From IMG/VR virus record IMGVR_UViG_2734482773_000007: a DNA stretch of 42,304 nt, one strand, 5' to 3'. The notes beneath the pieces are model-generated. The model saw nothing but the letters and a program-made list of their open reading frames with translations. It made no database searches and was not told where the DNA came from. Positions 1 to 42,304 of the stretch are shown in pieces; within the stretch, counting starts at the first letter, position 1, and the number at the start of each line of letters is the position of its first letter. Both the position numbers and the translations under genes were made by a program. The stretch comes from a virus. Taxonomy: Duplodnaviria > Heunggongvirae > Uroviricota > Caudoviricetes.

Positions 1-270
<270 letters not shown>

Positions 271-469
271 TTACCGTTAAATCATTTTAAAATCAGTAAG
301 TTGTATCGAGTTTATATGCTTTACTGTCATTAACTTACTGTATGTTGATCCAGTGTATTTAACCTTGATAAACTCAGTCCAGCAACACAAAACCGCAACA
401 CATTGCATTTTGTCCCGTAGAAAAGACTTGTATGTGTGAGCTTGTTTTCTGCGCCTACGCAGATAAGGA

Positions 470-1873
470 TTGAGAATGCCGCGCACTGTAACACATAATC
501 CGGATAGCCCCAATAATGACGATGTTTTAGCCGCATCTGAAAAATGGGACGCCTGTAAACCCCCCTATACCAGCGCACACATGAAAATCTGTGTTGCTGC
601 CGCCAAAATCATCCTCGCTGCTTCCGGTGTGGCTCGCCGTTCCAAATACGAAAAAGAGAACTATCTCCGTATCGATTTCAGCAAAGCCGGTAAGGTTACA
701 TTTTACGCCGAGTTTCCAAAAAAGATGGGCCTCAAAGGTAAAAAGCTCGGCGAGTGGCCGGAGCTCGCTATCCAGCTGGCGCGCGAAAAAGCACTAGGTA
801 TGGCTGACGGTGGACTGCGGGCAGAGTCCGTACATGCAGCGCTGGAAATGTACCGGGATGACCTCAAAGCCAAAGTAGCCCGGCAGAAGCTGAGCCCGGA
901 CAGTTTCACAACCTACGGGGTGCGTATCGACCGGATTAAAGCAACGTTCGGCGAGCGCGAGGTGTTCAGCGACGTAACATACAGTCGGCTGGTGGAAGTG
1001 CTGGACGAGTGGATCGCCACTCGCTCGAACAATAACGCCCTGGAGTTGTTTGCCGAGCTCCGTCGGTTCTGGAAGTTCTGCGCACCTACTCTTTGCAACG
1101 GCCGCAATGTTGCCGCCAGTTTGCCAGATGATTATGTTTCCTCCCGCGTACAGAAACCCACCCCCACACGGCTTTTTACCGATATTGAATCAATCGCCCG
1201 ACTCTGGCTCAATGTTGCTGCCTGCACCTCTGTACACCAGAAGAATGCTGTTCGCTTCATGATCATCACTGGCGTTCGTCCGATTAATGTCCATAACCTG
1301 CGCTGGGACTACGTTCACGAGGAGGCTGGTGAAATTGTTTATCCGGAAGGGGTTATCGGCATGCGAGGGGCTATGAAAACACAAAAGGCTTTCCGGCTGC
1401 CGATAACGCCTGAGATCCGGCGGATTATCGACGAGCAGAAAGCCTGGCGTGATTCAGTTCCTGAGTGCAACAGGGATTATGTATTTTTGCAGCCACGTGA
1501 TCCAATGCAGCCATTTTCAAAACGATCACTGGATAAGCTGGTGAAAACATACAGCCCGGACGGGGCTGTAAAAGGAATAAAACATGATGGGACTGTTAAA
1601 GGGAAAGACGGTGCATTTAATACGATGTGCCGTAAATTCCTTAAGAGCAATGTTATTGCCTTGATGAAGGAAAGAGGCTATTCCCGCTCAGACCGAAGGG
1701 AAATCAGCCTCCTTTGCCTTCACCACTCCAGCAAGTCAGATGACCCGATGGCAGAACATTACGACTTTTCTGATGAGATTTTACAGGAAGAGATTGCGTT
1801 GAAGCGCGAAGCTTTCGAGGCTCACGAGCGGAGCATACTTGCGCAGGTGGCATTGCTACGGCGGCGAGGTTAA
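470..1873 (+). CDS. phage integrase, tyrosine recombinase family
   Basis: 467-aa ORF at the prophage edge next to a host gene and divergent from a Xis/AlpA-like gene; segment ITGVRPINVHNLRWDYV resembles box I (TGxR...L.W.D.D) of tyrosine recombinases. True start may be an internal Met. Confidence 0.7.
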   Translation: MRMPRTVTHNPDSPNNDDVLAASEKWDACKPPYTSAHMKICVAAAKIILAASGVARRSKYEKENYLRIDFSKAGKVTFYAEFPKKMGLKGKKLGEWPELAIQLAREKALGMADGGLRAESVHAALEMYRDDLKAKVARQKLSPDSFTTYGVRIDRIKATFGEREVFSDVTYSRLVEVLDEWIATRSNNNALELFAELRRFWKFCAPTLCNGRNVAASLPDDYVSSRVQKPTPTRLFTDIESIARLWLNVAACTSVHQKNAVRFMIITGVRPINVHNLRWDYVHEEAGEIVYPEGVIGMRGAMKTQKAFRLPITPEIRRIIDEQKAWRDSVPECNRDYVFLQPRDPMQPFSKRSLDKLVKTYSPDGAVKGIKHDGTVKGKDGAFNTMCRKFLKSNVIALMKERGYSRSDRREISLLCLHHSSKSDDPMAEHYDFSDEILQEEIALKREAFEAHERSILAQVALLRRRG

Positions 1874-2070
1874 TACCGGCTGCGACATTTTTGAATGAAA
1901 GCGTCGACATTTCGGCGCTCATAACGAACTACTTTTGCACTGAAACGAATTGGTGCCAGGATAGCCCGATGACGATGCTTAATATTCCACTCACATAGCG
2001 TTTTCTGTGTAATACCTAACTTTTGGCATACTTCATCCGGGGTGAGTAAATCGTCGGGTTTCTCGCTCAT
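1870..2070 (-). CDS. AlpA/excisionase-family small DNA-binding protein (putative Xis)
   Basis: 66-aa ORF, 4-bp overlap with the helicase gene, position next to int; LTPDEVCQKLGITQKTLCEW looks like a MerR/Xis-type helix-turn-helix. Confidence 0.6.
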   Translation of the reverse strand: MSEKPDDLLTPDEVCQKLGITQKTLCEWNIKHRHRAILAPIRFSAKVVRYERRNVDAFIQKCRSRY

Positions 2071-3461
2071 GCTATACCTCTCTTTTTCATGGCATCGAGC
2101 AGGATGTCCTGCACTGTTCGTTTTGAGTTGCGCCGCTCCATCACCATTTCGTCCATAGTGTCGGCAGCAATAATGTGGTGAATAAATACCGGACGATTGT
2201 GTCCGGCCTGTATCTGTCTGGTTGGGCCGATACGTTCAATAATTTGCTGATACTGCTCCAGGTCCCACCAGTGTGAGAAAAATACCAGTATGTTTCCGCC
2301 GTCCTGCATGTTCAGACCGTGGCCCGCGCTGGCTGGGTGTGCAAAGAGAACAGGAATCTTTCCGGAATTCCAGTCACGTAGTGTCTGTGGATCTTGGTCG
2401 AGGTGACGACCGCGAGGAAATGCTTTAAGCAAGCGTTCAAGATCGTGTTTCCAGTGATAAGCAACCAGCACAGGTGCGCCAGCTGCTTCGGTCAATATGC
2501 TGTCCAGCGCCTGTAGTTTGGTGTCATGCAGTTCTGACCAACTTCCGGCGTCGTCTGTGTATACTGCGCCACTGGCGATTTGCAGACACTTCAGTGTCTT
2601 TGCCGCGGCGTTCGGTGCTTCGATGCCTTCGCCATTCAGCTCGAGGAACATTTCCTTTTCCATTTCACGATACTGCTGACGGGCCTTCGGCGGCATATCC
2701 ACGCGGATTACGTTATGGATGGGGGCTTTGATATCGAACCAGTCGGCCGCATCCAGCGAGAGGGTCACATCGGCTAATGCTCGCTGTATTTCAGCCTGTG
2801 AGTGAGCAAACGGCTCCAGTTTGGTCCAGCTCTGCCCTGGAAACTGTATCGAGTTGAACCAGCGTGAGGTAAACGCGCCGTAAGTGCGTCCGAGACGTTG
2901 CCCCTGGTCCACAAACCACGCTTGTCCCCACAAATCTACCAGGCCGTTCGGTGCTGGCGTACCGGTGAGATTTATCCAGCGCCGGACATACTTATGCGCC
3001 ACTTTGCCCAGCGCCGCCGCGCGCTTACCACCACCTCGCAGCCGGAAGGATTTTAGCCGGGTGCTTTCATCCGGAATGACAGTACCGAACGGCCATCGTT
3101 CTCCCAATTCTTCAACCAGCCAGACAAGGTTATCGTAGTTGATGGTGAACACGCTTGCGTTGCTGTTCGCCAGCGCCGTAGAGCGCGCTTTGGCATTACC
3201 AACAATCGGCTGTACCTCGATATTGCGCAGATGCTTCCATTTCAGCGCTTCATCCGGCCATGTGCTTGCTACAACGCGTAGCGGCGCGAGGACCAGTGCG
3301 GGGCGTGTTTCTGCCCCTGCCATAAAGAGATCTTCCAGCGTAGTGAGCGTTGCCACGGTTTTACCCATCCCCATCCCTGCCCAGATGTTGCCGCGCAGGG
3401 TTTCGGTTTCGTGGTTGATAATGAGATCTTGGTAGGGGCGAGGTATATATTTTTGGGGCAT
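2067..3461 (-). CDS. SNF2-family DEAD/DEAH-box helicase
   Basis: 464 aa; Walker A GMGMGKT near N-terminus, DEST (DExx-like) motif, C-terminal helicase motifs; RBS GGAGCC 7 nt upstream of ATG. Confidence 0.85.
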   Translation of the reverse strand: MPQKYIPRPYQDLIINHETETLRGNIWAGMGMGKTVATLTTLEDLFMAGAETRPALVLAPLRVVASTWPDEALKWKHLRNIEVQPIVGNAKARSTALANSNASVFTINYDNLVWLVEELGERWPFGTVIPDESTRLKSFRLRGGGKRAAALGKVAHKYVRRWINLTGTPAPNGLVDLWGQAWFVDQGQRLGRTYGAFTSRWFNSIQFPGQSWTKLEPFAHSQAEIQRALADVTLSLDAADWFDIKAPIHNVIRVDMPPKARQQYREMEKEMFLELNGEGIEAPNAAAKTLKCLQIASGAVYTDDAGSWSELHDTKLQALDSILTEAAGAPVLVAYHWKHDLERLLKAFPRGRHLDQDPQTLRDWNSGKIPVLFAHPASAGHGLNMQDGGNILVFFSHWWDLEQYQQIIERIGPTRQIQAGHNRPVFIHHIIAADTMDEMVMERRNSKRTVQDILLDAMKKRGIA

Positions 3462-3477
3462 ATAATATGGCTCCTAA

Positions 3478-3511
3478 ACAACAAAAGGCCAATTTAGGCC
3501 TTTTGTTGTTT
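3478..3511. terminator. perfect 14-bp-arm palindrome (AACAACAAAAGGCC-N6-GGCCTTTTGTTGTT), possible bidirectional terminator
   Basis: Read directly; GGCC core stem followed by U-rich arm on both strands; sits immediately downstream of the AT-rich gene 3525..4442 and upstream of the helicase RBS. Confidence 0.45.
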
Positions 3512-3524
3512 TAAAAAATGTTAT

Positions 3525-4442
3525 TTATAATAGTGCTGTTACTATTGCATCTTTAAAAATATTTTCTTCTTCATTTATTAAAGGTGATGACAGATGAATA
3601 ATTACTTCTTTTCCTGTCAATACTATTTGCTCGACTTGAAATCCTGCGTTGTGTAGTCTTTGGCGTAACTTTTCTAGTGCTGATTTTGATATACTAAATC
3701 CTTCACTCCTTATAGTATAACTGGCAACTCCATTTTTAATAATATCTACAGAGTTGTCAATTTCCTGCTGCGAGTAATTTTTCGGTGAGTCGAAAAATCT
3801 GGATTTTGTCGTTGCTGTTGCCCTAAGAGATATCAATAATGATTTGATATCTTTAATCTCAGATGCCAGATACTCAGTTTCTGATACTTCTTTCTGGTCT
3901 AGTTGTGCAACTTTGAAAGTGCCAAAATGTTTGAGGAATGTTGTGTATTCAGGATCAGTTACTGACTTTAAATATGTTTCTTTTATCTTGCTCGCAAGTC
4001 TTTCTTTGAATAAATTGATTGATTGGTATCTTAAATCCGAAGGGTACTCTAAATGTTCAATTGATGAAATGTCAAAGCTATAAGGAGTGCGCTCGTCCTT
4101 AATAATTACGGTCGGTTTGTCAAATGCGAGACGCATTCCTAATTCAAACATTACATTAGCGTTTCGAGCACTTATATCGCAAACAACTATGGGGTTTTCA
4201 TAAAGATTTTGAACAATTCGTTTTTGTATTACTGCAACATCATCATCTGAACTTACCAAATTTGCCTTGAATCCGGCATCATTTGATGCTTCACAAATAA
4301 TGTCATGAACATTTCTCCAATGTCCAGTGGGATAACCTTCTATGTCCGCAATTGGCATAATAATGCCGCATATATGAGGTGGCATATTTTTGTTGTCTTT
4401 TACATCATCTTGGTTTATTTCTTTCGTTTGTTGCTTAGCCAT
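3525..4442 (-). CDS. AT-rich accessory protein: N-terminal TIR-like/ThsB-like domain plus ~170-aa C-terminal domain of unknown function
   Basis: 305 aa; codon usage visibly AT-rich versus neighbours; N-terminal pattern IIMPIADIEG ... NPIVVCDISARNANVMFELGMRLAFDKPTVII resembles the beta-strand / N-V-x-x-E-x-G core of TIR-like (ThsB/DUF1863-type) folds; RBS AGGAGT upstream. Confidence 0.5.
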   Translation of the reverse strand: MAKQQTKEINQDDVKDNKNMPPHICGIIMPIADIEGYPTGHWRNVHDIICEASNDAGFKANLVSSDDDVAVIQKRIVQNLYENPIVVCDISARNANVMFELGMRLAFDKPTVIIKDERTPYSFDISSIEHLEYPSDLRYQSINLFKERLASKIKETYLKSVTDPEYTTFLKHFGTFKVAQLDQKEVSETEYLASEIKDIKSLLISLRATATTKSRFFDSPKNYSQQEIDNSVDIIKNGVASYTIRSEGFSISKSALEKLRQRLHNAGFQVEQIVLTGKEVIIHLSSPLINEEENIFKDAIVTALL

Positions 4443-4457
4443 AGCTTACACAGACTC

Positions 4458-4742
4458 CTATTGTAATTTTTTGCCTAATATACATGAAAGCTCCTTACTA
4501 TCCAGTACTACCACGGTAAAGCCCAGTTTTCGCAGACGTTCATGCTCGCGCAACTGATCAGGTCGTGGTGGTTTGCCTGGTGCTTTGCATTCGACAAAAA
4601 CGATGCGACCGCCGGGTAGCAGAACAATGCGATCTGGTACCGAGCGGAGACCGGGAGATACGAACTTAAAGGCAACCCCGCCAGCCTTTTTTACTTCAGC
4701 GACGAGGTGCTTTTCGATTAGGTTTTCACGTTCATAGGCCAT
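4458..4742 (-). CDS. VRR-NUC domain nuclease
   Basis: 94 aa; PD-(D/E)xK-like core (VLLPGGRIVFVECKAPG); VRR-NUC commonly accompanies SNF2 helicases in phage replication modules. Confidence 0.75.
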   Translation of the reverse strand: MAYERENLIEKHLVAEVKKAGGVAFKFVSPGLRSVPDRIVLLPGGRIVFVECKAPGKPPRPDQLREHERLRKLGFTVVVLDSKELSCILGKKLQ

Positions 4743-4936
4743 TAGCTTTCGCCTTCCTGCTTTTTGCGTTTCTTCATGCAGATAGCGCAGTTCTCAGGAT
4801 GGTCATGCCATTCGTCAATCCTGATACCTGTGAACATCCATTTTCCGCATAGTGATATGGCTTCCCCCGAATTAAAGAAATGTGCTTTTTTCGACAGGGC
4901 GGGGAGCCCCCAACCTTTATTATCGATATTAGACAT
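4742..4936 (-). CDS. small hypothetical phage protein (Cys/His-containing)
   Basis: 64-aa ORF, 1-nt overlap with VRR-NUC start suggests translational coupling; contains HDHPENCAIC. Confidence 0.45.
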   Translation of the reverse strand: MSNIDNKGWGLPALSKKAHFFNSGEAISLCGKWMFTGIRIDEWHDHPENCAICMKKRKKQEGES

Positions 4937-5120
4937 CGTCCACCTCCTTACGCTTTTCGCGCATGTTCTGCATCAGACAAAAATCAAACCGACGTTCGCT
5001 TTGGCCCAGACCTGCATCGCCCGGTCGTACCCGCTGGACTGTTCAAGGCGCAAAGCCTCCCGCGCAGTCCGGTAATAAAGCGGACTGTCCCGGTATTTAA
5101 ATGACATAGGGTTTTTATTC

Positions 5121-5147
5121 CCAAATAAAAAACCCCGCGATGCAGGG
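5121..5147 (-). terminator. rho-independent terminator downstream of 5172..5933
   Basis: On the minus-strand RNA: CCCUGC-AUC-GCGGGG stem-loop (one G-U pair) followed by UUUUUUAUUU; 25 nt past the stop codon. Confidence 0.55.
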
Positions 5148-5171
5148 TTGTAATCAACAATAAGGGGGTAA

Positions 5172-5933
5172 TTACGAGGAAGCGTTAGCTATTTGAGCTT
5201 GTGTAAATTCGAAACCAGAATTTTGTAACCGTTGCACTAGACGAGGAACTGTTTCACGTACATGGTCGTTGAAATTCAGATACAAAATCCCGTTAGCATC
5301 AGAAGGCTGTTCTAGGTGCTGTTTCTGAAGGATTGCTACATTGCTGCGCCCTAAGGACGAAAGAAGCATACCCATCTCGAGTACAACGTTCTGTCTTGCG
5401 CGGGGTTGGATTTCTGCTTCACCGGCGCGCTTTGAGTATCCCATATCATCAGGTGTCAAAAGAACAATCCCGAAACGGGTAGCAGTTTGTCCTTGCCCAA
5501 TTTCACGTTCAAGCTCTTCAATAATGGTGAGTCCAGTCCCTCCCGTATTCTGCAAAATGAAATGGTCTGGTAATCCAAGTTTATGAAGGATTAGCTCAAG
5601 TTGCTCCTTTGCAGTATGGTCATGGCCGTGAACAATGAATATCTTTTTGGGGAGCTCAGATGGCTGTTCTACGGCTAGTGGTGTTGCCGTGGGTGGCGTT
5701 CCTAAATGGGTCATTATTGCAGTTTCAACATTGGGACGTTCTTGAGGGTTACCTTGAAACTGAATGGTCCGGGTGGTGTAAAGGTTAACAATTACGCCAT
5801 TCGTTAAACGATAGCAGTCACAAGTCTCACGCTGTTCGTGGGAAAAATTGGTGAACCCACACTCCCTCAAAAAGTCAGGAAAAGTTTCTCTCGGGTATGG
5901 ATAGGTGATCGGCATTTCAGTTAGTTCCTGCAT
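5172..5933 (-). CDS. two-domain accessory protein: N-terminal unknown domain plus C-terminal TIR-like domain (candidate anti-phage effector)
   Basis: 253 aa; C-terminal half KIFIVHGHDHTAKEQLELILHKLGL ... RFGIVLLTPDD ... ARQNVVLEMGMLLSSLGRSNVAIL matches what I recall as the TIR-like 'predicted nucleotide-binding' family signature (VFIVHG start, NV..E.G core); own terminator downstream. Confidence 0.55.
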   Translation of the reverse strand: MQELTEMPITYPYPRETFPDFLRECGFTNFSHEQRETCDCYRLTNGVIVNLYTTRTIQFQGNPQERPNVETAIMTHLGTPPTATPLAVEQPSELPKKIFIVHGHDHTAKEQLELILHKLGLPDHFILQNTGGTGLTIIEELEREIGQGQTATRFGIVLLTPDDMGYSKRAGEAEIQPRARQNVVLEMGMLLSSLGRSNVAILQKQHLEQPSDANGILYLNFNDHVRETVPRLVQRLQNSGFEFTQAQIANASS

Positions 5934-5997
5934 AAGTATTGTTCCTTTAATTTACTCGAATTCAGCATGTCGCCATAGCTCGATAAGGTGAGTTATA

Positions 5998-8061
5998 TCA
6001 ATCTTTTTTGTAGTGGTACGCCTCAAAACCGCCAGCGTTCAGTGGGATATCGGGCGCCCATTCGGGGTCAGTGGAGAGAAGCGCGGAAAGCGCTTTATCG
6101 TTGAAATCTTCTGTGTCAGGTGCTTCGGTGATCACCTCGTCGTGTACCGTCAGCACAATGCTGTAACCGGCATCTTCGATAAGCGGTATGTTTCCGGCCA
6201 GAACGTCGCGGGCGGCCGCCTGGGTGACGTTCTCCACCAGCTTTCCGCCGTAGGTTTTGAGTCGTTGCCATTTACGCGAATAAGAGTTAACACCCATGTA
6301 GGTGATATTCCCTTGTTCGATAACCGGAGACGGGTAGCATACAGCGCGTCCGGATGGTAGCTGTATGCGCAGCCACGCGCCATCGCGGCGGATTTTAAGA
6401 TAACCGCAATACAATGTTTTTTGCGGTGTGGCGATTGCAGTGCGGACGGTGCGCTCCAGTTCGTACCAGAAATCGCAGGTCGCCGGGTGCGCCCTGCGCC
6501 AGAGACGTTTAAGTGAGTCGCAGGCGATAAATACCCGTTCAGAAAGCCCGTAGGTTGACTTGCGTTTAACCGATTCGTCGTACCAGCTTTTCGCCTCGCG
6601 GATAACATCGCGGGGAATGTTTGGCAGTGCGGCGTTCGCCAGCTCGTCGAGATCGAGACCGTAAACCAGCGCAAAAGTGATGAAAGCCGATACACCACCA
6701 CCATAACCCAGACCGAGCTCCATGACTTTACCGATCTGACGCATGTGTTTATCAACATCATTTGGTGCAATATCGAAAGCTTTTGCATACGCCAGTTTAT
6801 ATAAGTCCGGACCCGTTCCGGCGTCGTACTCTCTGAATGCATTCAGTTTCCATTCTTCTCCCGCCAGCCATGCCAGCATACGGCCTTCAATGTTCGACAA
6901 GTCACTTACCACCAGCTTTTTGCCTGTTGGCGCGATAATGCAGCCACGTAACGCTGAACTGGTTAGTTCCATGATATTGTCAAACAGCAGGTCTGCACAT
7001 CCGGCTTTCAGTGCTTCGATGCCTTCGTCTATTTGTTCCTGTTTTAGTGAAGGGCGGGGAAGGTTCTGGGGCTGGAATAGCCGTCCGGCCCAACGACCGG
7101 TACGTGACGCCCCGCAGAACTGTAGCGTACCGCGTAAGCGCCCGTCGTGGCTTACGCCTTTCATCAGTGCCTTGTATTTACTGGTGCTGGTAGTACTGGC
7201 CTGCAGGCGGATAGCCAGCAGTTCTTTCACGGCAGATGGTAAATCGGGGTCGGCAATACGACGTTCCAGAGTACTGCGTTGCATGTCTGGTAGCTCCACA
7301 CCGTAGGATTCAACAATGTGCTTAATCAACGCGTCTCGTTGTGTGGCTGCCTGCACTTCGCCATCAGTCATTTCCTGTGTACGCTTTGCCAGGCGCTTTT
7401 GTTCCTGGTCTACCGCATCGATCGCAGCGCGTGCGAGTTCCACGTCCATGCAGACGCCCCGGTCGTTGATCTGCTGATCACGATGCCAGAGCGCCAGTTC
7501 TGTCCCCTGATAATTCCACTTCGGCAGACGTTTATAGACTTCGCGCATTGCCTCGATATCCAGTCCGGCGTAAGCAACAAAGCGCCGCCATTCTTCCGGG
7601 TGGGTTTTGCTGGTGGCCCGGCGCAGTTTGCTGTTTTTCGGGCGTGGCTTACAGAACAGCTGGATCAGCGCTTTACCTTCTTTGTCCTTCGCTTTGTCTT
7701 GCGGGACGCCTAGTACTTCGCAGAGTTCCCCCAGAGACCCCGGGAGACCGTGCGCCAGCGCCTGCACCATTGTGTCGCGCCAACGTTCGATTGGCGGTGC
7801 CAGGCGCGGCATTGCATAACGCAGGACGGTGCGGTCGAAGTGAGAGTTATGGAAATAAAGCAGGGTTTCAGGGTCTGCGATTGCTTCGTATAAGCCGTGT
7901 GGAATACCACCACCGGCAGTGATATCCCACACGTTTACGGGTCCGTCGTTGATAGCCCATGCGAACAGCATCACTTCAACGCCTTCGGCATACGCATGGG
8001 TACCGTTCGTAATAGGGATTTCGCAATAGGTTTCTAGGTCACCCCATAGTATATTGGACAT
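5998..8061 (-). CDS. family-A DNA polymerase (PolA-like, with N-terminal 3'-5' exonuclease-like region)
   Basis: 687 aa; overall resemblance to phage PolA proteins; sits within helicase/nuclease/primase replication module. Confidence 0.75.
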
Positions 8062-8117
8062 AAAATAACCTTGTGTGATATATGGTTATGTAGGTGTAAA
8101 TAAACAAGGAGACGGCG

Positions 8118-8387
8118 GTGTTTAGCTTTGGTATCGGAATACTTTCATTGATAGGTATTATTGCTTTCCCCATTCTTTATATTTTAGGGAGAATAGTTCG
8201 GGCTGGTGGCGCATGGCTCGAACGTGAAGAAGGTCCTAAGGATCGTGTTCTTCCCAAAATTATAATTTTTGCGCTTATTGGGTTCTTTCTTGGGTGTTTG
8301 GCTCAGCCTGTATGGGACAGCATTTCGGTATGTAGAGACTATGGCAATCCAATAGGGAAATGTCTTTTTAAATTCAATGAATTTTAA
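8118..8387 (+). CDS. small membrane protein on the opposite strand (moron-like)
   Basis: 89 aa, GTG start with AAGGAG RBS 6 nt upstream; two hydrophobic segments (FGIGILSLIGIIAFPILYIL and IIIFALIGFFLGCLA); AT-rich; orientation opposite to the surrounding operon. Confidence 0.5.
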   Translation: MFSFGIGILSLIGIIAFPILYILGRIVRAGGAWLEREEGPKDRVLPKIIIFALIGFFLGCLAQPVWDSISVCRDYGNPIGKCLFKFNEF

Positions 8388-8403
8388 TTTTTAGTATTGC
8401 GGT

Positions 8404-8444
8404 AGGCTGGTTTGGATAACTATTTTCTTAAGCCAGCCTTTGTT
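8404..8444 (+). terminator. hairpin (AGGCTGG ... CCAGCCT) plus T-rich tail after the membrane-protein gene
   Basis: 7-bp perfect stem with a long 22-nt loop then TTTGTT; weak but correctly placed. Confidence 0.3.
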
Positions 8445-8454
8445 ATAAGAAATA

Positions 8455-9093
8455 TTAAGCATCTACCCCTTCGTCAGAAGGGAGGCCGATCATTTCGTTG
8501 AGAGTTTCGCGTCGTATAGCTGGCGGAAGCGGAGCAGATGGTGCATCGGCTGGCAGAAGTTCTTTAGCTTCAGGCCACTCTTCCAGCAGGCGCTTAACTG
8601 TGCGCACTTTACTGAGTGCAGCGCTGACATTCTGTCGAATGTCTGACTCATCGCTCTGTATCTGCTCATAAAGTGCATCAAACCCGTAAAACTCTGTAAC
8701 TAGAGGGTCATTTGCCAGAAGGGTAAATTCCCCCGGCGCGATTTTGTGAATATGGTCTGGTGACCCTGATTCATATCCTCGATAGTTACCGTTGAAATAG
8801 ACGGTAACCCGAGAACCTGCCAGATTCAGACACATGTAACACTCTTTCCTGATAATATTATTGGCGGTTTTTAATGCTTCGGGGAATTTTGATACCAGTG
8901 TTTCTATTTTTTTTATAATTTTTAATATTTCAGCTTCTTTCTCTACGCCCCCGATAGCTGCAAGCCGAACACGTTCGGCCCATTCAACACGAGCAGCTCG
9001 TAGTGCTGATTTACGTTTGGGGATACCCGCTTTCTCAAGTGCGTTATTGATGATTTGAGTTTTAAGGTGATTAGTTAATACGGGCTGTGACAT
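8455..9093 (-). CDS. hypothetical phage protein
   Basis: ORF extends to 9123 but GAGGGA RBS precedes the Met at 9093 (MSQPVLTN...); no recognisable motifs. Confidence 0.5.
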   Translation of the reverse strand: MSQPVLTNHLKTQIINNALEKAGIPKRKSALRAARVEWAERVRLAAIGGVEKEAEILKIIKKIETLVSKFPEALKTANNIIRKECYMCLNLAGSRVTVYFNGNYRGYESGSPDHIHKIAPGEFTLLANDPLVTEFYGFDALYEQIQSDESDIRQNVSAALSKVRTVKRLLEEWPEAKELLPADAPSAPLPPAIRRETLNEMIGLPSDEGVDA

Positions 9094-9144
9094 TATTCTT
9101 TCCCTCATGAGATACCCCAGCACGTAGCTGGGGGATGAATATTT

Positions 9145-9693
9145 TTAAATTAGTGCTTCAGCATCAGCACCTTCGCTGATATCGTCGAAATCGTCAGCGC
9201 TTGCCACTCCGCCGCCAGCGAATGCATCGCCGTCTCGCAGGAACTGGACTCCGCCGAGTGAGGCATTAATGCGTTTACCGAAATTATTGTCCTGTGCCCA
9301 GATATCGATAACGGCGTTTACATAGCACCCTGCATAGGGACGTCCATCAGCCTGAATTAGTGGCGAACGATCGCGATCAAGAACAGCTGGGCGCGCTTTG
9401 TTAGCAGCGTTCAGGAAGAAATTGCCGGGAAAGCCTTCATACTCTGCTTTTTCATCACCATCATGCAGGCACAGATTGAGTTTTTTCTCCAGCTGGTTAT
9501 AAATGGACTCCCACTTCTCCCCCCATTTTTCCTTCGCTACCTGCTTCATAGCTTTACGGATTTCTTCCAGTTGTGGGTGTTTGGGAGACATTAAAAATAC
9601 TGCGGAGAAACGCGGATCGCCTTCGCCGTTTACAGTTTTAGCTTCAAACAGAGACGGGAAGGCCAGACGAACATTGTTCAGCTTCAGTTTCAT
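9145..9693 (-). CDS. DUF2815-like phage protein (possible ssDNA-binding fold)
   Basis: 182 aa starting MKLKLNNVRLAF, which I recall as typical of the DUF2815 family found beside DUF2800 in phage replication modules. Confidence 0.5.
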   Translation of the reverse strand: MKLKLNNVRLAFPSLFEAKTVNGEGDPRFSAVFLMSPKHPQLEEIRKAMKQVAKEKWGEKWESIYNQLEKKLNLCLHDGDEKAEYEGFPGNFFLNAANKARPAVLDRDRSPLIQADGRPYAGCYVNAVIDIWAQDNNFGKRINASLGGVQFLRDGDAFAGGGVASADDFDDISEGADAEALI

Positions 9694-9708
9694 GGGGATT
9701 TCCTTAAA

Positions 9709-11010
9709 TCAGATGAGGTCTGCGGTTAGCGTATCGTCGGATACGTCGTCGAAATCATTTACAGGGTTGATATTGAGTGCGGGGCGTGGGTCTGACTCGG
9801 GAACGACGGTGGGTTTACCATCAGCTCGTGTTATCAGTGCCTCGACTTTTGACCAACGGCGCGGACTGGCCTTTTTGATAAGTTTTTCGGCTTTTGTGGG
9901 ACTAATAAGTTTAAAGTCGAATACTTCTTCAGTTTTGTACCTGAACTGGTCCTTCAGAAGTGCGCGAGCTGCCTCTTCGTCACTCCAGGCCCGGTTACCT
10001 TGTTTTCCTGTTACCAGTTTAAACCCCGGTACCGGATGTCCGGCATTGAGTTCATTGTGAACCCGGTCCCGTACTGCCTTTAGCCAGGATTCAATAAAGT
10101 CGGCCTGGCTATAGATCTCTGCAAGCTGCTCAATGGTTAACAGAGGTACACGTGCGCTGGCATTGGTGATTATTTCGCTGACAGGCTTTGTCAGATCTTC
10201 AAAATCGCTGGCCGCTGTTTGTAAATGCTGCATTTTCTGGGCAGTGCAAATAGCTTTTGCTTTACAGAAGCGGCACTGTTTTTCTCCAGGTATGAAGTTT
10301 TCCAGCGGTAGTGTCTCAATGCCTTCGCATTCAGCAATATTGAGAACAAGGATCGCACTGGTTGCGGCCTCCAGCGCCCGTTCACCGAAAGACTGAAGTT
10401 CCTGTACGGTTAACGACCATTCTGAAACGTGGTTGAGCCTTGGTTGGTGAATAAATAATCTTACAGTTTCAAAGTCATACAGCATGCTGAATTGTTCAAG
10501 CGCACCCAGAGCATACAGTTGTAGTTGCTCATTTTGTTCTGCATCAATGCGGACGCCTTTGCCATATTTCAGGTCGTGGATTTGTAATTCGTTACCAGCG
10601 ATGATTATGCCGTCGGCAGTTCCGAAAGATTCTTCCACACCCGTTATATGTGAGAAATCAACACGTTGTTCAACCAATAGTTCATTATTCTTTGCAAGAG
10701 TCCAGACCGTATCAACATACCGGCCGACGGCTTCGACCATTTCATCATCCACCTGTGGGCCAGATTTATCATCAGGATTTTCGCGAAGGGGGTATGAGCC
10801 GAGAAACATAGAAACATTGCATCCGGCGTAGTGTTCCAGGTGGCTTTGCCTGTTTCGTAGAACTTTTTCAGCAAGCGCGTGCGCTGCAGTGCCCTCGATT
10901 GCAAAAGTTGTTTCTTTATCCGGTTGTGTGGCCTCCAGCGCCAGACTTCCTGGGCAGCGCATCCATCGATGCGCTGATGATGGAGAAAGTTGTGCGTGAA
11001 CGTCTGGCAT
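9709..11010 (-). CDS. DUF2800-like PD-(D/E)xK nuclease (Cas4-like phage exonuclease)
   Basis: 433 aa; N-terminal [15 protein letters not shown] signature; Cys cluster [10 protein letters not shown] near C-terminal third. Confidence 0.6.
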
Positions 11011-11012
11011 GA

Positions 11013-11915
11013 TTAACCCTCCAGTGCTTTTTCAGCTAGGGTGATTACTTCAGCGAGATTTTCATCCGTTACTTCACCAAGTTTCCTGGCTCCCTGTTTT
11101 TCCAGAATTGCAATAGCTTCTGCCCGGTAGCCCCCTTTTGCTAACTGGAGGATCAACCCTTCAGCTTGTTTGCGTAGTGCCGCGAAATCAATTGTATGGT
11201 CATCTTTGGCGTCATTATTCTGGCTGGAATTTGCTGCGTCTCTGCGTGCAAATTCTTCCTGCAGCTGAAGGTACTCAACACGGTTGATCTCGATATGGCC
11301 TTTTTTCAGCATCTCGTTCAACTTGCGTAAGGTGTGGAGTTCACTGGCTGCTGTGCCGGATACATTTTTGACGTAAAACGGCCCCGTGCGTTCTCCATCC
11401 TTGTTACTGGCCTTTTTCGGCTTAACTTCATCACGCCCATCCGCAGGTGCATCAAGTAGCTGCTCGGCAAAAGCACGTCGCTCGCCGATGGTTGGCAGGT
11501 CGTCCCAGAACTTAAGGATGTTACGGGACAGGTCCAGGAGAGCAGGTTTAAGCAGCGCCCTGGCTCGTTTGACGCCCTGCAATGCGCTGTCGAGAGCATC
11601 AATCTGAACTACTCGTTTATCGCCTTCAGCATCACGGTAGGCAACAGCACGTTGCAGCATGTCTTCTGTGATAGGGGTGGCTACCGGGTAGAAACCAGCC
11701 AGTGCGATAACGTCGCTGAACTCCAGATCATCCAGTGTCATTGCCGCTGACATATTTTCAGTTTCAGTTGCTGTATCCCGACATTCCTGCACTCGTGAAA
11801 TCGTGTCAGGATGCATAACAATGCCTGATGCCATTGTGCGGATAAGACGTTCAAGCAGCGCATTATGTTGTGCCAGAAGTTGATTATTAAGTTCTAGACT
11901 GGTTTCTAAACTCAT
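11013..11915 (-). CDS. hypothetical phage early protein
   Basis: 300-aa ORF, 3-bp spacing from upstream gene; helical, charged; no motif recognised. Confidence 0.5.
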
Positions 11916-12094
11916 ACTGTGGTCCTCGCTACAAGGAGAATGAAAGTGATGATCAGACCGAGCGCAGTGGCAACGGCCAGACCGGTCATCAAATCGAAGT
12001 TTTTACGGCGATAACGGAGAACATCGCGCCCCGTCAGTCGATGGATGTGTTCAGGTTTCATCGGTTGTATTCCTTTTTTCATATCGGGGAGCAC
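11912..12094 (-). CDS. small membrane protein
   Basis: 60 aa with C-terminal hydrophobic helix (LAVATALGLIITFILLV); 4-bp overlap with next gene. Confidence 0.4.
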   Translation of the reverse strand: MLPDMKKGIQPMKPEHIHRLTGRDVLRYRRKNFDLMTGLAVATALGLIITFILLVARTTV

Positions 12095-12151
12095 GCTGTT
12101 GCGAGTGCGCTTTCAGACATAAAAAAGCCCGTCACGTGAGGCGGGCAAAGA

Positions 12152-12373
12152 CTACACACAGCAATTACATGGATGATTCAGTTGGTATTGTTGCGTACGT
12201 GGTACCACAAGGTTGAAGCGGACACGCCAGTGCGTTGCAATGGTATGCAGGAAAGCACCACATCCAGGGCAGTGCTCATAACATTCGTTGATTTGGTATC
12301 GTTTTGGCTTTGGTGTCAGAAGCTGTGTTTGGCAAGCAGGGCATTCACCTTTGAGCGGTTTATACGTTTTCAC
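12152..12373 (-). CDS. small zinc-ribbon protein
   Basis: 73 aa with CPAC ... CPGC pairs; first gene leftward of the repressor, i.e. the N/early-regulator position. Confidence 0.4.
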   Translation of the reverse strand: MKTYKPLKGECPACQTQLLTPKPKRYQINECYEHCPGCGAFLHTIATHWRVRFNLVVPRTQQYQLNHPCNCCV

Positions 12374-12656
12374 GCCGTTTCCTCATTCAGTTCACTTTGG
12401 TGGTTCGGCGGCTTCGACTTGTATCAGTAGACAGTACTTCGCCGCACCCCAAAGGGAACTTACTGACCCGTATTGCCGACATCCTGTCCCGCCACGGTCC
12501 CGACGCATGGTTTAGAGTCGCGCCGTTCGACTTGTGGCTAAAGATACAATTTGAGTTGTATTGTGTAAACCACAAATGTGGTATTTTGTGGGGTGTGAAT
12601 ACTACTTTATTGATATTTAAGTGAATTTAATTTGTAAGACTTTACAAATGGGGTAA

Positions 12657-12676
12657 GGGAGGCTGTTACGCCTCCC
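12657..12676 (-). terminator. stem-loop directly after repressor gene stop (GGGAGGC-N6-GCCTCCC)
   Basis: Perfect 7-bp GC-rich stem 20 nt past the cI-like stop; followed on the minus strand by a moderately U-rich stretch. Confidence 0.45.
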
Positions 12677-12695
12677 GATATTTACGGTGGGAATA

Positions 12696-13319
12696 CTAAC
12701 GTTTACGGCGGTAAATACGGTGTTCGATCATTACACCTATGATCTGTAAGTTCATATCTGCACTACGAAAAATAGGGTAATCAGGATTTAGGGGGATTAA
12801 TTCAAAGTCGTCGATGCCGATTCCTAATGGACGGTATTTTTTAAATGTAGCTTCGTGACCGTCGTTTTTGGCGACAACAAACTCCCCTGGTGCAGGACAT
12901 AGATCAGGATCGATGATAACAATGTCTCCTTCTTTAAACTCTGGTTGCATGCTGTCGCCATCGATACGTAATGCGAAGCATGTTTCTGGAATGTCAGAGT
13001 CTGCCAAAATATATTCAAATTCCCCTGTCAGATCTGTTATGTCTCTTGCTTCTGTAAGCTCTCCTGCCTGAACGTAACTTAATATAGGTATGCGTCTGGT
13101 ACTTATCTCCGCGAGAGGCATAATATTTTTACCGTTCAGTAGCCAGTCTGGGCTACATTTCAAGGCCTTAGCCAGATCCAGAAGATTGCGTGGCTTTCTG
13201 GTTCGTCCACTTTCGATGGATTCTATGGATTGTTGGCTAACCCCTGCAGAATTCGCTACTTCCACTTGAGTCATTCCTAATTCCAAACGACGTGCTTTAA
13301 AACGGGCTGCGAGAGACAT
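12696..13319 (-). CDS. CI-like prophage repressor (HTH_XRE + S24/LexA-type peptidase domain)
   Basis: N-terminal HTH (LGMTQVEVANSAGVSQQSIESIESG), C-terminal autocleavage-type domain (DGDSM ... K motif region); start chosen at internal Met (MSLAARF); divergent from a Cro-like gene. Confidence 0.85.
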   Translation of the reverse strand: MSLAARFKARRLELGMTQVEVANSAGVSQQSIESIESGRTRKPRNLLDLAKALKCSPDWLLNGKNIMPLAEISTRRIPILSYVQAGELTEARDITDLTGEFEYILADSDIPETCFALRIDGDSMQPEFKEGDIVIIDPDLCPAPGEFVVAKNDGHEATFKKYRPLGIGIDDFELIPLNPDYPIFRSADMNLQIIGVMIEHRIYRRKR

Positions 13320-13382
13320 GGGATTAGTCCTTCTGGGTTGTATTAATGTGTATCCCCACATTAAAAACAATTTTTGTTGTAT

Positions 13383-13412
13383 TTGACAAACCTTGTTTGT
13401 TGTTGCTAAATA
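13383..13412 (+). promoter_or_regulatory. PR-like promoter for cro-like gene (TTGACA ... TAAATA) within operator region
   Basis: Perfect -35 TTGACA at 13383-13388, -10-like TAAATA about 18 nt downstream, then GAGGTG RBS and ATG at 13440; palindrome TTAATGTG-N6-CACATTAA lies just upstream (putative operator). Confidence 0.45.
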
Positions 13413-13439
13413 CCACTAAAATTGTATGAGGTGAAAGCA

Positions 13440-13652
13440 ATGACCTTAGCGACCCGAGTAAAAGAACGACGTAAAGAACTCAAAATGACGCAAGTTACGT
13501 TGGCTGAGCTCACAGGAGTGAGCCAGCAGGCAATAAACAGAATTGAAAGTGGTGTTATTGCTCGGCCACGTTATCTTCTTGAAATGTCTATAGCATTGGA
13601 TTGCGACCCTAATTGGCTGTTGTATGGCTCACAAAACGATAAAAAGGCTTAA
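13440..13652 (+). CDS. Cro-like HTH_XRE regulator
   Basis: 70 aa from internal Met; HTH LKMTQVTLAELTGVSQQAINRIESG; divergent from the repressor. Confidence 0.75.
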   Translation: MTLATRVKERRKELKMTQVTLAELTGVSQQAINRIESGVIARPRYLLEMSIALDCDPNWLLYGSQNDKKA

Positions 13653-13655
13653 CCC

Positions 13656-15848
13656 ATGTCCGATAGCAAACCATGGGGAGCTACGCCTGATGAGTGGTTT
13701 CATTTCGACCTGGTATTGGGGAGAACTGATCATCTTCTCCCAGTTGTATGTAACCCCAGTGCGACCATATCCCCTGATAGTAAACTGAAAGCGTTGGGTA
13801 AGACGCCGAGTCGCTATAACCGGGACCGCCAGGTCACCGGTATTGCTCAATGGACCGGGCATGTTGTTACTGAGCATGATTTTGCCCGCTGGTCGAATGA
13901 ACCGGATTATGGCATCTGCGTGCGTACAGGCCATGGCTGGCTGGCGCTGGACTGTGATAGCGAAGATGAAGACATTCAGGCAGATATTCGCAAAACGCTT
14001 GTGCAACTTCTGGGTGAGTTGCCGCCGCGACGCTGGCGAGCAAACAGTAATAAGTGTCTGTATCTGCTGGCCGTTGATGGTGATTTCCGTAAGCGTATCC
14101 ATCGCCTGGCGGGGGATATGGGCATTATCGAGTTGCTGGCGAACGGGCAGCAGTTCGTTGCCTGCGGTACGCACAGCAGCGGCGCGCGTATTGAATGGGA
14201 CGGCGGTTTGCCGGATGAACCTCCGGCTATTACTGGTGAGCAGCTTGAAACGCTGTGGCAGCGCCTGGCTGAACAACTCCCTGTGTCGGTAACCACCGAA
14301 GCGGGCAACACGAAGATGCGCGACCGATCAGCATTCACGCCCGGCGCGACGGATGATACAGCTGAATATCTTGATGCCAATGGCTGGACGCTGCTGGATG
14401 GCGCAAATGGTGAACGATATATCCGCTGTCCGTTTGAAGACGGCCACAGTAGCGGGGGCGATCCAACAAGCACAGTTTATTTTCCTGCGGGAACCGCGGG
14501 CTTTGAGCAGGGGCATTTTAAATGCCTGCATGCCAGTTGTGCGCATCGTGATGACGGAGATTTCCTTAATGCCATTGGGATCCGCAACGACGATTTCGAA
14601 GATCTGACCAGCACCGAAGTGGCGGAACCTTTACCGCTGCCTGCTTTCGAGCGTGATAAATGGGGGCGTATCGAGGCAACAATCAGCAACGCAGCCAAAG
14701 CAGTAGTACGCCCTGATTTTGTGGACATCGATATTCGCTTTGACCAGTTCCGCGACGAAATCATGTTTGCCCCTGCAGGATCCGGACAATGGCGGGCATT
14801 CACCGATGCGGATTATGCGCGCCTGCGCATCACGATGGAAAAGCGGGGATTTAAACCTGTTGGTCGTGAACTTATTCGCGATGTGGTGTTACTTGCAGCC
14901 GATGAACAACCATTCGATTCAGCGATCACCTGGCTGAACGGACTGGAGTGGGATGGCGTGTCGCGCATCGAATGTTTCTACCATACGCACTTCGGTACCG
15001 CCGACACGCCTTATACCCGTGCGGTGTCTATGTACATGTGGACCGCGTTGGCGGGGCGAGTACTGGAGCCAGGCATCAAAGCGGATATGGTGCCGATCCT
15101 CGTTGGTCCGCAGGGCTGCGGTAAGTCTTCCGGAGTGGAGGCACTGAGCCCTGATCCTGCGTTTTTTACTGAAATCTCTTTTGCCGAAAAAGACGATGAT
15201 CTCGCTCGAAAAATGCGTGGTCGGCTGGTGGCAGAGATTGGTGAACTGCGCGGACTTAATACCAAAGAGCTGGAGTCAATCAAAGCGTTTGTGACGCGTA
15301 CTCACGAAAACTGGATCCCGAAATACCGGGAGTTCGCCACCCAGTTTCCTCGTCGCCTGGTGTTCGTTGGTACCACCAATGAGGACGAATTCCTTGCGGA
15401 CAAGACTGGTAACCGTCGCTGGCTCCCCGTGGAAGTGTCGAAAGTCGACGTGAAAGCGATAAAAAGAGATCTCCTTTTACTTTGGGCTGAGGCTCGTGAG
15501 GTGTTTCAGCGTCTGGGGGGTATCCAGTTCCGTGAGGCTGAACAACTGGCAGCGAGTGTCCATGAACAGTACACCATCAAGGATGCTTGGCTTGAAACGG
15601 TAGAGAAATGGCTCGACACGCCAGACCTGATGACTAATGAACTTCCGCGAAATTGCGAATTTTTACGCGCAAGTGATGTTTTGCGTGATGCGATTGGGCT
15701 AAATCCTGACCGCATCGGAAAACGCGAAGAAATGCGAATTAGTAATGTTTTGCAAAATTGCGGGTATAAGCGTGCCCAAAGGCGAATTGGGGGGAAAATG
15801 ACTCGAATTTTTGAGGCGGTGTCCCAACCTGTACCAACCTCAAAATAG
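13656..15848 (+). CDS. DNA primase: N-terminal PrimPol-like domain plus C-terminal VirE/P4-type NTPase
   Basis: 730 aa; Walker A GPQGCGKSS and Walker B-like LVAEIGE in the C-terminal half; N-terminal region resembles bifunctional primase-polymerase; followed by iterons. Confidence 0.75.
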   Translation: MSDSKPWGATPDEWFHFDLVLGRTDHLLPVVCNPSATISPDSKLKALGKTPSRYNRDRQVTGIAQWTGHVVTEHDFARWSNEPDYGICVRTGHGWLALDCDSEDEDIQADIRKTLVQLLGELPPRRWRANSNKCLYLLAVDGDFRKRIHRLAGDMGIIELLANGQQFVACGTHSSGARIEWDGGLPDEPPAITGEQLETLWQRLAEQLPVSVTTEAGNTKMRDRSAFTPGATDDTAEYLDANGWTLLDGANGERYIRCPFEDGHSSGGDPTSTVYFPAGTAGFEQGHFKCLHASCAHRDDGDFLNAIGIRNDDFEDLTSTEVAEPLPLPAFERDKWGRIEATISNAAKAVVRPDFVDIDIRFDQFRDEIMFAPAGSGQWRAFTDADYARLRITMEKRGFKPVGRELIRDVVLLAADEQPFDSAITWLNGLEWDGVSRIECFYHTHFGTADTPYTRAVSMYMWTALAGRVLEPGIKADMVPILVGPQGCGKSSGVEALSPDPAFFTEISFAEKDDDLARKMRGRLVAEIGELRGLNTKELESIKAFVTRTHENWIPKYREFATQFPRRLVFVGTTNEDEFLADKTGNRRWLPVEVSKVDVKAIKRDLLLLWAEAREVFQRLGGIQFREAEQLAASVHEQYTIKDAWLETVEKWLDTPDLMTNELPRNCEFLRASDVLRDAIGLNPDRIGKREEMRISNVLQNCGYKRAQRRIGGKMTRIFEAVSQPVPTSK

Positions 15849-16003
15849 AGGTTGGTACATTTTAACTAATTGAATTTAAAGGCCTGTACCAACTGTACCA
15901 TCTGTACCAACCTAATTACTAAGAACCCCATATATATATATAAGTCGCTTGGGGAAAAGGTTTGAAAAGAGCTGGTACAGGTGGGTACAGGTTGGTACAG
16001 GCC
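15828..16003. repeat. iteron cluster with AT-rich spacer (candidate replication origin)
   Basis: At least eight copies of the 9-10 bp motif GGTTGGTACAG / CTGTACCAAC in both orientations (15828-15839, 15850-15859, 15884-15912 three tandem, 15971-16000 three tandem) flanking ATATATATATATA at 15930-15943. Confidence 0.6.
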
Positions 16004-16129
16004 GAACAAGGAATTTTTTGCACATAACAGCGTGTAATAAGCGAATCGGAACTGCGTTATCCACACCCACGGATAAACAAACGTGGTTCTCAGAAAATTT
16101 TTTCGTAGCAAAACGTAGAGGTCAGAGCT

Positions 16130-16552
16130 ATGCGTAATATTCAACAGGTTTTAGAGCGCTGGGGTGGCTGGGCTGCGAGTGAAGGTGGTAGCGTCTACTT
16201 TCCTCCTGTTGCAGCTGGGTTTAAGAATCTGCTACCCGCGACGCAGTCTGGAAGGCTGAAATGCAGTGACAATGACGGTCTTATCATCAACTCCGCTATG
16301 AGCTGCCTGAAGAAAAAAGATCCGTATCTGTGCACGCTCCTTGAGTGGCATTACGTCCAGGCCATGCCCGTGCGGACGATGGGTGAGAAGCTCGGCGTAT
16401 CTCACACCCACGTTCTGAAGAGGCTTCAGGCGGCAGAGGGATTTATTGACGGTTGCTTAGCCATGCTGGATGTGGTGCTCGAAATGGATCAGTCGGTTCA
16501 GTCAAAGCCTCAGGCTATCAGGACTTTGCGTAGGAGCTGCTCGGCGGCATAA
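16130..16552 (+). CDS. Q: late-gene antiterminator Q (phage 82/21 type)
   Basis: 140 aa starting MRNIQQVLERWGGWAA, closely resembling what I recall of the phage 82-type Q protein N-terminus; located just upstream of the lysis cassette. Confidence 0.7.
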   Translation: MRNIQQVLERWGGWAASEGGSVYFPPVAAGFKNLLPATQSGRLKCSDNDGLIINSAMSCLKKKDPYLCTLLEWHYVQAMPVRTMGEKLGVSHTHVLKRLQAAEGFIDGCLAMLDVVLEMDQSVQSKPQAIRTLRRSCSAA

Positions 16553-16553
16553 T
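16526..16553 (+). promoter_or_regulatory. candidate late promoter (PR'-like): TTGCGT-N16-CATAAT overlapping the 3' end of Q
   Basis: Read from sequence; position is analogous to lambda PR', which overlaps the end of Q. Confidence 0.35.
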
Positions 16554-16583
16554 ATCCAGCAATCAATCACGTAAGGGAACCAG

Positions 16584-16925
16584 ATGGCTCTGATCAGCGT
16601 TCGCAACAGATTTGAAAGCTTCATGGAACAGAGGTACCCAGACCTGTCGTTGCAGGTCAAAGGTAATATTGGCGCATCAATGAAGGCTCAACTTGGCATC
16701 AGGATTGAACGAGAATTGTACAGTGAAGATGTTACTTACTGTGATTCAGCAGTTCAGTTGATGTGGACACTCTTTCAGGCAGGTGTTCTGGCCGAACGAA
16801 GAGCTACCAGCGTTACGCTTCCTGCGCTGAAGGCAAAGCCGGATAGCTTCTACGATGCGGGTTATAACGAAGGTATTCAGGACTGTCGTAAACATCTGAC
16901 GGCATCAGGCATCAAGGTAAGATAA
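16584..16925 (+). CDS. hypothetical protein in the Q-to-lysis interval (moron position)
   Basis: 113-aa ORF with AAGGGA RBS; followed by a strong terminator; no motif recognised. Confidence 0.5.
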   Translation: MALISVRNRFESFMEQRYPDLSLQVKGNIGASMKAQLGIRIERELYSEDVTYCDSAVQLMWTLFQAGVLAERRATSVTLPALKAKPDSFYDAGYNEGIQDCRKHLTASGIKVR

Positions 16926-16992
16926 AAAATAGTTGTGGAATTCCAAAAAGCCGATTAGCCTGATATCTGTTGAAAACAGTTCATCACGAAGA

Positions 16993-17016
16993 GGCTCCCG
17001 CAAGGGGGCCTTTTTT
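16993..17016 (+). terminator. rho-independent terminator (GGCUCCC-GCAA-GGGGGCC + U6)
   Basis: 7-bp stem with one G-U pair, GNRA tetraloop, six U; candidate tR'-type terminator that Q would read through. Confidence 0.7.
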
Positions 17017-17246
17017 AATGCTCTATTCTCAGTAAAAGTTAATAAAACAGGGTTTTCGTCGCGAAAAAACGCTATGCAGTTTTTGCCCTTTTTTATGCAC
17101 CTTTTATTCACTCGAATTTCGTCATTCTGGACCACTTAAGTTGATTAAATAGGCCTTTCATCGCAAATCTATTGCGAGCGGTGATCGTATGGTTCCTATA
17201 ACGTACATTATGTTAAATAACTTCCTTTTTTAACAAATTTAACAAG

Positions 17247-17269
17247 GTTCGCTATGGCGAACTTTTTTT
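17247..17269 (+). terminator. second rho-independent terminator (GTTCGC-TATG-GCGAAC + T7)
   Basis: Perfect 6-bp stem, 4-nt loop, seven T; between Q region and holin. Confidence 0.6.
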
Positions 17270-17370
17270 GTATTCAGGGCCCACCGAAGGACGGCTCATA
17301 ACCCAATCCTACGGGCGTATACGCAGGGCCCGCCTTTCAACAACACCCCGTAATGGCGGAGGTGGGAAGT

Positions 17371-17712
17371 ATGAAAATGCACAATGCTCCTCATTCCTGG
17401 CCTGACTTACTGGAACTCTTACAAAGTTGGTGGCGTGGAGATACGCCGTTGGGCGCAGTGGTTATGTCAATTGTTATGGCTGGTTTGCGCATTGCCTATT
17501 TTGACGGTGGCGGCGGCTGGAAACGAAAAACGCTTGAGATTTTGCTCTGTGGTGCTCTGACGCTGACTTTTGCATCCGCTCTTGAGTATGTCGGATGGCC
17601 TAAATCGCTTTCTGTTGCCATTGGTGGTGGTGTTGGGCTGATCGGTGTCGATGCTATTCGTGGGGCTGCAATGCGAGTAATCGGTAACAAGTTTGGTGGC
17701 TCTAAGGAGTAA
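17371..17712 (+). CDS. holin with Met-Lys-Met dual-start motif
   Basis: Hydrophobic segments (VVMSIVMAGLRIAYF; ILLCGALTLTFASAL; AIGGGVGLIGV); starts MKM like lambda S107/S105; GGAGGTGGG RBS; directly upstream of the endolysin. Confidence 0.7.
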   Translation: MKMHNAPHSWPDLLELLQSWWRGDTPLGAVVMSIVMAGLRIAYFDGGGGWKRKTLEILLCGALTLTFASALEYVGWPKSLSVAIGGGVGLIGVDAIRGAAMRVIGNKFGGSKE

Positions 17713-17715
17713 TTC

Positions 17716-18192
17716 ATGCAGACACTAAATTCCCAACGTAAAGCTTTCCTGGATATGGTGGCATGGTCAGAAGGAACGGATAACGGGCGACAACCGACAC
17801 GTAATCACGGTTATGACGTTATCGTCGGAGGTGAGTTGTTCACTGATTACTCCGATCACCCTCGCAAACTTGTCACGCTAAACCCGAAGCTTAAATCAAC
17901 AGCCGCAGGCCGGTATCAGCTTCTTTCACGCTGGTGGGATGCCTACCGCAAGCAGCTTGGCCTGAAAGATTTTTCGCCAGAAAGTCAGGACGCTGTGGCG
18001 CTGCAGCAGATTAAAGAGCGTGGCGCTTTACCGATGATTGACCGTGGCGATATTCGTCAGGCAATCGACCGTTGCAGCAATATCTGGGCGTCGTTACCTG
18101 GTGCAGGTTACGGTCAGTATGAACATAAAATCGGTGACCTGATTTCCAGGTTTAAAGATGCTGGTGGGGTGGTAAATGAAGCTGACTTATAA
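17716..18192 (+). CDS. R: endolysin, lambda R-type lytic transglycosylase
   Basis: 158 aa; long stretches (NQRKAFLDM.AWSEGTDNGRQ.TRNHGYDVIVGGELFTDYSDHPRKLVTLNPKLKST.AGRYQLLSRWWDAYRKQLGLKDFSP) match my recollection of lambda R nearly exactly. Confidence 0.85.
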   Translation: MQTLNSQRKAFLDMVAWSEGTDNGRQPTRNHGYDVIVGGELFTDYSDHPRKLVTLNPKLKSTAAGRYQLLSRWWDAYRKQLGLKDFSPESQDAVALQQIKERGALPMIDRGDIRQAIDRCSNIWASLPGAGYGQYEHKIGDLISRFKDAGGVVNEADL

Positions 18193-18700
18193 GATTGTCA
18201 TCGCGGCATTTTTCTTCTCTGTCTTTGGGGCGCTCGTCTGGTCTGCAAACCATTACCACAGCAAGTATCAGGCAGAAAAGTTGCGGGCTGATAAAGCGGA
18301 AGGTGAAGCTGAATATCAAGGGAAAGTGATAGCTAATCAGGCATTAAACTTCAATCGTTTTAACCAGATAGCAGAAAACGCAAGCCGATTAAATTCTCTG
18401 GTCGACATCGGTCACGAGAAGACAGTCATCAAATACCGTGAGGTTCTGCTCCGTGAAAAGAACTGTGATTTCCCTGTTCCTGTTGATATTGCTGTCGGGT
18501 TGCTCAACTACGCGAACCGTTTACGCGCCAGCGCATTGCACGCCGATTCCGGGGACATTGACTCAGCCGGTGATCGTGCCACTACCACCAGAACGTTGAC
18601 ATATTGCCAGGCTGTTCTGTGGATTAACCCACTGTTGGCAGCCATCGAGAAGGCGAATAACCAGTTGGCTGGTGTCCGACAAATAGAACAGTCCCGGTAA
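18176..18700 (+). CDS. Rz: Rz-like i-spanin
   Basis: 174 aa, N-terminal TM helix (IVIAAFFFSVFGALVW), coiled-coil periplasmic part; overlaps the end of R as in lambda. Confidence 0.7.
   Translation: MKLTYKIVIAAFFFSVFGALVWSANHYHSKYQAEKLRADKAEGEAEYQGKVIANQALNFNRFNQIAENASRLNSLVDIGHEKTVIKYREVLLREKNCDFPVPVDIAVGLLNYANRLRASALHADSGDIDSAGDRATTTRTLTYCQAVLWINPLLAAIEKANNQLAGVRQIEQSR
18453..18599 (+). CDS. Rz1: Rz1-like o-spanin lipoprotein embedded in Rz (+1 frame)
   Basis: Translated by hand: (V/M)KRTVISLFLLILLSGCSTTRTVYAPAHCTPIPGTLTQPVIVPLPPER; lipobox LSGC, Pro-rich tail; only GTG starts available (18453 chosen, 18465 or 18438 possible). Too short for the ORF track. Confidence 0.55.
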   Translation: MKRTVISLFLLILLSGCSTTRTVYAPAHCTPIPGTLTQPVIVPLPPER

Positions 18701-18761
18701 TAGCATTACAGAAGCTCTTCCAGGAGGGGCTTCGATAATGACCTGATAACTGGAAAATAAA

Positions 18762-19334
18762 ATGACTAAGAAGCTGAAAGCAAAACACGAGGTGTTTTGT
18801 CGCGAGTTTCTTGTCGATCTGAATGCTACACAAGCAGCTATTCGCGCAGGCTACGTCTCCAGGCGAGCACATGTTACGGGGGCTGAACTATACGGTAAAC
18901 CTGAGATACGCGCCCGTATTAACGAGCTAAAGCAGGAGCGTATTGATCAACTGGGCATTGATGCGAATTATGTGCTGATGCGACTGGTTGAGATCGACAG
19001 GCTCGATGTGGCTGACATCCTGGAGGACGATTTAAGTATTAAGCCTCTGTCTGCGTGGCCGGAATCGTGGCGTCGGTACCTGAGTGGATTTAACCTCGCT
19101 GAAATGTTTGAGGGGCGAGGAGATGACAGAGAAATGGTCGGGATCCTTAAAAAGATTAAGTGGCCTGATAAGGTTAAAAACCTTGAGTTGCTTGGGCGTC
19201 ATGTTTCTGTTCAGGCGTTTAAAGACAACGTCAAAAATGAAGTGACTGGCGCTGATGGAGGACCCGTCAGAACAGAAATTACCAACTTAACGCCGGAGCA
19301 GGCTGCAGAGGCGTATAGAAAAATGATGGGCTAA
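18762..19334 (+). CDS. terminase small subunit
   Basis: 190 aa; N-terminal [24 protein letters not shown] is the typical Terminase_2-type HTH signature; precedes TerL. Confidence 0.75.
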
Positions 19335-19336
19335 GT

Positions 19337-20959
19337 ATGCCGTTACCATTCCCCTTCGATTTTAAACATCCTGATTACCAGATGGTTTTTGAATGGCGGA
19401 TGGAACGCCTACAGCGCATTCGCCAGAATCCTGAAATATTGCCCGTATTGAAGCAGTTTTACCGAACCAATCCGGCTCAGTTCATCATCGACTGGGGCAT
19501 GACAACGGACCCGCGTAATATTGATTATGGCCTGCCGGTGACCATTCCGTTTTTACTCTTCCCTAAGCAGGAGGAGTGGATCCACTGGATTATGGAACGC
19601 TGGGGCAATCGGGAGAATGGTATTACCGAAAAATCCCGTGAAATGGGGCTCAGTTGGACCGCGATCGGACTGGCCTGCTCGCTTTGTCTCTTCAACAAAG
19701 AAATGGTTATCGGTTTCGGCTCCCGTAAAGAGGAATACGTCGACAGCACTGGTGACCCGAAAGCATTGTTCTGGAAGGCACGCAAGTTCGTGGAAACGCT
19801 ACCTGTAGAGTTTCGCGGTTCGTGGAGCGAGAAGAAGCACGCGCCATATATGCGTGTTGAGTTTCCTGAAACTGGTGCCGTTATCAAAGGCGAGGCTGGC
19901 GATAATATTGGTCGTGGTGACCGTACCACGCTTTATCTGGTTGATGAGGCTGCATTCCTTCAGCGTCCTCTGCTGATTGATGCGGCGTTGTCACAAACGA
20001 CGCGTTGCCGTATCGACCTGAGTTCAGTTAACGGCATGGCTAACCCGTTCGCTCAGAAGCGTCATGGCGGGAAGATACCGGTATTCACATTCCACTGGCG
20101 GGATGATCCTCGCAAGGATGAAGAGTGGTATCGCAGGGAATGCGAGAAAATCGATAATCCGGTGGTGGTGGCACAGGAACTTGATCTGAACTACAGCGCA
20201 TCAGCGGAAGGAGTCCTGATTCCATCCGAATGGGTACAGGCTGCCGTTGATGCGCATATCAAACTGGGTATCCAGCCAACAGGCAAACGACTTGGCGCGA
20301 TGGATGTCGCCGACGAAGGCAGGGACAAAAATGCCTTTTCCACCCGTCATGGCTTCCTCCTGGAAAATGTGCGGGAATGGTCCGGTGTGGGCAGCGACAT
20401 TTATCAGTCCGTCGAGAAGGTTTTCGGCTTTTGCGAACAGGACAACCTCGAAGAGTTTCGCTTTGACGAGGACGGGCTGGGCGCTGGCGTTCGCGGCGAT
20501 GCACGCGCTATCAACGAACTGCGTAACGCTGCGCGTCGACCGTCAATACTTGCCACACCGTTTCGAGGTAGTGGCGCGGTATTTGATCCGGATGATGAAG
20601 CTGTTCGCGGGGACAACGGGCAAGCCGCACGTCTGAACAAGGACTTCTTCGCTAACGCCAAAGCCCAGAGCTGGTGGCGGTTACGTAAACTTTTTCAGAA
20701 TACCTGGCGCGCCGTGGTTGAAGGTATGGCTTACAACCCGGACGAAATCATCTCAATCAGCAGTAGCATGGCACTCAAAGATAAACTCATCATCGAGCTT
20801 TCGCAGCCGACCTATTCCATTAATGGTGTGGGAAAAATAGTTATTGATAAACAGCCTGATGGAACCCGATCGCCAAACCTTGCCGACTCGGTGATGATCA
20901 ACTATGCCCCAATGAATTCAGCCCTGAACATCTGGGAGCTGCTAGGGAGACAGGCCTGA
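19337..20959 (+). CDS. terminase large subunit
   Basis: 540 aa; Walker B-like LYLVDEAAF, deviant Walker A-like region; position between TerS and portal. Confidence 0.7.
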
Positions 20960-22425
20960 TGGCACGAAACAAACAAGCCCTGCGGCGAACTGCGCAGGCC
21001 ACAGCTGATGGTTATGAGAATTTTATTGCCCGCGTAGGGATGCAGACACCTAACCAGCACTCAGCATCCACCTACCGGGCTAATTTCACCAGTCGTAACC
21101 GCATGCTGGTGGAATGGTCCTATCGTTCGTCCTGGATCATCGGCGAAGCGGTCGATGCTATCCCGGATGATATGACCCGCAAAGGCATTCGCATCACTTC
21201 GGAAATTGATGCAAAAGATCGCGGCATTCTCGAATCACAACTGGATGAGTTGCAAATCTGGGATGCGCTGAATGACGTGCTGAAATGGTCGCGCCTCTAC
21301 GGCGGCGCGGTGGGTTTCATCATGATTGAGGGGCAGGCACCAATGACCCCGCTGCGACCCGAAACCATCGGTAAGGGCAAGTTTAAGGGGATTCTCCCGC
21401 TCGACCGCTGGATGATTGACCCGGTACTGACCCGCCGCATTAAAGATATGGGGCCGGACCTGGGTAAACCTGAGTTTTACGATGTGGTGACCACAGCAAC
21501 GGGAATTCCTGCCTGGCGCATTCATCACAGTCGACTGATTCGCTTTGATGGCGTCACGTTGCCATTTCAGCAGAAGATGACCGAGAACGAATGGGGAATG
21601 TCGGTTGTAGAGCGTATCTGGGATCGGCTTACCGCGTTCGACAGCGCTACTGTCGGCGCGGCGCAGCTGGTCTACAAAGCGCATTTGCGTACCTACAGCG
21701 TGGAGAAGCTACGCGAGCTTATCGCACTTGGTGGTCCTGCGTATGAAGCGTTGCTGAAGAATATTGACCTGATTCGACAGTTCCAGAGCAATGAAGGCAT
21801 GACTCTCATGGACTCGCGGGATAAGTTTGAAACCCATCAGTACAGCTTCAGTGGTCTGGATGACATCCTTTCACAGTTTGCAGAACAGATTAGTGGAGCT
21901 GTTGGTATCCCACTGGTGCGGTTGTTCGGACAGTCCCCGAAGGGATTTTCTACCGGCGATGCAGACCTTGCCAACTATTACGACCGGGTAAGCTCGTTAC
22001 AGGAGAGGCGTTTACGTCTTCCGGTGCGGCGGATACTGGACATCATGCATCGTTCGGAGCTTGGCAAGCCGCTGCCGGACGATTTCACGTTTGAGTTTAA
22101 CCCGCTCTGGCAAATGTCTGATGTCGATCGCTCAACGGTGGCGTTAAACACTACCAACGCAATCAGTACGGCGCTGGGTGATGGTCTGATGACACTGAAA
22201 GCCGCTATGACTGATTTGCGCGAAAATTCTGACGTAACCGGCATCGGGGCATCCATTACCGACGAGGACATCGAGAATGCCGAAGATGAAGCGCCGCCCG
22301 GCATCGGCGAACCTGATGACGAACCGCAGGAACCGTCAGGCGGAAATCCGCTATCGAACCAGCCTACGCAGGATAGCGCGGGCGGTCGGAGACATCGTAA
22401 ATGGTCGCTACGATGGTTCAAATGA
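20959..22425 (+). CDS. portal protein
   Basis: 488 aa, position after TerL (ATGA-type start overlap), acidic C-terminal tail; family resemblance to DUF1073-type portals. Confidence 0.65.
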   Translation: MARNKQALRRTAQATADGYENFIARVGMQTPNQHSASTYRANFTSRNRMLVEWSYRSSWIIGEAVDAIPDDMTRKGIRITSEIDAKDRGILESQLDELQIWDALNDVLKWSRLYGGAVGFIMIEGQAPMTPLRPETIGKGKFKGILPLDRWMIDPVLTRRIKDMGPDLGKPEFYDVVTTATGIPAWRIHHSRLIRFDGVTLPFQQKMTENEWGMSVVERIWDRLTAFDSATVGAAQLVYKAHLRTYSVEKLRELIALGGPAYEALLKNIDLIRQFQSNEGMTLMDSRDKFETHQYSFSGLDDILSQFAEQISGAVGIPLVRLFGQSPKGFSTGDADLANYYDRVSSLQERRLRLPVRRILDIMHRSELGKPLPDDFTFEFNPLWQMSDVDRSTVALNTTNAISTALGDGLMTLKAAMTDLRENSDVTGIGASITDEDIENAEDEAPPGIGEPDDEPQEPSGGNPLSNQPTQDSAGGRRHRKWSLRWFK

Positions 22426-23050
22426 CAGTATCACGGAAATTATTGAGGCGCTGGAACGCTACAGTGAAATCATCACCCCCTGGGCGACAAAGGTCGCGGA
22501 AAACTTTACTGCGGACCTAACCCGGCAGAACGAGAAAGTTTGGCGGCAACACAGCAAGAACATCAGTCGCGAGCTCCGCAATCTTGTGGAAAGCGCTCCT
22601 GTGGGCCAGGTGATGCAATCCATCATCGCCGAACAGGTCAAGTACATCAAATCGCTCCCCCTCGAGGCGGCTGACAGGGTGTACGACATCCAGAATCGGG
22701 CGATTGAAGCTGTTGTGACCGGTGGGAGAGCAGAACATTTTGCTAAAGAAATAGCAGCATCGGGTGATATAGCAAAGTCCAGAGCTGACCTGATTGCCCG
22801 TACTGAACTTGGACGTGCAACCGGCGCGCTGGATCAGGCGCGTGCGCTGGCAATTGGTTCGAATGGTTATATCTGGCGTACAGCCGAAGATGGTGACGTC
22901 AGGCATTCTCATCGGGAAATGGAAGGTAAATTTGTCGAATGGGGCAAACCTCCAACGCTTGACGGCATGACAGGTCACGCTGGCGAGTTCCCGAATTGTC
23001 GTTGTTATAAAGAAATTGTTTTTCCCACCTCCCATTCTTACCCCGCCTGA
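22277..23050 (+). CDS. head morphogenesis protein (Mu F / SPP1 gp7-like)
   Basis: 257-aa ORF; position after portal; overlaps portal 3' end by about 149 bp in another frame (start may be the internal Met at 22316). Confidence 0.55.
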   Translation: MPKMKRRPASANLMTNRRNRQAEIRYRTSLRRIARAVGDIVNGRYDGSNDSITEIIEALERYSEIITPWATKVAENFTADLTRQNEKVWRQHSKNISRELRNLVESAPVGQVMQSIIAEQVKYIKSLPLEAADRVYDIQNRAIEAVVTGGRAEHFAKEIAASGDIAKSRADLIARTELGRATGALDQARALAIGSNGYIWRTAEDGDVRHSHREMEGKFVEWGKPPTLDGMTGHAGEFPNCRCYKEIVFPTSHSYPA

Positions 23051-23064
23051 ATCGCAGGTAACAC

Positions 23065-24285
23065 ATGAAATATTTTTTCAATACCCGGCTGGGGGAAACC
23101 CGCTATCAGCTGGCTGACGGCTCGTTGCTGTGCAAAGACGTGCCGATAGGACGAACAGGTAAGCAGCTCTATGGTGCTGATGACCTGCCAAAACTGAAAC
23201 CCGATAAGTTCGGTGAAATAGTCGTCACGCGTTCTCCTGAGCAGGTATTCCATCCCGCCACGCTTGCCTCATTCGAAGGAATGAGTATCACGGTGTTGCA
23301 TCCCGAGGATGAAAACGGGGATGTGCGGCTGGTGAATCCAGAGAACTGGAAAGAGCTCGCGGTCGGGCATCTTCAGAATGTCCGGCGCGGGACGGGTGTG
23401 CAGTCTGATTTGATGCTGGCTGACCTTATCGTCAAAGACGAAAACGCCATTCAGCTGATCGAAGATGGCCTGCGCGAAGTGTCGTGTGGCTATGACGCGG
23501 AATATAAGCAGACTGAGCCGGGTAAGGCTGAGCAGGTTGATATTACCGGAAACCATGTGGCTCTTGTCCCCAAAGGCAGAGCCGGAAATCGTTGTGCAAT
23601 TGGAGACAGAGACACAATGGCAAATCAAAAGAAAAGCTGGTGGACCCGCATGCGCACGGCCATCAAAACGGGTGACGCTGACACCATGAACGAACTGGTG
23701 GAGTCGGCTCCCGCATCGGTTACAGGAGATGAGGGGGATTTGCCGCAGGGCGTTAATCTCAACATCAACCTGTCCCCGCAGCAACCGCTACCGGACAAAG
23801 CACCAGAGATGGGCGGAGGTCCAACGGGCGACAGTGATGATGACCTCAAAACATTACTGAAAGCCCTGCTGGCTAAGCTGGAAGGAAATGCGACGGGCGA
23901 TAACGACAATAAGCCTGACGATAATCCGACCGGTGACGGCGAGGACGATGAAGAGGAAACCACGATTACTGGTGACTCAGCCTGGCGTGCCGAAGTTATC
24001 GTTCCGGGTATTGATCTGAGCCGTAAGATGAAACCGACCGCGTTCAAACGTGAGGTTCTGGCTTCTGCTGACAAAACGCTGGTTCGCCAGATAGTCGGTG
24101 ATGCGGATATCCGCAAATTGCCGAAACAATCGGTCGACATGGCGTTTAATGCCGTGTCTGAGATTGCCAAAGGGCGAAACACCCGCGCCACCACCGGCGA
24201 TGCACAGCGCCCAAATATGGGCATGACCAGTATCGCTTCCCTGAACAAACAAAACGCTGAATTCTGGGCAAACCGTAAAGGGTAA
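23065..24285 (+). CDS. scaffolding/prohead-core-like protein with acidic low-complexity region
   Basis: 406 aa; central highly acidic tract (GDSDDDL ... GDGEDDEEETT) typical of scaffold proteins; between portal/morphogenesis and capsid genes. Confidence 0.5.
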   Translation: MKYFFNTRLGETRYQLADGSLLCKDVPIGRTGKQLYGADDLPKLKPDKFGEIVVTRSPEQVFHPATLASFEGMSITVLHPEDENGDVRLVNPENWKELAVGHLQNVRRGTGVQSDLMLADLIVKDENAIQLIEDGLREVSCGYDAEYKQTEPGKAEQVDITGNHVALVPKGRAGNRCAIGDRDTMANQKKSWWTRMRTAIKTGDADTMNELVESAPASVTGDEGDLPQGVNLNINLSPQQPLPDKAPEMGGGPTGDSDDDLKTLLKALLAKLEGNATGDNDNKPDDNPTGDGEDDEEETTITGDSAWRAEVIVPGIDLSRKMKPTAFKREVLASADKTLVRQIVGDADIRKLPKQSVDMAFNAVSEIAKGRNTRATTGDAQRPNMGMTSIASLNKQNAEFWANRKG

Positions 24286-24288
24286 AAA

Positions 24289-24795
24289 ATGAATAATGTA
24301 TTTCTGTACCGGATGCCTGTTGGCATTGCCGGGGCTGTCTCTCGCCCGCAGGACTTAACCGTCGAACCGGTTGTCCTTAAATCCGATAACGCCTTCGCTG
24401 CCTATGGCCTGGCTGGTAAATACGATGATGACGGTTTTTTCGTGCCGCTGGCAGATGGTGATACCGCAGACAAGGTGAAGGGGATCTACGTGCGCCCTTA
24501 TCCGACCACGTCGCAGCCGGACATGGTTCGCCAGGTGGGAACAGGCAAGAACTTCCCGGGCGACGCCATGAAGCGTGGCTACGTGACCGTTAATCTCGGT
24601 TCTGATTTTGATGCCAGCACCATCAAAAAAGGCGACCCGGTATACGTTGTCGTCTCCACTGATGAATCCATCAAAGTGCCGCTGGGTGGATTCATGTCCA
24701 CGTCAGTCAGTGGCAAAAATGTGGTGCTGACCAACGCTGAATTCACAGGTGCCGGTGATGCTGACGGCAATGCAGAAATTTCCTGGAAGATTTAA
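24289..24795 (+). CDS. head structural/decoration-like protein
   Basis: 168 aa immediately upstream of the major capsid gene. Confidence 0.45.
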   Translation: MNNVFLYRMPVGIAGAVSRPQDLTVEPVVLKSDNAFAAYGLAGKYDDDGFFVPLADGDTADKVKGIYVRPYPTTSQPDMVRQVGTGKNFPGDAMKRGYVTVNLGSDFDASTIKKGDPVYVVVSTDESIKVPLGGFMSTSVSGKNVVLTNAEFTGAGDADGNAEISWKI

Positions 24796-24806
24796 GGAAC
24801 AGACGA

Positions 24807-25748
24807 ATGATTACTTTTGATCAGGCAACCGTTGACAGCTCTGGTGCCTTTCTCATCGGGGAGCTGGAGCGACTCGACCAGACGCTGAACCTGCCACTGG
24901 TGGGGTACACCTGGACCCGCGATATTCAGTTGCGTGAAGATGTCTCTATCGCAGATGACATTTCCAGCTGGACGAATACCAGCTTCGCCGCTGCGGGTAC
25001 TGGTGCAAATCCGAATGGCAAAAACTGGGTAGGCAAAGACTCAACCGCTATTGCTGGCGTGAACGTGGATATCGGCAAATCCGGTAACCCGCTGAACCTG
25101 TGGGGGATGGAACTTGGCTGGACGGTCATAGAATTGCAGGCTGCTCAGCAGGTCGGCCGCCCGATTGATACGCAGAAGTATGACGGGATGCAACTGAAAT
25201 GGCAGATGGATAACGATGAACAGGTATATGTTGGCGATTCCGCATTAAACCTGAAAGGCCTTGTTACCCTGGACGGCGTGCCTGTCAACAACGCTGCCAA
25301 AACGTGGGCAACCTCAACACCGGACGAAATCCGCGCAAGTATTAACCAGGTGCTGTCTGATGCGTGGGCCGCTTCTGGTTACTCTGTGGTTCCGCGTGAT
25401 TTGCTGATCCCGCCTGAGCAGTTTGCTCTGTTGTCCAGCATCATCGTTTCATCTGCGGGTAACCAGTCCCTGTTGACGTATCTTCAGACCAACACCATCA
25501 GCTATCACCAGAACGGTGTTCCGCTGAATATCCGCGCGGTTAAATGGCTGAAAGGCCGTGGTGTGGGGAAAAAGGATCGCATGGTTGCGTATACCAACGA
25601 TAAAAAATACGTCCGCTACCCGCTGGTTCCGCTTCAGAGCGTGCCGGTGCAGTATCGCGGTCTGTATCAGATCGTCACTTACTACGGCAAGCTGGGTGCG
25701 GTTGAGCCAGTGTATAAAGAAACTCTGTCCTATGTGGACGGTATCTGA
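24807..25748 (+). CDS. major capsid protein
   Basis: 313 aa; position and size; followed by a strong stem-loop typical of capsid mRNA 3' ends. Confidence 0.65.
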   Translation: MITFDQATVDSSGAFLIGELERLDQTLNLPLVGYTWTRDIQLREDVSIADDISSWTNTSFAAAGTGANPNGKNWVGKDSTAIAGVNVDIGKSGNPLNLWGMELGWTVIELQAAQQVGRPIDTQKYDGMQLKWQMDNDEQVYVGDSALNLKGLVTLDGVPVNNAAKTWATSTPDEIRASINQVLSDAWAASGYSVVPRDLLIPPEQFALLSSIIVSSAGNQSLLTYLQTNTISYHQNGVPLNIRAVKWLKGRGVGKKDRMVAYTNDKKYVRYPLVPLQSVPVQYRGLYQIVTYYGKLGAVEPVYKETLSYVDGI

Positions 25749-25758
25749 TAACCAGAAT

Positions 25759-25774
25759 GGCCCCGAAAGGGGCC
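25759..25774 (+). other. perfect stem-loop GGCCCC-GAAA-GGGGCC after the capsid gene (mRNA stabiliser/attenuator)
   Basis: Read from sequence; no U-tract follows, so probably not a full terminator. Confidence 0.4.
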
Positions 25775-25788
25775 TGAAGGAAACTGAA

Positions 25789-26157
25789 ATGGCGAAAGAA
25801 AAACTGGTTACCATCCATGTTCACACCCCGTTTACGCTGACGCTCGGCGATCAGTCAAAACAGGAGTTTGGCCGGGGACGACATAACGTACCGGAAGAGG
25901 TCGCGTCGCACTGGTTCACCCAGGCGCACTCTGAAATTTCCGAAAGCGTGATTAGCGACACCGATGATCTGCAACCCATTATCGACGGCCTGCAAGCGCA
26001 GATTGCCGACAAAGATAAGCTGATTGCCGATCTGAAAGATGCATTGCTCAAACTGCAGGAGCAGAACGATAGCCTGCAGGCGCAGATTACTGCCGCCCGG
26101 ACTGGCGGTAATGGGGCTAAAGATGCCAAAGAATCAAAGTCTGCCAGCGGTAAGTGA
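25789..26157 (+). CDS. hypothetical head-associated protein with coiled-coil C-terminus
   Basis: Start moved to ATG at 25789 ([10 protein letters not shown]) downstream of the stem-loop; the longer tracked ORF begins inside the capsid gene. Confidence 0.5.
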
Positions 26158-26530
26158 TTTTCGCCGCGACTTCCCGCAGTTTGCTGACCCGGCAAAATAT
26201 CCCGACGCCCAAATCGGGTTCCGTCTGAATCTGGCCGATGAACTGCTGAGCGAAAATGTCACCGGCAAAAAGTTGTTTCCGTACTTTGCCGGGTTGTTCG
26301 TTGCGCATTACATGACGCTCTGGGCGGCAGACAGCCGGGCTATTCTGGCTGGTGGTCCGGGCGGTTCAACCAATGGTGTTCAGTCCTCAAAGTCCGTTGA
26401 CAAGGTAAGCGTCAGCTATGACACCAGCGTGACGCTGAATCCTGATGCAGGTTTCTGGAATAACACCCGATATGGCGCTGAATTTTATCAGTTGATCACG
26501 ATGTTCGGTGCAGGCGGTCGCCAGCTATGA
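26123..26530 (+). CDS. head-tail connector-like protein
   Basis: Start chosen at [10 protein letters not shown]; operon position. Confidence 0.45.
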
Positions 26531-27081
26531 GTTTCAAAAGCGGTGTAACAACGAGGGTGGATAACACTAAGGCCATTCTGGATGCGCTCAGGTCGTTAAC
26601 CAAAAAAGATGTGCTGGTCGGCATCCCTTCGGAAGACAGCGGGCGGGATGATGTTCCGTTTGGTAATGCGGGCATCGGTTACCTCAACGAATACGGCTCA
26701 CCAGAGCAGAACATCCCGCCACGACCTCACCTGGTCCCCGGCGTTAAATCGGCAGAAGAGCAGACGGTGCCGCAGCTCAAAGCCGCGGCGCAGGCTGCAC
26801 TTGATGGTAATGCTGCGGGAGCAGAACGCGCACTCAACCGTGCCGGAACACTGGCCGCTAATGGCGTCAGGCGTTACATGACCATTACCGGCTTTACGCC
26901 GCTTGCTGACAGTACTGTTGAAGCCCGGGCTCGTCGGGGGCGCAAGGGGGCAACACTGGAACTTGCCCGGCGTGCTGCTGGCGAATCCCCGGGAACCGAA
27001 CTGGCGAAACCATTAATTGACACCGGGCAATATCGCAGAGCGATTACCCATGTTGTGAGGGATAAAAATGCCGACTCTTGA
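26527..27081 (+). CDS. head-tail joining/structural protein
   Basis: 184-aa ORF with 4-bp overlaps on both sides (tight operon). Confidence 0.5.
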
Positions 27082-27457
27082 TGTAACAGATGTGCTTTTT
27101 GACCCCGATTTTTGCGACTTCAATTTGTGGGTAACACGCCGTGTGCAAACGGTGGATGAGGACGGGATCGGCAGCGACAGCGAAGTTAAAAAGCAGTTTG
27201 CCGGAGTCGTAACTGTTGATCGCTCTCTGGAAAACCGTCGTATGCAGGCCGGGCAGGTAATCAGTGGTGCAATTCTGATTGTGACGACTGAGCGACTGAC
27301 GCAGGGACAGACTGGCCGTGATGCCGATATCGTGACGTATCAGGGCCGTGATTATCGTGTGACTTTCGTCGACCCGTATACAGCGTATGGTGCCGGATTC
27401 GTTCAGGCGCATTGTGAGTTGCTGCCGTTTGATGGGGGAATTCCGGTTGAGCAATAA
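27068..27457 (+). CDS. head-tail adaptor-like protein
   Basis: 129-aa ORF in structural operon. Confidence 0.5.
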   Translation: MPTLDVTDVLFDPDFCDFNLWVTRRVQTVDEDGIGSDSEVKKQFAGVVTVDRSLENRRMQAGQVISGAILIVTTERLTQGQTGRDADIVTYQGRDYRVTFVDPYTAYGAGFVQAHCELLPFDGGIPVEQ

Positions 27458-27995
27458 CACCAGCACAGAGCGCGGATGGCTGATACCAACCAGTGGCGAT
27501 CCGGATTATGACGAAGCGCTCGACAGGCTGTTAAGCCAGTGGATGCGTAACGTTTCCGGTCTGTCTGCCGGGATGGTTCGTCCGCGCTGGCAGAAAGAGC
27601 AACCGCCACTGCTACCGGCTGAAACGAACTGGTGTGCGTTTGGGGTTATCGGATGGTCAGGTGATGACAGTCCGGCATTCACCAGACAGACCGATGATGG
27701 CTCTCAGCTCTGGCGGCATGAAACGATTGAGTGTATGGCTTCGTTTTATGGTCCGGCGGGGATGGTGTATGCGTCCCGGTTTCGTGACGGTATATCTGTA
27801 CCGCAGAACAACGCAGCACTGAATGCGCTGGGGCTGTCTCTTGGCGATTACACAGGTCTGACTCCCTTCCCTGAACTTATTAATCAGCAATGGGTCCGCC
27901 GCTACGATATGACGGTGCGTCTGCGCCGGAAGGTTGTGCGCGAGTACGGTATTAAATCGCTGGTGGAAGCACCAGTCATCTTTTTCGGAGATTAA
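27432..27995 (+). CDS. tail completion-like protein
   Basis: Start ambiguous (27387 or 27432); operon position. Confidence 0.45.
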   Translation: MGEFRLSNNTSTERGWLIPTSGDPDYDEALDRLLSQWMRNVSGLSAGMVRPRWQKEQPPLLPAETNWCAFGVIGWSGDDSPAFTRQTDDGSQLWRHETIECMASFYGPAGMVYASRFRDGISVPQNNAALNALGLSLGDYTGLTPFPELINQQWVRRYDMTVRLRRKVVREYGIKSLVEAPVIFFGD

Positions 27996-27998
27996 GCT

Positions 27999-29144
27999 AT
28001 GGCACAGGGCTTGCCTGTATCAAACGTTGTTAATGTTGATGTGATCATGTCGCCGCGTGCAGCATCAGGGCGAAATTTTGGTGCATTACTCATTCTCGGC
28101 CCGTCCACAATCATTCCGGTAAGTGAGCGCATTCGCCGTTATTCTGCCGCGGAAGATATTGGAAAAGATTTTGGCGTGGAATCACCAGAATATAAGGCTG
28201 CGCAGGTGTTTTTCTCACAATCACCGAAACCTCAGGAGGTTTTTGTTGGTCGTTGGGTGAAAACGAAGGGAGACAGCGAACAGGCCACGCCTGAGACGCT
28301 GGAGCAGGCTGTGAATGCCATGCTCGATTATACTTCATGGTATGGGCTGGGGATTGCTGACGATGAAGATATTCCGGATGCAGACTGGCTGAAAGTGGCT
28401 GCGGCGATCGAATCCTCTTCTGTAAGCCGTATTCTGGCGATTACGACAAGCGATGAGAAATGCCTGCAGACTGCATCCAGCGATGATTTGGCATCAAAAC
28501 TGAAAACCGCCGGATATTCACGCAGTTTTATTCAGTATTCATTGGGTAATAAATACGCTGCGTTATCTGCATTTGGCCGGGCATTCACGGTTAATTTCAA
28601 TGGCAGTAATACCGCGATTACGCTCAAGTTTAAGCAGGAGCCGGGTGTCGGGTATGAAACACTGACAGTCAGCCAGGCATCGGCACTTGATGCAAAAAAC
28701 TGCAATGTGTTCGTGTACTACCAGAATGATACAGCTATCCTCCAGCAGGGAGTGATGGCTAACGGCGATTTCTTTGATGAACGCCACGGCCTGGACTGGT
28801 TACAGAATTATGTGCAGACCAACCTCTATAACCTGCTTTATACCAGCACCACGAAAGTTCCCCAGACTGAAGCCGGTATTACCCGACTGTTATCAAATGT
28901 TGAAAAATCACTGGATCAGGCCGTTCAGAATGGACTGATTGCTCCGGGCGTATGGAACGGGGGCGACCTTGGTCAGCTGTCATCAGGTGACACACTGCCC
29001 AAAGGTTATTACGTATACGCCCAGCCGCTGAATGAACAGGCACAATCAGAACGTGAAGCCCGTAAGGCTCCGGTGATTCAGGCTGCAATAAAACTTGCAG
29101 GCGCGGTTCATTACGCTGACGTACAGATTAACGTTGTTCGCTAA
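27999..29144 (+). CDS. tail sheath-like protein
   Basis: 381 aa directly upstream of tube-like, chaperone and tape-measure genes; assignment mainly positional. Confidence 0.5.
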
Positions 29145-29154
29145 GGGGAAGTGA

Positions 29155-29595
29155 ATGTCTACCTATTCTTTTATGGATGTCACTGCGACGCTGACCGGGC
29201 CGACCGGTTCGATTGACCTCGGGTACGGTTCTGCAAGTTCTGAAGAGGGGATTGTGGTTGCGATGGGCGGTCCTAAAAACACCATGACCGTCGGTGCTGA
29301 TGGTGAAGTGATGCACAGTCTCCATGCAGATAAAAGCGGGACGATTACCGTTAACCTTCTGAAGACATCACCGACAAATAAAAAATTGTCGCTGGCGTAT
29401 AACGCACAGAGCCAGTCTTCTGCCACATGGGGGAATAACGTTATTGTGATCCGAAACAAGGTCAGCGGCGACATCATCACGGCACGTAGTGTTGCGTTCC
29501 AGAAACAACCGGATAATGCCAACGCTAAAACCGGTAATACGATGCCGTGGGTGTTTGACTGCGGCAAGATTGACCAGGTTCTCGGGGAGTTTTAA
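29155..29595 (+). CDS. tail tube-like protein
   Basis: 146 aa between sheath-like gene and tail assembly chaperone. Confidence 0.5.
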   Translation: MSTYSFMDVTATLTGPTGSIDLGYGSASSEEGIVVAMGGPKNTMTVGADGEVMHSLHADKSGTITVNLLKTSPTNKKLSLAYNAQSQSSATWGNNVIVIRNKVSGDIITARSVAFQKQPDNANAKTGNTMPWVFDCGKIDQVLGEF

Positions 29596-29598
29596 TAC

Positions 29599-30051
29599 AT
29601 GGAATTCGAAATCAAAGGCGTGAAATATCGCGCGGTAAAACTCAGCGTTTTTGACCAGCTGAAAGTGACCCGCAAACTTCTGCCGGTGCTGGCAGGAATG
29701 ATGTCAGATTTCGGGAGCATTCGCTCCCGTTTGCCTGCTGACGGCAAAATCGACACCGTGAAATTCGAGCAGTTAAAACCGGTGTTTGAAACCATGCTCC
29801 CGCGTATCGCTGAGGAATTGTCTTCCCTGACCGAAGATGACACCGATGCGATTATTCATCCCTGTCTTGCGGTGGTATCGCGGCGTCATATGGACGGATG
29901 GGTGCCGGTATTTACCCAGGGCGAACTGATGTTTGATGATATTGACTTGCTGGTCATGCTGCAGCTGGTGGCGCGGGTGGTCGCCAATTCGCTGGGAAAT
30001 TTTTTGCCTACATCCCTTACCAGCACGACGCAGAGCCTGCAACAGGGCTGA
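29599..30051 (+). CDS. tail assembly chaperone (G-like, short form)
   Basis: 150 aa immediately upstream of tape measure; contains slippery run AAATTTTTTG near its 3' end. Confidence 0.6.
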   Translation: MEFEIKGVKYRAVKLSVFDQLKVTRKLLPVLAGMMSDFGSIRSRLPADGKIDTVKFEQLKPVFETMLPRIAEELSSLTEDDTDAIIHPCLAVVSRRHMDGWVPVFTQGELMFDDIDLLVMLQLVARVVANSLGNFLPTSLTSTTQSLQQG

Positions 30052-30239
30052 CGTTTAACAGCCTGCCGGACGGGCTGTCCTACCTTCTCAATCCGGTTGA
30101 CGCCGGGTTAATTCCTTATACAGCACTTAAAGATGGCTCTGTCGATTTGTACGACATTGCTCTCTTGAATGACCATCTGGCGGTAAAAGCGGATAACCAG
30201 CGGCGCATTGAGAAATGGAGAGAGGATAATGAACGCTGA
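29997..30239 (+). other. putative -1 programmed frameshift site and extension (GT-like long form of chaperone)
   Basis: Slippery heptamers A_AAT_TTT / T_TTT_TTG at 29997-30006; the -1 frame stays open from there to the TGA at 30237-30239 and encodes a plausible 78-residue extension overlapping the tape-measure start. Confidence 0.5.
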
Positions 30240-32217
30240 AACTATTAAAGATTTCCTCGTCTCGCTTGGCTTTAGTGTGGATGATGCAGGAGCGAAAAAG
30301 TTCGGTTCTGTCCTCGCCGGTACAACTGCAAATGTCATCAAAATGGGGCTGGCCGTCGAAGGAACTGCACTGTCCGTGGTGGCCTTCACGGCTAAGATTG
30401 CCTCCGGCCTGGATAATCTTTACTGGGCGTCACAGCGCACTGGCGCGACAGTCCAGGGAATTCAGTCTATTGGCTATGCGGTTTCACAGGTTGGCGGCAG
30501 TGTGGACGCTGCGCGATCTTCTCTGGAAAGCCTCTCCCGGTTTATTCGTAACAATCCCGGGGCAGAGGGATTTCTGAATCGCCTGGGGGTACAGACACGG
30601 GATGCCAGCGGTAACATGCGTGACATGGCCGCTATTTTTACAAGTGTAGGCCAGAAGCTCAGCGGCATGCCGTATTACCGGGCTAACCAGTATGCGCAGA
30701 TGCTGGGCATTGACGAAAATACCCTTATGGCGATGCGCCGGGGTGTGGGTGGCTTCTCCGGGCAGTACAGCGCAATGGCGAAAGCTATCGGCTTCAATGC
30801 TGACGAGGCGGCCAGAAGCTCCAACAAATTTATGACCTCCCTGCGTGAGTTTGGCGCGATGGCAGGCATGGCCCGTGACAAAATCGGCTCTAATCTTGCG
30901 GGTGGGCTTGCGGGTTCGCTGGACACCCTGCGCCGCCATATCCTGGACAACTTCCCTCGTATCGAGCAGACCCTGACGAAAGCCATAAAAGGCATTCTGG
31001 CGCTCGGGGATATTATCGGGCGGCTGTTCTTCAGACTGATTGAGGGGACATCAGGCCTCATCACCTGGTGGCAATCGCTGGATAAGCAAACGCGGGAGTT
31101 GATCTCGCTGTTTGGCGCACTGACGATTGCGCTGCGCATTCTGAACAGTACGTTCTGGATGTCGCCGATTGGCCTCATTACCGCGCTGGCGGCGGGTATT
31201 GCCCTCCTGTGGGAGGACTATCAGACCTGGAAGGAAGGCGGCGACAGCCTGATTGACTGGGGCAAGTGGAAACCGGAGGTCGATGCCGCGCTGAAGATGG
31301 TTCGTGACCTTAAAACGACCGTTAACGACCTGGCGAAAGCGCTGGCGAAACTACTCAATATTGACCCCAAATCATGGTCCCTGAAGTGGGATTTCAGCAA
31401 CTTCATCGACCAGATGGGCGAATTCAGCAAAATGCTGAACATGATCGCCGACCTGCTCAACGCTATCAAAGATGGCCGCTGGGCTGATGCCGTCAGCATC
31501 GGCAAACAGATACTTAATCAGGGCAGCGAAAATCCGTCAGCGATGCCGATGGTTACAGACAGCGCTAACAGTACTGCCGACTGGATTAAAGAGCACTGGG
31601 GATTCGATCCCCGCAGTGTGGGCCGGACGGTACGCGGCTGGTTTGGTGATGATGAGCCGGAACAACATGCACAGGCTACGAAACGAGGAGAACGGAATAA
31701 CAATCCGGGAAACCTTAATTTTGCTGGTCAGGCGGGGGCTTCTCTTGAACGCCCGGGCGGGCGATTTGCCAGATTTGAAACTGCTTTTGATGGATTACGG
31801 GCTCTTGCTCGTCAGTTAATGCTGTACGCCGGACGGGGAATAAACAGTGTGGAGAAAATTATCTCTACCTGGGCACCTGCGTCTGATAATAACAACACAA
31901 CTGCGTATATCAGGGCTGTATCGCAACGACTGGGAGTGGATCCCCGGGCTGCCCTGAATATGAGCGATCCGCAAACCATGTCAGCATTGATGAGCAGCAT
32001 TATCCAGCATGAAAATGGAAGAAATATCTATTCCCGAGAGCTGATTAATAAGGCTGCCGTGGCAGGAATTAGTGGCAAAGTGACAGAGGTTAACCAGCAA
32101 AATACCTACCACATTTACGGTGGCGGAGATCCGCACGCTGTCGGTAATGAGGTTGCACGTCGGCAACAGTCTGCAAATGCTCAGGTCATGCGAAGTAATC
32201 AGGTGAGGGTGGGTTAG
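30229..32217 (+). CDS. tail tape measure protein
   Basis: About 660 aa, helical/Gly-Ala-rich with hydrophobic segment; start set at ATG 30229 after GGAGAGAGG RBS (the ATG at 30208 is part of that RBS). Confidence 0.75.
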   Translation: MNAETIKDFLVSLGFSVDDAGAKKFGSVLAGTTANVIKMGLAVEGTALSVVAFTAKIASGLDNLYWASQRTGATVQGIQSIGYAVSQVGGSVDAARSSLESLSRFIRNNPGAEGFLNRLGVQTRDASGNMRDMAAIFTSVGQKLSGMPYYRANQYAQMLGIDENTLMAMRRGVGGFSGQYSAMAKAIGFNADEAARSSNKFMTSLREFGAMAGMARDKIGSNLAGGLAGSLDTLRRHILDNFPRIEQTLTKAIKGILALGDIIGRLFFRLIEGTSGLITWWQSLDKQTRELISLFGALTIALRILNSTFWMSPIGLITALAAGIALLWEDYQTWKEGGDSLIDWGKWKPEVDAALKMVRDLKTTVNDLAKALAKLLNIDPKSWSLKWDFSNFIDQMGEFSKMLNMIADLLNAIKDGRWADAVSIGKQILNQGSENPSAMPMVTDSANSTADWIKEHWGFDPRSVGRTVRGWFGDDEPEQHAQATKRGERNNNPGNLNFAGQAGASLERPGGRFARFETAFDGLRALARQLMLYAGRGINSVEKIISTWAPASDNNNTTAYIRAVSQRLGVDPRAALNMSDPQTMSALMSSIIQHENGRNIYSRELINKAAVAGISGKVTEVNQQNTYHIYGGGDPHAVGNEVARRQQSANAQVMRSNQVRVG

Positions 32218-32804
32218 TGGATATTCTCTCTACACTTTTTCATCAGCAGAGCAGAAAAATAGGAATGATTGTTCCCAGTGTTGTTATTTCAGAGAAGCAT
32301 ACAGATATGCTTGAAATAACAGAGCATCCGGTAGAGGTCGGGGCTGCTGTCGCTGATCATGCCTATAAAAAACCGTCAGAAGTGGTGATGGAGGTTGGTT
32401 TCGCCGGTGGCGGCGCATTGCTGGATTTTGCCAGTAACCTGACGGCTACCAGCCTGCTCGGCCTGAGTCCTCAGCAGACGTATCAGGAGCTACTGGATCT
32501 GCAGGAAAGCCGTATCCCCTTCGATGTGGTAACCGGTAAACGGCTGTACAGCAACATGTTGATCCGGGCGCTGGAAGTGACGACGGACAAGACAACCGAA
32601 AACGTCCTGTCCGCCGTCCTCACCCTGAGGGAGGTCCTTATCTCCCGGACACAGCAGATCACCGTCGCTGATAAAACCAACATGAAGGAAGGGGCCAGCA
32701 CGTCGGCGGTACAGAACAGCGGCAACAAAACCACAAAGCCTCCAGATACTTCACTGCTGAAAAGCATCACGGGTAACGTGGTGTCATTACTGGGAGGCGG
32801 ATAA
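32217..32804 (+). CDS. tail/baseplate-associated protein
   Basis: 195-aa ORF, start overlaps tape-measure stop. Confidence 0.45.
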   Translation: MDILSTLFHQQSRKIGMIVPSVVISEKHTDMLEITEHPVEVGAAVADHAYKKPSEVVMEVGFAGGGALLDFASNLTATSLLGLSPQQTYQELLDLQESRIPFDVVTGKRLYSNMLIRALEVTTDKTTENVLSAVLTLREVLISRTQQITVADKTNMKEGASTSAVQNSGNKTTKPPDTSLLKSITGNVVSLLGGG

Positions 32805-33106
32805 TGACAATTCAGGAAATTCCGCTGACAGCGGACAACCAGCAGTTCAGCATCGTCCTGGGTGGTGTCACCTGGCGGATTAGCATCATATGGCGCGATC
32901 CTTACTGGATTATGGACCTGCAGAACGACAGAGGGGAGCCGGTAATCTCCGGTATACCTCTCGTCACTGGCGCTGACCTGCTGGCGCAGTACGCCTGTAT
33001 GGGACTTGGTTTTAAGCTGTTGGTGGTCTGCGATGACAACACACAGGATTATCCCACGAAAACTGACCTGGGCGGGCGCAGTCATTTACTGGTATCAACG
33101 GAGTAA
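32804..33106 (+). CDS. small tail protein
   Basis: 100-aa ORF, start overlaps upstream stop. Confidence 0.45.
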   Translation: MTIQEIPLTADNQQFSIVLGGVTWRISIIWRDPYWIMDLQNDRGEPVISGIPLVTGADLLAQYACMGLGFKLLVVCDDNTQDYPTKTDLGGRSHLLVSTE

Positions 33107-33108
33107 GC

Positions 33109-34176
33109 ATGTCACAGAACTGGATGAGACATTTCGAGCTGCAGCTTGTGGACGGGAACGGTCAGGGAATTGAGCTAAGTGATTTCAAAGTCACCTTTAC
33201 GATCGACTGGTTCAACATCAGCAGCGCGTCCCGGGTAGGGACTATCAAAATTTATAACCTCTCGGCAGATACTGTGAACCGAATTACCGGGCAGGAGTTT
33301 TCGAAAGTGCGTCTGATTGCGGGTTACGACGGTATCGCGCCGGAGGTGTCGGCAAGCGATGTCGGGACCGTGCGGGAGGTTGATGCGGCGGACGTGGGCC
33401 AGAGTGATGGCCGCAACTACGGACTGATTTTCAGCGGTGAAATTCGCTACTCGGTCACAGGAAAAGACAGCCCGGTTGATTCCTACGTCCTGATTCAGGC
33501 AGCCGATACAGATCTGGCTTTTGCCACCAGTATAACCTCACAGACGCTGGCTGCCGGTTACACGGTCGCTGATGTGAACCGTGCGCTGATGAAAGACTTC
33601 GAAGCCAAAGGTGCGACCGAAGGCCTGACGCCTGAAATGCCTGCTACTGTATTCCCCCGGGGGCGGGTACTCTTTGGCATGACGCGGCATCTTATGGATA
33701 ATGTAGCCGGGCAATGTGGCGCAACATGGCAATTCGTGGATGGTCAACGCCAGATGGTGGCGAATAATGAATATGTTCACGAAGCGATTGTGCTCAACAG
33801 CGCTACCGGGCTTATTGGCATGCCGCAGCAGACTATCGGTAACGGCGTAAACGTCCGCGCGCTTATTAATCCGAACATCCGGGTTAACGGGCTCATTCAA
33901 CTGGATCAGGCTTCAGTGTATCGTACCGCGTTGTCGAACAACGATATCGCGATGGCCGGTGGGCAGATCACCGACCAGAACACGGACGGAAATATTACGC
34001 TAAGCGGCACCACATCGCAGCCTGCCAGCATCGCAACGGATGGCGTTTATATTGTGCGTGGGATTATGTACACTGGCGACACAAGGGGGCAGGCGTGGTA
34101 CATGGATATGATGTGTGAAGCACGTGGCGCGGCTGATCTACTTTCGTCCTCAGCGCAGCAAAGGATTTATTCATGA
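33109..34176 (+). CDS. baseplate hub-like protein (Mu gp44 / late control D-like position)
   Basis: 355 aa; position after tape measure in Mu-like order. Confidence 0.45.
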   Translation: MSQNWMRHFELQLVDGNGQGIELSDFKVTFTIDWFNISSASRVGTIKIYNLSADTVNRITGQEFSKVRLIAGYDGIAPEVSASDVGTVREVDAADVGQSDGRNYGLIFSGEIRYSVTGKDSPVDSYVLIQAADTDLAFATSITSQTLAAGYTVADVNRALMKDFEAKGATEGLTPEMPATVFPRGRVLFGMTRHLMDNVAGQCGATWQFVDGQRQMVANNEYVHEAIVLNSATGLIGMPQQTIGNGVNVRALINPNIRVNGLIQLDQASVYRTALSNNDIAMAGGQITDQNTDGNITLSGTTSQPASIATDGVYIVRGIMYTGDTRGQAWYMDMMCEARGAADLLSSSAQQRIYS

Positions 34177-34520
34177 AGCGTATGAAGTTAGTTTTGACAA
34201 TTTCGTTATTATTTTCTTGTTCAGCAGCTTTTGCTGATTTGCAATGCGGCGGATATCTACTTCATGCAGCTGATAACGGTTGGACAAAAATCAACGGTGA
34301 GCAGGTAACATCACAGAAGATTACGTTTCTTGGTAAGAAAGATGACTGGGACAACGTTAAAACGAACATGGGCCTGATGCCTTCTCGCGATGGCAACAAT
34401 TACGGCTTTGAGTTTGTGAAGCGTAACGGAAAAGCTTTCCTGAACGTCCAGCTTCTGCAGAACAGCATGGATGCGCCTAAAATCATCGGATCATTCCCTT
34501 GTAAAAAGGCGTTACGCTAA
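34173..34520 (+). CDS. small secreted protein (cleavable signal peptide), moron-like
   Basis: 115 aa; N-terminus MKRMKLVLTISLLFSCSAAFA then DLQ fits Sec signal with AFA cleavage site; AT-rich; inserted between baseplate hub and spike genes. Confidence 0.55.
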   Translation: MKRMKLVLTISLLFSCSAAFADLQCGGYLLHAADNGWTKINGEQVTSQKITFLGKKDDWDNVKTNMGLMPSRDGNNYGFEFVKRNGKAFLNVQLLQNSMDAPKIIGSFPCKKALR

Positions 34521-34547
34521 AGTTTGATGTCAATCTTCCGAGATGAG

Positions 34548-34582
34548 CGCTTTAAGGTTGACGAGATATTGTTCAAAGTTCA
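34548..34582 (+). promoter_or_regulatory. candidate promoter for the 34616..35771 cassette (TTGACG-N17-CACAAT)
   Basis: Read from sequence; weak -10. Confidence 0.25.
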
Positions 34583-34615
34583 CAATCACAATCCCTTTAG
34601 TAAGAGAAATAATCC

Positions 34616-35389
34616 ATGGCGGCAGGCATCCCATTAGAAAAAGCGCAAAAATATATTGAACAATTCAATGCGCTTCTATTGGATAGGGAAAGTTTAGATC
34701 CCTTCACTGAAAAGAAAATTCGAGAGGAACTTTCTGTCTCTCCAACGCCTGCTACCAACATTGCACTATCTTATCTGGATGCAATAACCGGAAAGATTGA
34801 AAGCGCGTTACGTTATCTCAGGATAAGCCTAGAAGTAAACGATGTAACGTTGGCAATGCACTATCATCACATTTTAATTAATACATTTAGCTATAATGAA
34901 CTCAAGGATGTCTATGTCCCGCTGGCAAAGAAGTATCGGACAAAACTCTTTAGTCACAACGCATACAGTTGGGCGTACCGTTGCGGCGAGCGTGAACAGT
35001 TAAAATTTTATATGGAAGAGCACATTAAGCTTCTTTCTGAATCAGAAGGCAGGAGTAATGCTATGAAGCACAAAGAAGAACTCCTTGCAGAAATGGATAA
35101 TTTCTATAGCGCCACACAGTGCTCGAAGGAACAGTTCCAGACCTTAGCATCCATAATCTGGGGCTTGCTAAGTGAATACAAGGCTACGACAGGTTTCGTT
35201 CAGCTTAGTGGAAGCGGTTGCTATGTTGTTGATATTAAAAATCTTGAGCCTAAAACTATTGCCAAAATGAACTTCGACTTGGCTGATAGAGTCTGCGCTG
35301 AATCTAAACTGGATGATTGTTCCCTGTTAGCTAGATTTACCTCTCCGCGTCAGTTGCATACGGGGGTGAGCTACCATGTCGGTAACTAG
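34616..35389 (+). CDS. hypothetical helical protein, first gene of AT-rich two-gene cassette
   Basis: 257 aa, AT-rich codons, no signal peptide, no catalytic motif recognised; overlaps next gene by 14 bp. Confidence 0.55.
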   Translation: MAAGIPLEKAQKYIEQFNALLLDRESLDPFTEKKIREELSVSPTPATNIALSYLDAITGKIESALRYLRISLEVNDVTLAMHYHHILINTFSYNELKDVYVPLAKKYRTKLFSHNAYSWAYRCGEREQLKFYMEEHIKLLSESEGRSNAMKHKEELLAEMDNFYSATQCSKEQFQTLASIIWGLLSEYKATTGFVQLSGSGCYVVDIKNLEPKTIAKMNFDLADRVCAESKLDDCSLLARFTSPRQLHTGVSYHVGN

Positions 35390-35771
35390 CAATCAGATTC
35401 TCGATACCGCTCGATTATGTCTGTCTGAAAATATTGAGAGTGGATTTCGAAGCGCTATCTCAAGGGCGTATTACAGTATGTTACATGAGTCTATTAGCTC
35501 ACTTACTGCCATACCGCATTTTACCCATGAGCATCACAAAAATACTGTGGGTTATATGTCAACGCCCTCAGAGTGCAAATCAGAGCCATACCCGACAAAT
35601 ACACTGAAATCCCTAGCTTTCGTACTTCGCCAGTGGCGGGATGCTAGAAATGAAGCTGACTATGATCTGACGAATGTGACTGTTTCGAAAGAGATGGGAC
35701 AGGATGCAATCGAGGCTGCTGAACTCTATTTTGAGCGCTGGGAACAGCTAAAGTCTGCTAGAGTTTCATGA
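35376..35771 (+). CDS. small helical protein with HEPN-like features, second gene of cassette
   Basis: 131 aa; SRAYYSMLHES contains an R-x6-H spacing and AYY..LH helix start reminiscent of HEPN domains; tentative. Confidence 0.5.
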   Translation: MSVTSNQILDTARLCLSENIESGFRSAISRAYYSMLHESISSLTAIPHFTHEHHKNTVGYMSTPSECKSEPYPTNTLKSLAFVLRQWRDARNEADYDLTNVTVSKEMGQDAIEAAELYFERWEQLKSARVS

Positions 35772-35788
35772 ATAAAATTAACGTTATC

Positions 35789-35813
35789 AAACCCGCTTCG
35801 GCGGGTTTTTTGC
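35789..35813 (+). terminator. rho-independent terminator (AAACCCGC-TTCG-GCGGGTTT + T-tract)
   Basis: Perfect 8-bp stem, UUCG tetraloop, U-run; 18 nt after cassette stop. Confidence 0.8.
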
Positions 35814-35830
35814 TTTCTGGAGCCTACTAA

Positions 35831-36583
35831 ATGGCAGTATCTGACCAGACCCGCAGCGGCGACCTTGCCGAAACATTCAAATCTGAACGGGAAACAACAA
35901 AGAACCAGATCCGTGTCGCCTTGCCTGGCATTATTCAGTCATTCGATCCTGATGCGGTGACGGCAGTTGTGCAGCCTGCTATCCGTTCGGTTGAAAAGGA
36001 TAATGACGGCAACCGCATTACCAAAAATTACCCATTGCTGGTGGATGTGCCAGTGGTATTCCCGCGCGGCGGAGGATGTACGCTAACATTCCCAGTTAAA
36101 GCCGGTGATGAATGTTTGGTGATTTTTGCCGATCGTTGTATTGATTTCTGGTGGCAGAGTGGCGGGATACAGGAGTCGGTCGATGACAGAATGCATGATT
36201 TATCGGATGCGTTTTGTATTGTCGGTCCCCAGTCGCAGGCAAGGAAGATTAGCGGTATTAATACCAGTGCCACACAGTTGCGTAGTGATGACGGCAGCAC
36301 CTATTTTGAGCTTAATCCTGATACCAGGAAAATTAAAATTGTCGCTCCAGGTGGTCTTGATGTGGTTGTCCCTCTGGCTGATTTTTCTGAGAAAGTAACC
36401 ATTCATGGCCTGTTAACCTGGATGGGTGGCATGGTGGGGTCTGTTGTTTCTGGTGTGGCTTCAAAAATCACTGGTGCTGTTGAGTTCTTGGGGAGCGTTA
36501 AGGCTAACGGCAAGCCAATCGATGATACGCACACTCATGGCGGTGTTCAGCGCGGTGGAAGCAATACCGATGGGGTAAACTGA
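35831..36583 (+). CDS. baseplate spike / assembly protein V-like
   Basis: 250 aa; gpV/Mu gp45-like position; Gly-rich C-terminus. Confidence 0.6.
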   Translation: MAVSDQTRSGDLAETFKSERETTKNQIRVALPGIIQSFDPDAVTAVVQPAIRSVEKDNDGNRITKNYPLLVDVPVVFPRGGGCTLTFPVKAGDECLVIFADRCIDFWWQSGGIQESVDDRMHDLSDAFCIVGPQSQARKISGINTSATQLRSDDGSTYFELNPDTRKIKIVAPGGLDVVVPLADFSEKVTIHGLLTWMGGMVGSVVSGVASKITGAVEFLGSVKANGKPIDDTHTHGGVQRGGSNTDGVN

Positions 36584-36936
36584 TGCGATACAGACGTGAA
36601 GACGCCGATGGCGATTACACCTTTGGCAGCGGTGATGACACCTGGCTGATTAACTCACCGGAGGCCGTGGCGCAGGCGGTAAAAACGCGATTCGAATTGT
36701 GGTATGGGCAATGGTTTCTCGACACCACCGAAGGGACTCCGTGGATCCAGTCCGTGCTCGGTAAGCAGAAGCCGGAAACCTACAACCTGGCGATCCGTAA
36801 GCGCATTCTGGAAACGCAGGGCGTTAAATCAATCCTCTCTTTCAATACGACGGTGGATACCACGACCCGACGTGTCATGTTTTCCGCTGAAATCGACACT
36901 CTTTATGGAATAACGACTGTTACATCGGAGGCGTAA
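36583..36936 (+). CDS. baseplate wedge protein (GPW/gp25-like)
   Basis: 117 aa, start overlaps upstream stop; position between V-like and J-like genes. Confidence 0.55.
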   Translation: MRYRREDADGDYTFGSGDDTWLINSPEAVAQAVKTRFELWYGQWFLDTTEGTPWIQSVLGKQKPETYNLAIRKRILETQGVKSILSFNTTVDTTTRRVMFSAEIDTLYGITTVTSEA

Positions 36937-38135
36937 TGGCTCTGAACCTTGATTCTCTCGGTTTATCTGCAAAGGTAACCGCGGAGGGGATCAGTGCGCC
37001 TGATTATCAGACGATACTCAGCACCCTGATTAGCTATTTTCAGCAGATTTATGGTAGTGATGCCTACCTCGAACCGGACAGCAAAGACGGCCAGATGGTG
37101 GCTCTGATGGCGCTGGCGATTCATGATGCCAATAATACGGCGATAACTGTCTACAACTGTTTTTCACCGGCAACCGGCTATGGGGCTGCACTGACCAGTA
37201 ACGTGAAAATAAATGGTATTTCACGTAAAGGCGCGACGAACTCTACGGTTGATTTGCTTCTTACAGGAACTGCCGGAACAACCATCATTAATGGCAGCGT
37301 GAAAGACAGTAATAATGTGATATGGCGTTTGCCTGCTTCAGTGGTGGTAGGCGTGGATGGTACAGTGATGGTGACCGCAACATGTTCCGTCAGTGGTGCA
37401 GTGGCGGCGCTGGCTGGAACTATCACTGAAATTAATACGCCAACCCGTGGCTGGGTTTCGGTAACCAATCCTGCTGCAGCTACTGTGGGCACTCCGGCAG
37501 AAACTGACGCGGAGTTACGTATCCGCCAGTCGCAGAGTGTTGCGTTGCCATCAATAACCCCATTTGAAGCACTGGATGGTGCTGTTTCTAATGTTACCGG
37601 TGTAACCCGCCACAAACTCTATGAAAACGATACTGGTTCGGAGGACGGTAACGGGTTACCGCCACACTCTGTTGCTGTAATTGTGGATGGCGGTGATGTA
37701 ACGGATATTGCTCAGGCTATCAGAGGGAATAAAGGCCAGGGGACAGCCACTCACGGTACAACATCCGTTACGGTTCCGGATAAATACGGCAATCCCCATG
37801 TAATCAAATTCTCGCGTTCCAGTGATGTGCCTGTTTATGCCCGGATTAAATTAAAAGTTTTTACGGGTTATACCTCACAGATAGGGCAGCAGATCCAGCA
37901 GGCTATTTCCGACTATATCAATAGTCTGACGATCGGTGATTCGGTCCTTTTAAGTCGCATTTACTCACCGGCGAATCTTGGCGTGGTGAGTGGCGGGAAT
38001 GCACGCTATTACGATATTCAGGAACTGACGATTGGTAAATCCCCGGGGGCTTTGTCGTCATCAAACATTGATATTAGATATAACGAATCTGCGTCCTGTA
38101 CCCCGAAAAATATCGTTATAACGGTGGAGTCATGA
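36936..38135 (+). CDS. baseplate J-like protein
   Basis: 399 aa; position and size. Confidence 0.6.
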   Translation: MALNLDSLGLSAKVTAEGISAPDYQTILSTLISYFQQIYGSDAYLEPDSKDGQMVALMALAIHDANNTAITVYNCFSPATGYGAALTSNVKINGISRKGATNSTVDLLLTGTAGTTIINGSVKDSNNVIWRLPASVVVGVDGTVMVTATCSVSGAVAALAGTITEINTPTRGWVSVTNPAAATVGTPAETDAELRIRQSQSVALPSITPFEALDGAVSNVTGVTRHKLYENDTGSEDGNGLPPHSVAVIVDGGDVTDIAQAIRGNKGQGTATHGTTSVTVPDKYGNPHVIKFSRSSDVPVYARIKLKVFTGYTSQIGQQIQQAISDYINSLTIGDSVLLSRIYSPANLGVVSGGNARYYDIQELTIGKSPGALSSSNIDIRYNESASCTPKNIVITVES

Positions 38136-38812
38136 GCAAATACACCGAACTAATCACAAACTACCACGCCACCAAACCTAAATTTCTTGCACATGTTGAT
38201 CTGATGACCCGGCCGCTTATTTATGTTGCGGCTGCCACCAGCGGGCTGATTACTGCATTTGATATTGACTCTGCGGTTGGTGTGCAACTTGACATTCTGG
38301 GATTGTGGATCGGACGTAGCCGTGTTGTCAGCCAGCTTATCTCAGGTATCTATTTCAGCTGGGATACCGACGGGCTTGGATATGATCAGGGTGTATGGCA
38401 GGGACCATACGATCCTGATTCCGGATACATGTACCTCAGCGATGAAATTTATCGTGTCATCCTTAAAGCGAAGATTGCGATTAATAACTGGGACGGACGG
38501 AATGATTCGCTTCCAGCAATTCTTGACGCGGCGACAGCAGGATCCGGGCTGCGAATGCAGATTGTCGATAACCAGGACATGACGATATCGGTCTGGGTCT
38601 TTCCTGATACTGATATTTCAGATGTATCGCGTGAGTTAATTGCTGCAATTAAACAGGGATATCTCACAGTAAAAGCCGCCGGGGTGTGGGCGGGTGACAT
38701 TGAAACACCTTCGGTGGAAACCCCATCGGAAGGCTCAAAATTTTTTGGTTTTGATATGGATAACGAATTTATCAGTGGTTTTGATGTAGGGGCATGGGGA
38801 GTATTACTCTGA
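38132..38812 (+). CDS. baseplate/tail protein I-like
   Basis: 226 aa between J-like gene and tail fibre. Confidence 0.5.
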
Positions 38813-39909
38813 TGGCAAAAAATGACTTTAAAACATTCGCAACGGGTAAAAATGCCAATGTTATGTCGCAGGAGGAATGGGAAGCGTTGCCTGCGCTTTT
38901 ATCCGGATTTACAGCAGGGAAAGCATCCAGTGCGCAAGTCAATAAGGTTATTCGGCAGGCCAGCTTTATTGCATCTGCAATAGCACAATATACAGCAAAT
39001 GAAAGTGGACTGGATGTACAGGACGATGGCGATCAGGCCGGCTTTATCGCAAAAATGTCGTCTGCATTAGATAAGAACTATCAGAGAATTAATGCCATAC
39101 TTACCGCACTTGCTAATCTTTCAGCATCCGAAAACAAATTACCGTATTTTACCAATCAAGATACCGCTAATTTGGCTGACCTGACACAGGTTGGGCGAGA
39201 TATTTTGGCAAAAAGCTCTGTTGCTGATGTCCTTAAATATCTTGGTTTGGAAAATAATTCGACCTTTCCTGTAGGTGCCCCGATCCCGTGGCCATCAGAT
39301 ACAGTTCCATCTGGTTATGCTCTGATGCAGGGACAGACTTTTGACAAGTCTGCATACCCGAAACTTGCAGCCGCTTATCCGTCAGGCGTGATCCCTGATA
39401 TGCGTGGCTGGACAATCAAAGGTAAGCCTGCAAGTGGACGTGATGTTCTTAGCCAGGAACAGGACGGCATTAAATCGCACACCCACAGCGCCAGTGCTTC
39501 AAATACAGATTTAGGGACAAAAAACACATCATCGTTTGATTATGGAACTAAATCTACGAATAACACTGGTGCGCATACCCATAGCGTTAGCGGAACAGCA
39601 GCTTCAGCAGGTGCACATACGCATCCGATATCTCAGGGGGATAATGCTAACGTTAGCTCCGGTAGAGTAGCTTCGTCGAACTCTGCTCAAACTCACTTAG
39701 GTGCAACGAATTCTGCTGGCGCGCATACCCACTCAGTATCAGGTACTGCAGCAAGTGCTGGGGCGCATACACATACTGTCGGTATTGGTGCTCATACGCA
39801 CTCCGTTGCGATTGGCTCACATGGACACACCATCACCGTTAACGCTGCTGGTAACGCGGAAAACACCGTCAAAAACATCGCATTTAACTATATTGTGAGG
39901 CTTGCATAA
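38812..39909 (+). CDS. tail fibre protein with internal His/Thr-rich repeats
   Basis: Start at ATG overlapping upstream stop (MAKNDFKTF); repeated [19 protein letters not shown] units; conserved C-terminal FNYIVRLA. Confidence 0.7.
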
Positions 39910-40481
39910 TGGCATTCAGAATGAGTGAACAATCACGAACCATCAAAATTTATAATCTGCTGGCCGGAACTAATGAATTTATTGGTGAGGGTGACGCATA
40001 TATTCCACCTCATACAGGTCTGCCAGCAAACAGTACCGATATTGCACCGCCAGATATTCCTGCAGGCTTTGTGGCTGTTTTCAACAGTGATGAGGCATCG
40101 TGGCATCTCGTTGAAGACCATCGGGGTAAAACCGTCTATGACGTGGCTTCCGGCGACGCGTTATTTATTTCTGAACTTGGCCCATTACCGGAAAATGTCA
40201 CCTGGTTGTCGCCGGATGGGGAGTTTCAGAAGTGGAACGGCACAGCTTGGGTGAAAGATGCAGAAGCAGAAAAACTCTTCCGGATCCGGGAGGCGGAAGA
40301 GAAAAAGACAAGATTAATCCAGGAAGCGACTGATAACATAACAATTCTGCAGGATGCCGTTAATTTTGAAATGGCAACTGATGAGGAAATCTCGATGCTA
40401 TCTTCCTGGAAAAAATACCGGGTATTAGTGAGTCGGATTGATATAAATACAGCCCCGGATATCGTATGGCCAGAGCTGTGA
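39909..40481 (+). CDS. tail fibre assembly protein (Tfa)
   Basis: 190 aa; typical Tfa features incl. C-terminal ...IVWPEL; directly after fibre gene. Confidence 0.7.
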
Positions 40482-40491
40482 TTAAACGGAA

Positions 40492-41037
40492 TTATGTGTG
40501 AGATGAGTTATAAATAATTTCAGAGTGAAATTTAGTAATGAATGTGGAGTCATCAGGAATGTCATGCAGTACCAATGCATGAGCTCCTATTTTTACATTA
40601 TTCCCTATATGCACTTTGCCACCAAGGATGGTGGCGTTACAGCCAATGGTTACATTATTTCCTATGACAATATCCATATCATTAAATTCACCGCGAAGTC
40701 CAATAGTTACCCCTGGCTTAATTGAACAATTTTCACCTATTGTAACTTTGTGACCGATAACAACGCCATTGAGATAAGATATGTCGAACCCTTTACCAAT
40801 ATTTACAGTTAAGGGAACGGTTACATTGTATTTATCAAGAATGAAGCGTTCTATTTTTCCTGCAATCTTTCGCCGGTATCCTCCTTTATCAAAAAGATAT
40901 TTTGCTACGCGCCACCAAAATAAATAACGTAATCTTCTGTGTTTTATTGCGCGAACAATTGCTTTTCGCCAGGAGAAAGGGCGTTTATAACCTATTACTT
41001 CATAGTGTATACAGTTTTTAAGTTCACTAATATTCAT
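40492..41037 (-). CDS. hexapeptide-repeat acyltransferase (left-handed beta-helix; candidate lysogenic-conversion acetyltransferase)
   Basis: 181 aa; repeated [LIV]-G-x-x-x-x-I-G units (VVIGHKVTIGENCSIKPGVTIG ... IGNNVTIGCNATILGGKVHIGNNVKIG); AT-rich; convergent with Tfa, 10-bp gap. Confidence 0.7.
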   Translation of the reverse strand: MNISELKNCIHYEVIGYKRPFSWRKAIVRAIKHRRLRYLFWWRVAKYLFDKGGYRRKIAGKIERFILDKYNVTVPLTVNIGKGFDISYLNGVVIGHKVTIGENCSIKPGVTIGLRGEFNDMDIVIGNNVTIGCNATILGGKVHIGNNVKIGAHALVLHDIPDDSTFITKFHSEIIYNSSHT

Positions 41038-41121
41038 ATGTCTATTATTCAGTAAAGATAATTCTGTAACTTATTATTATATTAAGTTTAATGAGATTTT
41101 TCTACAGTTTACTGTCTTACT

Positions 41122-41250
41122 CTCACGCCGGAGCAATGGGCGCAGGCTGGACGACAAATTGCATCAGGAGTTTCTCGCCAGAAAATGGCGATCATCTATG
41201 ATGTTGGCGTATCGACTTTGTATAAGAAGTTTCCGGTCGGAGATGAATGA
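41122..41250 (+). pseudogene. 3' remnant of a serine DNA invertase (Pin/Gin/Hin family), C-terminal HTH only
   Basis: Hand translation LTPEQWAQAGRQIASGVSRQKMAIIYDVGVSTLYKKFPVGDE* matches my recollection of the Pin C-terminus; in-frame stop at 41092 and only 84 bp separate it from the acetyltransferase start, so the catalytic domain is absent. Confidence 0.6.
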
Positions 41251-41252
41251 AA

Positions 41253-41285
41253 CCGTGGCACGTCGTATGCAAGAACGTGCCACGG
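41253..41285. other. perfect 10-bp inverted repeat CCGTGGCACG-N13-CGTGCCACGG
   Basis: Read from sequence; lies right after the invertase-remnant stop and downstream of the minus-strand gene 41332..41979; possible terminator. Confidence 0.4.
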
Positions 41286-41331
41286 CTGGCTGATAAGCTT
41301 GTAAAAATCTTGAACAGGGAGTGGAGCATTT

Positions 41332-41979
41332 CTATGAAGCTAATTTGTTTAATTTCATTTGTAGCGACTTTACTTCTTGGTCGATAATGTTGAATCCCTT
41401 ATTGACTGCATCTCTTAGTTCTGCATCAATATTTTTTATCCCTTGAGCATAATCTACCATTACATCTATTTTTTCATCATGTAATCTCTTATACATGGTT
41501 TTATCTTTGTTATTGTCAGCCATACCAATAAGGATTTTTTCATAATCCTCAATGAGTTTGTTGTTTCCTTTAAATGATTGTATTAATGACCGTGAATATG
41601 TGTAGATATTAATTATTGAGTCTCTGGCAGAATCATTTAGTTTTGCAATGACATTCGCATTTTGCTCATAGAATGTGAAATTATCATCCCCTACAGGGAA
41701 AGTGAGAATTAACATCTGTCCGGGTTTGATATTATCAATGTGTGTTTTCATCCTTTTATTATATAAATTGATTAGGGTGAAAACTTCTCCCTTAACACCT
41801 TTTAATACTGAAAGTTGCAATTCAAGGGATTCTCTTTCTGTCTCTACTTTAGACAGCTTAGCTTGTTGGGTAACTCCTTTTAGGGTAAACCATCCGCCAA
41901 TAAGAGTACCAACTAGAGCTGTGAGGGAGGAGGATAACCATCCAGGAATGCTATTTAAAAAATTACTAAATTCACTCAT
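41332..41979 (-). CDS. AT-rich hypothetical protein with N-terminal transmembrane anchor
   Basis: 215 aa; N-terminal hydrophobic segment LSSSLTALVGTLIGGWFTL then coiled-coil-like region; strongly AT-rich. Confidence 0.5.
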   Translation of the reverse strand: MSEFSNFLNSIPGWLSSSLTALVGTLIGGWFTLKGVTQQAKLSKVETERESLELQLSVLKGVKGEVFTLINLYNKRMKTHIDNIKPGQMLILTFPVGDDNFTFYEQNANVIAKLNDSARDSIINIYTYSRSLIQSFKGNNKLIEDYEKILIGMADNNKDKTMYKRLHDEKIDVMVDYAQGIKNIDAELRDAVNKGFNIIDQEVKSLQMKLNKLAS

Positions 41980-42037
41980 TATAAGTACTCGCTAATATTG
42001 AACGATATATATATCAAATTATTATAAAACTCGTCAG

Positions 42038-42304
42038 CTACTGGAGAAGGCTACCTGAACTTCGATCTATTCCTGCATCCATATAGTTGATGGTCTTCTG
42101 GAGCTCTTCGATTAGGGCAACAGCTTTTGCTCGAGAAATGCATATTAGTTGATCCGGAAATTCTTGTAAGGGCCAGTTTGGTATACAGGCCATGTTATCA
42201 GTGAAGGATGCAGACAAGTAAACTTCATTGGTAACCAGAGAATAGCTTACCTCAAAATTGGTGAGTTCCGGCAAACTGCTAACGTTTGACTCTTTTCTGC
42301 GCAT
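42038..42304 (-). CDS. hypothetical protein (N-terminus at window edge; may extend beyond)
   Basis: 88-aa ORF whose ATG coincides with the last three bases of the window, so the true start may be upstream outside the window. Confidence 0.35.
   Translation of the reverse strand: MRRKESNVSSLPELTNFEVSYSLVTNEVYLSASFTDNMACIPNWPLQEFPDQLICISRAKAVALIEELQKTINYMDAGIDRSSGSLLQ

Follow-up and report, generated by a model that had tools for sequence, protein, structure and literature searches.

A vB_EcoM-611R5-like prophage between yfhL and yfhH with early genes of one phage type and late genes of another

The window, the whole stretch of 42,304 nucleotides analysed here, is a single prophage sitting between the host genes yfhL and yfhH. 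It is an ordinary E. coli prophage of an already sequenced lineage, it combines the early genes of one phage type with the late genes of another, and its swappable accessory genes lie mostly within modules and not at module joins. Very probably it is a complete, apparently intact temperate phage of the vB_EcoM-611R5 type, a chimera of two arms with additional cargo held in slots. A preliminary description had proposed a mosaic of lambdoid regulation and lysis, a PolA replication module and a Mu-like contractile tail; the mosaicism stands, but the proposed modules and partners are replaced by two arms that divide between VapE and Q.

Lineage and integration site

The backbone is 96-98% identical at the nucleotide level to vB_EcoM-611R5 and 606R2 over 65-74% of the window. 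No fewer than 39 complete E. coli genomes cover 80% or more of the first half, and no fewer than 74 do so for the second half; the best coverage by a relative (90% for the first half, 98% for the second) comes from different genomes. Seven full family members, vB_EcoM-611R5 and six E. coli prophages, were fetched and compared base by base. Gene order along the whole length is common to all seven and the yfhL/yfhH site to all six E. coli genomes, so a known lineage does match the gene order from end to end; the cargo, however, differs in each of the seven, and no relative was found with the same set.

The left chromosomal flank is an intact yfhL (1-261, minus strand), a 4Fe-4S ferredoxin gene according to the PGAP annotation of relatives 97-100% identical here, and prophages integrated at yfhL are known from the literature (PMC3603311, PMC12029490). 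In the adjoining attL region (262-475) CAACACA(A/T) motifs are repeated. The two junctions of relative L006, compared with each other, point tentatively to ATTACCGT as a possible att core, which is not established because no long direct repeat was found there. The attR site is located beyond the window. A tyrosine integrase of 465 aa (476-1873, plus; Pfam Phage_integrase, phrog_1) has Serratia phage vB_SspS_OS31 as its sole match among phage records (76%) and is unrelated to the integrases of YeP4, APSE-1, BPP-1 and SEN34. The integration genes therefore make up a third module, independent of both arms. The neighbouring HTH_17 protein (1870-2070, minus; Pfam 25.8 bits against a curated cut-off of 27), a 'helix-turn-helix transcriptional regulator' in PGAP, is a putative excisionase. 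The previously proposed bounds of 470 and 40,481 correspond to the start of the integrase ORF (ATG at 476) and the end of Tfa; the prophage runs on to at least 42,304, with an acetyltransferase gene, a pin remnant, orf215 and orf88.

Two arms joined between VapE and Q

The early arm, comprising helicase, VRR-NUC, PolA, SSB, DUF2800, cI/cro and primase-VapE genes, is collinear with the podoviruses YeP4, BPP-1 and APSE-1, and its first five products are 46-74% identical to theirs at the amino acid level. The SNF2/DEAD helicase at the 3' (distal) end of the leftward early replication operon (2067-3461, minus; Pfam SNF2-rel_dom) reaches 66-74%, the VRR-NUC nuclease (4458-4742, minus; a weak Pfam match under the curated cut-off) 52-71%, and the family-A DNA polymerase (5998-8061, minus; Pfam DNA_pol_A) 73% to YeP4, 67% to BPP-1 and 65% to APSE. 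The block at 9145-12094 (minus; Pfam) is the conserved core of the arm and encodes an Enc34-type SSB (DUF2815), a DUF2800 PD-(D/E)XK nuclease, orf300 and orf60. Here SSB and DUF2800 are 46-66% identical to their counterparts in the three phages, orf300 matches YeP4 and APSE-1 over a stretch limited to ~58 residues, and orf60 had no match in the three-phage comparison; the SSB/DUF2800 and DUF2800/orf300 boundaries are fixed in size. The primase/VapE (D5-like) replication protein of 730 aa (13656-15859, plus; Pfam VapE-like, 2e-60; phrog_1156 DNA primase) is 70-74% identical to those of YeP4 and APSE-1 (74% for YeP4), and its gene is closed by a strong terminator at 15830-15859. The helicase, VRR-NUC and PolA genes reported earlier are thus present, together with primase/VapE. 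The name 'PrimPol' is not upheld: PHROGs labels the N-terminus of the 730-aa protein DNA primase, and neither a PrimPol Pfam family nor a PDB match was found for it. APSE itself has been described as a mosaic with Bordetella-Bcep-Xylella-YeP4-like early modules (PMC8579659).

The expected CI/Cro pair is also there, as an S24 peptidase/HTH repressor (12696-13370, minus; Pfam) facing an HTH_3 Cro (13422-13652, plus; Pfam), with operator-like ACAA-N-TTGT repeats between them (13365-13425). The fetched relatives represent three immunity types, and many podovirus contigs of YeP4 type have cI/cro genes with 86-93% identity. By these homologies the switch is native to the early arm. A junction of two ancestries between CI/Cro and the PolA set was considered and rejected, as the two lie within a single collinear arm in YeP4, BPP-1 and APSE-1.

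The virion module that accompanies this early arm in 64 IMG/VR contigs is of YeP4 type in 41 and of SEN34 type in 23. Q is found in 23/23 of the SEN34-type contigs and 0/41 of the YeP4-type, and lambda-type R likewise occurs in SEN34-type contigs only; PolA and VapE of the YeP4-type contigs are up to 92% and 95% identical, respectively, to those of the window. Because Q is confined to SEN34-type contigs, the deep join is placed between VapE and Q (15848-16130, junction 15860-16129), a gap that is free of cargo, holds a strong terminator and is fixed in length (283-367 bp in 31 loci). The late arm starts at Q, and its parts (Q, lysis cassette and virion genes) move as a unit.

The antiterminator Q, whose presence had been noted correctly (16130-16552, plus; PF06530, Pfam 7e-42), is 41-46% identical to the Q proteins of Stx phages and APSE-1 and showed no similarity to lambda Q in the comparison with lambda proteins. 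The S-R-Rz/Rz1 cassette likewise exists (17353-18700, plus), with holin S (17353-17712; PF05106), endolysin R (17716-18192), Rz (18176-18700) and, embedded in Rz, an Rz1 lipoprotein with an LLSGC lipobox (18438-18599), all on the plus strand; 17398-18292 is 89% identical at the nucleotide level to SfV-type phages. That these genes are 'close to lambda' is true, against lambda's own proteins, of R (88% aa), Tfa (84%) and Stf (68%), but not of CI (28%), S (26%) or Rz, in which 33 residues align, nor of Q, Cro and Rz1, for which nothing aligns.

The small terminase (18762-19334, plus; Terminase_2) is unlike SEN34 TerS save at the C-terminus, and nucleotide homology to SEN34 starts at 19296. Part 1 of the SEN34-type virion module (19337-34520, plus; Pfam) contains head and neck genes (TerL, portal, Mu-F-like, DUF2213, cement, MCP and neck genes), tail genes (DUF3383 sheath, KPP10-type tube, TAC, tape measure, Dit-like, Pam3-type plug and hub) and, last, orf115, a predicted secreted protein or lipoprotein. 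Part 2 (35831-38812, plus) encodes the spike (PF18352 + Apex), wedge/sheath initiator, Baseplate_J and DUF2612. From TerL through DUF2612 the proteins are 54-96% identical to those of Salmonella phage SEN34, whose myovirus morphology was seen by electron microscopy and whose early region is lambdoid (PMC5261728). Contractile-tail and baseplate genes in Mu order are present as claimed, from sheath, tube, chaperone, tape measure, Dit-like, plug, hub, spike, wedge, Baseplate_J and DUF2612 to fibre and Tfa. The likeness to Mu holds for this order but not for sequence: one of ten Mu tail Pfam families is shared (Baseplate_J), and tblastn of the window against Mu returned nothing beyond a 52-residue stretch of Tfa. 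Judged by homology, the tail is of SEN34/E217/Pam3/KPP10 type and not of Mu type.

Cargo slots and the right end

Cargo fills seven slots, with a GC content of 40.8% versus 51.4% for the backbone; GC steps are present along the window. Four slots are intramodular (helicase/VRR-NUC, VRR-NUC/PolA, PolA/SSB and hub/spike) and three lie at joins (orf60/cI, Q/S and Tfa/orf88). This distribution, with 1.5 slots expected at deep joins against the three observed (hypergeometric P=0.155), does not bear out the proposal that accessory insertions fall on the module boundaries.

Slot A holds orf305 (3525-4442, minus; 34% GC), which is weakly TIR-like (PADLOC TIR effector, E=1e-6) and occurs in two of the seven relatives, the rest having other genes there. 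In slot B (4742-5933, minus; 218-1825 bp across 63 loci) are orf64, a frameshifted ANR-family remnant, and a TIR protein (5172-5933, minus; Pfam CAP12-PCTIR_TIR 3e-31, PADLOC PDC-S35 7e-109) with its own terminator (5131-5149). Slot C (8118-9123; 87-1889 bp across 67 loci) carries orf89 (plus, with two hydrophobic segments) and Nmad5 (minus; Pfam 1e-56), and in relatives a SIR2 protein or other genes. The cargo of slot E (16584-17265, plus), found in 4/7 relatives at 90% nucleotide identity or more, is orf113 followed by a hairpin and T-run at ~16983-17012, with a tR'-like terminator at 17244-17265 upstream of S. Slot F contains a moron (34558-35808, plus), present in 2/7 relatives at 100% identity, in which promoter-like sites (34558-34613) precede orf257 (34616-35389), HEPN-like orf131 (35376-35771) and a terminator (35789-35808). 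Slot sizes are highly polymorphic and control boundaries fixed, and cassettes at 99-100% identity are common to different subsets of relatives. Promoter-like and terminator sites flank the cargo; their total counts in the window show no excess over shuffled sequence.

At the right end, the tail fibre and Tfa genes (38794-40481, plus) combine a SEN34-like fibre N-terminus with a lambda stf/tfa-like distal part and Tfa, and family homology breaks within the fibre at 38972. Slot G follows with a hexapeptide acetyltransferase (40492-41037, minus; 36% GC; Pfam Hexapep, PGAP 'serine acetyltransferase'), possibly a lysogenic-conversion gene; SEN34 has an O-acetyltransferase at the matching position. 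Family homology resumes exactly at a 42-codon 3' remnant of a Pin/Gin-type invertase (41122-41250, plus), which aligns with the C-terminus of pinE of Rb-50 and Ecol_542 and is a recombination scar at one cassette edge. Beyond it lie orf215 (33% GC) and orf88 (together 41332-42304, minus), the latter the conserved last phage gene and 81% identical to a SEN34 protein. The idea of cargo at junctions holds locally here, because the slot G cassette bears the pin scar.

In the preferred reading, a YeP4/BPP-1/APSE-type early arm, from helicase through primase-VapE and including its native CI/Cro, is joined to a late arm consisting of PF06530 Q, a lambda/SfV-type S-R-Rz/Rz1 cassette, a SEN34 (Brunovirus)-type myovirus virion module built from E217/Pam3/KPP10-type proteins, and a lambda-like fibre tip with Tfa. 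From family knowledge, homology and consensus scans, CI would repress divergent early promoters; on induction the leftward and rightward early operons would express a phage-encoded replisome, and RNA polymerase, aided by Q, would then pass the tR'-like and moron terminators and transcribe the genes for lysis and the virion. Low-GC cassettes (TIR, Nmad5, the HEPN-like pair, acetyltransferase) occupy about seven fixed slots between conserved genes and would be exchanged by homologous recombination in the conserved flanks, with occasional illegitimate events such as that leaving the pin scar. Homologous recombination is the best explanation of the reassortment pattern, in which relatives hold different combinations of near-identical cassettes.

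Alternative explanations and comparison with known phages

If the prophage were a one-off mosaic in which lambda-like regulation and lysis had been combined with a foreign PolA module and a Mu-like tail, and accessory genes marked the junctions, this would account for the slots at the three ancestry changes, the true recombination scar in the right-end cassette and the truly lambda-like R, Tfa and Stf. However, CI/Cro and PolA form one collinear arm in YeP4, BPP-1, APSE-1 and the 41 podovirus-type contigs, the main join carries no cargo, the overlap of slots with joins is not above chance, and the tail shares a single Pfam family in ten with that of Mu. The architecture is not one-off, because it is common to dozens of genomes. 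This reading is improbable and largely refuted. The strongly different ancestry of the two halves and the GC steps could also be explained by adjacent or nested prophages, or a chimeric assembly, mimicking a hybrid genome, but such an artefact is scarcely credible given one integrase, one set of host flanks, essential functions each in single copy, a size of ~42 kb that is normal for this virion type (SEN34 40.7 kb, 611R5 42.7 kb) and an identical layout both in deposited phage records and in six complete genomes from independent assemblies.

Decay deserves about as little credence as the one-off mosaic. A non-inducible remnant, which the host would retain solely for its defence or conversion cargo, would be consistent with the pin remnant, with the ANR gene frameshifted in relatives identical to the window over that region, and with relative Z1322HEC0009, in which PolA, DUF2800, VapE and Baseplate_J are frameshifted and IS insertions are found. 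Against it, all backbone ORFs of the window are full length relative to SEN34 and 611R5, relatives have been deposited under virion-style names (vB_EcoM), and SEN34 is plaque-forming (PMC5261728). A complete temperate phage of the 611R5 type remains the preferred reading.

With lambda the window shares the layout int/xis, early-left operon, cI, cro, early-right operon, Q, S-R-Rz/Rz1 and late genes. It differs in having no detected O/P or Red homologue, a Q of another family, Rz, Rz1 and Cro without detectable similarity, and genes for a contractile tail in place of lambda's siphovirus-type tail; no homologue of lambda N was found in the window at a convincing E-value. Mu resembles it in tail and baseplate gene order, Baseplate_J and the Mu-F-like domain of the head morphogenesis protein, and some relatives have a G-segment-like invertible fibre cassette with a Pin/Gin invertase; in contrast to Mu, the window has no transposase and nine of ten tail Pfam families differ.

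SEN34 (Brunovirus SEN34; 'temperate 26' lambda cluster) is collinear from TerL to DUF2612 and in orf88 at ~81% nucleotide identity; its hub and spike genes are likewise separated by a cargo position, and an acetyltransferase gene lies downstream of its fibre genes. Its early region, however, is truly lambdoid (Red exo/bet/gam, O/P, Nin, a different Q), its integrase and TerS are different and its R and Rz are non-lambda; the two are not of the same genus because under half of the window is homologous. YeP4-6 (Yersinia), BPP-1 (Bordetella) and APSE (Hamiltonella) share the collinear early arm including the helicase/VRR-NUC, VRR-NUC/PolA and PolA/SSB slots, and APSE in addition a PF06530-type Q (44%) followed by a cargo site upstream of the holin. 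They differ in their integrases and podovirus-type virions (YeP4-type, BPP-1-type, and P22-like in APSE), and YeP4 lacks Q at the corresponding position.

Closest are vB_EcoM-611R5, 606R2, 689R2 and 683R1 (ON470579-ON470593), for which a literature search found no describing paper. Phages of this type differ in immunity region, VapE allele and the genes in the PolA/SSB, hub/spike and fibre/right-end slots, and 611R5 has an invertible fibre segment and invertase where the window has the acetyltransferase and pin remnant. They share its backbone order from helicase to orf88; the 611R5 record ends in yfhH, pgpC and tadA and carries the same orf305 and TIR cargo as the window.

Integration site, lineage and gene content

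The window consists of one prophage, bounded on the left by host yfhL, which is intact (1-261, minus strand, according to the annotation of relatives); the last phage gene, orf88 (42038-42304), is conserved in relatives. The window ends short of attR and the right flank was read from relatives: yfhH, pgpC and tadA come next after orf88 in all six fetched E. coli genomes carrying one, and the record of phage vB_EcoM-611R5 likewise terminates in these three genes. Integration of prophages at yfhL has been published before (PMC3603311), including that of Stx2b prophages (PMC12029490). A tRNA integration site was rejected because the window contains no tRNA, and a circularly permuted phage contig was ruled out, as the window ends have no repeat in common and the left end is host yfhL. 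Comparison of the two junctions returned only short repeats of 8-9 nt, so that any att core is putative. The 465-aa tyrosine integrase (476-1873) is matched by one of 50,697 phage records, that of Serratia phage vB_SspS_OS31 (76%), yet E. coli genomes often carry it at yfhL.

Matches to phages vB_EcoM-611R5, 606R2, 689R2 and 683R1 cover 65-74% of the window, with nucleotide identity of 96-98% and identical gene order. All backbone blocks are collinear with the 611R5 lineage at 96-98% identity, each is covered at 90% or more by at least six of the seven fetched relatives, and backbone order is the same in all seven that were fully fetched. At least 80% of the first half of the window is present in 39 of 5,426 complete E. 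coli genomes, and at least 80% of the second half in 74. The accessory set of the window recurs in no relative; coverage peaked at 90% of the first half in one genome and at 98% of the second in another. The preliminary description had set its mosaic reading against one known lineage matching the full length in both gene order and cargo. Since gene order is shared by all relatives and the accessory set by none, the 611R5 lineage is such a match for gene order but not for cargo, and the element is a new combination of cassettes inside a known, well-populated prophage lineage. No papers on 611R5-type phages were found in the literature. The family member in E. coli Z1322HEC0009 (fetched loci L009, 1301-3916, and L004) is decaying, with an IS66 between the excisionase-like gene and the helicase and frameshifts in PolA, DUF2800, VapE, hub and Baseplate_J, and it has kept cargo cassettes identical to those of the window. 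Some part of the second half (21001-42304) is matched at 95-99% nucleotide identity by 45 phage records, including many Stx1a-, Stx2- and Stx2c-converting phages; our guess is that the matching part is the fibre/Tfa or right-end region.

Pfam, PHROGs and PADLOC searches with the window's own ORFs bore out the gene inventory of the preliminary description. By Pfam and PHROGs, the integration genes encode the integrase and an HTH_17 excisionase-like protein, and the early arm encodes a SNF2 helicase, VRR-NUC, a family-A polymerase, an Enc34-type SSB (DUF2815), a DUF2800 nuclease, an S24/HTH CI, an HTH Cro and a primase-VapE. Operator-like ACAA..TTGT repeats occupy the cI-cro intergenic region. 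Late control and lysis are represented by Q (PF06530), a lambda-family holin, an endolysin, and Rz with an embedded Rz1 lipoprotein (18438-18599, LLSGC lipobox). The head genes are those for TerS, TerL, portal, a Mu-F-like protein, DUF2213, a cement protein and the major capsid protein, and the tail genes those for a DUF3383 sheath, KPP10-type tube, chaperone, tape measure, Dit-like protein, Pam3-type plug, E217-type hub, spike, wedge, Baseplate_J, DUF2612, fibre and Tfa. NCBIfam gave no matches for ten unassigned proteins. A PDB sequence search found nothing at all for the VapE N-terminus, so that its PrimPol fold is putative, and no convincing match for orf257 or orf305. Total counts of promoter-like and terminator sites were not above shuffled controls, and only individual strong sites adjoining gene ends were used.

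Variable slots and their cargo

Comparison of the window with the seven relatives defined seven variable slots between conserved backbone genes. Slot A, between helicase and VRR-NUC (3448-4494), holds the weakly TIR-like orf305; slot B, between VRR-NUC and PolA (4742-5996), holds orf64 and a TIR protein (PADLOC PDC-S35, 7e-109) with a terminator directly downstream; and slot C, between PolA and SSB (8062-9144), holds orf89 and Nmad5. Slot D, between orf60 and cI (about 12100-12700), contains orf73, and slot E, between Q and S (16553-17352), contains orf113. Slot F, between hub/orf115 and spike (34508-35798), carries orf257 and a HEPN-like orf131, while slot G, from the fibre tip to orf215 (38973-42022), carries the fibre tip, Tfa, an acetyltransferase, a pin remnant and orf215. 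Other contents of the slots in relatives include SIR2, cytosine and SAM methyltransferases, DUF4406, DUF4282, a macro-domain protein, and an invertible fibre segment with Pin. Mean GC is 40.8% for cargo genes versus 51.4% for the backbone. Slot sizes among IMG/VR loci range over 218-1825 bp for B, 87-1889 bp for C (67 loci) and 550-2048 bp for D, with 11-14 size classes each, against an essentially fixed size for the control boundaries SSB/DUF2800, DUF2800/orf300, TerL/portal and R/Rz and for the VapE/Q join.

Every cassette of the window has copies of 99-100% identity in some of the relatives, the subset differing between cassettes: those of slots A and B in 611R5 and Rb-50, C in E62 and Ecol_542, F in Z1322HEC0009 and Ecol_542, and G in DETEC-P1056, E62 and Z1322HEC0009. 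Reassortment through recombination in the conserved flanks would produce such a distribution. The TIR protein (5172-5933; terminator 5131-5149) also matches the CAP12/Pycsar-type TIR Pfam family, and its homologues, at 71-92%, are present in YeP4-type podovirus contigs too. It lies two genes from orf305 (3525-4442, 34% GC), both being inside the replication operon. No papers on PDC-S35 were found in the literature. Within slot C, Nmad5, a putative nucleotide-modification domain, and a small protein with two hydrophobic segments occupy 8118-9123; the same slot in Rb-50 holds a 493-aa SIR2 protein (fetched locus L007, 8829-10310).

The preliminary description had suggested that cargo sits at recombination junctions. 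Among 42 backbone gene boundaries, under module definitions of our own, nine were scored as ancestry changes and seven as bearing cargo. The two coincide at three boundaries (orf60/cI, Q/S and Tfa/orf88) versus 1.5 expected (hypergeometric P=0.155), the VapE/Q boundary has no cargo, and four of the seven slots fall inside modules, so that the suggestion is not upheld overall but holds locally, at the right end. The intra-module slots look like old hotspots, because the same positions are occupied by unrelated genes in YeP4, APSE-1 and BPP-1. On that side, homology to relatives that carry Pin restarts at 41122, within the last 42 codons of pin, and this 3' remnant of a Pin/Gin-type invertase gene (41122-41250) adjoins the acetyltransferase cassette. 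A cassette of fibre tip, Tfa and acetyltransferase took the place of the invertible fibre segment found in other family members, and the remnant is a true scar of illegitimate recombination.

The cassette of slot F is distinctive. There are just about 40 clusters of orf257 homologues, confined to Enterobacterales and Aeromonas, and orf257 has no Pfam domain. The 131-aa partner follows it in every context examined, the pair being co-directional with a late operon. Elsewhere the pair is inserted in three unrelated tail operons: in the same hub/spike slot of a Rahnella SEN34-type phage (loci L016/L017), between chaperone and tape measure in a Klebsiella michiganensis siphovirus (L018/L019), and between tape measure and DNA_circ_N in an Aeromonas bestiarum phage with a true Mu-type tail (L020). 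The orf131 product is weakly HEPN-like (PDB 9xbd, E=0.002; Pfam HEPN, E=0.0066 for a relative) with an invariant RDARNEADY motif; PGAP leaves it uncalled in relatives with 100% identical DNA. Promoter-like sites lie upstream of the pair (34558-34613) and a strong terminator downstream (35789-35808), its GC is 42-44% versus 51% for the backbone, and it is missing from five of the seven relatives. A moron, in the sense of Juhala and Hendrix, is an autonomous promoter-gene-terminator unit between conserved phage genes. With its predicted promoter and terminator, deviant GC and presence/absence pattern, orf257-orf131 has the sequence features of a textbook moron, and we would guess at a role in toxin-antitoxin function or abortive infection. 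The neighboring orf115 (34173-34520) lies between hub and spike; its product shares 54% identity with a SEN34 protein and starts with a sequence resembling a signal peptide or lipoprotein N-terminus (MKRMKLVLTISLLFSCSAAFA). Instead of a virion part, this may be a moron product that is exported, for instance one for superinfection exclusion.

We raise tentatively, as a proposal with the balance somewhat against it, that the helicase/VRR-NUC, VRR-NUC/PolA, PolA/SSB and hub/spike positions are long-lived exchange platforms for defence or counter-defence genes, those in the early arm outlasting swaps of virion type (podovirus versus myovirus) and of host genus, and that they may hold uncharacterised systems. 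The clearest candidate for such a system may be orf257 with the HEPN-like orf131, moving as a unit among tail operons of unrelated phages (E217/SEN34-type, siphovirus and true Mu-type). The prophage also shows accessory genes sitting in conserved hotspots within operons rather than at module joins, and because the slots hold TIR/PDC-S35, SIR2, methyltransferases, Nmad5 and the HEPN-like pair, their location is useful for mining defence systems in E. coli prophages. Only two leads merit pursuit, namely these conserved hotspots within operons and the mobile HEPN-like pair.

Two arms and the join between them

The late half, from TerL to DUF2612 together with orf88, is collinear with Salmonella phage SEN34 (about 81% nucleotide and 54-96% amino acid identity), a myovirus by electron microscopy (PMC5261728). 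The early half has its closest outside relatives among temperate podoviruses, with PolA 73% identical to that of Yersinia YeP4-6, 67% to Bordetella BPP-1 and 65% to Hamiltonella APSE. Helicase, VRR-NUC, PolA, SSB (DUF2815), DUF2800, cI, cro and primase-VapE are collinear in all three of YeP4, BPP-1 and APSE, a module that has been named 'Bordetella-Bcep-Xylella-YeP4-like' for APSE (PMC8579659). The replication genes are 46-74% identical in amino acid sequence to those of YeP4, BPP-1 and APSE-1; VapE is 70-74% identical to its counterparts in YeP4 and APSE-1 but 27% to that of BPP-1, CI is just 22-28% identical to the CI proteins of this group, and Cro has no match there.

We surveyed 80 IMG/VR loci around VapE relatives. 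For 64 of them the type of late arm could be told, with YeP4-type virion genes in 41 and SEN34-type in 23. PolA is up to 92% and VapE up to 95% identical to the window in YeP4-type contigs, many of which also have cI/cro at 86-93% identity. Q is present in all 23 SEN34-type contigs versus none of the 41 YeP4-type, and lambda-type R is limited to the SEN34-type. This distribution of early and late genes argues that CI/Cro are native to the PolA arm, and that Q, lysis and virion genes form the other. The preliminary description is borne out in part: the mosaicism that it proposed stands, while its modules, which joined CI/Cro to Q and lysis, do not. The deep join is that between VapE and Q (15848-16130), which contains a terminator with a 12-bp stem and no cargo. 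Smaller patches make the mosaic finer: the integrase with its one matching phage record, an SfV/lambda-type lysis patch (17398-18292) with both ends within S and Rz, a TerS unlike that of SEN34, whose homology begins 40 bp ahead of TerL, and a lambda-like fibre tip and Tfa. In IMG/VR contigs L070 and L083, TerL is 86-94% identical to the window and portal and head genes just 42-58%, which suggests further recombination within the virion module, right after TerL. With about 90% identical early genes and two virion morphotypes, the family offers a clean, well-populated case of whole-arm exchange. The mosaicism of the element is in keeping with standard modular theory for phage evolution, and the current understanding of phage mosaicism is unchanged by these results.

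From what is known of the gene families, CI would repress divergent early promoters in the lysogen, where the cargo probably relies on promoters of its own for expression. Upon induction, a leftward operon would supply nuclease, SSB, polymerase, VRR-NUC and helicase, and a rightward operon Cro and the primase-helicase. RNA polymerase modified by Q would then read past two terminators, a tR'-like one ahead of S (17244-17265) and that of the moron (35789-35808), and so transcribe the genes for lysis and the virion.

Comparison with lambda, Mu and SEN34

The importance of these results lies mainly in annotation and classification. Regulation and lysis had been described as close to lambda, which is true of R (88%), Tfa (84%) and Stf (68% over 306 aa) but not of CI (28%) or S (26%), and Q, Cro, Rz and Rz1 have no detectable similarity to lambda's own proteins. 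The prophage does have a lambdoid divergent cI/cro switch with an S24 repressor, Q ahead of a terminator and S-R-Rz/Rz1, although CI is this distant and Q belongs to a family (PF06530) other than lambda's. High-identity patches with lambda-group phages are present as well, at the amino acid level in R and Tfa and at 88-90% nucleotide identity to SfV, SfII and SfIV over 17398-18292. Replication genes of the O/P type, or of the P22 18/12 type, do not follow cro, and no similarity to lambda O or P was detected in the window; primase-VapE lies downstream of cro instead, with PolA, SSB and helicase in the leftward operon.

The tail had been called Mu-like. Its gene order is indeed that of Mu, running from sheath, tube, chaperone and tape measure through hub, spike, wedge, Baseplate_J and gp48 to fibre and Tfa. 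The order from sheath to Tfa is, however, generic to simple contractile tails and not specific to Mu. The likeness does not extend to sequence, as Baseplate_J is the only one in common among ten Mu tail Pfam families from sheath to gp48 (Phage_sheath_1, Tail_tube, Gp41_Mu, TMP_3, DNA_circ_N, GpP-like, Mu_Gp45, GP46, Baseplate_J and Mu_Gp48); the window has DUF3383, KPP10_Orf10, TAC_15, Dit_like, Pam3_gp18, E217_GP41, PF18352 and DUF2612. Apart from 52 residues of Tfa, tblastn detected no similarity to Mu, and no window protein matches the Mu A/B transposase by tblastn, a tyrosine integrase being in its place.

Membership of an ICTV genus calls for about 70% or more nucleotide identity genome-wide. 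The window falls short of this for Brunovirus, the genus of SEN34, as its early half is unrelated to SEN34, whose own early region is a genuine lambdoid Red/O/P/Nin, and nucleotide homology of about 81% is found only at 19296-39110 and 42063-42292. The element is properly classified as a temperate myovirus of the 611R5-like kind, its early arm being of YeP4/BPP-1/APSE type and its late arm of SEN34 type, and not as a lambda/Mu hybrid.

Follow-up and report, generated by a model that had tools for sequence, protein, structure and literature searches.

The cargo gene described here, which belongs to an E. coli prophage and lies in a window of 42,304 nucleotides (the whole stretch of DNA that was analysed, IMG/VR record IMGVR_UViG_2734482773_000007), is best explained, with a probability of about 0.5, as mobile hotspot cargo encoding a self-contained, one-protein relative of the Thoeris effector ThsI, which would serve in defence as a self-sensing nucleotide N-glycosidase; the activity, the substrate, the means of activation and the phenotype are those that we infer from comparison. 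Since its N-terminal module is akin to a Thoeris effector and a fast-evolving tail replaces the signal-sensing domain, the gene most likely represents an undescribed one-gene anti-phage system and not a ThsB-type TIR.

An exchangeable slot between the helicase and VRR-NUC genes

The open reading frame 3525..4442 drawn in an earlier note on this DNA was recovered together with both peptides quoted from it, IIMPIADIEG being residues 27-36 and NPIVVCDISARNANVMFELGMRLAFDKP residues 83-110 of a protein annotated as a 'hypothetical protein' (WP_001551510.1). Its GC content is 0.344 and its GC3 0.258, while the GC content of the whole window is 0.493 and the GC/GC3 values of other genes in the module are 0.544/0.581 (SNF2 helicase), 0.488/0.432 (VRR-NUC) and 0.543/0.573 (PolA); with flanking genes at 0.49-0.54, the claim that the composition is unlike that of the neighbours was borne out. 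Comparison with two sibling prophages (L011 and L012) using blastn placed the ends of homology at 3443/3444 and 4494/4495, and the segment swapped between these breakpoints reaches into both flanking genes, replacing ~6 codons at the start of the helicase and the final ~12 of VRR-NUC. Other occupants of the slot are Rha and Arc genes, a DUF6338 protein, a BstA_C protein and various hypotheticals, most of them antisense, whereas the cargo gene is co-oriented with the replication genes. The gene was found in 24 of 5426 E. coli genomes and, among the E. coli genomes matching the helicase-to-VRR-NUC query region, in 24 of 159; in one E. coli strain it is interrupted by IS1.

Variable presence at a fixed position and a composition foreign to the flanks identify the gene as cargo of the hotspot or moron type. 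BstA, a prophage single-gene defence cargo that takes the same slot in sibling prophages, is likewise variable in presence, fixed in its slot, foreign in composition and stand-alone, but it belongs to an unrelated protein family, and the other cargo in the slot is mostly antisense. The patchy presence (24/159), the alternative cargo, the breakpoints and the unrelated contexts of homologs sustain the earlier view of a horizontally acquired accessory gene. Presence and absence in related prophages showed it to be variable at the slot and not universal, and none of the searches yielded a replication function, in agreement with the earlier claim that it is no core replication component. The helicase/VRR-NUC slot of this prophage family was flagged as a cargo hotspot and is worth mining, because another TIR-class candidate (PDC-S35) is already present there in this prophage.

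Table 1. Coordinates of the cargo gene, its parts and associated elements in the window.
Feature	Position	Strand	Residues	Description
Cargo gene	3525..4442	-		305 aa, ATG start; stand-alone ThsI-like putative nucleotide hydrolase with variable C-terminal domain
Conserved hydrolase module	3819..4373	-	24-208	
Putative active-site motif	4131..4178	-	89-104	DISARNANVMFELGMR; D-I-S-x-x-N-x-N-x-x-[F/Y]-E-L-G-x-R
Variable tail	3528..3818	-	209-305	Fast-evolving linker and beta-beta-alpha-beta-beta-alpha domain, ACT-like fold (model)
Perfect hairpin	3476..3511	-		A-tract, GGCC, 6-nt loop, GGCC, U-tract; 15-bp stem
Exchangeable cargo segment	3444..4494	.		GC 0.340; prophage hotspot between SNF2 helicase and VRR-NUC; blastn breakpoints
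Promoter-like site	4477..4504	-		TGGATA, 16 nt, TATATT; upstream of the cargo gene, within the low-GC 3' end of VRR-NUC; consensus scan

The gene lies 15 nt past VRR-NUC on the strand of the replication genes, and an AGGAG Shine-Dalgarno sequence, found on reading the sequence, is placed 10-11 nt before its ATG and overlaps the VRR-NUC stop codon. The promoter-like site (4504-4477) has 9/12 consensus matches and is weak, the number of such sites in the region being not above that in shuffles; the gene may have its own promoter or may equally be co-transcribed with VRR-NUC. As the gene is co-oriented with the replication genes and so close behind VRR-NUC, unlike most other cargo in the slot, its expression may go along with lytic replication and be absent from the lysogen, which weighs against the defence reading.

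This arrangement within the replication module is also what would be expected of an enzyme that benefits the phage itself. Such a dNMP/NMP N-hydrolase, of the DNPH1/Rcl/MilB type, would be expressed with the module and would remodel or clean up the nucleotide pool in the service of the phage's own replication or DNA modification. MilB and DNPH1 are among the nearest folds, the window has an Nmad5 'nucleotide modification associated' gene, VRR-NUC is adjoined in sibling prophages by a gene for DUF4406, which we take to be another NDT-like family, and a 75%-identical ortholog sits in the same slot of a K. aerogenes prophage, so that a phage-beneficial role keeps some plausibility. A metabolic enzyme of this kind is nevertheless considered unlikely: the gene is present in only 24 of the 159 genomes, with unrelated cargo elsewhere; its composition is foreign to the module; homologs are found singly, whether in integron cassettes, in the nin regions of lambdoid prophages or next to housekeeping genes of the chromosome, and lack a partner for replication or modification, no family recurring among 672 neighbours; and a hypervariable tail would be unexpected in a metabolic enzyme. 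The DUF4406 protein itself gave an hhalign probability of 0.75% and was rejected as the nearest relative.

The N-terminal module and its relation to ThsI

The conserved module comprises a flavodoxin-like core of the NDT/DrHyd type (about residues 23-135), a helix (139-162), a conserved TFLKHFG segment and a further helix (188-208). The AF2 model of the protein had a pLDDT of 72.9 (moderate confidence), and a Foldseek search of the PDB with the full-length model returned weak, mixed flavodoxin-like matches that support the fold class alone; fold similarity was found both to solved NDT-class enzymes and to the TIR-like flavodoxin fold. Direct family assignment using Pfam, NCBIfam, PHROGs and PADLOC gave sub-threshold or function-less matches only, and a sequence search of PDB chains with two family profiles returned nothing relevant. 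The protein was matched by PF05014 (NDT) with an E-value of 0.1 (13.2 bits; gathering score 28.8) and by PF10137 (CAP12/Pycsar TIR) with an E-value of 0.011 (16.2 bits, below the cut-off of 24.7), PADLOC produced a weak 'TIR effector' match (1.1e-6) and no system model, and searches with the Pfam ThsB_TIR (PF08937) and TIR_2 (PF13676) families gave no match even at E<=1. Among 150 family members, PF05014 matched 105 at E<=0.1 (best 2.4e-5; none shown to pass the gathering score) and PF10137 matched 17 at the same threshold.

Profile comparisons carried out with hhalign under identical conditions gave the family profile (A2) a probability of 0.3% against bona fide ThsB TIR (PF08937, 5e-17), of 1.7% against the prophage's own CAP12-type TIR (PDC-S35) and of 97.8% against the ThsI-like alignment A5 (E 7.8e-13, 184 columns, 26% identity); single-sequence comparisons gave 97.1% and 96.6%. 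At the 97-98% probability of these profile alignments the N-terminal module is homologous to the ThsI-type effector module (NDT/DrHyd, 'CMP hydrolase'), and the ThsB-type TIR-like N-terminus proposed in the earlier note was not supported, the likeness to TIR being one of fold and superfamily only. With ThsB (PF08937) the cargo protein has in common just the flavodoxin-like, TIR-related fold class, and it has no ThsA-like partner.

A ThsB-type TIR that makes an NAD+-derived signal, or a TIR NADase, would turn the gene into a second TIR defence gene, perhaps working with PDC-S35, and such an identity is very improbable. It would be in keeping with the sub-threshold PF10137 and PADLOC matches, with short BLASTP likenesses to PDC-S35 (NVMFELGM aligned with NVVLEMGM, and HLEYPSD with HLEQPSD) and with the occurrence of both genes in this prophage lineage and in L185; it is at odds with the empty ThsB_TIR and TIR_2 searches, with the hhalign probabilities given above, with the excess of PF05014 over PF10137 matches (105/150 against 17/150) and with the lack of a conserved effector partner. 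An obligate pairing of the cargo gene with PDC-S35 was rejected, because each gene also occurs without the other. The PDC-S35 protein, a CAP12-type TIR, is encoded at 5172-5933, 730 bp upstream of the cargo gene. CAP12/Pycsar-type TIR proteins (PF10137, including PDC-S35) resemble the cargo protein locally, in 'N-V-x-x-E-x-G' and 'H-L-E-x-P-S-D', and both types unite an effector-type enzyme and a second domain in one protein, but the enzyme domain is N-terminal in the cargo protein and C-terminal in PDC-S35.

Within the putative active-site motif (Table 1), D89, S91, N94, N96, E100 and R104 are invariant across 150 family representatives, and the matching residues of the ThsI-like alignment A5 (D74, S76, N79, N81, E85 and R89) are likewise invariant. 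ThsI and the cargo family thus have the same motif, plus an F-D pair and a Tyr, in homologous N-terminal hydrolase modules of ~185 aa that include the helical extension past the core. Glu100, which falls inside the stretch aligned to PF05014 positions 58-104, is a candidate catalytic residue. In the cargo family this Glu stands in an 'x-F-E-L-G' context, and its position probably corresponds to that of the catalytic Glu in nucleoside 2-deoxyribosyltransferase (NDT), DNPH1 (Rcl) and MilB (PF05014, DrHyd superfamily of Aravind and colleagues); unlike these enzymes, the cargo family has a further helical segment that is conserved, ends in a variable domain and occurs as mobile cargo rather than in metabolism. 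The 185-aa N-terminal module is accordingly described as a predicted nucleotide N-glycosidase of the NDT/DrHyd class. Dag-type integron DNA glycosylases were rejected as a match, because their active site is of the Lys/Asp glycosylase kind and they are folded differently.

ThsI, the type VIII Thoeris effector described as 'CMP hydrolase and TPR', defends and responds to cADPR; its mechanism is a hypothesis in the source paper, in which T-even phages (T2 and T6) served to activate both of the type VIII systems that were tested (bioRxiv 10.64898/2025.12.03.692087). The ThsI-like references used here are TPR-S proteins on the plasmids pGMI17-003_1 (L095) and A. baumannii AB105 unnamed3 (L096), and the ThsI-like status of A5 was set by architecture (TPR-S, PF20308, and adjacent ThsB genes) and not by match to the tested ThsI proteins. 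These references adjoin ThsB_TIR genes, one of them also a SLATT gene, and all 40 ThsI-like proteins contain TPR-S and MAP3K_TRAF_bd. Both ThsI-like proteins and the cargo family are found on mobile elements. In the place of TPR-S/MAP3K_TRAF_bd, however, the cargo family has a hypervariable, ACT-like tail of ~95 aa; TPR-S, MAP3K_TRAF_bd and TPR gave no match in the cargo protein and are absent from the 25 Pfam families most matched among the 150 representatives. Whereas ThsI is encoded in an operon with a cADPR-producing ThsB TIR, the cargo family has no adjacent ThsB TIR gene in 77 loci. The loop past strand 1 also differs, reading CGIIMPI...HW in the cargo protein and MGFGKKTD in ThsI, and the substrate or ligand may therefore differ from that of ThsI.

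The variable tail, the wider family and a possible mode of action

The C-terminal region without a recognised motif had been put at ~170 aa, but the conserved module extends to residue ~208 and only ~97 aa (209-305) are variable. The N-terminal module has a dN/dS of 0.02 and a median identity of 56% across phyla (range 50-65%). In the tail, dN/dS is 0.40-0.45 in the sole unsaturated pair, dS being saturated in all other pairs, and similarity is gone once the identity of the N-terminal module drops under ~76%; the tail evolves roughly 15 times faster than the enzyme module. Judged from sequence, a contrast of this kind is usual where an enzyme is linked to a domain for recognition. The tail is a putative sensor or regulatory domain in the position of the TPR-S of ThsI; an EAD11 conflict-system adaptor domain was found in one family member. 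Positive selection on the tail was not demonstrated, as the value of 0.40-0.45 is below 1 and is compatible with simple relaxed constraint, a point that weighs against the defence reading.

Low GC, mobility, a patchy distribution and the IS1-interrupted copy in one E. coli strain would all suit a selfish element, such as a toxin or addiction module, or a remnant in decay without selected function. Such an origin is hard to reconcile with the very strong purifying selection on the N-terminal module, with open reading frames that are intact (~290-310 aa) across 77 loci and with the lack of a conserved antitoxin-like neighbour, and is given very little credence.

The family, assembled with HMMER and counted as clusters at 50% identity, numbers 1,394 at E≤1e-30 and about 9,500 at E≤1e-3, and extends over Pseudomonadota, Bacteroidota, Acidobacteriota, Verrucomicrobiota, Planctomycetota and temperate phages. 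It falls below threshold in Pfam and NCBIfam, is without a PADLOC system model, and its PHROG families are function-less. Homologs were found in the nin region of a lambdoid prophage, in a Vibrio integron cassette and on a small integrase-bearing Pseudomonas island; matches in the phage collection were to temperate phages only, and 157 IMG/VR contigs encode a relative; in 24 of 58 IMG/VR contigs, against 13 expected, the gene is no more than 3.9 kb away from a contig end. Clustering of the 672 neighbours from 77 loci (632 clusters) revealed no recurrent neighbour, and phmmer searches of the same neighbours with ThsB, ThsI-like and SLATT proteins revealed no partner and no ThsB-type TIR or TPR-S gene; a two-gene system was consequently rejected. 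The immediate neighbours include integrases, TIR_2, AriA/AriAB, dCTP deaminase, PDC-S01/S31/M53A, HEC-09 and SoFic, with TIR_2 carried by 2 of 145, neither of which resembles the ThsB genes at L095 and L096. These mobile and defence-type settings count in favour of defence, together with the homology to ThsI-like proteins, the shared motif, the stand-alone state and the fast-evolving tail. Housekeeping genes make up many of the neighbours, however, which keeps the defence-island signal modest and again tells against a role in defence, as do the weak PADLOC match, the moderate confidence of the AF2 model, the hypothetical status of the ThsI mechanism and a search for publications, including by accession and phage names, in which none was found tying the family to defence. 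No description of the family was found in the literature searched on NDT/DrHyd defence, the E. coli TIR survey, DefensePredictor or the domain-centric screen.

Homology to a module of a cADPR-responsive effector could also be read in terms of counter-defence, with a sensor-less hydrolase of the Thoeris-effector type destroying or sequestering immune nucleotides of the host, be it cADPR or another signal derived from ADPR, or pre-empting NAD+-based immunity. Among the members of the DrHyd superfamily are ADP-ribosyl cyclases and hydrolases acting on cADPR (PMC9503650), relatives of the cargo gene are common in temperate phages and among IMG/VR contigs, and the gene is co-oriented with early replication genes. 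Many chromosomal copies, however, lie outside recognisable phage (in a sedentary integron or among housekeeping neighbours) and in Acidobacteriota, Bacteroidota, Verrucomicrobiota and other phyla, DrHyd and TIR domains were under-represented in viral counter-defence repertoires in a survey by the Aravind laboratory, and a diversifying tail is better suited to varied invaders than to one conserved small molecule. Counter-defence is on balance thought improbable.

Under the preferred reading, that of a one-protein defence cargo, the enzyme would be held off in the lysogen until a cue from a superinfecting phage, whether a protein or a small molecule, is read by the variable tail and switches it on, probably via oligomerisation. 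The active enzyme would then break the bond between base and ribose in NAD+, an NMP/dNMP or, more generally put, an essential nucleotide of this kind, and the ensuing collapse of the nucleotide pool would stop phage replication, as in abortive infection or growth arrest, so protecting the lysogen population and the resident prophage. If this is true, a widespread single-gene defence family left unannotated by the tools used would be added to those known, a Thoeris effector enzyme could act without TIR signalling by having its TPR-S swapped for a fast-evolving domain, and a concrete case would be provided of signalling systems and self-contained sensor-effectors interconverting. Given how strongly the enzyme module is conserved, a substrate identified for one member would probably show how ThsI acts as well.

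A more far-reaching and tentative suggestion, less likely to hold than the above, is that this gene would be the first recognised member of a class of one-protein immune receptors that is very large and so far unannotated, in which a near-invariant ThsI-type N-glycosidase is joined to a diversifying, ACT-like recognition domain of ~95 aa, each tail reading a different phage cue and bypassing the TIR/cADPR step. In a sharper version, drawn by analogy, the enzyme would hydrolyse phage-specific modified nucleotides, for example 5-hydroxymethyl-dCMP or 5-hydroxymethyl-dUMP, which are the types of substrate used by MilB and DNPH1; its action at the level of the nucleotide pool would then be the counterpart to that of anti-modified-DNA glycosylases.

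The hairpin downstream of the cargo gene

The perfect palindrome reported between the cargo and helicase genes is real, although its arms (3476-3490 and 3497-3511, 100% complementary around a 6-nt loop) are 15 nt long and not 14. It starts 13 nt past the cargo stop codon (3525-3527) and ends 14 nt before the helicase ATG (start 3461). Lying between that stop and that start, it is downstream of the cargo gene and does not flank it on both sides; its reading as a flanking or boundary structure was abandoned in favour of a single hairpin on the 3' side. RNA folding on the strand of the gene gave -25.3 kcal/mol (z = -5.9), none of 200 shuffles folding as well, and by our own arithmetic chance alone would give about 1e-3 perfect inverted repeats (14-nt arms, short loop) in 42 kb. 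The hairpin falls within the swapped segment. Its arms are identical in L185, where the loop differs, and orthologs in K. aerogenes (L102) and Enterobacter (L015) have 3' hairpins of the same design and different sequence. An insertion boundary or recombination site was rejected on the grounds that one hairpin is present on one side and that its design is kept after orthologs with different sequence. The consensus terminator scan made no call at the hairpin, which has a 4-bp GGCC core and a U-rich 3' arm that pairs with the upstream A-tract; it belongs to the cargo, resembles a bidirectional terminator and is best read as the cargo's own terminator-like or transcript-stabilising element.

The cargo gene and its slot

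The window holds an E. coli prophage whose insertion adjoins yfhL and which shares 98% identity with the induced phages vB_EcoM-689R2, 611R5 and 606R2. The cargo gene, a 305-aa ORF containing the peptides quoted in the earlier note, has a GC content of 0.344 and a GC3 of 0.258, compared with 0.54 in the helicase and in PolA and 0.493 in the whole window, bearing out its reported compositional distinctness. Of 5,426 complete E. coli genomes, 24 carry it at an identity of at least 99%. In one of these carriers (E. coli JNEC-KY203, NZ_AP045179.1 1259561-1261333) it is split by IS1: the 996-bp query is spread in two pieces over 1,773 bp, 777 bp more than its own length, with an IS1 transposase annotated under the match.

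Features of the prophage in the window
Feature	Coordinates	Strand	Remarks
Integrase	470-1873		
SNF2 helicase	2067-3461	-	replication module
Hairpin	3476-3511		15-nt arms, 6-nt loop; between cargo gene stop codon and helicase start
Cargo gene	3525-4442	-	between VRR-NUC and SNF2 helicase
VRR-NUC	4458-4742	-	replication module
64-aa gene		-	between PDC-S35 TIR gene and VRR-NUC
PDC-S35/CAP12-type TIR gene	5172-5933	-	253 aa; between PolA and 64-aa gene
PolA	5998-8061	-	replication module
89-aa ORF	8118-8387	+	GC 0.393; antisense to replication operon, between PolA and Nmad5 gene
Nmad5 gene	8455-9123	-	222 aa; between PolA and DUF2815-type ssDNA-binding gene
Acyltransferase gene	40492-41037	-	GC 0.357; hexapeptide-repeat product
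Gene without Pfam match	41332-41979	-	GC 0.332

The query region from helicase to VRR-NUC was matched in 159 E. coli genomes, in most of which the slot holds something else: Rha with two Arc-like genes, a DUF6338 protein, a BstA_C-domain protein or one to three hypothetical proteins. These alternative genes lie mostly on the opposite strand, and the unannotated ones include proteins of 236-292 aa (sibling prophages L011 and L012, loci L098-L101). Homology to two sibling prophages ends at 3443/3444 and restarts at 4494/4495; the swapped segment therefore takes in the outermost ends of the two flanking genes as well as the cargo gene and its hairpin. A K. aerogenes prophage located at a different chromosomal site carries a 75%-identical ortholog in the same slot, which is a cargo hotspot of this prophage family. 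The gene is thus not universal at its position and none of the searches gave it a replication function, in agreement with its earlier classification as accessory rather than core. Elsewhere, Klebsiella lambdoid prophages carry homologs in their nin region, and homologs also lie in a superintegron cassette of Vibrio parahaemolyticus and on a small Pseudomonas island with an integrase. On a JGI metagenome contig, a 78%-identical homolog follows a Prok-JAB/NLPC_P60 (tail-tip K-like) gene instead of replication genes, so that close relatives of the cassette occupy another phage-genome region too.

The perfect palindrome noticed beside the helicase gene was confirmed, with arms of 15 nt, and folds at -25.3 kcal/mol (z = -5.9; none of 200 shuffles was as stable) in the layout A-tract, GGCC, loop, GGCC, U-tract. 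Because it lies inside the swapped segment, it is part of the cargo. An identical pair of arms around another loop occurs downstream of an 89%-identical homolog, and hairpins of the same design and different sequence follow the K. aerogenes (AAAAAAAAAAGGCC / GGCCTTTTTTTTTT) and Enterobacter orthologs; no such hairpin follows the Klebsiella lambdoid copy, and an attC-like sequence stands in its place in the Vibrio copy. The hairpin is taken to act at the 3' end of the cargo gene, as a terminator-like or stabilising element, although its GC core is only 4 bp and a consensus terminator scan did not call it. As the helicase Shine-Dalgarno directly follows, the hairpin could modulate helicase expression.

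Relation to ThsI of type VIII Thoeris

Library searches with the cargo protein gave sub-threshold matches only (PF10137, E 0.011; PF05014, E 0.1; PADLOC 'TIR effector' model, 1.1e-6); two PHROGs without assigned function match it, and a sequence search of PDB chains with its family returned no match. Remote matches (26% identity) annotated 'TRAFs-binding' or 'tetratricopeptide repeat' were obtained by tblastn of plasmids. The ~405-aa proteins of E. coli plasmid pGMI17-003_1 and of an A. baumannii plasmid contain a TPR-S domain (PF20308) and are flanked by small ThsB_TIR genes, and in the former case by a SLATT gene too. A recent preprint calls this architecture type VIII Thoeris; its effector ThsI, described as 'CMP hydrolase and TPR', protected E. 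coli in experiments and proved toxic on supply of canonical cADPR, nucleotide-pool manipulation being offered as a hypothesis only (bioRxiv 10.64898/2025.12.03.692087).

The family profile was compared using hhalign under identical conditions throughout, yielding probabilities of 97.1% (E 5.6e-11, residues 23-208 on 4-191) for the A. baumannii protein, 96.6% for the pGMI17-003_1 protein and 97.8% (E 7.8e-13, 184 columns) for a profile of 40 ThsI-like TPR-S proteins, versus 1.7% for the prophage's own CAP12-type TIR, 0.75% for a DUF4406 protein and 0.3% for a bona fide ThsB TIR. Both the family and the ThsI-like proteins display an invariant D-I-S-x-x-N-x-N-x-x-[F/Y]-E-L-G-x-R, then an F-D pair and a Tyr. 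These scores and the common motif indicate that the entire conserved region, beyond the first 110 residues, belongs by profile homology to the NDT/DrHyd branch of the TIR-DrHyd-SLOG class (PMC9503650), as a hydrolase module of ThsI type. The second ThsB-like TIR domain proposed in the earlier note is not supported, with 0.3% against 96.6-97.8%, and we consider that identity highly improbable.

All 40 ThsI-like proteins contain TPR-S, whereas no TPR-S match was found in the cargo protein, nor among the 25 most-matched Pfam families of 150 representatives; a ~95-aa tail is present instead. The 672 genes within five positions of a homolog at 77 loci formed 632 clusters without a recurrent partner family, and phmmer with ThsB, ThsI-like and SLATT queries retrieved no partner from them. 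The pGMI17-003_1 locus (NZ_CP031135.1 165.9-169.1 kb), with its ThsI-like protein, two ThsB-type TIR genes, a divergent SLATT/DUF4231 protein and an adjoining Tn3 transposase, looks like the combined type VII + type VIII arrangement mentioned in bioRxiv 10.64898/2025.12.03.692087. 'TRAFs-binding domain' genes, each 26.5% identical to the query, are carried by many IncHI-type plasmids of Citrobacter, Enterobacter, Klebsiella and Raoultella.

Family extent and the divergent tail

A word-indexed search for relatives returned 4,466 proteins and an exhaustive HMMER search 9,503 clusters (50% identity) at E<=1e-3, or 1,394 at E<=1e-30; nearly all of 77 homologs read from genome loci are 280-330 aa long. 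A strict-motif scan of 185,579 species genomes gave 335 loci in Pseudomonadota, Bacteroidota, Acidobacteriota, Verrucomicrobiota, Planctomycetota, Lentisphaerota and Nitrospinota. Distant relatives, which may form a separate Firmicute branch, are encoded by Streptococcus prophages (SM1 gp11 is one) and by many temperate phages of Staphylococcus aureus; their matches are much shorter, with 30-34% identity in the enzyme core (E 1e-4 to 1e-5).

Residues 24-200 are 50-65% identical pairwise among 150 representatives, with D89, S91, N94, N96, E100, R104, T119, D124 and Y133 invariant. The AlphaFold model (pLDDT 72.9) comprises a flavodoxin-like core (residues 23-133), a long helix (139-162), a conserved, poorly modelled TFLKHFG segment, a second helix (188-208) and a C-terminal beta-beta-alpha-beta-beta-alpha domain. 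This tail appears to be ACT-like, as modelled, and hypervariable: its identity to the cargo protein falls from 78% at 98% identity in the hydrolase module to 44-62% at 90-92% and 21-28% at 81-85%, and is undetectable at 76% or below, and BLAST similarity was detected in 16 of 10,440 pairs of 145 representative tails. In the only pair with unsaturated dS, dN/dS was 0.02 for the module and 0.40-0.45 for the tail, reflecting a strong relaxation of constraint or, alternatively, selection that is in part diversifying, positive selection being unproven. No description of the family was found in a literature search; the enzyme module is of a known kind (ThsI and NDT/DrHyd), and what appears new is the stand-alone architecture with this tail, as well as how large the unannotated family is.

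Proposed function and genomic context

Alongside the observed homology, motif conservation, lack of a partner, mobility and tail divergence, the best-supported model, with a probability of about one half, is a stand-alone, self-sensing version of the Thoeris-type nucleotide hydrolase. Its trigger, catalysis, substrate and phenotype are predicted as follows: the hydrolase would remain switched off until an infecting phage supplies a cue that the variable tail senses, and would then cleave an essential nucleotide at its N-glycosidic bond and so halt replication. An enzyme serving the phage's own nucleotide pool would suit the co-orientation with replication genes, the conservation of the slot in K. 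aerogenes, and this phage family's DUF4406 and Nmad5 genes, but is unlikely given the patchy presence of the gene and the partnerless copies outside phages. A counter-defence enzyme acting on cADPR-type signals is rather improbable, and a selfish or decaying gene very much so.

In a plain listing, immediate neighbours of homologs include integrases, transposases and many housekeeping genes, and also match TIR_2, AriA/AriAB, dCTP deaminase, PDC-S01, PDC-S31, PDC-M53A, HEC-09 and SoFic. Relatives in the phage collection are encoded by temperate phages only; 157 IMG/VR contigs encode them, the gene lying within 3.9 kb of a contig end in 24 of 58 contigs of at least 20 kb (13 expected under uniform position), and one family member has an EAD11 conflict-system adaptor domain. 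Taken with the hotspot and integron contexts, these features are more in keeping with a defence or accessory role than with a metabolic one.

The prophage's 253-aa protein carries at its C-terminus a CAP12/Pycsar-type TIR domain (PF10137, 2.9e-31) and matches the PADLOC single-gene defence candidate PDC-S35 over its full length (6.8e-109), so that two different TIR/DrHyd-class cargo genes lie within 2.5 kb; a DUF4406 gene replaces it in the corresponding part of the module in sibling prophages. The full-length Nmad5 domain (nucleotide modification associated domain 5, PF18757, 1.1e-56) hints at DNA or nucleotide modification by this phage family. The 89-aa ORF, without a Pfam match, has two hydrophobic stretches and the look of a small membrane protein, and the pair of low-GC genes close to the window's other end probably serve lysogenic conversion or represent additional cargo.

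Follow-up and report, generated by a model that had tools for sequence, protein, structure and literature searches.

A Stand-Alone TIR Protein with a TBP-Like N-Terminal Domain, Probably an Abortive-Infection Protein, Is Encoded by an Optional Cassette of an Escherichia coli Prophage

Introduction

Proteins that combine a sensor with a TIR domain are an established theme on mobile elements. The TIR type represented by the Pfam family PF10137 is found in two described systems, as part of the TIR-STING protein Cap12 of CBASS (7un8/9lmq) and of PycTIR of Pycsar (8jsj), in which the accompanying sensors are of the STING, SAVED or cNMP-binding type. CBASS loci are defined by an adjacent CD-NTase together with STING/SAVED, Pycsar loci by an adjacent cyclase and a cNMP-binding match, and Thoeris (ThsB) loci by a ThsA-type gene (SIR2, Macro or TM with SLOG). 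A further protein with a TIR fold is SpbK, which is encoded by ICEBs1 of Bacillus subtilis (PMC8880864, PMC12847820) and for which recognition of a phage protein (SpbK/YonE) has been reported (PMC12847820).

TBP-like domains are known from RNase HIII and from RnlA/LsoA, where they are fused to an RNase H or a HEPN nuclease, and in the case of RNase HIII the domain binds RNA:DNA hybrids (PMC3710099). The anti-phage dCTP deaminase is represented in PADLOC by the model 'dCTPase'. PADLOC also includes the PDC set, which consists of 145 predicted candidates from a guilt-by-embedding screen in BREX, DISARM or type I RM loci (10.1101/2024.01.29.577857, Payne et al.). For one of these candidates, PDC-S35, no mention was found in the searchable literature, and literature searches that included PF10137, COG4271, stand-alone TIR and integron-cassette TIR retrieved no experimental work on this family or on a combination of a TBP-like with a TIR domain. 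Here we describe a gene for a protein of this architecture, which had been predicted from the DNA sequence to be a stand-alone TIR-like effector gene of a phage.

Results

The TIR gene and its surroundings

The window, i.e., the whole stretch of 42,304 nucleotides that was analysed (IMG/VR record IMGVR_UViG_2734482773_000007), is an E. coli prophage. It is nearly identical to the phage genome vB_EcoM-611R5, with identities of 97-100% for the core proteins and of 98.4% for the TIR protein, and the tyrosine integrase gene lies beside a small ferredoxin-like gene that we take, by its sequence, to be yfhL. The relevant features of the region are as follows:

1..261, small ferredoxin-like gene
470..1873, tyrosine integrase gene
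2067..3461, minus strand, SNF2 helicase gene
3525..4442, minus strand, 305-aa ORF
4458..4742, minus strand, VRR-NUC gene
4742..4936, minus strand, 64-aa ORF
4973..5107, minus strand, ANR-family regulator ORF, downstream flank, truncated (44 codons compared to 72 in the related locus L006)
5111..6009, minus strand, optional cassette of 899 bp (leader, TIR gene and terminator) inserted after the end of the DNA polymerase gene and before the ANR-family gene
5998..8061, minus strand, family-A DNA polymerase gene (PF00476), upstream flank, core phage gene present in 159 of 159 related E. coli loci

The original prediction had the TIR gene wedged between the DNA polymerase and VRR-NUC genes. The order is correct, with two small ORFs lying between the TIR gene and VRR-NUC, namely the 64-aa ORF and the truncated ANR-family ORF, which is annotated as 'frameshifted' in locus L002.

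The predicted 253-aa ORF was present with the translation given for it; the motif KIFIVHGHD corresponds to residues 97-105 and ARQNVVLEMGMLLSSLG to residues 179-195. The protein is 100% identical to WP_001157068.1, which is encoded in L002 and carries the RefSeq name 'TIR domain-containing protein'. Its parts are encoded as follows:

5172..5933, minus strand, complete TIR gene CDS with ATG start, 253 aa, comprising a TBP-like N-terminal domain, a linker and a PF10137 TIR domain
5700..5912, minus strand, N-terminal domain (aa 8-78), putative sensor with a TBP-like fold composed of a helix, four strands and a helix
5646..5699, minus strand, linker (aa 79-96) of about 18 residues, predicted to be disordered and poorly conserved
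5175..5645, minus strand, TIR domain (aa 97-253), comprising the Pfam match at aa 97-222 and a conserved C-terminal helix region
5376..5378, minus strand, codon of Glu186 within NVVLEMG, the predicted catalytic glutamate, invariant in 53 homologues

In the linker, pLDDT values fell below 50 over residues 80-92, and the median identity among the homologues was 22%.

The C-terminal domain is a TIR domain of the PF10137 type

The proposed TIR-like nature of the C-terminal domain was borne out by a Pfam profile search and by its flavodoxin-like TIR fold. PF10137 (CAP12/Pycsar TIR) aligned residues 97-222 with positions 1-118 of its 119 positions at an E value of 2.9e-31, and the score of 108.4 bits was well above the gathering cut-off of 24.7 bits. 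When a profile of 53 full-length homologues was compared with solved structures, only Cap12 TIR-STING (9lmq, 7un8) and PycTIR (8jsj) were matched, and in these alignments Glu186 coincided with the motif glutamate of 'nvvFEFG' in the two Cap12 structures and of 'nvhLEFG' in PycTIR. Glu186 is among the residues that form 62 invariant columns across the 53 homologues. An AF2 model of the TIR domain had a mean pLDDT of 74, with values of 53-65 over residues 121-180, and as this confidence is only moderate, the geometry of the active site cannot be judged from the model. Family membership and context suggest NAD+ as the substrate of the domain; another substrate could be used.

TIR domains and 2'-deoxyribosyltransferases have a common fold. 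The protein might be a nucleoside or nucleotide N-glycosidase or a base-exchange enzyme that serves a DNA-modification/nucleotide module of the phage together with Nmad5. We consider this very unlikely, because TIR structures ranked above deoxyribosyltransferases, the matches in Pfam and PADLOC were to TIR models, homologues are found in unrelated elements lacking Nmad5 or the polymerase, and the slot occupied by the gene is dispensable.

The protein belongs to the candidate family PDC-S35

The PADLOC model PDC-S35 (PDLC05003) aligned residues 10-253 of the protein with positions 3-245 of its 245 positions at an E value of 6.8e-109 and a score of 361 bits. The likeness extends over the full length, the single-gene organisation and the C-terminal PF10137 TIR domain, and no structural difference was found. 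No conserved neighbour accompanied the gene in the contexts examined. Since PDC-S35 is itself a prediction, membership in it does not establish the function of the protein. A match was also obtained to PHROG 16442, an entry that carries no function annotation.

It had been claimed that the gene fits no canonical described system. This holds with respect to the defining features of CBASS, Pycsar and Thoeris. An adjacent CD-NTase with STING/SAVED was absent, the neighbours being the polymerase gene and the ANR-family ORF, and the NCBIfam Cap12 equivalog models gave 34.8 bits against a cut-off of 450 bits. An adjacent cyclase and a cNMP-binding match were absent as well, and the PADLOC PycTIR model matched only the TIR part with an E value of 1e-8. 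A ThsA-type gene was found neither here nor in the other contexts. With SpbK, no sequence relationship was detectable beyond the TIR fold, and its sensing region differs; moreover, SpbK belongs to another host phylum and is carried by an ICE, whereas the window gene is part of a prophage early operon. The claim has to be qualified in view of the full-length match to PDC-S35 and the RefSeq name, which already designates a TIR protein. The TIR gene belongs to a candidate family that has been catalogued before and does not represent a new kind of system.

As PF10137 is the TIR type of Cap12 and PycTIR, we considered that the protein could be an orphan signalling component, either a TIR effector switched on in trans by a host cyclase in a CBASS/Pycsar-like manner or a ThsB-like producer of a signal for a distant host effector. 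A cyclase-independent TIR-SAVED effector, which has been reported (10.1101/2025.06.19.660554), would be in line with an orphan component. Altogether, we judge an orphan component to be quite improbable. The N-terminal domain is TBP-like and belongs to none of the STING, SAVED and cNMP-binding types, the score with the Cap12 equivalog models was only 35 of the 450 bits needed, and a recurrent cyclase or ThsA-like neighbour was seen in none of the contexts examined. Around the window gene itself no cyclase, SIR2 or Macro partner was found, as had been noted.

The N-terminal domain is TBP-like and occurs with other effectors

The N-terminal domain resembles in its fold the N-terminal domains of RNase HIII and RnlA. 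The top two PDB matches of an N-domain profile were LsoA (E value 0.051) and RNase HIII (E value 0.36), both of which were aligned on the motif 'YxtGtvqfQGk'. Below the Pfam threshold, RnlA_toxin matched the window protein (E value 0.098) and 12 of the 53 homologues (best E value 8.5e-4), and DUF3378 matched three of the 53, likewise below threshold. We place the N-domain as a TBP-like module of the RNase HIII/RnlA type, an assignment that is new here.

The window protein differs from RNase HIII and RnlA/LsoA in having a TIR domain as fusion partner and an N-domain that is not basic, its net charge being -4 in the window protein and between -6 and +4 over 23 homologues. The binding of RNA:DNA hybrids by the RNase HIII domain suggests a nucleic-acid cue, but the lack of basic character weakens the version in which nucleic acids are sensed. 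Recognition of a phage protein, as for SpbK/YonE, fits at least as well, because the N-domain is acidic or near neutral and diverges fast.

A search with the N-domain profile alone retrieved 814 representative proteins at E values of 1e-3 or below, the top ones being mostly TIR fusions or fragments. In one protein (P0256), the N-domain precedes a region that matches the PADLOC dCTP-deaminase defence model with an E value of 7e-173, and in another (P0240) it precedes about seven predicted membrane spans. At least one protein combines the N-domain with a match to the model of the anti-phage dCTP deaminase; as effector and depleted metabolite differ, this comparison is relevant only to the portability of the N-domain. 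The occurrence of the N-domain on a TIR domain, a dCTP deaminase and a membrane domain is the pattern that would be expected for a portable sensor with interchangeable cell-stopping effectors.

The two domains diverge at different rates

Relative to the window protein, the 53 homologues had a median identity of 70.5% in the TIR domain and of 27% in the N-domain. In codon comparisons, dN of the N-domain was 4 to 9 times that of the TIR domain. For the TIR domain, dN ranged from 0.017 to 0.26 with saturated dS, the lowest value (0.017) being obtained in the comparison with a Proteus allele, which indicates very strong purifying selection on the TIR domain. As synonymous sites had reached saturation in all pairs at hand, the comparison is limited to the dN ratio, and positive selection on the N-domain cannot be claimed.

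More than 2700 homologous protein clusters were found for the TIR protein, and this number, together with a non-synonymous divergence far below the saturated synonymous divergence, indicates that the TIR gene is a real gene and no chance ORF. In view of the truncated ANR-family ORF next to it in the window lineage, the TIR gene might be a decaying or non-functional passenger, too. Such a reading is hardly credible, as the frame is intact and annotated as a CDS in 37 of 37 E. coli copies of the window allele, and it is contradicted by the conservation data, i.e., the dN values of the TIR domain and the 62 invariant columns.

The gene is carried by an optional cassette in a variable slot

Comparison of the window by blastn with the TIR-less relatives L001 and L003 revealed that homology ends at position 5110 and restarts at position 6010, with 14 bp in place of the 899 bp. 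Since the cassette is thus bounded by positions 5111 and 6009, the following two elements are part of the insert:

5121..5149, minus strand, intrinsic terminator with an 8-bp stem, a 3-nt loop and a T-tract
5934..5997, minus strand, 64-nt leader with the ribosome-binding site AAAGGAA at about 5942-5948 and a weak promoter-like element (ATGGCG, 17 nt, TAAATT)

The GC content of the cassette (0.45-0.47) contrasts with that of the polymerase gene (0.55-0.59). Elsewhere among the relatives, this slot is occupied by an antirepressor gene (Ant) or a small ORF, or it is empty. Two further slots of the early region are also variable. The one between VRR-NUC and the ANR-family gene contains DUF4406, DUF7446 or a methyltransferase gene in relatives, and the one between SNF2 and VRR-NUC contains a gene for a BstA C-terminal domain, a cytosine methyltransferase gene, Rha/Arc genes or, in the window, the 305-aa gene. 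BstA is a prophage abortive-infection protein, and the presence of the BstA C-terminal-domain gene in a neighbouring slot indicates that the early-region slots of this phage family do hold defence cargo.

A related polymerase region was detected in 159 complete E. coli genomes, 38 of which covered at least 80% of a 3.7-kb query spanning the TIR gene. With the cassette alone as query, matches were obtained in only 47 of the 5426 complete E. coli genomes; 37 of these have the window allele and 10 a diverged one, always as a single chromosomal copy. The window allele was present in 37 of the 159 related E. coli loci, so that the gene is present in some and absent from other collinear phage genomes, as is characteristic of a moron. 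The accessory, moron-like organisation that had been proposed is therefore corroborated: the cassette is an optional insertion that brings its own terminator, and the homologues are not core replication proteins, the gene being a dispensable accessory insertion.

The prophage of E. coli Sx181 shares 89-93% identity with the window in its core proteins and only 72% in the TIR protein, and this lower value indicates allele exchange at the slot. Serratia and Providencia relatives have the TIR gene in the same place after the polymerase gene, and in a Salmonella relative it occupies another slot, which lies upstream of the polymerase gene.

Homologues occur in diverse mobile contexts and share no conserved partner

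Homologues with 51-87% identity were located in mobile or defence contexts and had no recurrent neighbour. The contexts comprised an integrative element of Vibrio cholerae; an island that also encodes Mrr and PemK; another with DUF4062, a reverse transcriptase and ParDE; a conjugative element from an acidobacterium; a region of V. parahaemolyticus resembling a cassette array; a P4-like satellite region in which a Phytobacter allele (83% identical) lies between primase and integrase genes; and a decayed Proteus prophage in which an intact TIR gene lies alongside a SIR2 candidate (PDC-S25) and the PolA and SNF2 genes are fragmented. An argument based on the hotspot of P4 satellites was rejected for the Phytobacter allele, which is not located in the canonical psu-int hotspot and counts as a satellite-borne copy only. 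A conserved partner of the TIR gene was found in none of about a dozen unrelated contexts, and the small ORFs located upstream of homologues in Vibrio and at other loci were unrelated to one another.

The 305-aa gene of the window has a low GC content and encodes a weakly TIR/deoxyribosyltransferase-like N-terminal region. It was accompanied by the TIR gene in 24 of the 24 E. coli genomes possessing it; as the identity among these 24 copies is 99.7% or more, they represent a single prophage lineage. The 305-aa gene was rejected as an obligate partner: it is missing in 13 E. coli carriers of the window TIR allele and in the Sx181, Serratia and Providencia prophages, and a Klebsiella prophage has a 305-aa homologue and no TIR gene. 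A BLASTP comparison of the 305-aa protein with the TIR protein gave no significant match.

Expression signals of the cassette

A terminator on the same strand had been predicted for the gene and was located at positions 5121-5149 within the inserted segment. The hairpin AACCCTGCATCGCGGGGTT is followed by TTTTATTT at 5149..5131 on the minus strand, 22 nt past the TIR stop codon, and the region has a folding energy of -18.1 kcal/mol (z = -2.05 compared to shuffled sequences). A hairpin directly 3' of the TIR stop codon is also present in the alleles of Sx181 (L005), Serratia (L015) and Providencia (L028). In the window, the cassette terminator is situated upstream of the ANR-family ORF, VRR-NUC and SNF2 of the operon, an odd place for a neutral passenger. 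An Rfam search of the window found no RNA family.

No site passed in a sigma-70 scan of the leader and the 3' end of the polymerase gene. By manual reading of a four-allele leader alignment, a promoter-like element was noted that reads TTGCCA-16-TAGATT (9/12) in Providencia and ATGGCG-17-TAAATT (6/12) in the window, and the same kind of reading revealed, at the stop codon of the polymerase gene, a TGATATAAC element without its final T. The gene had been proposed to act during lysogeny against superinfecting phage. It belongs to the leftward early operon, which is under repressor control, and is located downstream of the S24/HTH repressor gene. It may be silent in the lysogen and be expressed only during lytic growth of the phage itself, and because of this possibly lytic-only expression the gene fits poorly to a classical moron expressed in lysogeny. 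Expression during lytic growth would pose a problem of self-triggering for the phage.

The position of the gene in the early leftward operon straight after the polymerase gene, which is kept in the E. coli, Serratia and Providencia phages, and the 64-nt leader without a consensus promoter would be compatible with a role in the phage's own lytic cycle. Transcribed with the replication genes and not in the lysogen, the protein might act as a counter-defence enzyme that destroys signalling nucleotides of host immunity, or it might manipulate the NAD+ or nucleotide pool. We regard this explanation as unlikely. Homologues reside in defence islands and in conjugative and integrative elements, where counter-defence makes little sense, the gene has remained intact in the decayed Proteus prophage, the N-domain is common to a protein matching the PADLOC dCTP-deaminase defence model, and most relatives of the phage lack the gene.

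Discussion

We think it probable that the cassette of this temperate phage encodes a stand-alone abortive-infection protein in which sensor and TIR NADase are combined in a single polypeptide. An anti-phage function of the protein is suggested by family membership and context. According to our model, the TBP-like N-domain (aa 8-78) would serve as the sensor or regulatory module and would recognise a cue of the infecting phage, which may be a protein of that phage or an intermediate made of nucleic acid, for example an RNA:DNA hybrid. Recognition of the cue would release the TIR domain or promote its self-association, and the TIR domain would then hydrolyse NAD+ via Glu186, so that the infected cell is stopped before the competitor phage finishes its cycle. 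We infer the activation by oligomerisation, and equally the identity of the trigger and the timing of expression.

A more general version of this reading, which we put forward tentatively and hold to be possible rather than likely, is that the TBP-like domain of about 70 residues is a portable infection sensor that activates the effector joined to it in each case: a TIR domain leading to NAD+ depletion, a dCTP deaminase leading to dNTP depletion, or a multi-pass membrane domain. The cue might be an RNA:DNA hybrid, a replication intermediate or a fast-evolving phage protein. The phage copy would then be transcribed with the early replication genes and act during lytic growth against co-infecting phages or satellites, besides or instead of acting in the lysogen.

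The present analysis adds to the existing catalogue entry the placement of the N-domain as TBP-like, the joining of this module to other effectors, the exact boundaries of the cassette and a map of the slots. The map of variable early-region cargo slots in this common enterobacterial prophage family, which has its own family-A DNA polymerase, is useful for finding defence and counter-defence genes. If our proposal is correct, one of the single-gene candidates of PADLOC would be validated by way of a compact 253-aa protein that is easy to study, and with vB_EcoM-611R5 a near-identical inducible phage genome is on record. For abortive-infection systems that consist of a single protein, the main question concerns the cues to which their sensors respond, and the small TBP-like module would, if the proposal is true, be a reusable infection sensor on at least three kinds of cell-stopping effectors.

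Variable slots of the early region and the 305-aa gene

The early region of the prophage family (window 2067-8061 and the related loci L001-L006) contains at least three slots with variable cargo, one of which is occupied in the window by the gene for the TIR-domain protein (TIR gene).

Variable cargo slots and their contents
SNF2 to VRR-NUC: BstA-C, Dcm, Rha/Arc or the 305-aa gene
VRR-NUC to ANR: DUF4406, DUF7446, a SAM methyltransferase or a 64-aa ORF
ANR to PolA: the TIR gene, Ant, a small ORF or nothing

The first of these slots, which in relatives is filled by a gene for a BstA C-terminal domain or a methyltransferase, holds the following gene in the window:

3525-4442 (-): 305-aa ORF, flanked by the genes for the SNF2 helicase and VRR-NUC

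Its GC content is low (0.33-0.36), and the N-terminal part of its product gave weak TIR/2'-deoxyribosyltransferase-like matches that include an 'NVMFELG' motif. The PADLOC TIR effector model matched this part with an E value of 1.1e-6, and the Pfam matches were below threshold. The protein belongs to a large family of 4466 clusters, with members of ~300 aa each and without a Pfam domain, in which the N-terminal two-thirds are conserved and the C-terminal part is variable; some members bear the label 'RNA helicase'. The 305-aa ORF may be an independent second cargo gene. In the closest E. coli relative (L002, strain JNEC-KY203), the 305-aa gene is broken by an IS1 element (L002 3709-4406), and the TIR gene of the same locus is 100% identical to that of the window.

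ORFs next to and within the TIR gene

Two further ORFs lie at the cassette that carries the TIR gene:

4973-5107 (-): truncated ORF of an ANR-family regulator, directly downstream of the cassette terminator
5341-5586 (+): 81-aa antisense ORF, within the portion of the gene that encodes the TIR domain

The ANR-family ORF ends at a stop after 44 codons, compared to 72 codons in L006, and lacks an internal stretch of ~36 bp in comparison with L001. In the near-identical locus L002 it is annotated as 'frameshifted'. An 81-aa gene was also called at the position equivalent to the antisense ORF in a Serratia locus (L015 8202-8447). The antisense ORF probably arises as a side effect of how strongly the TIR sense frame is conserved.

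Homologues of the TIR gene and of its N-terminal domain

A Proteus mirabilis locus (L033; 42-1565 and 3467-7068) holds a prophage of this family in a decayed state, at the same chromosomal site (acpS-pdxJ-recO-era side). Its polymerase gene has been split and only a fragment is left of the SNF2 gene; the TIR gene is intact and 87% identical. A SIR2 protein matching the PADLOC candidate PDC-S25 is encoded ~3.4 kb from it. In Vibrio parahaemolyticus (L026/L027), a 55% identical homologue was found within an extended series of short ORFs on one strand, together with LysE and acetyltransferase genes, an arrangement that resembles a chromosomal integron cassette array.

The TBP-like N-terminal domain also occurs on other proteins. 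In P0256 (617 aa) it precedes a region that is matched by the dCTP-deaminase defence model of PADLOC with an E value of 7e-173, and in P0240 (428 aa) it is followed by ~7 predicted membrane spans. The matches of the N-domain profile search further included tandem copies of the domain and a recurrent group of proteins of ~150-165 aa with a conserved C-terminal '...LLKRVKDALS..GLTV...' region.

Other genes of the window

Three genes outside the early slots were recorded:

8455-9123 (-): Nmad5 'nucleotide modification associated' protein (PF18757, E value of 1.1e-56), in the replication module
40492-41037 (-): hexapeptide-repeat transferase, near the right prophage end
41332-41979: unassigned 215-aa ORF, next after the transferase gene

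The gene for the transferase directly follows the tail-fibre and fibre-assembly genes and is encoded on the opposite strand, a placement and orientation typical of lysogenic-conversion cargo, such as a surface-polysaccharide acetyltransferase. The presence of Nmad5 hints that DNA or nucleotides are perhaps modified by this phage family.

Follow-up and report, generated by a model that had tools for sequence, protein, structure and literature searches.

A reverse-oriented gene for a small two-helix membrane protein in the cargo slot of a temperate Escherichia coli myovirus belongs to an unnamed family borne mostly by mobile elements

The gene for an 89-amino-acid (aa) membrane protein, encoded inside a long operon of opposite orientation in an E. 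coli prophage, is a horizontally acquired 'reverse moron' located in a cargo hotspot of a temperate myovirus. The protein belongs to a sizeable and unnamed family, which is borne mostly by mobile elements and has a clear sequence signature; this family is the new part of the present results, while prophage morons for small membrane proteins are a well-known kind of gene and represent the ordinary part. What the protein does in particular, be it superinfection exclusion or immunity, is something we infer from context only: we regard exclusion of superinfecting phages as the likeliest role, with orphan bacteriocin immunity as its main rival.

The window (the whole stretch of 42,304 nucleotides that was analysed) is an E. 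coli prophage of the temperate myovirus type, and Escherichia phage vB_EcoM-606R2 is one of its relatives. The integration site of the prophage adjoins yfhL/shoB. Of 5426 complete E. coli genomes, about 159 have a member of this prophage family. The minus-strand operon encodes, in the order of transcription, a 300-aa protein, a DUF2800 protein, a DUF2815 protein and an Nmad5-family protein, is then interrupted by the reverse-oriented gene, and continues with a family A DNA polymerase and further genes, the last of which codes for an SNF2 protein. The DUF2815 protein is an Enc34-type single-stranded DNA-binding protein. The lysis genes (holin and lysozyme) are located on the plus strand at about 17.7-18.7 kb, 9 kb from the 89-aa gene. 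The features of the region are as follows.

5172-5933: gene for a TIR protein, in the variable slot on the other side of the polymerase gene (PADLOC candidate PDC-S35, 6.8e-109)
5998-8061, minus strand: family A DNA polymerase gene, flanking the 89-aa gene
8038-8066, plus strand: best, weak sigma-70-like candidate promoter, GTCACC-17-TAAAAT, 8/12, from a relaxed scan
8062-9144: variable cargo cassette, its first base adjoining the start codon of the polymerase gene and its last base the stop codon of the DUF2815 gene, holding the 89-aa gene (plus strand) and the Nmad5 gene (minus strand)
8106-8111, plus strand: Shine-Dalgarno sequence AAGGAG, 6 nt 5' of the GTG, read from the sequence
8118-8387, plus strand: coding sequence of the 89-aa small membrane protein, with GTG start and TAA stop (PGAP WP_000490741.1); the N-terminus aligns with the Met of homologues
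8404-8446, plus strand only: intrinsic-terminator-like hairpin (stem 8404-8439) followed by TTTGTTAT, from RNA folding
8455-9123, minus strand: Nmad5-family gene, second occupant of the cassette (Pfam PF18757, 1.1e-56)
12696-13370: gene for a CI-like repressor with HTH and S24 peptidase domains

The 89-aa open reading frame (ORF) is a real gene. The same ORF was annotated by NCBI PGAP in E. coli BH100N as the hypothetical protein WP_000490741.1, and the possibility of a chance ORF was rejected on account of 118 homologous clusters, nearly all of full length. A literature search on the accession number returned nothing. Like the window gene, its homologues have GGAG-type sites upstream of the start codon, at equal spacing, and GC hairpins directly after the stop codon were also found in Serratia, Undibacterium and other homologues. 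In the window, the RNA of the hairpin folds with -23.2 kcal/mol on the plus strand (z = -3.8, with none of 200 shuffled sequences being as stable), while the minus-strand RNA of the same region folds weakly (-10.6 kcal/mol, z = -1.2) and is devoid of a U-tract; therefore, the predicted terminator can end the transcript of the 89-aa gene without blocking the opposing operon. It should be noted that a strict terminator scan did not call the hairpin at 8404-8439, because that scan demands a loop of 3-8 nt. The GC content is 0.365-0.41 across positions 8000-8500, compared with 0.54-0.60 in the polymerase gene. As for the promoter, the standard sigma-70 scan upstream of the gene detected no site reaching the 9/12 rule, and the weaker candidate listed above overlaps the polymerase start codon of the opposite strand. 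A search of the whole window against Rfam matched no family.

The initial annotation, made from the sequence alone, had described an 89-aa plus-strand ORF for a two-helix membrane protein, with its own ribosome-binding site and hairpin, in an AT-rich patch of a minus-strand operon. This descriptive part is right: the gene and its signals are those given above, and the flanking genes for the polymerase and Nmad5, as well as those for DUF2815, DUF2800 and the others that follow, are all on the minus strand. The functional part of that annotation, in which such genes are often superinfection-exclusion or immunity factors of the lysogen, is a reasonable proposal that the results below support in part.

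The 89-aa gene and the Nmad5 gene occupy a stretch which carries different genes in related prophages. At the left border, the alignment to relatives with other cargo ends in most cases at window position 8061, i.e. at the ATG of the polymerase gene; in those carrying a second Nmad5 type it extends for 27 bp more, across the polymerase ribosome-binding site, to position 8088. At the right border, the alignment resumes at 9144/9145, at the stop codon of the DUF2815 gene, in relatives devoid of Nmad5, and inside the Nmad5 gene, at about position 8540, in those with the second type. The alternative cargo includes a 229-aa plus-strand gene accompanied by the second Nmad5 type (about 80% identical DNA), a 199-aa plus-strand gene, a 209-aa multi-helix membrane gene, also on the plus strand and also present in phage 606R2, a BRO-N gene, and a gene for a 493-aa SIR2 protein, which is the PADLOC candidate PDC-S25 (3.9e-157) and resembles ThsA. 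The family HMM described below finds nothing in the loci with these larger genes, and the hypothesis that the 89-aa gene is what remains of one of them was rejected for this reason. The slot on the other side of the polymerase gene varies as well, with methyltransferases found in BH100N in place of the TIR gene of the window. No literature on the hotspot of this prophage was found.

Conservation of the ORF in related prophages, on which the initial annotation had made its functional proposal depend, could be established. Of the 5426 complete E. coli genomes, 32 contain the 393-bp ORF region, which in every one of them occupies this slot, with at least 99.5% identity, and is accompanied by this Nmad5 type; the Nmad5 gene, convergent with the 89-aa gene, lies beside it in all 32 copies. 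In addition, a decayed prophage of Serratia nevei contains in the same slot a 46%-identical orthologue (P0006), divergent from the family A polymerase gene and ahead of DUF2815 remnants, which has its own GGAG site, an ATG start and a GC hairpin; members in unrelated lineages are described below. An obligate pairing with Nmad5 was rejected, considering that the Serratia orthologue has no Nmad5 gene beside it and that the second Nmad5 type pairs with another gene. Among the E. coli copies, the 270 bp of the 89-aa gene contain one variable site (V71A), while the genes flanking it contain 2-10 variable sites per 100 bp. This near-invariance amid variable flanks points to a cassette that has probably spread recently; with one variable site in 270 bp, there is therefore no power for a dN/dS analysis within E. 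coli.

The features by which morons are defined (Juhala/Hendrix definition, restated in PMC3594210) are a deviant GC content, an own promoter and an own terminator, together with insertion between genes that are neighbours or conserved in related phages and expression from the repressed prophage. The window gene has the deviant GC content and a terminator of its own, and the borders of the cassette and its swapped content show that it is inserted between genes conserved in related phages. For the promoter, the best upstream site scores 8/12 against the 9/12 rule; expression in the lysogen is predicted from the context described below.

Homologues of the protein were collected by an exhaustive HMMER phmmer search of 1.84 billion representative sequences with a cut-off of E ≤ 1e-3. 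The search yielded 118 homologue clusters (36 at E ≤ 1e-10), nearly all of 80-100 aa and aligned end to end; a word-indexed homologue search with the window protein had returned near-identical E. coli proteins only, and the same kind of search with the family alignment, limited to 8000 candidates, added little. In the family alignment, composed of 69 sequences, columns G59, C72 and C82 are invariant and columns G7, G55 and Q63 nearly so, the consensus being ...R..AW..R...PK[DE]RV...GF..GS..QP.WD....C...G.....C. Scored with the family HMM, the window protein reaches 140 bits; it contains every invariant residue and has all the features that define the family, i.e. a length of 80-100 aa, two membrane helices, the PK[DE]RV loop, G55-x3-G59...Q63 and C72-x9-C82.

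None of the collections searched has a name for this family. The 69 members gave no meaningful match in Pfam, where no immunity family was hit, and the family profile matched none of the PDB sequences. The window protein itself had no match in PHROGs or NCBIfam, nothing in Pfam at E ≤ 1 except a spurious SBF_like match, and 0 families at E ≤ 1 in PADLOC-DB v2. Wider members were sought by scanning genomes and metagenomes with a degenerate 129-nt motif, and filtered with the family HMM. Members were found in Escherichia, Serratia, Pantoea, seven species of Pseudomonas, several Burkholderiales, Nitrosomonas, Methylophilus, SAR324 and a Sulfuricurvum plasmid, and the family motifs are kept across Gamma- and Betaproteobacteria and Campylobacterota. 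Among 50,697 deposited phage genomes, one has a detectable member; a tblastn search of the E. coli protein against the same genomes gave no match.

Hydropathy and column conservation divide the protein into four segments, all on the plus strand.

8127-8189, plus strand: transmembrane helix 1, residues ~4-24; G7 nearly invariant, S10 and Y21 conserved
8190-8252, plus strand: basic loop, residues 25-45, predicted cytoplasmic, with R28, A32-W33, R36 and P40-K41-[DE]42-R43-V44
8253-8315, plus strand: transmembrane helix 2, residues ~46-66, with G55-x3-G59 and Q63 (conserved at 93%, 100% and 99%, respectively)
8316-8384, plus strand: C-terminal tail, residues 67-89, predicted periplasmic; C72 (8331-8333) and C82 (8361-8363) invariant, G76 conserved at 86%

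Counted over alignment columns, each sequence has about 5.2 Lys/Arg residues in the loop compared with about two in the termini; by the positive-inside rule, therefore, the loop is predicted to be cytoplasmic and both the N- and the C-terminus periplasmic. The invariant pair of Cys residues in the tail fits the oxidising environment of the periplasm. The AlphaFold2 model calculated with the family alignment (mean pLDDT 86.8) is a helical hairpin, with helices at residues 8-34, 44-74 and 79-86, in agreement with the two-helix architecture; helix 2 runs beyond the membrane and is followed by a turn and by a short helix, which returns C82 toward C72. It is likely, judging from the alignment and the model, that a Cys72-Cys82 disulphide clips this helix-turn-helix of the tail. 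Fold searches with the model retrieved generic hairpins only.

Outside the E. coli prophage, members of the family are mostly found in prophages, usually on the strand opposite to the lytic genes. In a lambdoid prophage of Pantoea ananatis the member is on the opposite strand between the lysis and the terminase genes; in an Undibacterium prophage it is on the opposite strand inside the early operon, near a CI/S24 repressor; and in P. aeruginosa phage Pacha_bin_1, about which no literature was found, it is on the opposite strand after the endolysin gene. In nine Pseudomonas-type prophage loci the member is located beside PhageMetallopep, and it is divergent from the packaging operon in seven of these nine, those in which the rest of that operon is on the contig. 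One lambda-like phage has a co-oriented member, between the large terminase and the portal genes. Members are also carried by primase-integrase elements, by integrase islands and by an integron-like array of Methylophilus, where an attC-like site directly follows the gene, and one member is located 114 bp upstream of a gene pair for an OLD nuclease and UvrD, which is similar to Gabija (GajA/GajB-like). There is one copy per locus, and no neighbour is conserved across lineages.

Reverse orientation in several unrelated prophage lineages and location in a cargo hotspot fit a protective gene expressed in the lysogen. The surrounding replication operon is expected to be silent in the lysogen, so that the 89-aa gene could be transcribed there without opposing traffic. 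During lytic growth, read-through from the Nmad5 gene to the polymerase gene would cross the 89-aa gene in antisense, and on the minus strand of the operon the hairpin would not terminate transcription. In its various contexts, the gene behaves as an independent unit that passes between mobile elements and, in temperate phages, is uncoupled by its placement from the lytic operons, as is typical of morons (PMC3594210); because no partner gene is conserved, the protein presumably acts alone. Located at the inner membrane, it would shield the lysogen from an agent whose entry requires passage through this membrane, and the likeliest target would be the genome of a superinfecting phage at the step of DNA entry, as for T4 Imm, HK97 gp15 and P22 SieA. 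We therefore favour a single-gene inner-membrane factor expressed in the lysogen, whose likeliest role may be to block genome entry of superinfecting phages, and would give this explanation, as a whole, somewhat less than an even chance. Several points speak against it: no upstream sigma-70 site reaches the usual threshold, the protein has no similarity to the exclusion proteins compared with it below, a single one of the deposited phage genomes has a detectable member, and some members are linked to secretion genes. In addition, the same motifs are found across Gamma- and Betaproteobacteria and Campylobacterota, which is unusual for proteins that track fast-evolving parts of phages, and suggests a conserved target in the host instead.

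A different kind of protection is suggested by the minority of loci that are linked to secretion. In three lineages, the member lies downstream of genes for type I secretion or microcin export, at a distance of 29-33 bp or of a few genes. The member designated P0015 (loci L023/L024) starts 29 bp after the gene for a C39-peptidase ABC exporter, in a cluster that further comprises genes for a LuxR regulator and an HlyD-like protein, along with two small ORFs whose products have double-glycine leaders (...EIDEVAGG and ...EIEEVSGG); P0012 is located after an RTX cluster with ABC, HlyD, OEP and HlyC genes; P0020 starts 33 bp after the gene for a 1281-aa RTX-type protein; and a homologue of an ABC ATPase is encoded within about 1-2 kb in two more loci. 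According to this second explanation, the family would confer immunity to bacteriocins similar to class II microcins or of the RTX type, i.e. to peptides or proteins that leave their producers through type I systems. The gene in the prophage would then be an orphan, whose product may guard the lysogen against the toxin of a competitor by binding this toxin or by masking its receptor in the inner membrane. Immunity proteins of class II microcins have 50-100 aa and two or three membrane helices, a format shared by the 89-aa protein. A precedent for dual protection is the prophage protein Cor: in addition to excluding phages, it confers protection against colicin M (PMC3594210). However, no exporter, toxin or leader-peptide gene is present near the window gene or near any prophage copy, and the secretion-linked contexts are about five of some 35 informative loci, compared with about 20 in phages, integrase elements or integrons. 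Moreover, in L023 a separate 174-aa membrane ORF located right after the first leader peptide is a candidate for the immunity gene, the family matches no immunity family of Pfam or NCBIfam, and hhalign with the verified sequence of the colicin V immunity protein (Cvi) gave a probability of 0.1%. On balance, we consider orphan immunity rather unlikely.

The motifs of the loop and of helix 2 are deeply conserved across distant classes, which suggests a host partner and is also compatible with an accessory factor unrelated to invaders, which may modulate an inner-membrane machine of the host, such as a transporter, a protease or an envelope-stress sensor, to the benefit of the lysogen or of the lytic cycle of the phage itself. 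Three chromosomal copies (L055, L066 and L067), which have housekeeping neighbours only, are in line with this explanation. What makes it improbable is the bias of the family to prophages, integrative elements, integron cassettes and hotspots, together with its patchy occurrence (32 of 5426 E. coli genomes), both typical of conflict genes.

If the conserved motifs of the loop and helix 2 do reflect a host partner, a masking of receptors may cover the phage-related and the bacteriocin-related roles. In its widest form, this idea would make the family a pan-proteobacterial single-gene module for 'entry immunity', binding a conserved inner-membrane component of the host and blocking both phage genome entry and the import or pore formation of bacteriocins. 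Examples of such a component would be a receptor of the sugar-transporter type or an energy-transducing complex, and the carriers would be prophages, satellites, integron cassettes and bacteriocin clusters. Such a module, to which we would assign a low probability, would explain why the same protein is found in prophage morons and in microcin loci.

Finally, it is very unlikely that the protein is a membrane-damaging effector (of the abortive-infection, holin-like or type I-toxin-like kind), silent or harmless until infection or induction. Such an effector may form oligomers by means of the GxxxG helix and depolarise the inner membrane, and so halt phage growth or time lysis. This would suit a small hydrophobic two-helix protein with the conserved G55-x3-G59 in helix 2, an antisense placement to the operon that could allow control at the RNA level, and a slot that also carries SIR2 and adjoins the TIR gene, both abortive-type effector domains. 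However, the gene is a lone one with no sensor or antitoxin partner, even as an integron cassette, and it is far from the lysis cassette. With 89 aa and a structured loop and tail, the protein is too large for the type I toxins, and the Rfam search of the window had detected no RNA. The predicted topology, with both ends outside and an invariant outside Cys pair, is also unlike that of class II holins, both ends of which are inside.

Genome annotation and the catalogues of defence systems have a blind spot for small membrane proteins. The present family, with more than 100 clusters, a sharp signature and a strong bias to mobile elements, is nevertheless absent from Pfam, NCBIfam, PHROGs and PADLOC. 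If it is indeed made of exclusion or immunity factors, as we propose with superinfection exclusion as the preferred function, it would be a compact (270 bp), single-gene and easily testable addition to the protection genes borne by prophages, and the slot between the polymerase and DUF2815 genes would be a hotspot for defence cargo, comparable to those of P2/P4-type elements. With members both in prophages and in microcin/type I secretion loci, the family also makes it possible to ask by experiment whether a single inner-membrane protein gives protection from phages as well as from bacteriocins.

Among the closest known systems is gp15 of phage HK97 (Cumby et al., 2012), a small inner-membrane protein made from the prophage which blocks genome entry of other phages (PMC3594210). 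Both genes code for small inner-membrane proteins and are self-contained cassettes of deviant GC content, with their own terminator, located between conserved phage genes; in addition, gp23 of HK97 is annotated as a 'reverse moron'. However, gp15 has no homology to the present family (hhalign probability 1.1%), and its 62 aa contain a single N-terminal hydrophobic stretch and no Cys pair, in contrast to the two helices of the family. While gp15 derives from the enterobacterial YebO family (PMC3594210), the present family spans several proteobacterial classes.

In size and architecture, the protein is also similar to T4 Imm, which has 83 aa (compared with 89 aa) and two hydrophobic inner-membrane helices, and which, according to the annotation of the T4 record, acts alone and stops the injected DNA from crossing the inner membrane. 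The gene of Imm also adjoins a DNA polymerase gene, a resemblance that is coincidental. Imm (Imm_superinfect) has no homology to the present family (hhalign probability 0.5%, and no Pfam match); it comes from a lytic phage, is co-oriented with its neighbours and has no Cys pair. The immunity protein Cvi, not homologous either according to the comparison reported above, is likewise small (78 aa), located in the inner membrane and active alone. With respect to microcin immunity genes in general, P0015, a distant homologue, is the one member that sits where such a gene is expected, while the window has no microcin or exporter genes. Class II holins and pinholins belong to lysis cassettes and have cytoplasmic ends, whereas the 89-aa gene is located elsewhere and both ends of its product are predicted to be outside. 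SieA of phage P22 is larger and belongs to a different family. SieA is described (PMC10883804, PMC11436027) as an inner-membrane protein expressed from the prophage, which alone blocks the entry of DNA of superinfecting phages. Thus, while not a member of the families of HK97 gp15, T4 Imm or P22 SieA, the 89-aa protein is like them in its architecture and setting.

The interval between the start codon of the polymerase gene and the stop codon of the DUF2815 gene (window 8062-9144), which in the window holds the reverse-oriented gene for the 89-aa membrane protein and an Nmad5-family gene, carries different genes in related E. coli prophages (L003, L006, L007 and L010). The genes concerned are:

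Window 8455-9123, minus strand: Nmad5-family gene, part of the swappable cassette.
L010 (E. coli TUM1880) 2408-3889, minus strand: SIR2 protein, ThsA-like, 493 aa (PADLOC PDC-S25, 3.9e-157).
L003 2791-3480, plus strand: reverse cargo gene, 229 aa.
L006 789-1388, plus strand: reverse cargo gene, 199 aa.
L007 809-1438, plus strand: reverse cargo gene, 209 aa.

It should be noted that the TUM1880 prophage has the SIR2 protein, a match to a candidate defence system, in the equivalent slot, and the polymerase-DUF2815 interval therefore behaves as a defence-cargo hotspot. The three reverse cargo proteins gave no match in Pfam, nor did the two of them scanned against PADLOC (229 and 199 aa) match any entry there; the 209-aa protein looks like a multi-helix membrane type. 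A second type of Nmad5, about 80% identical to that of the window, is partnered by a different reverse gene. Nmad5 has been reported as a site of phage mutations that escape the Tmn defence system (2025 conference report, PMC12908700).

A second variable slot, located on the far side of the polymerase gene, houses the following gene:

Window 5172-5933, minus strand: TIR-domain protein, 253 aa (Pfam CAP12-PCTIR_TIR, 2.9e-31; PADLOC PDC-S35, 6.8e-109).

PDC-S35 is likewise a candidate defence system of PADLOC, and at the same position the prophage of E. coli BH100N has ANR and methyltransferase genes instead. Signs of prophage decay were observed in two relatives, namely a frameshift in the polymerase gene of ETEC H10407 (L008 1-773) and, in EH2252 (L005 3474-4414), an Nmad5 gene broken by an IS1 element together with a deletion reaching the lysis genes.

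Four other genes of the window, all on the minus strand, deserve mention:

Window 3525-4442, minus strand: sizeable operon gene, 305 aa, no Pfam match.
Window 11013-11915, minus strand: sizeable operon gene, 300 aa, no Pfam match.
Window 40492-41037, minus strand: hexapeptide-repeat acetyltransferase.
Window 41332-41979, minus strand: 215-aa ORF, no Pfam match.

The last two are reverse-oriented and lie at the right prophage end, past the tail genes; the acetyltransferase is possibly a surface-modifying lysogenic conversion gene.

Homologues of the 89-aa protein gene occur in several other settings. In eight Pseudomonas-type prophage loci (L050, L059, L063, L074, L076, L088, L120 and L122) synteny is conserved: the homologue and a PhageMetallopep gene always point away from each other, and in the six contigs long enough to include the terminase and portal genes, the PhageMetallopep gene is the first of their operon. 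In Nitrosomonas eutropha (L058), a divergent integrase adjoins the homologue. The remaining loci are:

L065 (Methylophilus rhizosphaerae) 1033-1375, 2935-3003, 3469-3526: homologue and attC-like sites.
L023 (metagenome-assembled genome) 4969-5226, 6091-6246, 6831-8972, 9001-9276: apparent class II microcin-like cluster including a homologue.
L047 (SAR324 metagenome-assembled genome) 3381-3653, 3767-7230: homologue and OLD-family nuclease/UvrD helicase.

The Methylophilus locus looks like an integron cassette array, because an attC-like site (GTCTAAC...GTTAAGC) is present directly 3' of the homologue and further sites (GCCTAAC...GTTAGGC) follow the downstream ORFs. The microcin-like cluster comprises two double-glycine-leader ORFs, a LuxR regulator, an HlyD-like gene and a C39-peptidase ABC exporter, with the homologue 29 bp downstream of the exporter. 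In the SAR324 genome, the nuclease (AAA_15 and TOPRIM) and the helicase start 114 bp downstream of the homologue, an arrangement that resembles the Gabija defence system.

What the first reader, a model, noticed from the sequence alone, without database searches (positions are those of the whole stretch)
12374..13439. Immunity region with palindromic operators and a long non-coding leader left of the repressor
Between the divergent repressor and cro-like genes there is a perfect -35 TTGACA and a palindrome TTAATGTG-N6-CACATTAA (operator candidate). Left of the repressor, 322 bp without a convincing ORF contain further palindromes (CCACAAATGTGG) and two similar GTTCGACTTGT-type repeats; this could hold PL/OL and possibly a small RNA.
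Basis: seen in the sequence. Interest (0 to 1): 0.35.

Follow-up and report, generated by a model that had tools for sequence, protein, structure and literature searches.

The report
Prophage put-type antiterminator RNA leader
The "non-coding leader" left of this E. coli prophage's repressor gene is an unannotated relative of the phage HK022 put RNA, a transcript that binds RNA polymerase and lets it ignore terminators; it is a new member of a known but rarely catalogued RNA class.

Summary
The interpretation needs revising.

**Main result.** The 322-bp gap left of the repressor holds a leftward early promoter, PL. Directly downstream of it lies a 68-nt put-type processive antiterminator RNA at 12465-12532 on the minus strand.
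- It is about 83% identical to HK022 putL.
- It scores 90 bits against a put covariance model.
- It keeps every nucleotide shown to be critical in the HK022 cryo-EM and mutagenesis work.
- Its differences from HK022 are mostly compensatory base-pair changes.
- One of the two "GTTCGACTTGT" repeats is the 5' strand of put helix A. The other sits in the variable loop of a conserved leader hairpin.

**Downstream layout.** Beyond put come a conserved Shine-Dalgarno (SD) sequence, a 73-aa zinc-ribbon ORF and a strong intrinsic terminator, followed by the roughly 10-kb replication operon. No second put (putR) exists in the window.

**Operators.** They are an 18-bp motif, ATACMA-N6-TKGTAT, present three times at PL and three times between the repressor and cro genes.

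**Verdict.** This is a new member of a known kind. It belongs to a subtype with a shorter stem II, found only on the left operon, in phages with VapE primase and PolA-type replication genes. It is annotated in no matching RefSeq record listed and has no match in Rfam 15. Function is inferred, not shown.

The parts
12465..12532 (-). put-type (putL-like) antiterminator RNA core, equivalent to A3-C72 of HK022 putL: helix A, helix B, G35 junction, stem II. The covariance-model hit spans 12462-12535.
   Evidence: blastn to HK022, HK75, O276 and HK639 putL. Alignments. Model R1 gives 90.3 bits, E 9.7e-20. Covariation on the cryo-EM structure.
12541..12569 (-). PL promoter: -35 TTTACA (12569-12564), 17-nt spacer, -10 TATCTT (12546-12541). 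Predicted transcription start about 12535-12533, 1-3 nt upstream of the first paired put base (12532).
   Evidence: Consensus scans. It aligns hexamer for hexamer with the annotated HK022 pL -35 and -10.
12544..12561 (.). OL1, candidate operator ATACAATTTGAGTTGTAT (12 of 12 to ATACMA-N6-TKGTAT). It covers the PL spacer and the start of the -10.
   Evidence: families D1, D2, I3; its two best matches in the whole window lie in the repressor-cro spacer. Conserved in L012 and L029.
12567..12584 (.). OL2, candidate operator AAACCACAAATGTGGTAT (11 of 12).
12599..12616 (.). OL3, weaker candidate operator ATACTACTTTATTGATAT (10 of 12). In relatives the left half is ATACCA.
12389..12460 (-). Conserved long leader hairpin with an imperfect stem of 19 pairs: AAGUUCCCUUUGGGGUGCGGCG ... 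CGCCGAACCACCAAAGUGAACU. Its variable loop holds the second TTCGACTTGT copy (12413-12422).
   Evidence: minimum-free-energy fold. (conserved in front of different first genes). (RNAalifold predicts 21 pairs in all, 3 of them with compensatory changes).
12152..12387 (-). Conserved Shine-Dalgarno sequence (AAUGAGGAA, 12387-12379) and GTG start (12373) of a 73-aa CxxC...CxxC zinc-ribbon ORF (12373-12152). This is the first gene of the PL operon and is not annotated in RefSeq. Residues after about 60 are not conserved.
   Evidence: 1-nt indel in CB9615. One search gives only sub-threshold zinc-ribbon Pfam matches.
12119..12165 (-). First intrinsic terminator of the left operon: GCCCGCCUCACGUGACGGGC (12146-12127) followed by U6 (12126-12121). 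The 47 nt resemble the processed 3' form of the host sRNA RprA, with 40 of 47 identical by my own count and the first 23 identical.
   Evidence: Sequence. Rfam RF00034 at 51.5 bits, below the gathering score of 70. Alignment to K-12 rprA. The processed form is described in PMC9262595.
12657..12676 (-). GC-rich hairpin GGGAGGC-N6-GCCUCCC just after the repressor stop codon. It is a likely terminator or insulator between the repressor transcript and PL.
   Evidence: The stem is kept with different sequence in L012 and L029.
12696..13319 (-). CI-type repressor, 207 aa, with HTH_3 and Peptidase_S24 domains.
13343..13364 (.). It overlaps the -10 and start region of the putative leftward repressor promoter. 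It is specific to this sub-lineage.
   Evidence: Absent in L012 and L029. An equally long palindrome arises in about 5% of shuffles.
13365..13382 (.). OR3, candidate operator AAACAATTTTTGTTGTAT (11 of 12; ATACAA... in relatives). It lies in the spacer of the putative leftward repressor promoter, TTGTCA-N18-TTTAAT on the minus strand.
13383..13388 (+). Perfect -35 TTGACA of the putative PR promoter. The -10 is either CTAAAT (13406-13411) or TAAATA (13407-13412).
   Evidence: Sequence. Conserved in relatives. It does not pass the strict promoter scan.
13388..13405 (.). OR2, weak candidate operator AAACCTTGTTTGTTGTTG, in the PR spacer.
   Evidence: third copy of family D1. Centre-to-centre spacing to its neighbours is 23 and 22 bp.
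13410..13427 (.). OR1, candidate operator ATACCACTAAAATTGTAT (12 of 12; 16 of 18 identical to the reverse complement of OL1). It covers the PR -10 and start region.
   Evidence: (I3).
13440..13652 (+). Cro-like HTH_3 protein, 70 aa, 57% identical to the first 63 residues of the repressor.

Best explanation
The finding covers the immunity region of an E. coli prophage inserted next to yfhL. The prophage has a CI/Cro-type switch and a Q antiterminator, but its replication module is VapE primase plus DUF2800/DUF2815/PolA.

The 322-bp gap left of the repressor is the control region and 5' leader of the leftward early operon. It is read on the minus strand, in this order:
1. A hairpin that ends the repressor transcript.
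2. Three 18-bp operators and the PL promoter.
3. A put-type RNA, starting 1-3 nt after the predicted transcription start.
4. A conserved long hairpin.
5. A ribosome-binding site and a small zinc-ribbon gene.
6. A strong intrinsic terminator.
7. The roughly 10-kb replication and recombination operon.

Proposed mechanism, taken from HK022. When the repressor is inactivated, RNA polymerase starts at PL and transcribes put. The nascent RNA folds into helix A, helix B and stem II. It docks on the zinc-binding domain of the polymerase beta' subunit at the RNA exit channel and stays bound. The polymerase becomes resistant to pausing and termination, so it reads through the terminator at 12146-12121 and any later ones. 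No phage protein is needed.

Repressor dimers, and probably the paralogous Cro-like protein, bind the ATACMA-N6-TKGTAT sites at PL and between the two regulator genes.

What is shown: sequence and structural homology, conservation, position, the repeated motif and the terminator. What is inferred: the promoter start point, actual antitermination, and which protein binds which site.
For: **Homology to put.**
- Window 12461-12545 matches HK022, HK75 and O276 putL, annotated 'antiterminator RNA', and HK639 'putL-like antiterminator RNA' (annotations).
- The alignment extends into the promoter. The -35 TTTACA is identical to HK022 pL, and the spacer is 17 nt in both.
- A covariance model built from 32 distinct put sequences scores 90.3 bits.

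**Structure.**
- The published cryo-EM structure (PMC9378689) was mapped onto that alignment. 94.9% of cells are paired and 11 pairs show compensatory changes. No shuffle out of 500 reaches this, and sliding the partners drops pairing to 26-50%.
- Against HK022, the window has A5:U17 changed to U:A, G38:C70 to C:G, and C41:G66 to U:A.
- Upper stem II loses exactly one base pair through a deletion on each strand.
- A9, G35, U28, A64, G12:U32, G42:U65 and the -10-like AACCAT are unchanged.

**Modularity.**
- The same put core sits behind at least five unrelated promoter-operator sets and in front of at least four different first genes.
- In E. coli genomes some matches end at 12537, the promoter/put junction.

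**Slot equivalence.** A sister prophage, NCTC9022, has the same PL as three put-bearing loci and the same downstream terminator. It carries an rrn/lambda-type boxA (CGCTCTTTAACAA) instead of put.

**A terminator to overcome** lies 320 nt downstream.

**Operators.**
- The two best matches to OL1 in the whole 42-kb window, 16 of 18 and 15 of 18, both lie in the 120-bp repressor-cro spacer.
- The repeats are found independently by the repeat finder.
- They are conserved in relatives with 92-93% identical repressors.
Against: - There is no experimental evidence for this element: no transcription start, no readthrough assay, no footprint.
- There is no putR in the window; the next best model hit scores 10 bits. 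The HK022 two-site layout is therefore not reproduced.
- The stem II bulge is G rather than U68. Deleting U68 in HK022 abolishes antitermination (PMC9378689).
- Upper stem II is one pair shorter than in any studied put.
- The HK639 annotation extends about 60 nt past stem II, so extra downstream sequence may be needed and has not been assessed here.
- The predicted -10 hexamers are weak: TATCTT for PL and CTAAAT or TAAATA for PR.
- The operator consensus was derived from the same sites it describes. Only OL3, OR2 and the conservation in relatives are independent support.
Confidence: 0.88

Rival explanations
1. The gap holds PL/OL and a separate trans-acting small RNA. The palindromes TTAATGTG-N6-CACATTAA and CCACAAATGTGG are the operators, and the GTTCGACTTGT repeats are binding or regulatory repeats.
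For: All of these sequences exist. The region is transcribed-looking and non-coding. The palindrome has the same 6-N6-6 core geometry as the other sites and overlaps the likely repressor-gene promoter.
Against: There is no terminator directly after the conserved RNA, which continues into an SD sequence and an ORF. The conserved block is homologous to a known cis-acting RNA. The palindrome is absent from L012 and L029 although their repressor is 92-93% identical, and it has no counterpart at PL. The second repeat copy is partly deleted in L055 and L110. Both items arise in about 5% of shuffles.
Confidence: 0.05
2. The put-like sequence is an inactive relic, for example a leftover of recombination with an HK022-like phage. 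The left operon is expressed by simple terminator leakage or by another factor.
For: No putR is present. Stem II is shortened and the U68 position is altered. A sister prophage does without put.
Against: The core is identical or nearly identical across loci whose flanks, immunity regions and first genes differ. The changes that do occur are compensatory. All experimentally critical bases are kept. The subtype is found from E. coli to Erwinia, Enterobacter, Izhakiella and Gilliamella. The put-less relative has a boxA in the same slot, which argues that the slot needs an antiterminator.
Confidence: 0.05
3. Antitermination here is protein-dependent, of the lambda N/nut or rrn boxA type. The small zinc-ribbon protein would act as the N-like factor and the put-like RNA as its binding site.
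For: A small zinc-ribbon ORF occupies the position where lambda has N and HK022 has Nun. A relative uses boxA.
Against: No boxA-like sequence lies near PL or PR; the best matches have 2 mismatches and are elsewhere or on the wrong strand. The first gene after put is interchangeable among relatives while put stays constant. HK022 put acts without any phage protein (PMC9378689).
Confidence: 0.03
4. The gap encodes an unrecognised small protein, and the conservation reflects coding.
For: ORFs of 62-75 aa with TTG starts overlap it on both strands.
Against: The conserved block ends exactly at the RNA boundaries, and the flanks are replaced wholesale in relatives. Substitutions are paired across helices rather than placed at third codon positions. 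No SD sequence or ATG is present. No feature is annotated under any of the 25 listed genome matches.
Confidence: 0.02

Closest known systems
HK022 putL (also in HK75 and O276): polymerase-utilisation antiterminator RNA
   Same: Position directly after PL, left of a CI-type repressor. The promoter has the same -35 and the same spacing. The fold is the same: helix A 3-7:15-19, helix B 10-14:30-34, G35 junction, stem II. About 83% identity. All nucleotides critical in mutagenesis and cryo-EM are kept, and so is the -10-like AACCAT pause element.
   Different: Upper stem II is one base pair shorter. The bulge is G in place of U68. There are three compensatory pair swaps. There is no partner putR on the right operon. 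A conserved long hairpin and a different first gene, a zinc-ribbon ORF instead of nun, follow it. The host phage has a VapE/PolA-type rather than a lambda O/P-type replication module.
HK639 putL-like antiterminator RNA
   Same: A single left-operon put with no putR detected in the locus by the same model (annotation).
   Different: HK639 has a leader of about 70 nt between its promoter and put. Here put starts at the transcription start, as in HK022. The lower stem II sequence and the bulge position differ. HK639 is a lambdoid phage with a Rec module.
Lambda N/nutL and rrn boxA antitermination
   Same: The same logic and the same slot. A signal in the early leader makes polymerase terminator-resistant for a long operon. 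A sister prophage carries a boxA in this slot.
   Different: No boxA or boxB is present here. No N-like protein is required in the put paradigm. The RNA acts through the beta' zinc-binding domain rather than through Nus factors.
Lambda-type tripartite operators (OL1-3 and OR1-3) with CI and Cro
   Same: Divergent repressor and cro-like genes. Three spaced palindromic sites sit at each of two promoters, with centre-to-centre spacing of 22-23 bp at the right and 23 bp between OL1 and OL2. The repressor is HTH plus an S24 self-cleaving domain.
   Different: Sites are 18 bp (6-N6-6, ATACMA/TKGTAT) rather than 17 bp. The putative PR and repressor-gene promoters have overlapping -35 hexamers. The Cro-like protein is a close paralogue of the repressor's DNA-binding domain (57% identity).

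Membership tests
put (polymerase-utilisation) antiterminator RNA, HK022 type | Sequence homology to characterised put RNAs | tested here: met
   blastn E about 1e-9 to HK022, HK75 and O276 putL and E 8e-6 to HK639 putL-like. Covariance model 90.3 bits, E 9.7e-20.
put (polymerase-utilisation) antiterminator RNA, HK022 type | Two-domain fold (stem I = helix A + helix B, stem II) supported by covariation | tested here: met
   94.9% of cells paired, 11 pairs with compensatory changes, 0 of 500 shuffles as good. The window itself carries three compensatory swaps and a paired 1-bp deletion.
put (polymerase-utilisation) antiterminator RNA, HK022 type | Nucleotides essential in HK022 (A9, G35, A64, U28; G12:U32, G42:U65, G43:A64, C44:A63) | tested here: met
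   All are identical in the window, numbered as in PMC9378689. The U68 bulge is G here.
put (polymerase-utilisation) antiterminator RNA, HK022 type | Located in the early transcript downstream of a repressor-controlled early promoter and upstream of terminators | tested here: met
   A PL-like promoter aligns with the annotated HK022 pL. An intrinsic terminator lies at 12146-12121. The transcription start itself is only predicted.
put (polymerase-utilisation) antiterminator RNA, HK022 type | Acts in cis, without phage proteins, through the beta' zinc-binding domain to suppress termination and pausing | not testable with these tools
   This needs readthrough reporters, rpoC mutants or in vitro transcription.
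put (polymerase-utilisation) antiterminator RNA, HK022 type | Second copy (putR) downstream of PR, as in HK022 | tested here: not met
   No second hit in the window above 10 bits. The same model finds putR at 45-54 bits in about 45 HK022-like loci. HK639 and all short-stem-II loci also lack it, so this feature describes HK022 and does not define the RNA family.
Lambda-type CI/Cro immunity region | Divergent HTH+S24 repressor and small HTH Cro-like genes | tested here: met
   Pfam HTH_3 plus Peptidase_S24 for the repressor and HTH_3 for the cro-like protein. PHROG 4 'transcriptional repressor'.
Lambda-type CI/Cro immunity region | A repeated operator motif shared between the PL and PR/PRM regions | tested here: met
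   ATACMA-N6-TKGTAT occurs three times at each region. The best window-wide matches to OL1 are in the repressor-cro spacer. The sites are conserved in relatives. Binding has not been tested.
Lambda N / nut (boxA-boxB) antitermination | A boxA (CGCTCTTA / GCTCTTTAACAA) in the early leaders | tested here: not met
   No match with 2 or fewer mismatches in 12374-13700 on the transcribed strands.
Any Rfam 15 family | A score at or above the gathering threshold | tested here: not met
   No hit in the window at gathering thresholds. Nothing overlaps 12374-12700 even at E up to 10. No Rfam 15 model matches this put element at either threshold.
Trans-acting Hfq-type small RNA | A discrete transcript with its own promoter and intrinsic terminator | tested here: not met
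   The conserved RNA runs into a conserved SD sequence and an ORF with no terminator between them.

The most novel reading that the evidence does not exclude
The early-left leader may be a three-part RNA cassette: put, a long dsRNA-like hairpin, and a terminator that copies the processed 47-nt form of the host sRNA RprA. Besides antitermination, transcripts that stop or are cleaved at 12165-12119 would release a phage-made RprA-3' mimic. That mimic would compete with, or act like, host RprA during induction. The roughly 19-bp leader hairpin would be an RNase III site that tunes translation of the first gene, as in the lambda N leader.
Probability: 0.1. Interest if true: 0.65.

Novelty: new member of a known kind. 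Interest (0 to 1): 0.42.

Why it matters
put RNAs are among the few RNAs known to reprogram RNA polymerase without any protein. Only HK022, and to a lesser degree HK639, have been studied. No Rfam 15 family matched this element, and no RefSeq record listed here annotates it.

This element shows that the put module also serves temperate phages with a very different replication system, and that it occurs as a natural variant with a shorter stem II and an altered bulge. It is interchangeable with a boxA leader at the same slot. It occurs in prophages of pathogenic E. coli (O55:H7, ETEC, STEC) and, by exact pattern match, in Erwinia, Enterobacter, Izhakiella and Gilliamella.

The alignment and model made here could seed a family entry and improve prophage annotation. 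The natural variants are ready-made tests of the cryo-EM model.

Tried and rejected
- **Rfam.** Nothing was found in the gap at gathering thresholds or at E up to 10. The only nearby sub-threshold hit is RprA, outside the finding.
- **tRNA and tmRNA.** None.
- **A second put on the right operon.** None, even with filters off. The HK639 'M3-like RNA' has no counterpart in the window; there are only 9-13-nt chance matches.
- **The 'terminator' at 15830-15859.** It turned out to be inverted iterons of a probable origin. It is therefore not evidence of a need for rightward antitermination.
- **boxA/nut.** Absent.
- **Plain minimum-free-energy folding of the 163-nt leader.** It is not significantly more stable than shuffles (z = -1.1), so thermodynamics alone would not have flagged the element. 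It does reproduce helix B, stem II and the leader hairpin.
- **The 73-aa ORF.** Only sub-threshold zinc-ribbon matches were found. Its last 13 codons are not conserved.
- **King et al. 2011 (PMC3187212).** This paper describes HK639 and prophage put-like RNAs, but it is not held. I could not check whether this prophage family was already listed there.
- **First genome-contig scan.** It used a wrong spacer length and found nothing. The corrected pattern found 7 loci.
Full report
**Context**

The window is an E. coli prophage inserted beside yfhL/shoB. It is nearly identical to one in O55:H7 CB9615.

The gene order is as follows:
- integrase;
- a long leftward operon (SNF2 helicase, VRR-NUC, PolA-type DNA polymerase, DUF2815, DUF2800, a 300-aa and a 49-aa protein);
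- the region under study;
- a rightward operon (cro-like gene, VapE primase, Q antiterminator, lysis and morphogenesis genes).

The repressor is 12696-13319 (-) and carries HTH_3 and Peptidase_S24 domains. The cro-like gene is 13440-13652 (+). The Cro-like protein is 57% identical to the first 63 residues of the repressor.

**Checking the observation**

- TTGACA at 13383-13388;
- TTAATGTG-N6-CACATTAA at 13343-13364;
- CCACAAATGTGG at 12570-12581;
- an exact 10-nt repeat, TTCGACTTGT, at 12413-12422 and 12526-12535;
- a 322-bp gap (12374-12695) with no convincing ORF and no annotated feature under any of the 25 listed genome matches.

In first-order Markov shuffles, an 8-nt-arm palindrome arises in about 5% of repressor-cro spacers. 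A 10-nt exact repeat arises in about 6% of 322-bp gaps. Taken alone, these two items are only marginally unusual.

**What the gap contains**

A sensitive blastn search of 12100-12720 against phage records matched window 12461-12545 to HK022, HK75 and O276. In those records the matched stretch is annotated 'putL: antiterminator RNA'. It also matched the HK639 'putL-like antiterminator RNA', as well as phiEt88 and several P22-like Salmonella phages (annotations).

In all of these, the element lies on the strand transcribed leftward, just left of the CI-type repressor. Aligned on the minus strand, the window matches HK022 from the pL -35 hexamer onwards:
- the -35 is TTTACA in both;
- the spacer is 17 nt in both;
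- the -10 is TATCTT here and CATCAT in HK022;
- the match then continues through the whole put RNA.

The promoter scan found the same hexamers independently, at 12569-12541 on the minus strand. The predicted start, about 12535-12533, lies 1-3 nt before the first paired base of put (12532). HK022 has the same arrangement.

**Structure**

I numbered the HK022 RNA as in the cryo-EM paper (PMC9378689). The structure has these parts:
- helix A, A3-G7 paired with C15-U19;
- helix B, C10-G14 paired with C30-G34;
- the A9-G35 platform that contacts the beta' zinc-binding domain;
- stem II, G36-C72, with non-canonical pairs G42:U65, G43:A64 and C44:A63 and the U68 bulge;
- a -10-like AACCAT at +23 to +28.

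The window element (12532-12465) differs from HK022 at 12 positions:
- A5:U17 becomes U:A.
- G38:C70 becomes C:G.
- C41:G66 becomes U:A.
- The two U:A pairs of upper stem II are replaced by a single A:U, through one deletion on each strand.
- U20 becomes C. This position is 'inert' in mutagenesis.
- U68 becomes G.

All other positions are unchanged, including every residue reported as critical.

I aligned 32 distinct put sequences, mainly from that scan, and added HK022 putR. On that alignment:
- the cryo-EM structure is 94.9% paired;
- 11 of 22 pairs show changes on both sides;
- no shuffle out of 500 reaches these values;
- sliding the partners by 1-3 columns drops pairing to 26-50%.

A covariance model built from this alignment scores the window element at 90.3 bits, E about 1e-19. 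Nothing else in the 42-kb window exceeds 10 bits.

The same model detects HK022-type putR at 45-54 bits in about 45 loci. It finds none in any locus of the window's subtype, and none in HK639. This phage therefore has a left-operon put only.

**Subtype and distribution**

The window belongs to a subtype with the shorter upper stem II (GGGACAGGAUGUCGG). There are 33 loci of this subtype.
- Most that have enough flanking DNA carry homologues of the window's VapE primase, DUF2800 protein and 300-aa protein, down to 41-58% identity.
- In species-representative genomes, the exact subtype pattern occurs in Erwinia, Enterobacter soli, Izhakiella and Gilliamella.
- In complete E. coli genomes, the whole 322-bp gap is present in 65 of 5426.

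**Modularity**

The put core is identical or nearly so behind at least five unrelated promoter-operator sets. It precedes at least four different first genes. Some E. coli matches end at 12537, which is the promoter/put junction.

A sister prophage in NCTC9022 is informative. It has the same PL sequence as the put-bearing loci L011, L073 and L101, and the same downstream terminator and genes. It has no put. In put's place it carries CGCTCTTTAACAA, an rrn/lambda-type boxA by my recollection of the consensus.

Two different antitermination signals at one slot is good circumstantial evidence that the slot's job is antitermination. The window itself has no boxA near either early promoter.

**Downstream of put**

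A conserved imperfect stem of 19 pairs spans 12460-12389; RNAalifold predicts 21 pairs in all across the aligned leader, three of them with compensatory changes. It is also present in the minimum-free-energy fold. It encloses a variable loop and ends 1 nt before a conserved ribosome-binding sequence, AAUGAGGAA.

The second TTCGACTTGT copy lies in that loop. It is partly deleted in L055 and L110. I therefore see no evidence that its resemblance to the put 5' strand is functional.

The long duplex resembles an RNase III site such as the one in the lambda N leader. That is analogy only.

The first gene is a 73-aa CxxC...CxxC ORF (12373-12152) that RefSeq does not annotate. Its start is tied to the conserved SD sequence, but residues beyond about 60 are not conserved.

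It is followed by GCCCGCCUCACGUGACGGGC-UUUUUU (12146-12121), a textbook intrinsic terminator. The simple scan missed it because of its loop length. This is the first obstacle a put-modified polymerase would have to pass to reach the replication genes.

**Operators**

The 18-mer ATACAATTTGAGTTGTAT (OL1, 12544-12561) lies in the PL spacer and -10. Its two best matches anywhere in the window, on either strand, are both in the 120-bp repressor-cro spacer:
- ATACCACTAAAATTGTAT, 13410-13427, 16 of 18;
- AAACAATTTTTGTTGTAT, 13365-13382, 15 of 18.

The next best match elsewhere is 13 of 18. The repeat finder recovered these relations on its own (D1, D2, I3).

With the consensus ATACMA-N6-TKGTAT, further sites are:
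- OL3 (12599-12616);
- a weak OR2 (13388-13405).

All are conserved in relatives whose repressor is 92-93% identical, sometimes with better half-sites.

It overlaps the -10 and start region of a plausible leftward repressor promoter, TTGTCA-N18-TTTAAT on the minus strand. That promoter is paralogous in layout to PL (D2). The palindrome may be a lineage-specific extra site or an RNA hairpin in the repressor leader. I cannot tell which.

A GC-rich hairpin after the repressor stop codon (12657-12676) keeps its stem with different sequence in relatives. It probably insulates PL and put from repressor-gene transcription.

**Mechanism and confidence**

By homology and anatomy, the element works like HK022 putL. 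The nascent RNA binds the beta' zinc-binding domain at the RNA exit channel, holds the polymerase in the non-swivelled state, and suppresses pausing and termination over many kilobases (PMC9378689).

- Shown here: homology, fold, conserved critical bases, promoter-proximal position, a downstream terminator, modular conservation and slot equivalence with boxA.
- Inferred: transcription start, actual readthrough, dependence on the host zinc-binding domain, and the identity of the proteins bound at the 18-mers.

I put membership in the put family at about 0.9 or better, and the full functional statement at about 0.88.

**Novelty**

The class is known, and put-like elements in prophages were reported in 2011. 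That paper is not held here. The element is therefore a new, unannotated member, of a subtype with a shorter stem II and a G bulge, in a left-only arrangement, in a non-lambda-type replication background. No Rfam 15 family matched it.

**Seen in passing**

- The 47 nt at 12165-12119 (-) match the processed 3' form of host RprA. By my own count 40 of 47 are identical, and the first 23 are identical (the processed form is described in PMC9262595).
- The same module ends an unrelated gene on large plasmids and is kept in put-less relatives. It may therefore simply be a mobile terminator. An RprA-mimic role is not excluded.
- The VapE-Q spacer (about 15830-16010) has direct TGTACCAAC iterons, an (AT)n tract and inverted GGTACAGG repeats. 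It looks like the replication origin.

Noticed in passing
window 12119-12165 (-); wider Rfam hit 12117-12227 (-): The intrinsic terminator after the 73-aa ORF copies the processed 47-nt 3' form of the host sRNA RprA. By my own count 40 of 47 nt are identical to K-12 rprA, and the first 23 are identical. Rfam RF00034 scores 51.5 bits, below the gathering score of 70. The same module is kept in put-less sister prophages and also ends an unrelated gene on large plasmids. It could be a mobile terminator or a phage-borne RprA mimic.
   Followed up: partly
L129 (E. coli NCTC9022 prophage), about 3471-3487 (-): A sister prophage has the same PL/operator sequence as put-bearing loci and the same downstream terminator. 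It has no put and carries an rrn/lambda-type boxA (CGCTCTTTAACAA) in that slot. This is a natural swap of antitermination modules. Three GGTAAGC-containing repeats follow the boxA.
   Followed up: partly
window 15830-16010: The spacer between the VapE primase gene and the Q gene has four direct TGTACCA(A/T)C iterons, an (AT)n run and three inverted GGTACAGG repeats. It is probably the replication origin. The '12-bp-stem terminator' reported by the scan there is a pair of inverted iterons.
   Followed up: no
window 13440-13652 (+) versus 12696-13319 (-): The Cro-like protein is 57% identical to the N-terminal 63 residues of the repressor. The two regulators are recent paralogues and probably read the same 18-bp operators.
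   Followed up: partly
window 12152-12373 (-): An unannotated 73-aa CxxC...CxxC zinc-ribbon ORF sits at the position of lambda N or HK022 nun. Its start is coupled to a conserved SD sequence, but the last 13 codons are not conserved (1-nt indel in CB9615). Other relatives have unrelated first genes at this site.
   Followed up: partly
window 12631-12648 and 12657-12676: Between the repressor stop codon and OL3 there are two features. One is a GC-rich hairpin whose stem co-varies in relatives, a likely terminator of the repressor transcript. The other is a perfect 6-N6-6 palindrome, TTTGTAAGACTTTACAAA, of unknown role that is conserved in relatives.
   Followed up: no
window 13362-13390 (-) versus 12541-12569 (-): A 26-nt direct repeat (77% identity) links PL to a putative leftward repressor promoter whose -35 overlaps the PR -35 (TTGACA/TTGTCA). 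The two leftward promoter-operator cassettes look like duplicates.
   Followed up: partly
The short-stem-II subtype reaches Gilliamella (bee-gut Orbaceae), Erwinia, Izhakiella and Enterobacter. No Rfam 15 family matched the window element.
   Followed up: partly

Follow-up and report, generated by a model that had tools for sequence, protein, structure and literature searches.

What is a dense array of short repeats doing at the junction between the primase-helicase gene and the Q antiterminator gene of an E. coli prophage? The DNA analysed here (IMG/VR record IMGVR_UViG_2734482773_000007, 42,304 nucleotides in all, hereafter the window) is a temperate prophage integrated in E. coli. A gene for a CI-like S24 repressor (12696-13370, minus strand) is followed on the plus strand by genes for a Cro-like HTH protein (13422-13652), a 730-aa primase-helicase initiator (13656-15848) and the Q antiterminator (16130-16552), and then by lysis, terminase and virion genes, with the small terminase (TerS) gene at 18762-19334, ca. 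2.8 kb downstream of the array. The genes of the leftward arm specify a DUF2800 nuclease, an Enc34-type SSB (9145-9693), an Nmad5 protein, a family-A DNA polymerase (5998-8061), a TIR-domain protein, an SNF2 helicase and an integrase. A PICI or other phage satellite (ca. 10-15 kb, without virion genes and helper-dependent) was rejected, as the complete gene set of a prophage is present over ca. 40 kb, i.e., integrase, PolA, SSB, CI/Cro/Q, lysis and terminase genes together with an extended series of virion-size ORFs. Of 5,426 complete E. coli genomes, 140 (ca. 2.6%) carry one copy each of near-identical DNA, and the closest sequenced phages are the Yersinia phages YeP4-6 and the Hamiltonella phage APSE.

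The array occupies positions 15819-16000, from 30 nt ahead of the primase stop codon to 152 nt past it, and contains nine matches to GGTTGGTACAG at 0-2 mismatches, arranged as three blocks. A first-pass annotation of this DNA had claimed at least eight copies of a 9-10 bp motif, direct and inverted and partly tandem with a 9-10 bp periodicity, between a primase gene and a Q gene, and the copy number, the opposed tandem triplets at 9 and 10 bp and both flanking genes bear this out; its start of 15828 fell ca. 10 bp short of the true left edge at 15819, because two copies lie inside the ORF. Block 1 (15819-15860) has two tandem minus-strand copies at 10-bp spacing (15819-29, degenerate, and 15829-39) and one inverted, plus-strand copy (15850-60), forming a hairpin around the stop codon that is followed by TTTT. 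As had been noticed, an inverted pair (15830-15841 and 15848-15859, with 12-bp arms and a 6-nt loop) straddles the primase stop codon TAG (15846-15848), which sits in the loop and right arm. After an AT-rich spacer, TTTTAACTAATTGAATTTAAAGG (15861-15883, 73-77% AT), comes block 2 (15884-15912, minus strand) with three tandem copies at 9-bp spacing, CTGTACCAA, CTGTACCAT and CTGTACCAACC (15884-94, 15893-903 and 15902-12), and, inverted with respect to it, block 3 (15970-16000, plus strand) with three at 10-bp spacing, AGCTGGTACAG, GGTGGGTACAG and GGTTGGTACAG (15970-80, 15980-90 and 15990-16000). The central 57-bp spacer between blocks 2 and 3 (15913-15969), a proposed DNA-unwinding element, holds the (AT)n tract of the first description, here ATATATATATATA or (AT)6.5 at 15930-15942, and the least stable 30-mer of the 12.5-17.5 kb interval is 15913-15942 (nearest-neighbour dG -29.1, top 0.14% of the window).

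The repeats are concentrated at this one place. A motif scan of the whole prophage, which the annotation had suggested, returned only five further GGTTGGTACAG matches at up to two mismatches in the remaining 42 kb, about the level of chance, and these are isolated matches with one or two mismatches, so that no second, distant (crr-like) iteron cluster was found in the window. The exact core GGTACAG occurs 15 times in the window, where chance would give 2.7, and seven of these copies lie within the array; a count of 15 was reached in none of 100 shuffles. GC and AT skew gave no origin signal and merely followed the direction of transcription, and Rfam at permissive E-values yielded only sub-threshold miRNA-precursor noise, owing to the long inverted repeat. 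A perfect DnaA box at 16057 was set aside as part of the origin; it is a single 9-mer, not significant in 42 kb, and belongs to the Q-linked module, outside the origin cassette described below.

The protein encoded immediately upstream offers a candidate reader for such repeats. Residues 427-639 of the initiator match PF05272 (VapE-like, E 2e-60) and residues 53-185 match PF09250 (Prim-Pol, E 2e-10, 41.6 bits against a cut-off of 22.8), the latter missed by a full-length Pfam scan and recovered only when the N-terminus was scanned alone; PHROG matches are to helicase and primase families, and NCBIfam has no model for the protein. A phmmer search against the PDB gave a sole match, 7pds_A (SaPI1 Rep1, E 6e-34, aa 393-657), which comes from the SaPI1 Rep1-DNA complex (PMC9371898). 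The C-terminus is a predicted winged helix (ca. aa 644-721, encoded at 15585-15818, plus strand): the AF2 model of aa 580-730, of moderate confidence (mean pLDDT 73, and 83-88 over residues ca. 670-720), ends in a helix at 672-680, a recognition-type helix at 689-701 (REEMRISNVLQNC) and a wing beta-hairpin at 704-711 / 714-721. The PrimPol, VapE and winged-helix evidence therefore describes a fused primase/SF3 helicase/winged-helix protein like SaPI5 PriRep5. The earlier term "primase-loaded origin" thus keeps its second half, as layout, melting region and covariation (see below) all speak for origin architecture, and "primase-loaded" proved imprecise because the protein is a fused primase, self-loading helicase and initiator whose likely DNA reader is the C-terminal winged helix.

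Satellite phages provide the closest parallel. SaPI Reps are self-loading helicase-initiators whose C-terminal winged helix recognises iterons of 5-6 nt, and the same study describes SaPI origins as 6-12 iterons directly downstream of rep, with an AT-rich centre and at least two opposed iterons per side (PMC9371898). [quoted passage not shown] The window's locus has a homologous helicase core (7PDS, E 6e-34), the primase-helicase fusion of SaPI5 and the E. coli PICIs (the latter set alongside by their described organisation), a C-terminal winged helix, here predicted, and an origin position immediately 3' of the gene that recurs in all its relatives. It also has the same short iterons in two opposed sets around an AT-rich centre (nine copies, with 3 + 3 around the 57-bp spacer), and its relatives likewise carry several allelic specificities. 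Judged on sequence, the locus is of the SaPI/PICI Pri-Rep replicon type in every feature that can be examined in this way. It differs in its carrier, a full-size temperate prophage with polymerase, SSB, lysis and virion genes and CI/Cro/Q, and, compared with SaPIs, in iterons of 9-11 rather than 5-6 bp and in a third, palindromic block at the stop codon. SaPI Reps are moreover described as highly divergent, whereas here a cassette of ca. 240 bp appears to switch specificity on near-identical proteins.

Two other schemes share part of this anatomy. In satellite phage P4, the alpha protein unites in one polypeptide a primase, an SF3-type helicase and, at its C-terminus, a winged-helix domain that binds the origin and reads octamer iterons in direct and inverted orientation. 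The domain combination (with the winged helix predicted) and the mixed iteron orientation are the same here; however, the P4 ori does not directly follow alpha in three-block form, and the P4 ori/crr scheme does not fit, since the window lacks a second iteron cluster and no sequence match to the origin-binding domain of P4 alpha was detectable among PDB chains. The origin of lambda is embedded in the O gene, whose product is no helicase and needs P to recruit the host DnaB. Lambda resembles our prophage in having iterons beside an AT-rich unwinding region within the early rightward operon of a temperate phage, and in immunity-independent specificity types that are exchanged between relatives. 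The O/P scheme was nevertheless rejected, as no O or P families were detected, the cro-Q interval gene being a single primase-helicase, the initiator is itself helicase and primase, and most of the array is intergenic.

The region following the gene was extracted from four E. coli chromosomes, 80 IMG/VR contigs, YeP4, APSE-7 and 13 genomes of other genera. The ca. 100 loci compared span Enterobacterales to a Nitrosomonadaceae MAG and combine a single layout with at least 12 iteron sequences. In every locus whose gene is intact, the order is palindromic block (at the stop codon or close to it), ca. 25-nt spacer, tandem triplet at 9 bp, ca. 57-nt spacer with CCCCATATATATATATAAGTCG, and three to four inverted copies at 9-10 bp. 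Block 1 is present in all classes, with varying stop-codon position and T-run, and the first AT-rich spacer is kept in most of them, with a GC-rich replacement in class B. APSE (Sendosyvirus) of Hamiltonella and Yersinia YeP4-6, whose primase-helicases are 71-74% identical to that of the window, share with it both the gene order cI / cro / VapE / Q and the three-block layout after the gene, with iterons that differ from the window's (GTAACAACC and AGACAACC). None of the related records examined (RefSeq E. coli loci, YeP4 and APSE-7) annotates the iteron array; the APSE-7 record places a "putative origin" in the cI-cro gap, taken from the originX program. Within one locus every iteron copy changes jointly while the central spacer stays conserved, which indicates a common sequence-specific binder.

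The iteron class is matched by a short motif in the initiator. Directly after a conserved GK, wing residues 715-719 correspond one-to-one to the iteron class (ca. 100 loci, at least 12 classes): MTR-IF, the window's own class, goes with TGTACCAAC, KCK/KSK-VW with GGAACCAC, LMK-VW with GTTACCAC, VQR-VW with GTAACCAC, VLK-VW with a mix of GTATCCAC and GTAACCAC, KMR-IF with GTCCCAAC, QQR-[IV]F with AGACAACC and QIR-VW with AGACCACC, while the APSE phages carry GTAACAACC and loci from Pluralibacter, Providencia, Orbaceae and a Nitrosomonadaceae MAG add further classes. When 72 unique proteins were aligned, the most class-informative columns were residues 715 and 716, with residue 715 fully determined by iteron class, followed by the tail residues encoded by the in-ORF iterons and then by 707/708; the AF2 model places 715-719 and 707/708 on the two predicted wing strands. 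Over residues 1-700, proteins of different classes are up to 99.9% identical and those of the same class as little as 72.5%, i.e., in these alignments the iteron class tracks 715-719 (plus 707/708) and is unrelated to the rest of the initiator. Two class-A loci end directly after the motif (...MTRIFEPV and stop), which shows that class does not depend on the iteron-encoded tail and that the overlap of the array with the stop codon, not conserved among relatives, is incidental. We propose that recognition specificity would reside largely in the wing, in 715-719 with 707/708 on the paired strand. A simple residue-to-base code (F at 719 with A, and W with C, before ACCT) was also tried; it holds in ten classes and fails in APSE-7.

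As the covarying codons (715-719, M-T-R-I-F, 15798-15812, plus strand) abut the array, linkage contributes to this correlation, and it could be argued that another host or phage protein binds the iterons and that the primase tail merely travels with them in a recombination cassette. The borders of such a cassette are indeed sharp. Compared with a class-B locus (L011), the window is essentially identical up to 15798 (codon K714), breaks exactly after K714, is diverged over 15799-16040 except for the central spacer, and is identical again from 16041 into Q. The exchanged segment of ca. 240 bp has the wing-strand codons at its left edge and carries the wing strand together with all iterons; at its right flank, GCCGAACAAGGAATTTTTTGCA... 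(16001-16040), the first ca. 22 bp are common to classes and identity to the class-B relative resumes near 16040, and within the otherwise diverged cassette CCCCATATATATATATAAGTCG..GGGAAAGGTT of the central spacer is conserved across iteron classes. However, a second class-B locus (L014) has CI 99%, Cro 100%, Q 100%, orf113 100% and initiator residues 1-700 99.3% identical to those of the window, so no other nearby protein explains the class difference, and CI, Cro, Q, orf113 and TerS were all rejected as iteron binders on finding identical or, for CI, 99% identical proteins beside different iteron classes. The same motif/iteron pairs moreover recur on backbones of 66-77% identity in different genera and amid differing C-terminal residues (YeP4, Morganella, Pectobacterium, Trabulsiella and Symbiopectobacterium), class information extends to 707/708, outside the L011 cassette, and the homologous SaPI Reps bind iterons through their C-terminal winged helix (PMC9371898). 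We consider a separate binder highly improbable, and the joint exchange of the repeats with a few tail residues of the primase-helicase is, among the relatives compared, the new point of this analysis.

The same exchanges bear on what lies downstream. The first-pass annotation had the repeats positioned right upstream of Q, which is correct as to place, and no specific link to Q emerged. Q and origin class are exchanged independently: one locus (L005) has the window's iteron class with a Q of only 44% identity, and the array therefore travels with the primase-helicase, not with Q, while in L014 an identical Q stands next to iterons of another class. Short repeats on either side of an AT-rich or bent centre are also known from some pac sites and centromeres, and with the TerS gene only ca. 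2.8 kb away the array might be read as a packaging (pac) site or another terminase or partition recognition site. Yet an identical TerS (WP_000162796.1) is found in class-B and class-C loci, the class tracks the helicase C-terminus, the array always accompanies the primase-helicase gene, whatever follows it, and the early region shows no evident partition genes; we deem this reading highly improbable.

A transcriptional role deserves somewhat more consideration, though it too is unlikely as the main function. Here, block 1 would terminate the cro-primase operon and the arrays would act as an operator or roadblock gating Q and the timing of late expression. No other site in 12.5-17.5 kb resembles a terminator as strongly as the hairpin at 15830-15859 with its TTTT, whose RNA fold reaches -20.5 kcal/mol (z -6.95). 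It is located between the early operon and Q, and a sigma-70 scan found no promoter between primase and Q. Against this, class B, class H and some class G loci lack the T-run, and it is weak in class D; termination is therefore not conserved, a terminator or attenuator role is at most facultative, and a terminator was rejected as the primary function of the stop-codon hairpin. Besides the independent exchange of Q, a transcriptional reading leaves unexplained the inverted triplets around an AT-rich core and the covariation with the helicase C-terminus. A transcriptional effect could nonetheless be a secondary role of block 1.

We consider it very probable that 15819-16000, within a cassette reaching to ca. 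16040, is the replication origin of the prophage, served in cis by the initiator encoded just upstream. By homology with the SaPI Rep proteins, the C-terminal winged helices of a hexameric initiator would read the 9-11-bp iterons, and two oligomers bound to the opposed triplets (15884-15912 and 15970-16000) would melt the AT-rich spacer around (AT)6.5. The SF3 rings could then load themselves without a separate loader and the N-terminal PrimPol domain prime, so that the origin would fire and the phage family-A polymerase and SSB extend. Block 1 would be an extra palindromic binding site, possibly for nucleation or autoregulation, and the swapping of the wing strand together with all iterons among relatives would generate many mutually distinct initiator/origin pairs.

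A more speculative reading, which as a whole we hold to be possible and rather doubtful, takes the ca. 240-bp cassette as a natural kit of orthogonal initiator/origin pairs, in which two to five wing residues reprogram which 9-11-bp iteron is read and exchange is driven by selection against cross-activation or hijacking by co-resident relatives and satellites. Its boldest addition would have the initiator on block 1, which in many classes is a hairpin with a T-run, modulate read-through into Q, coupling replication to late transcription.

A natural series of 12 or more iteron classes carried by nearly identical proteins constitutes a ready test set for DNA reading by the wing of winged helices, and the cassettes could supply orthogonal replicons for engineering. 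For the phages themselves, a probable origin and an initiation mechanism, whose binding and firing steps we infer, can now be assigned to a widespread and unstudied temperate group found in ca. 2.6% of the complete genomes of E. coli, with relatives in Yersinia, Morganella and Pectobacterium and in the aphid-symbiont phage APSE. Iteron origins of the Pri-Rep type had previously been described in phage satellites of staphylococci and E. coli; this self-loading SaPI/PICI replicon appears to occur in complete phages of Gram-negative bacteria as well.

Iteron organization differs among the relatives of the prophage. In locus L080 (IMGVR_UViG_2627853985_000005), whose primase-helicase is 72% identical and carries the wing motif VSK-VW, the origin is expanded: about 300 nt past the primase-helicase stop, additional tandem TGTAACCA arrays (3 + 3 + 1 inverted + 2 ...) precede the AT-rich core. 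Thus, both the number of iterons and the number of blocks vary within the family. The loci of iteron class E (L035, L037, L044, L031 and L050; wing motif VLK-VW) mix two iteron variants in each origin: GTAACCAC makes up block 1 and a single repeat of block 3, and the remaining sites have GTATCCAC. The mixture suggests that one position of the iteron is read less strictly, or else that these origins represent an intermediate stage of a switch in specificity.

For APSE-7 (L086, LR794146.1), the record places a “putative origin of replication region” (source originX) in the cI-cro gap, at 164-264 of L086. A complete three-block iteron array (GTAACAACC) around an AT-rich tract lies unannotated at 2700-3020 of this locus, immediately 3' of the VapE gene, and because of this we consider that the annotated origin is probably misplaced.

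To the right of the array in the window, a perfect DnaA box (TTATCCACA) is found at 16057-16065, 57 nt beyond the last iteron. It is the single copy in the whole window, and an inverted partial copy at ca. 16070-16078 forms with it a small inverted repeat (TTATCC...GGATAA). On its own, a lone 9-mer of this kind has no significance over 42 kb of sequence, and the segment that holds it moves together with the Q type of the window, being missing from loci that carry the other Q type. Two Klebsiella proteins annotated as “antitermination protein Q” (P0014 and P0024) are 83-90% identical to the C-terminal part of the primase-helicase and also contain a Pfam domain of the Q family (PF06323). Probably, each of them is either a fusion or an ORF miscalled across a degraded origin region in a prophage remnant.

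In the genome of Symbiopectobacterium sp. RP, the primase-helicase with its origin is present twice (L087 and L088, on two contigs), both times with one and the same iteron class (TGTACCAAC). All 140 E. coli genomes that scored positive had a single copy. The origin cassette also matched, at 80% identity, positions 15725-15920 of CP042502.1 (Enterobacter sp. E76, a 76.9-kb record of a plasmid collection), the only match in the plasmid database, with no feature annotated under it. The record could represent a phage-plasmid with the same origin type, or else a prophage of that origin type that was excised or wrongly assigned.

The early-left arm encodes, on the minus strand, a divergent family-A DNA polymerase (5998-8061) and an Nmad5 (nucleotide-modification-associated) protein (8455-9123) neighboring this polymerase, an Enc34-type SSB and a DUF2800 PD-(D/E)XK nuclease. 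Between the polymerase gene and an ORF of unknown function lies the gene for a 253-aa protein (5172-5933, minus strand) whose TIR effector domain is of the CAP12/Pycsar type (PF10137, E 3e-31); this gene may be anti-phage defence cargo. The phage thus brings along a replisome of its own, and it may also have a DNA-modification function.
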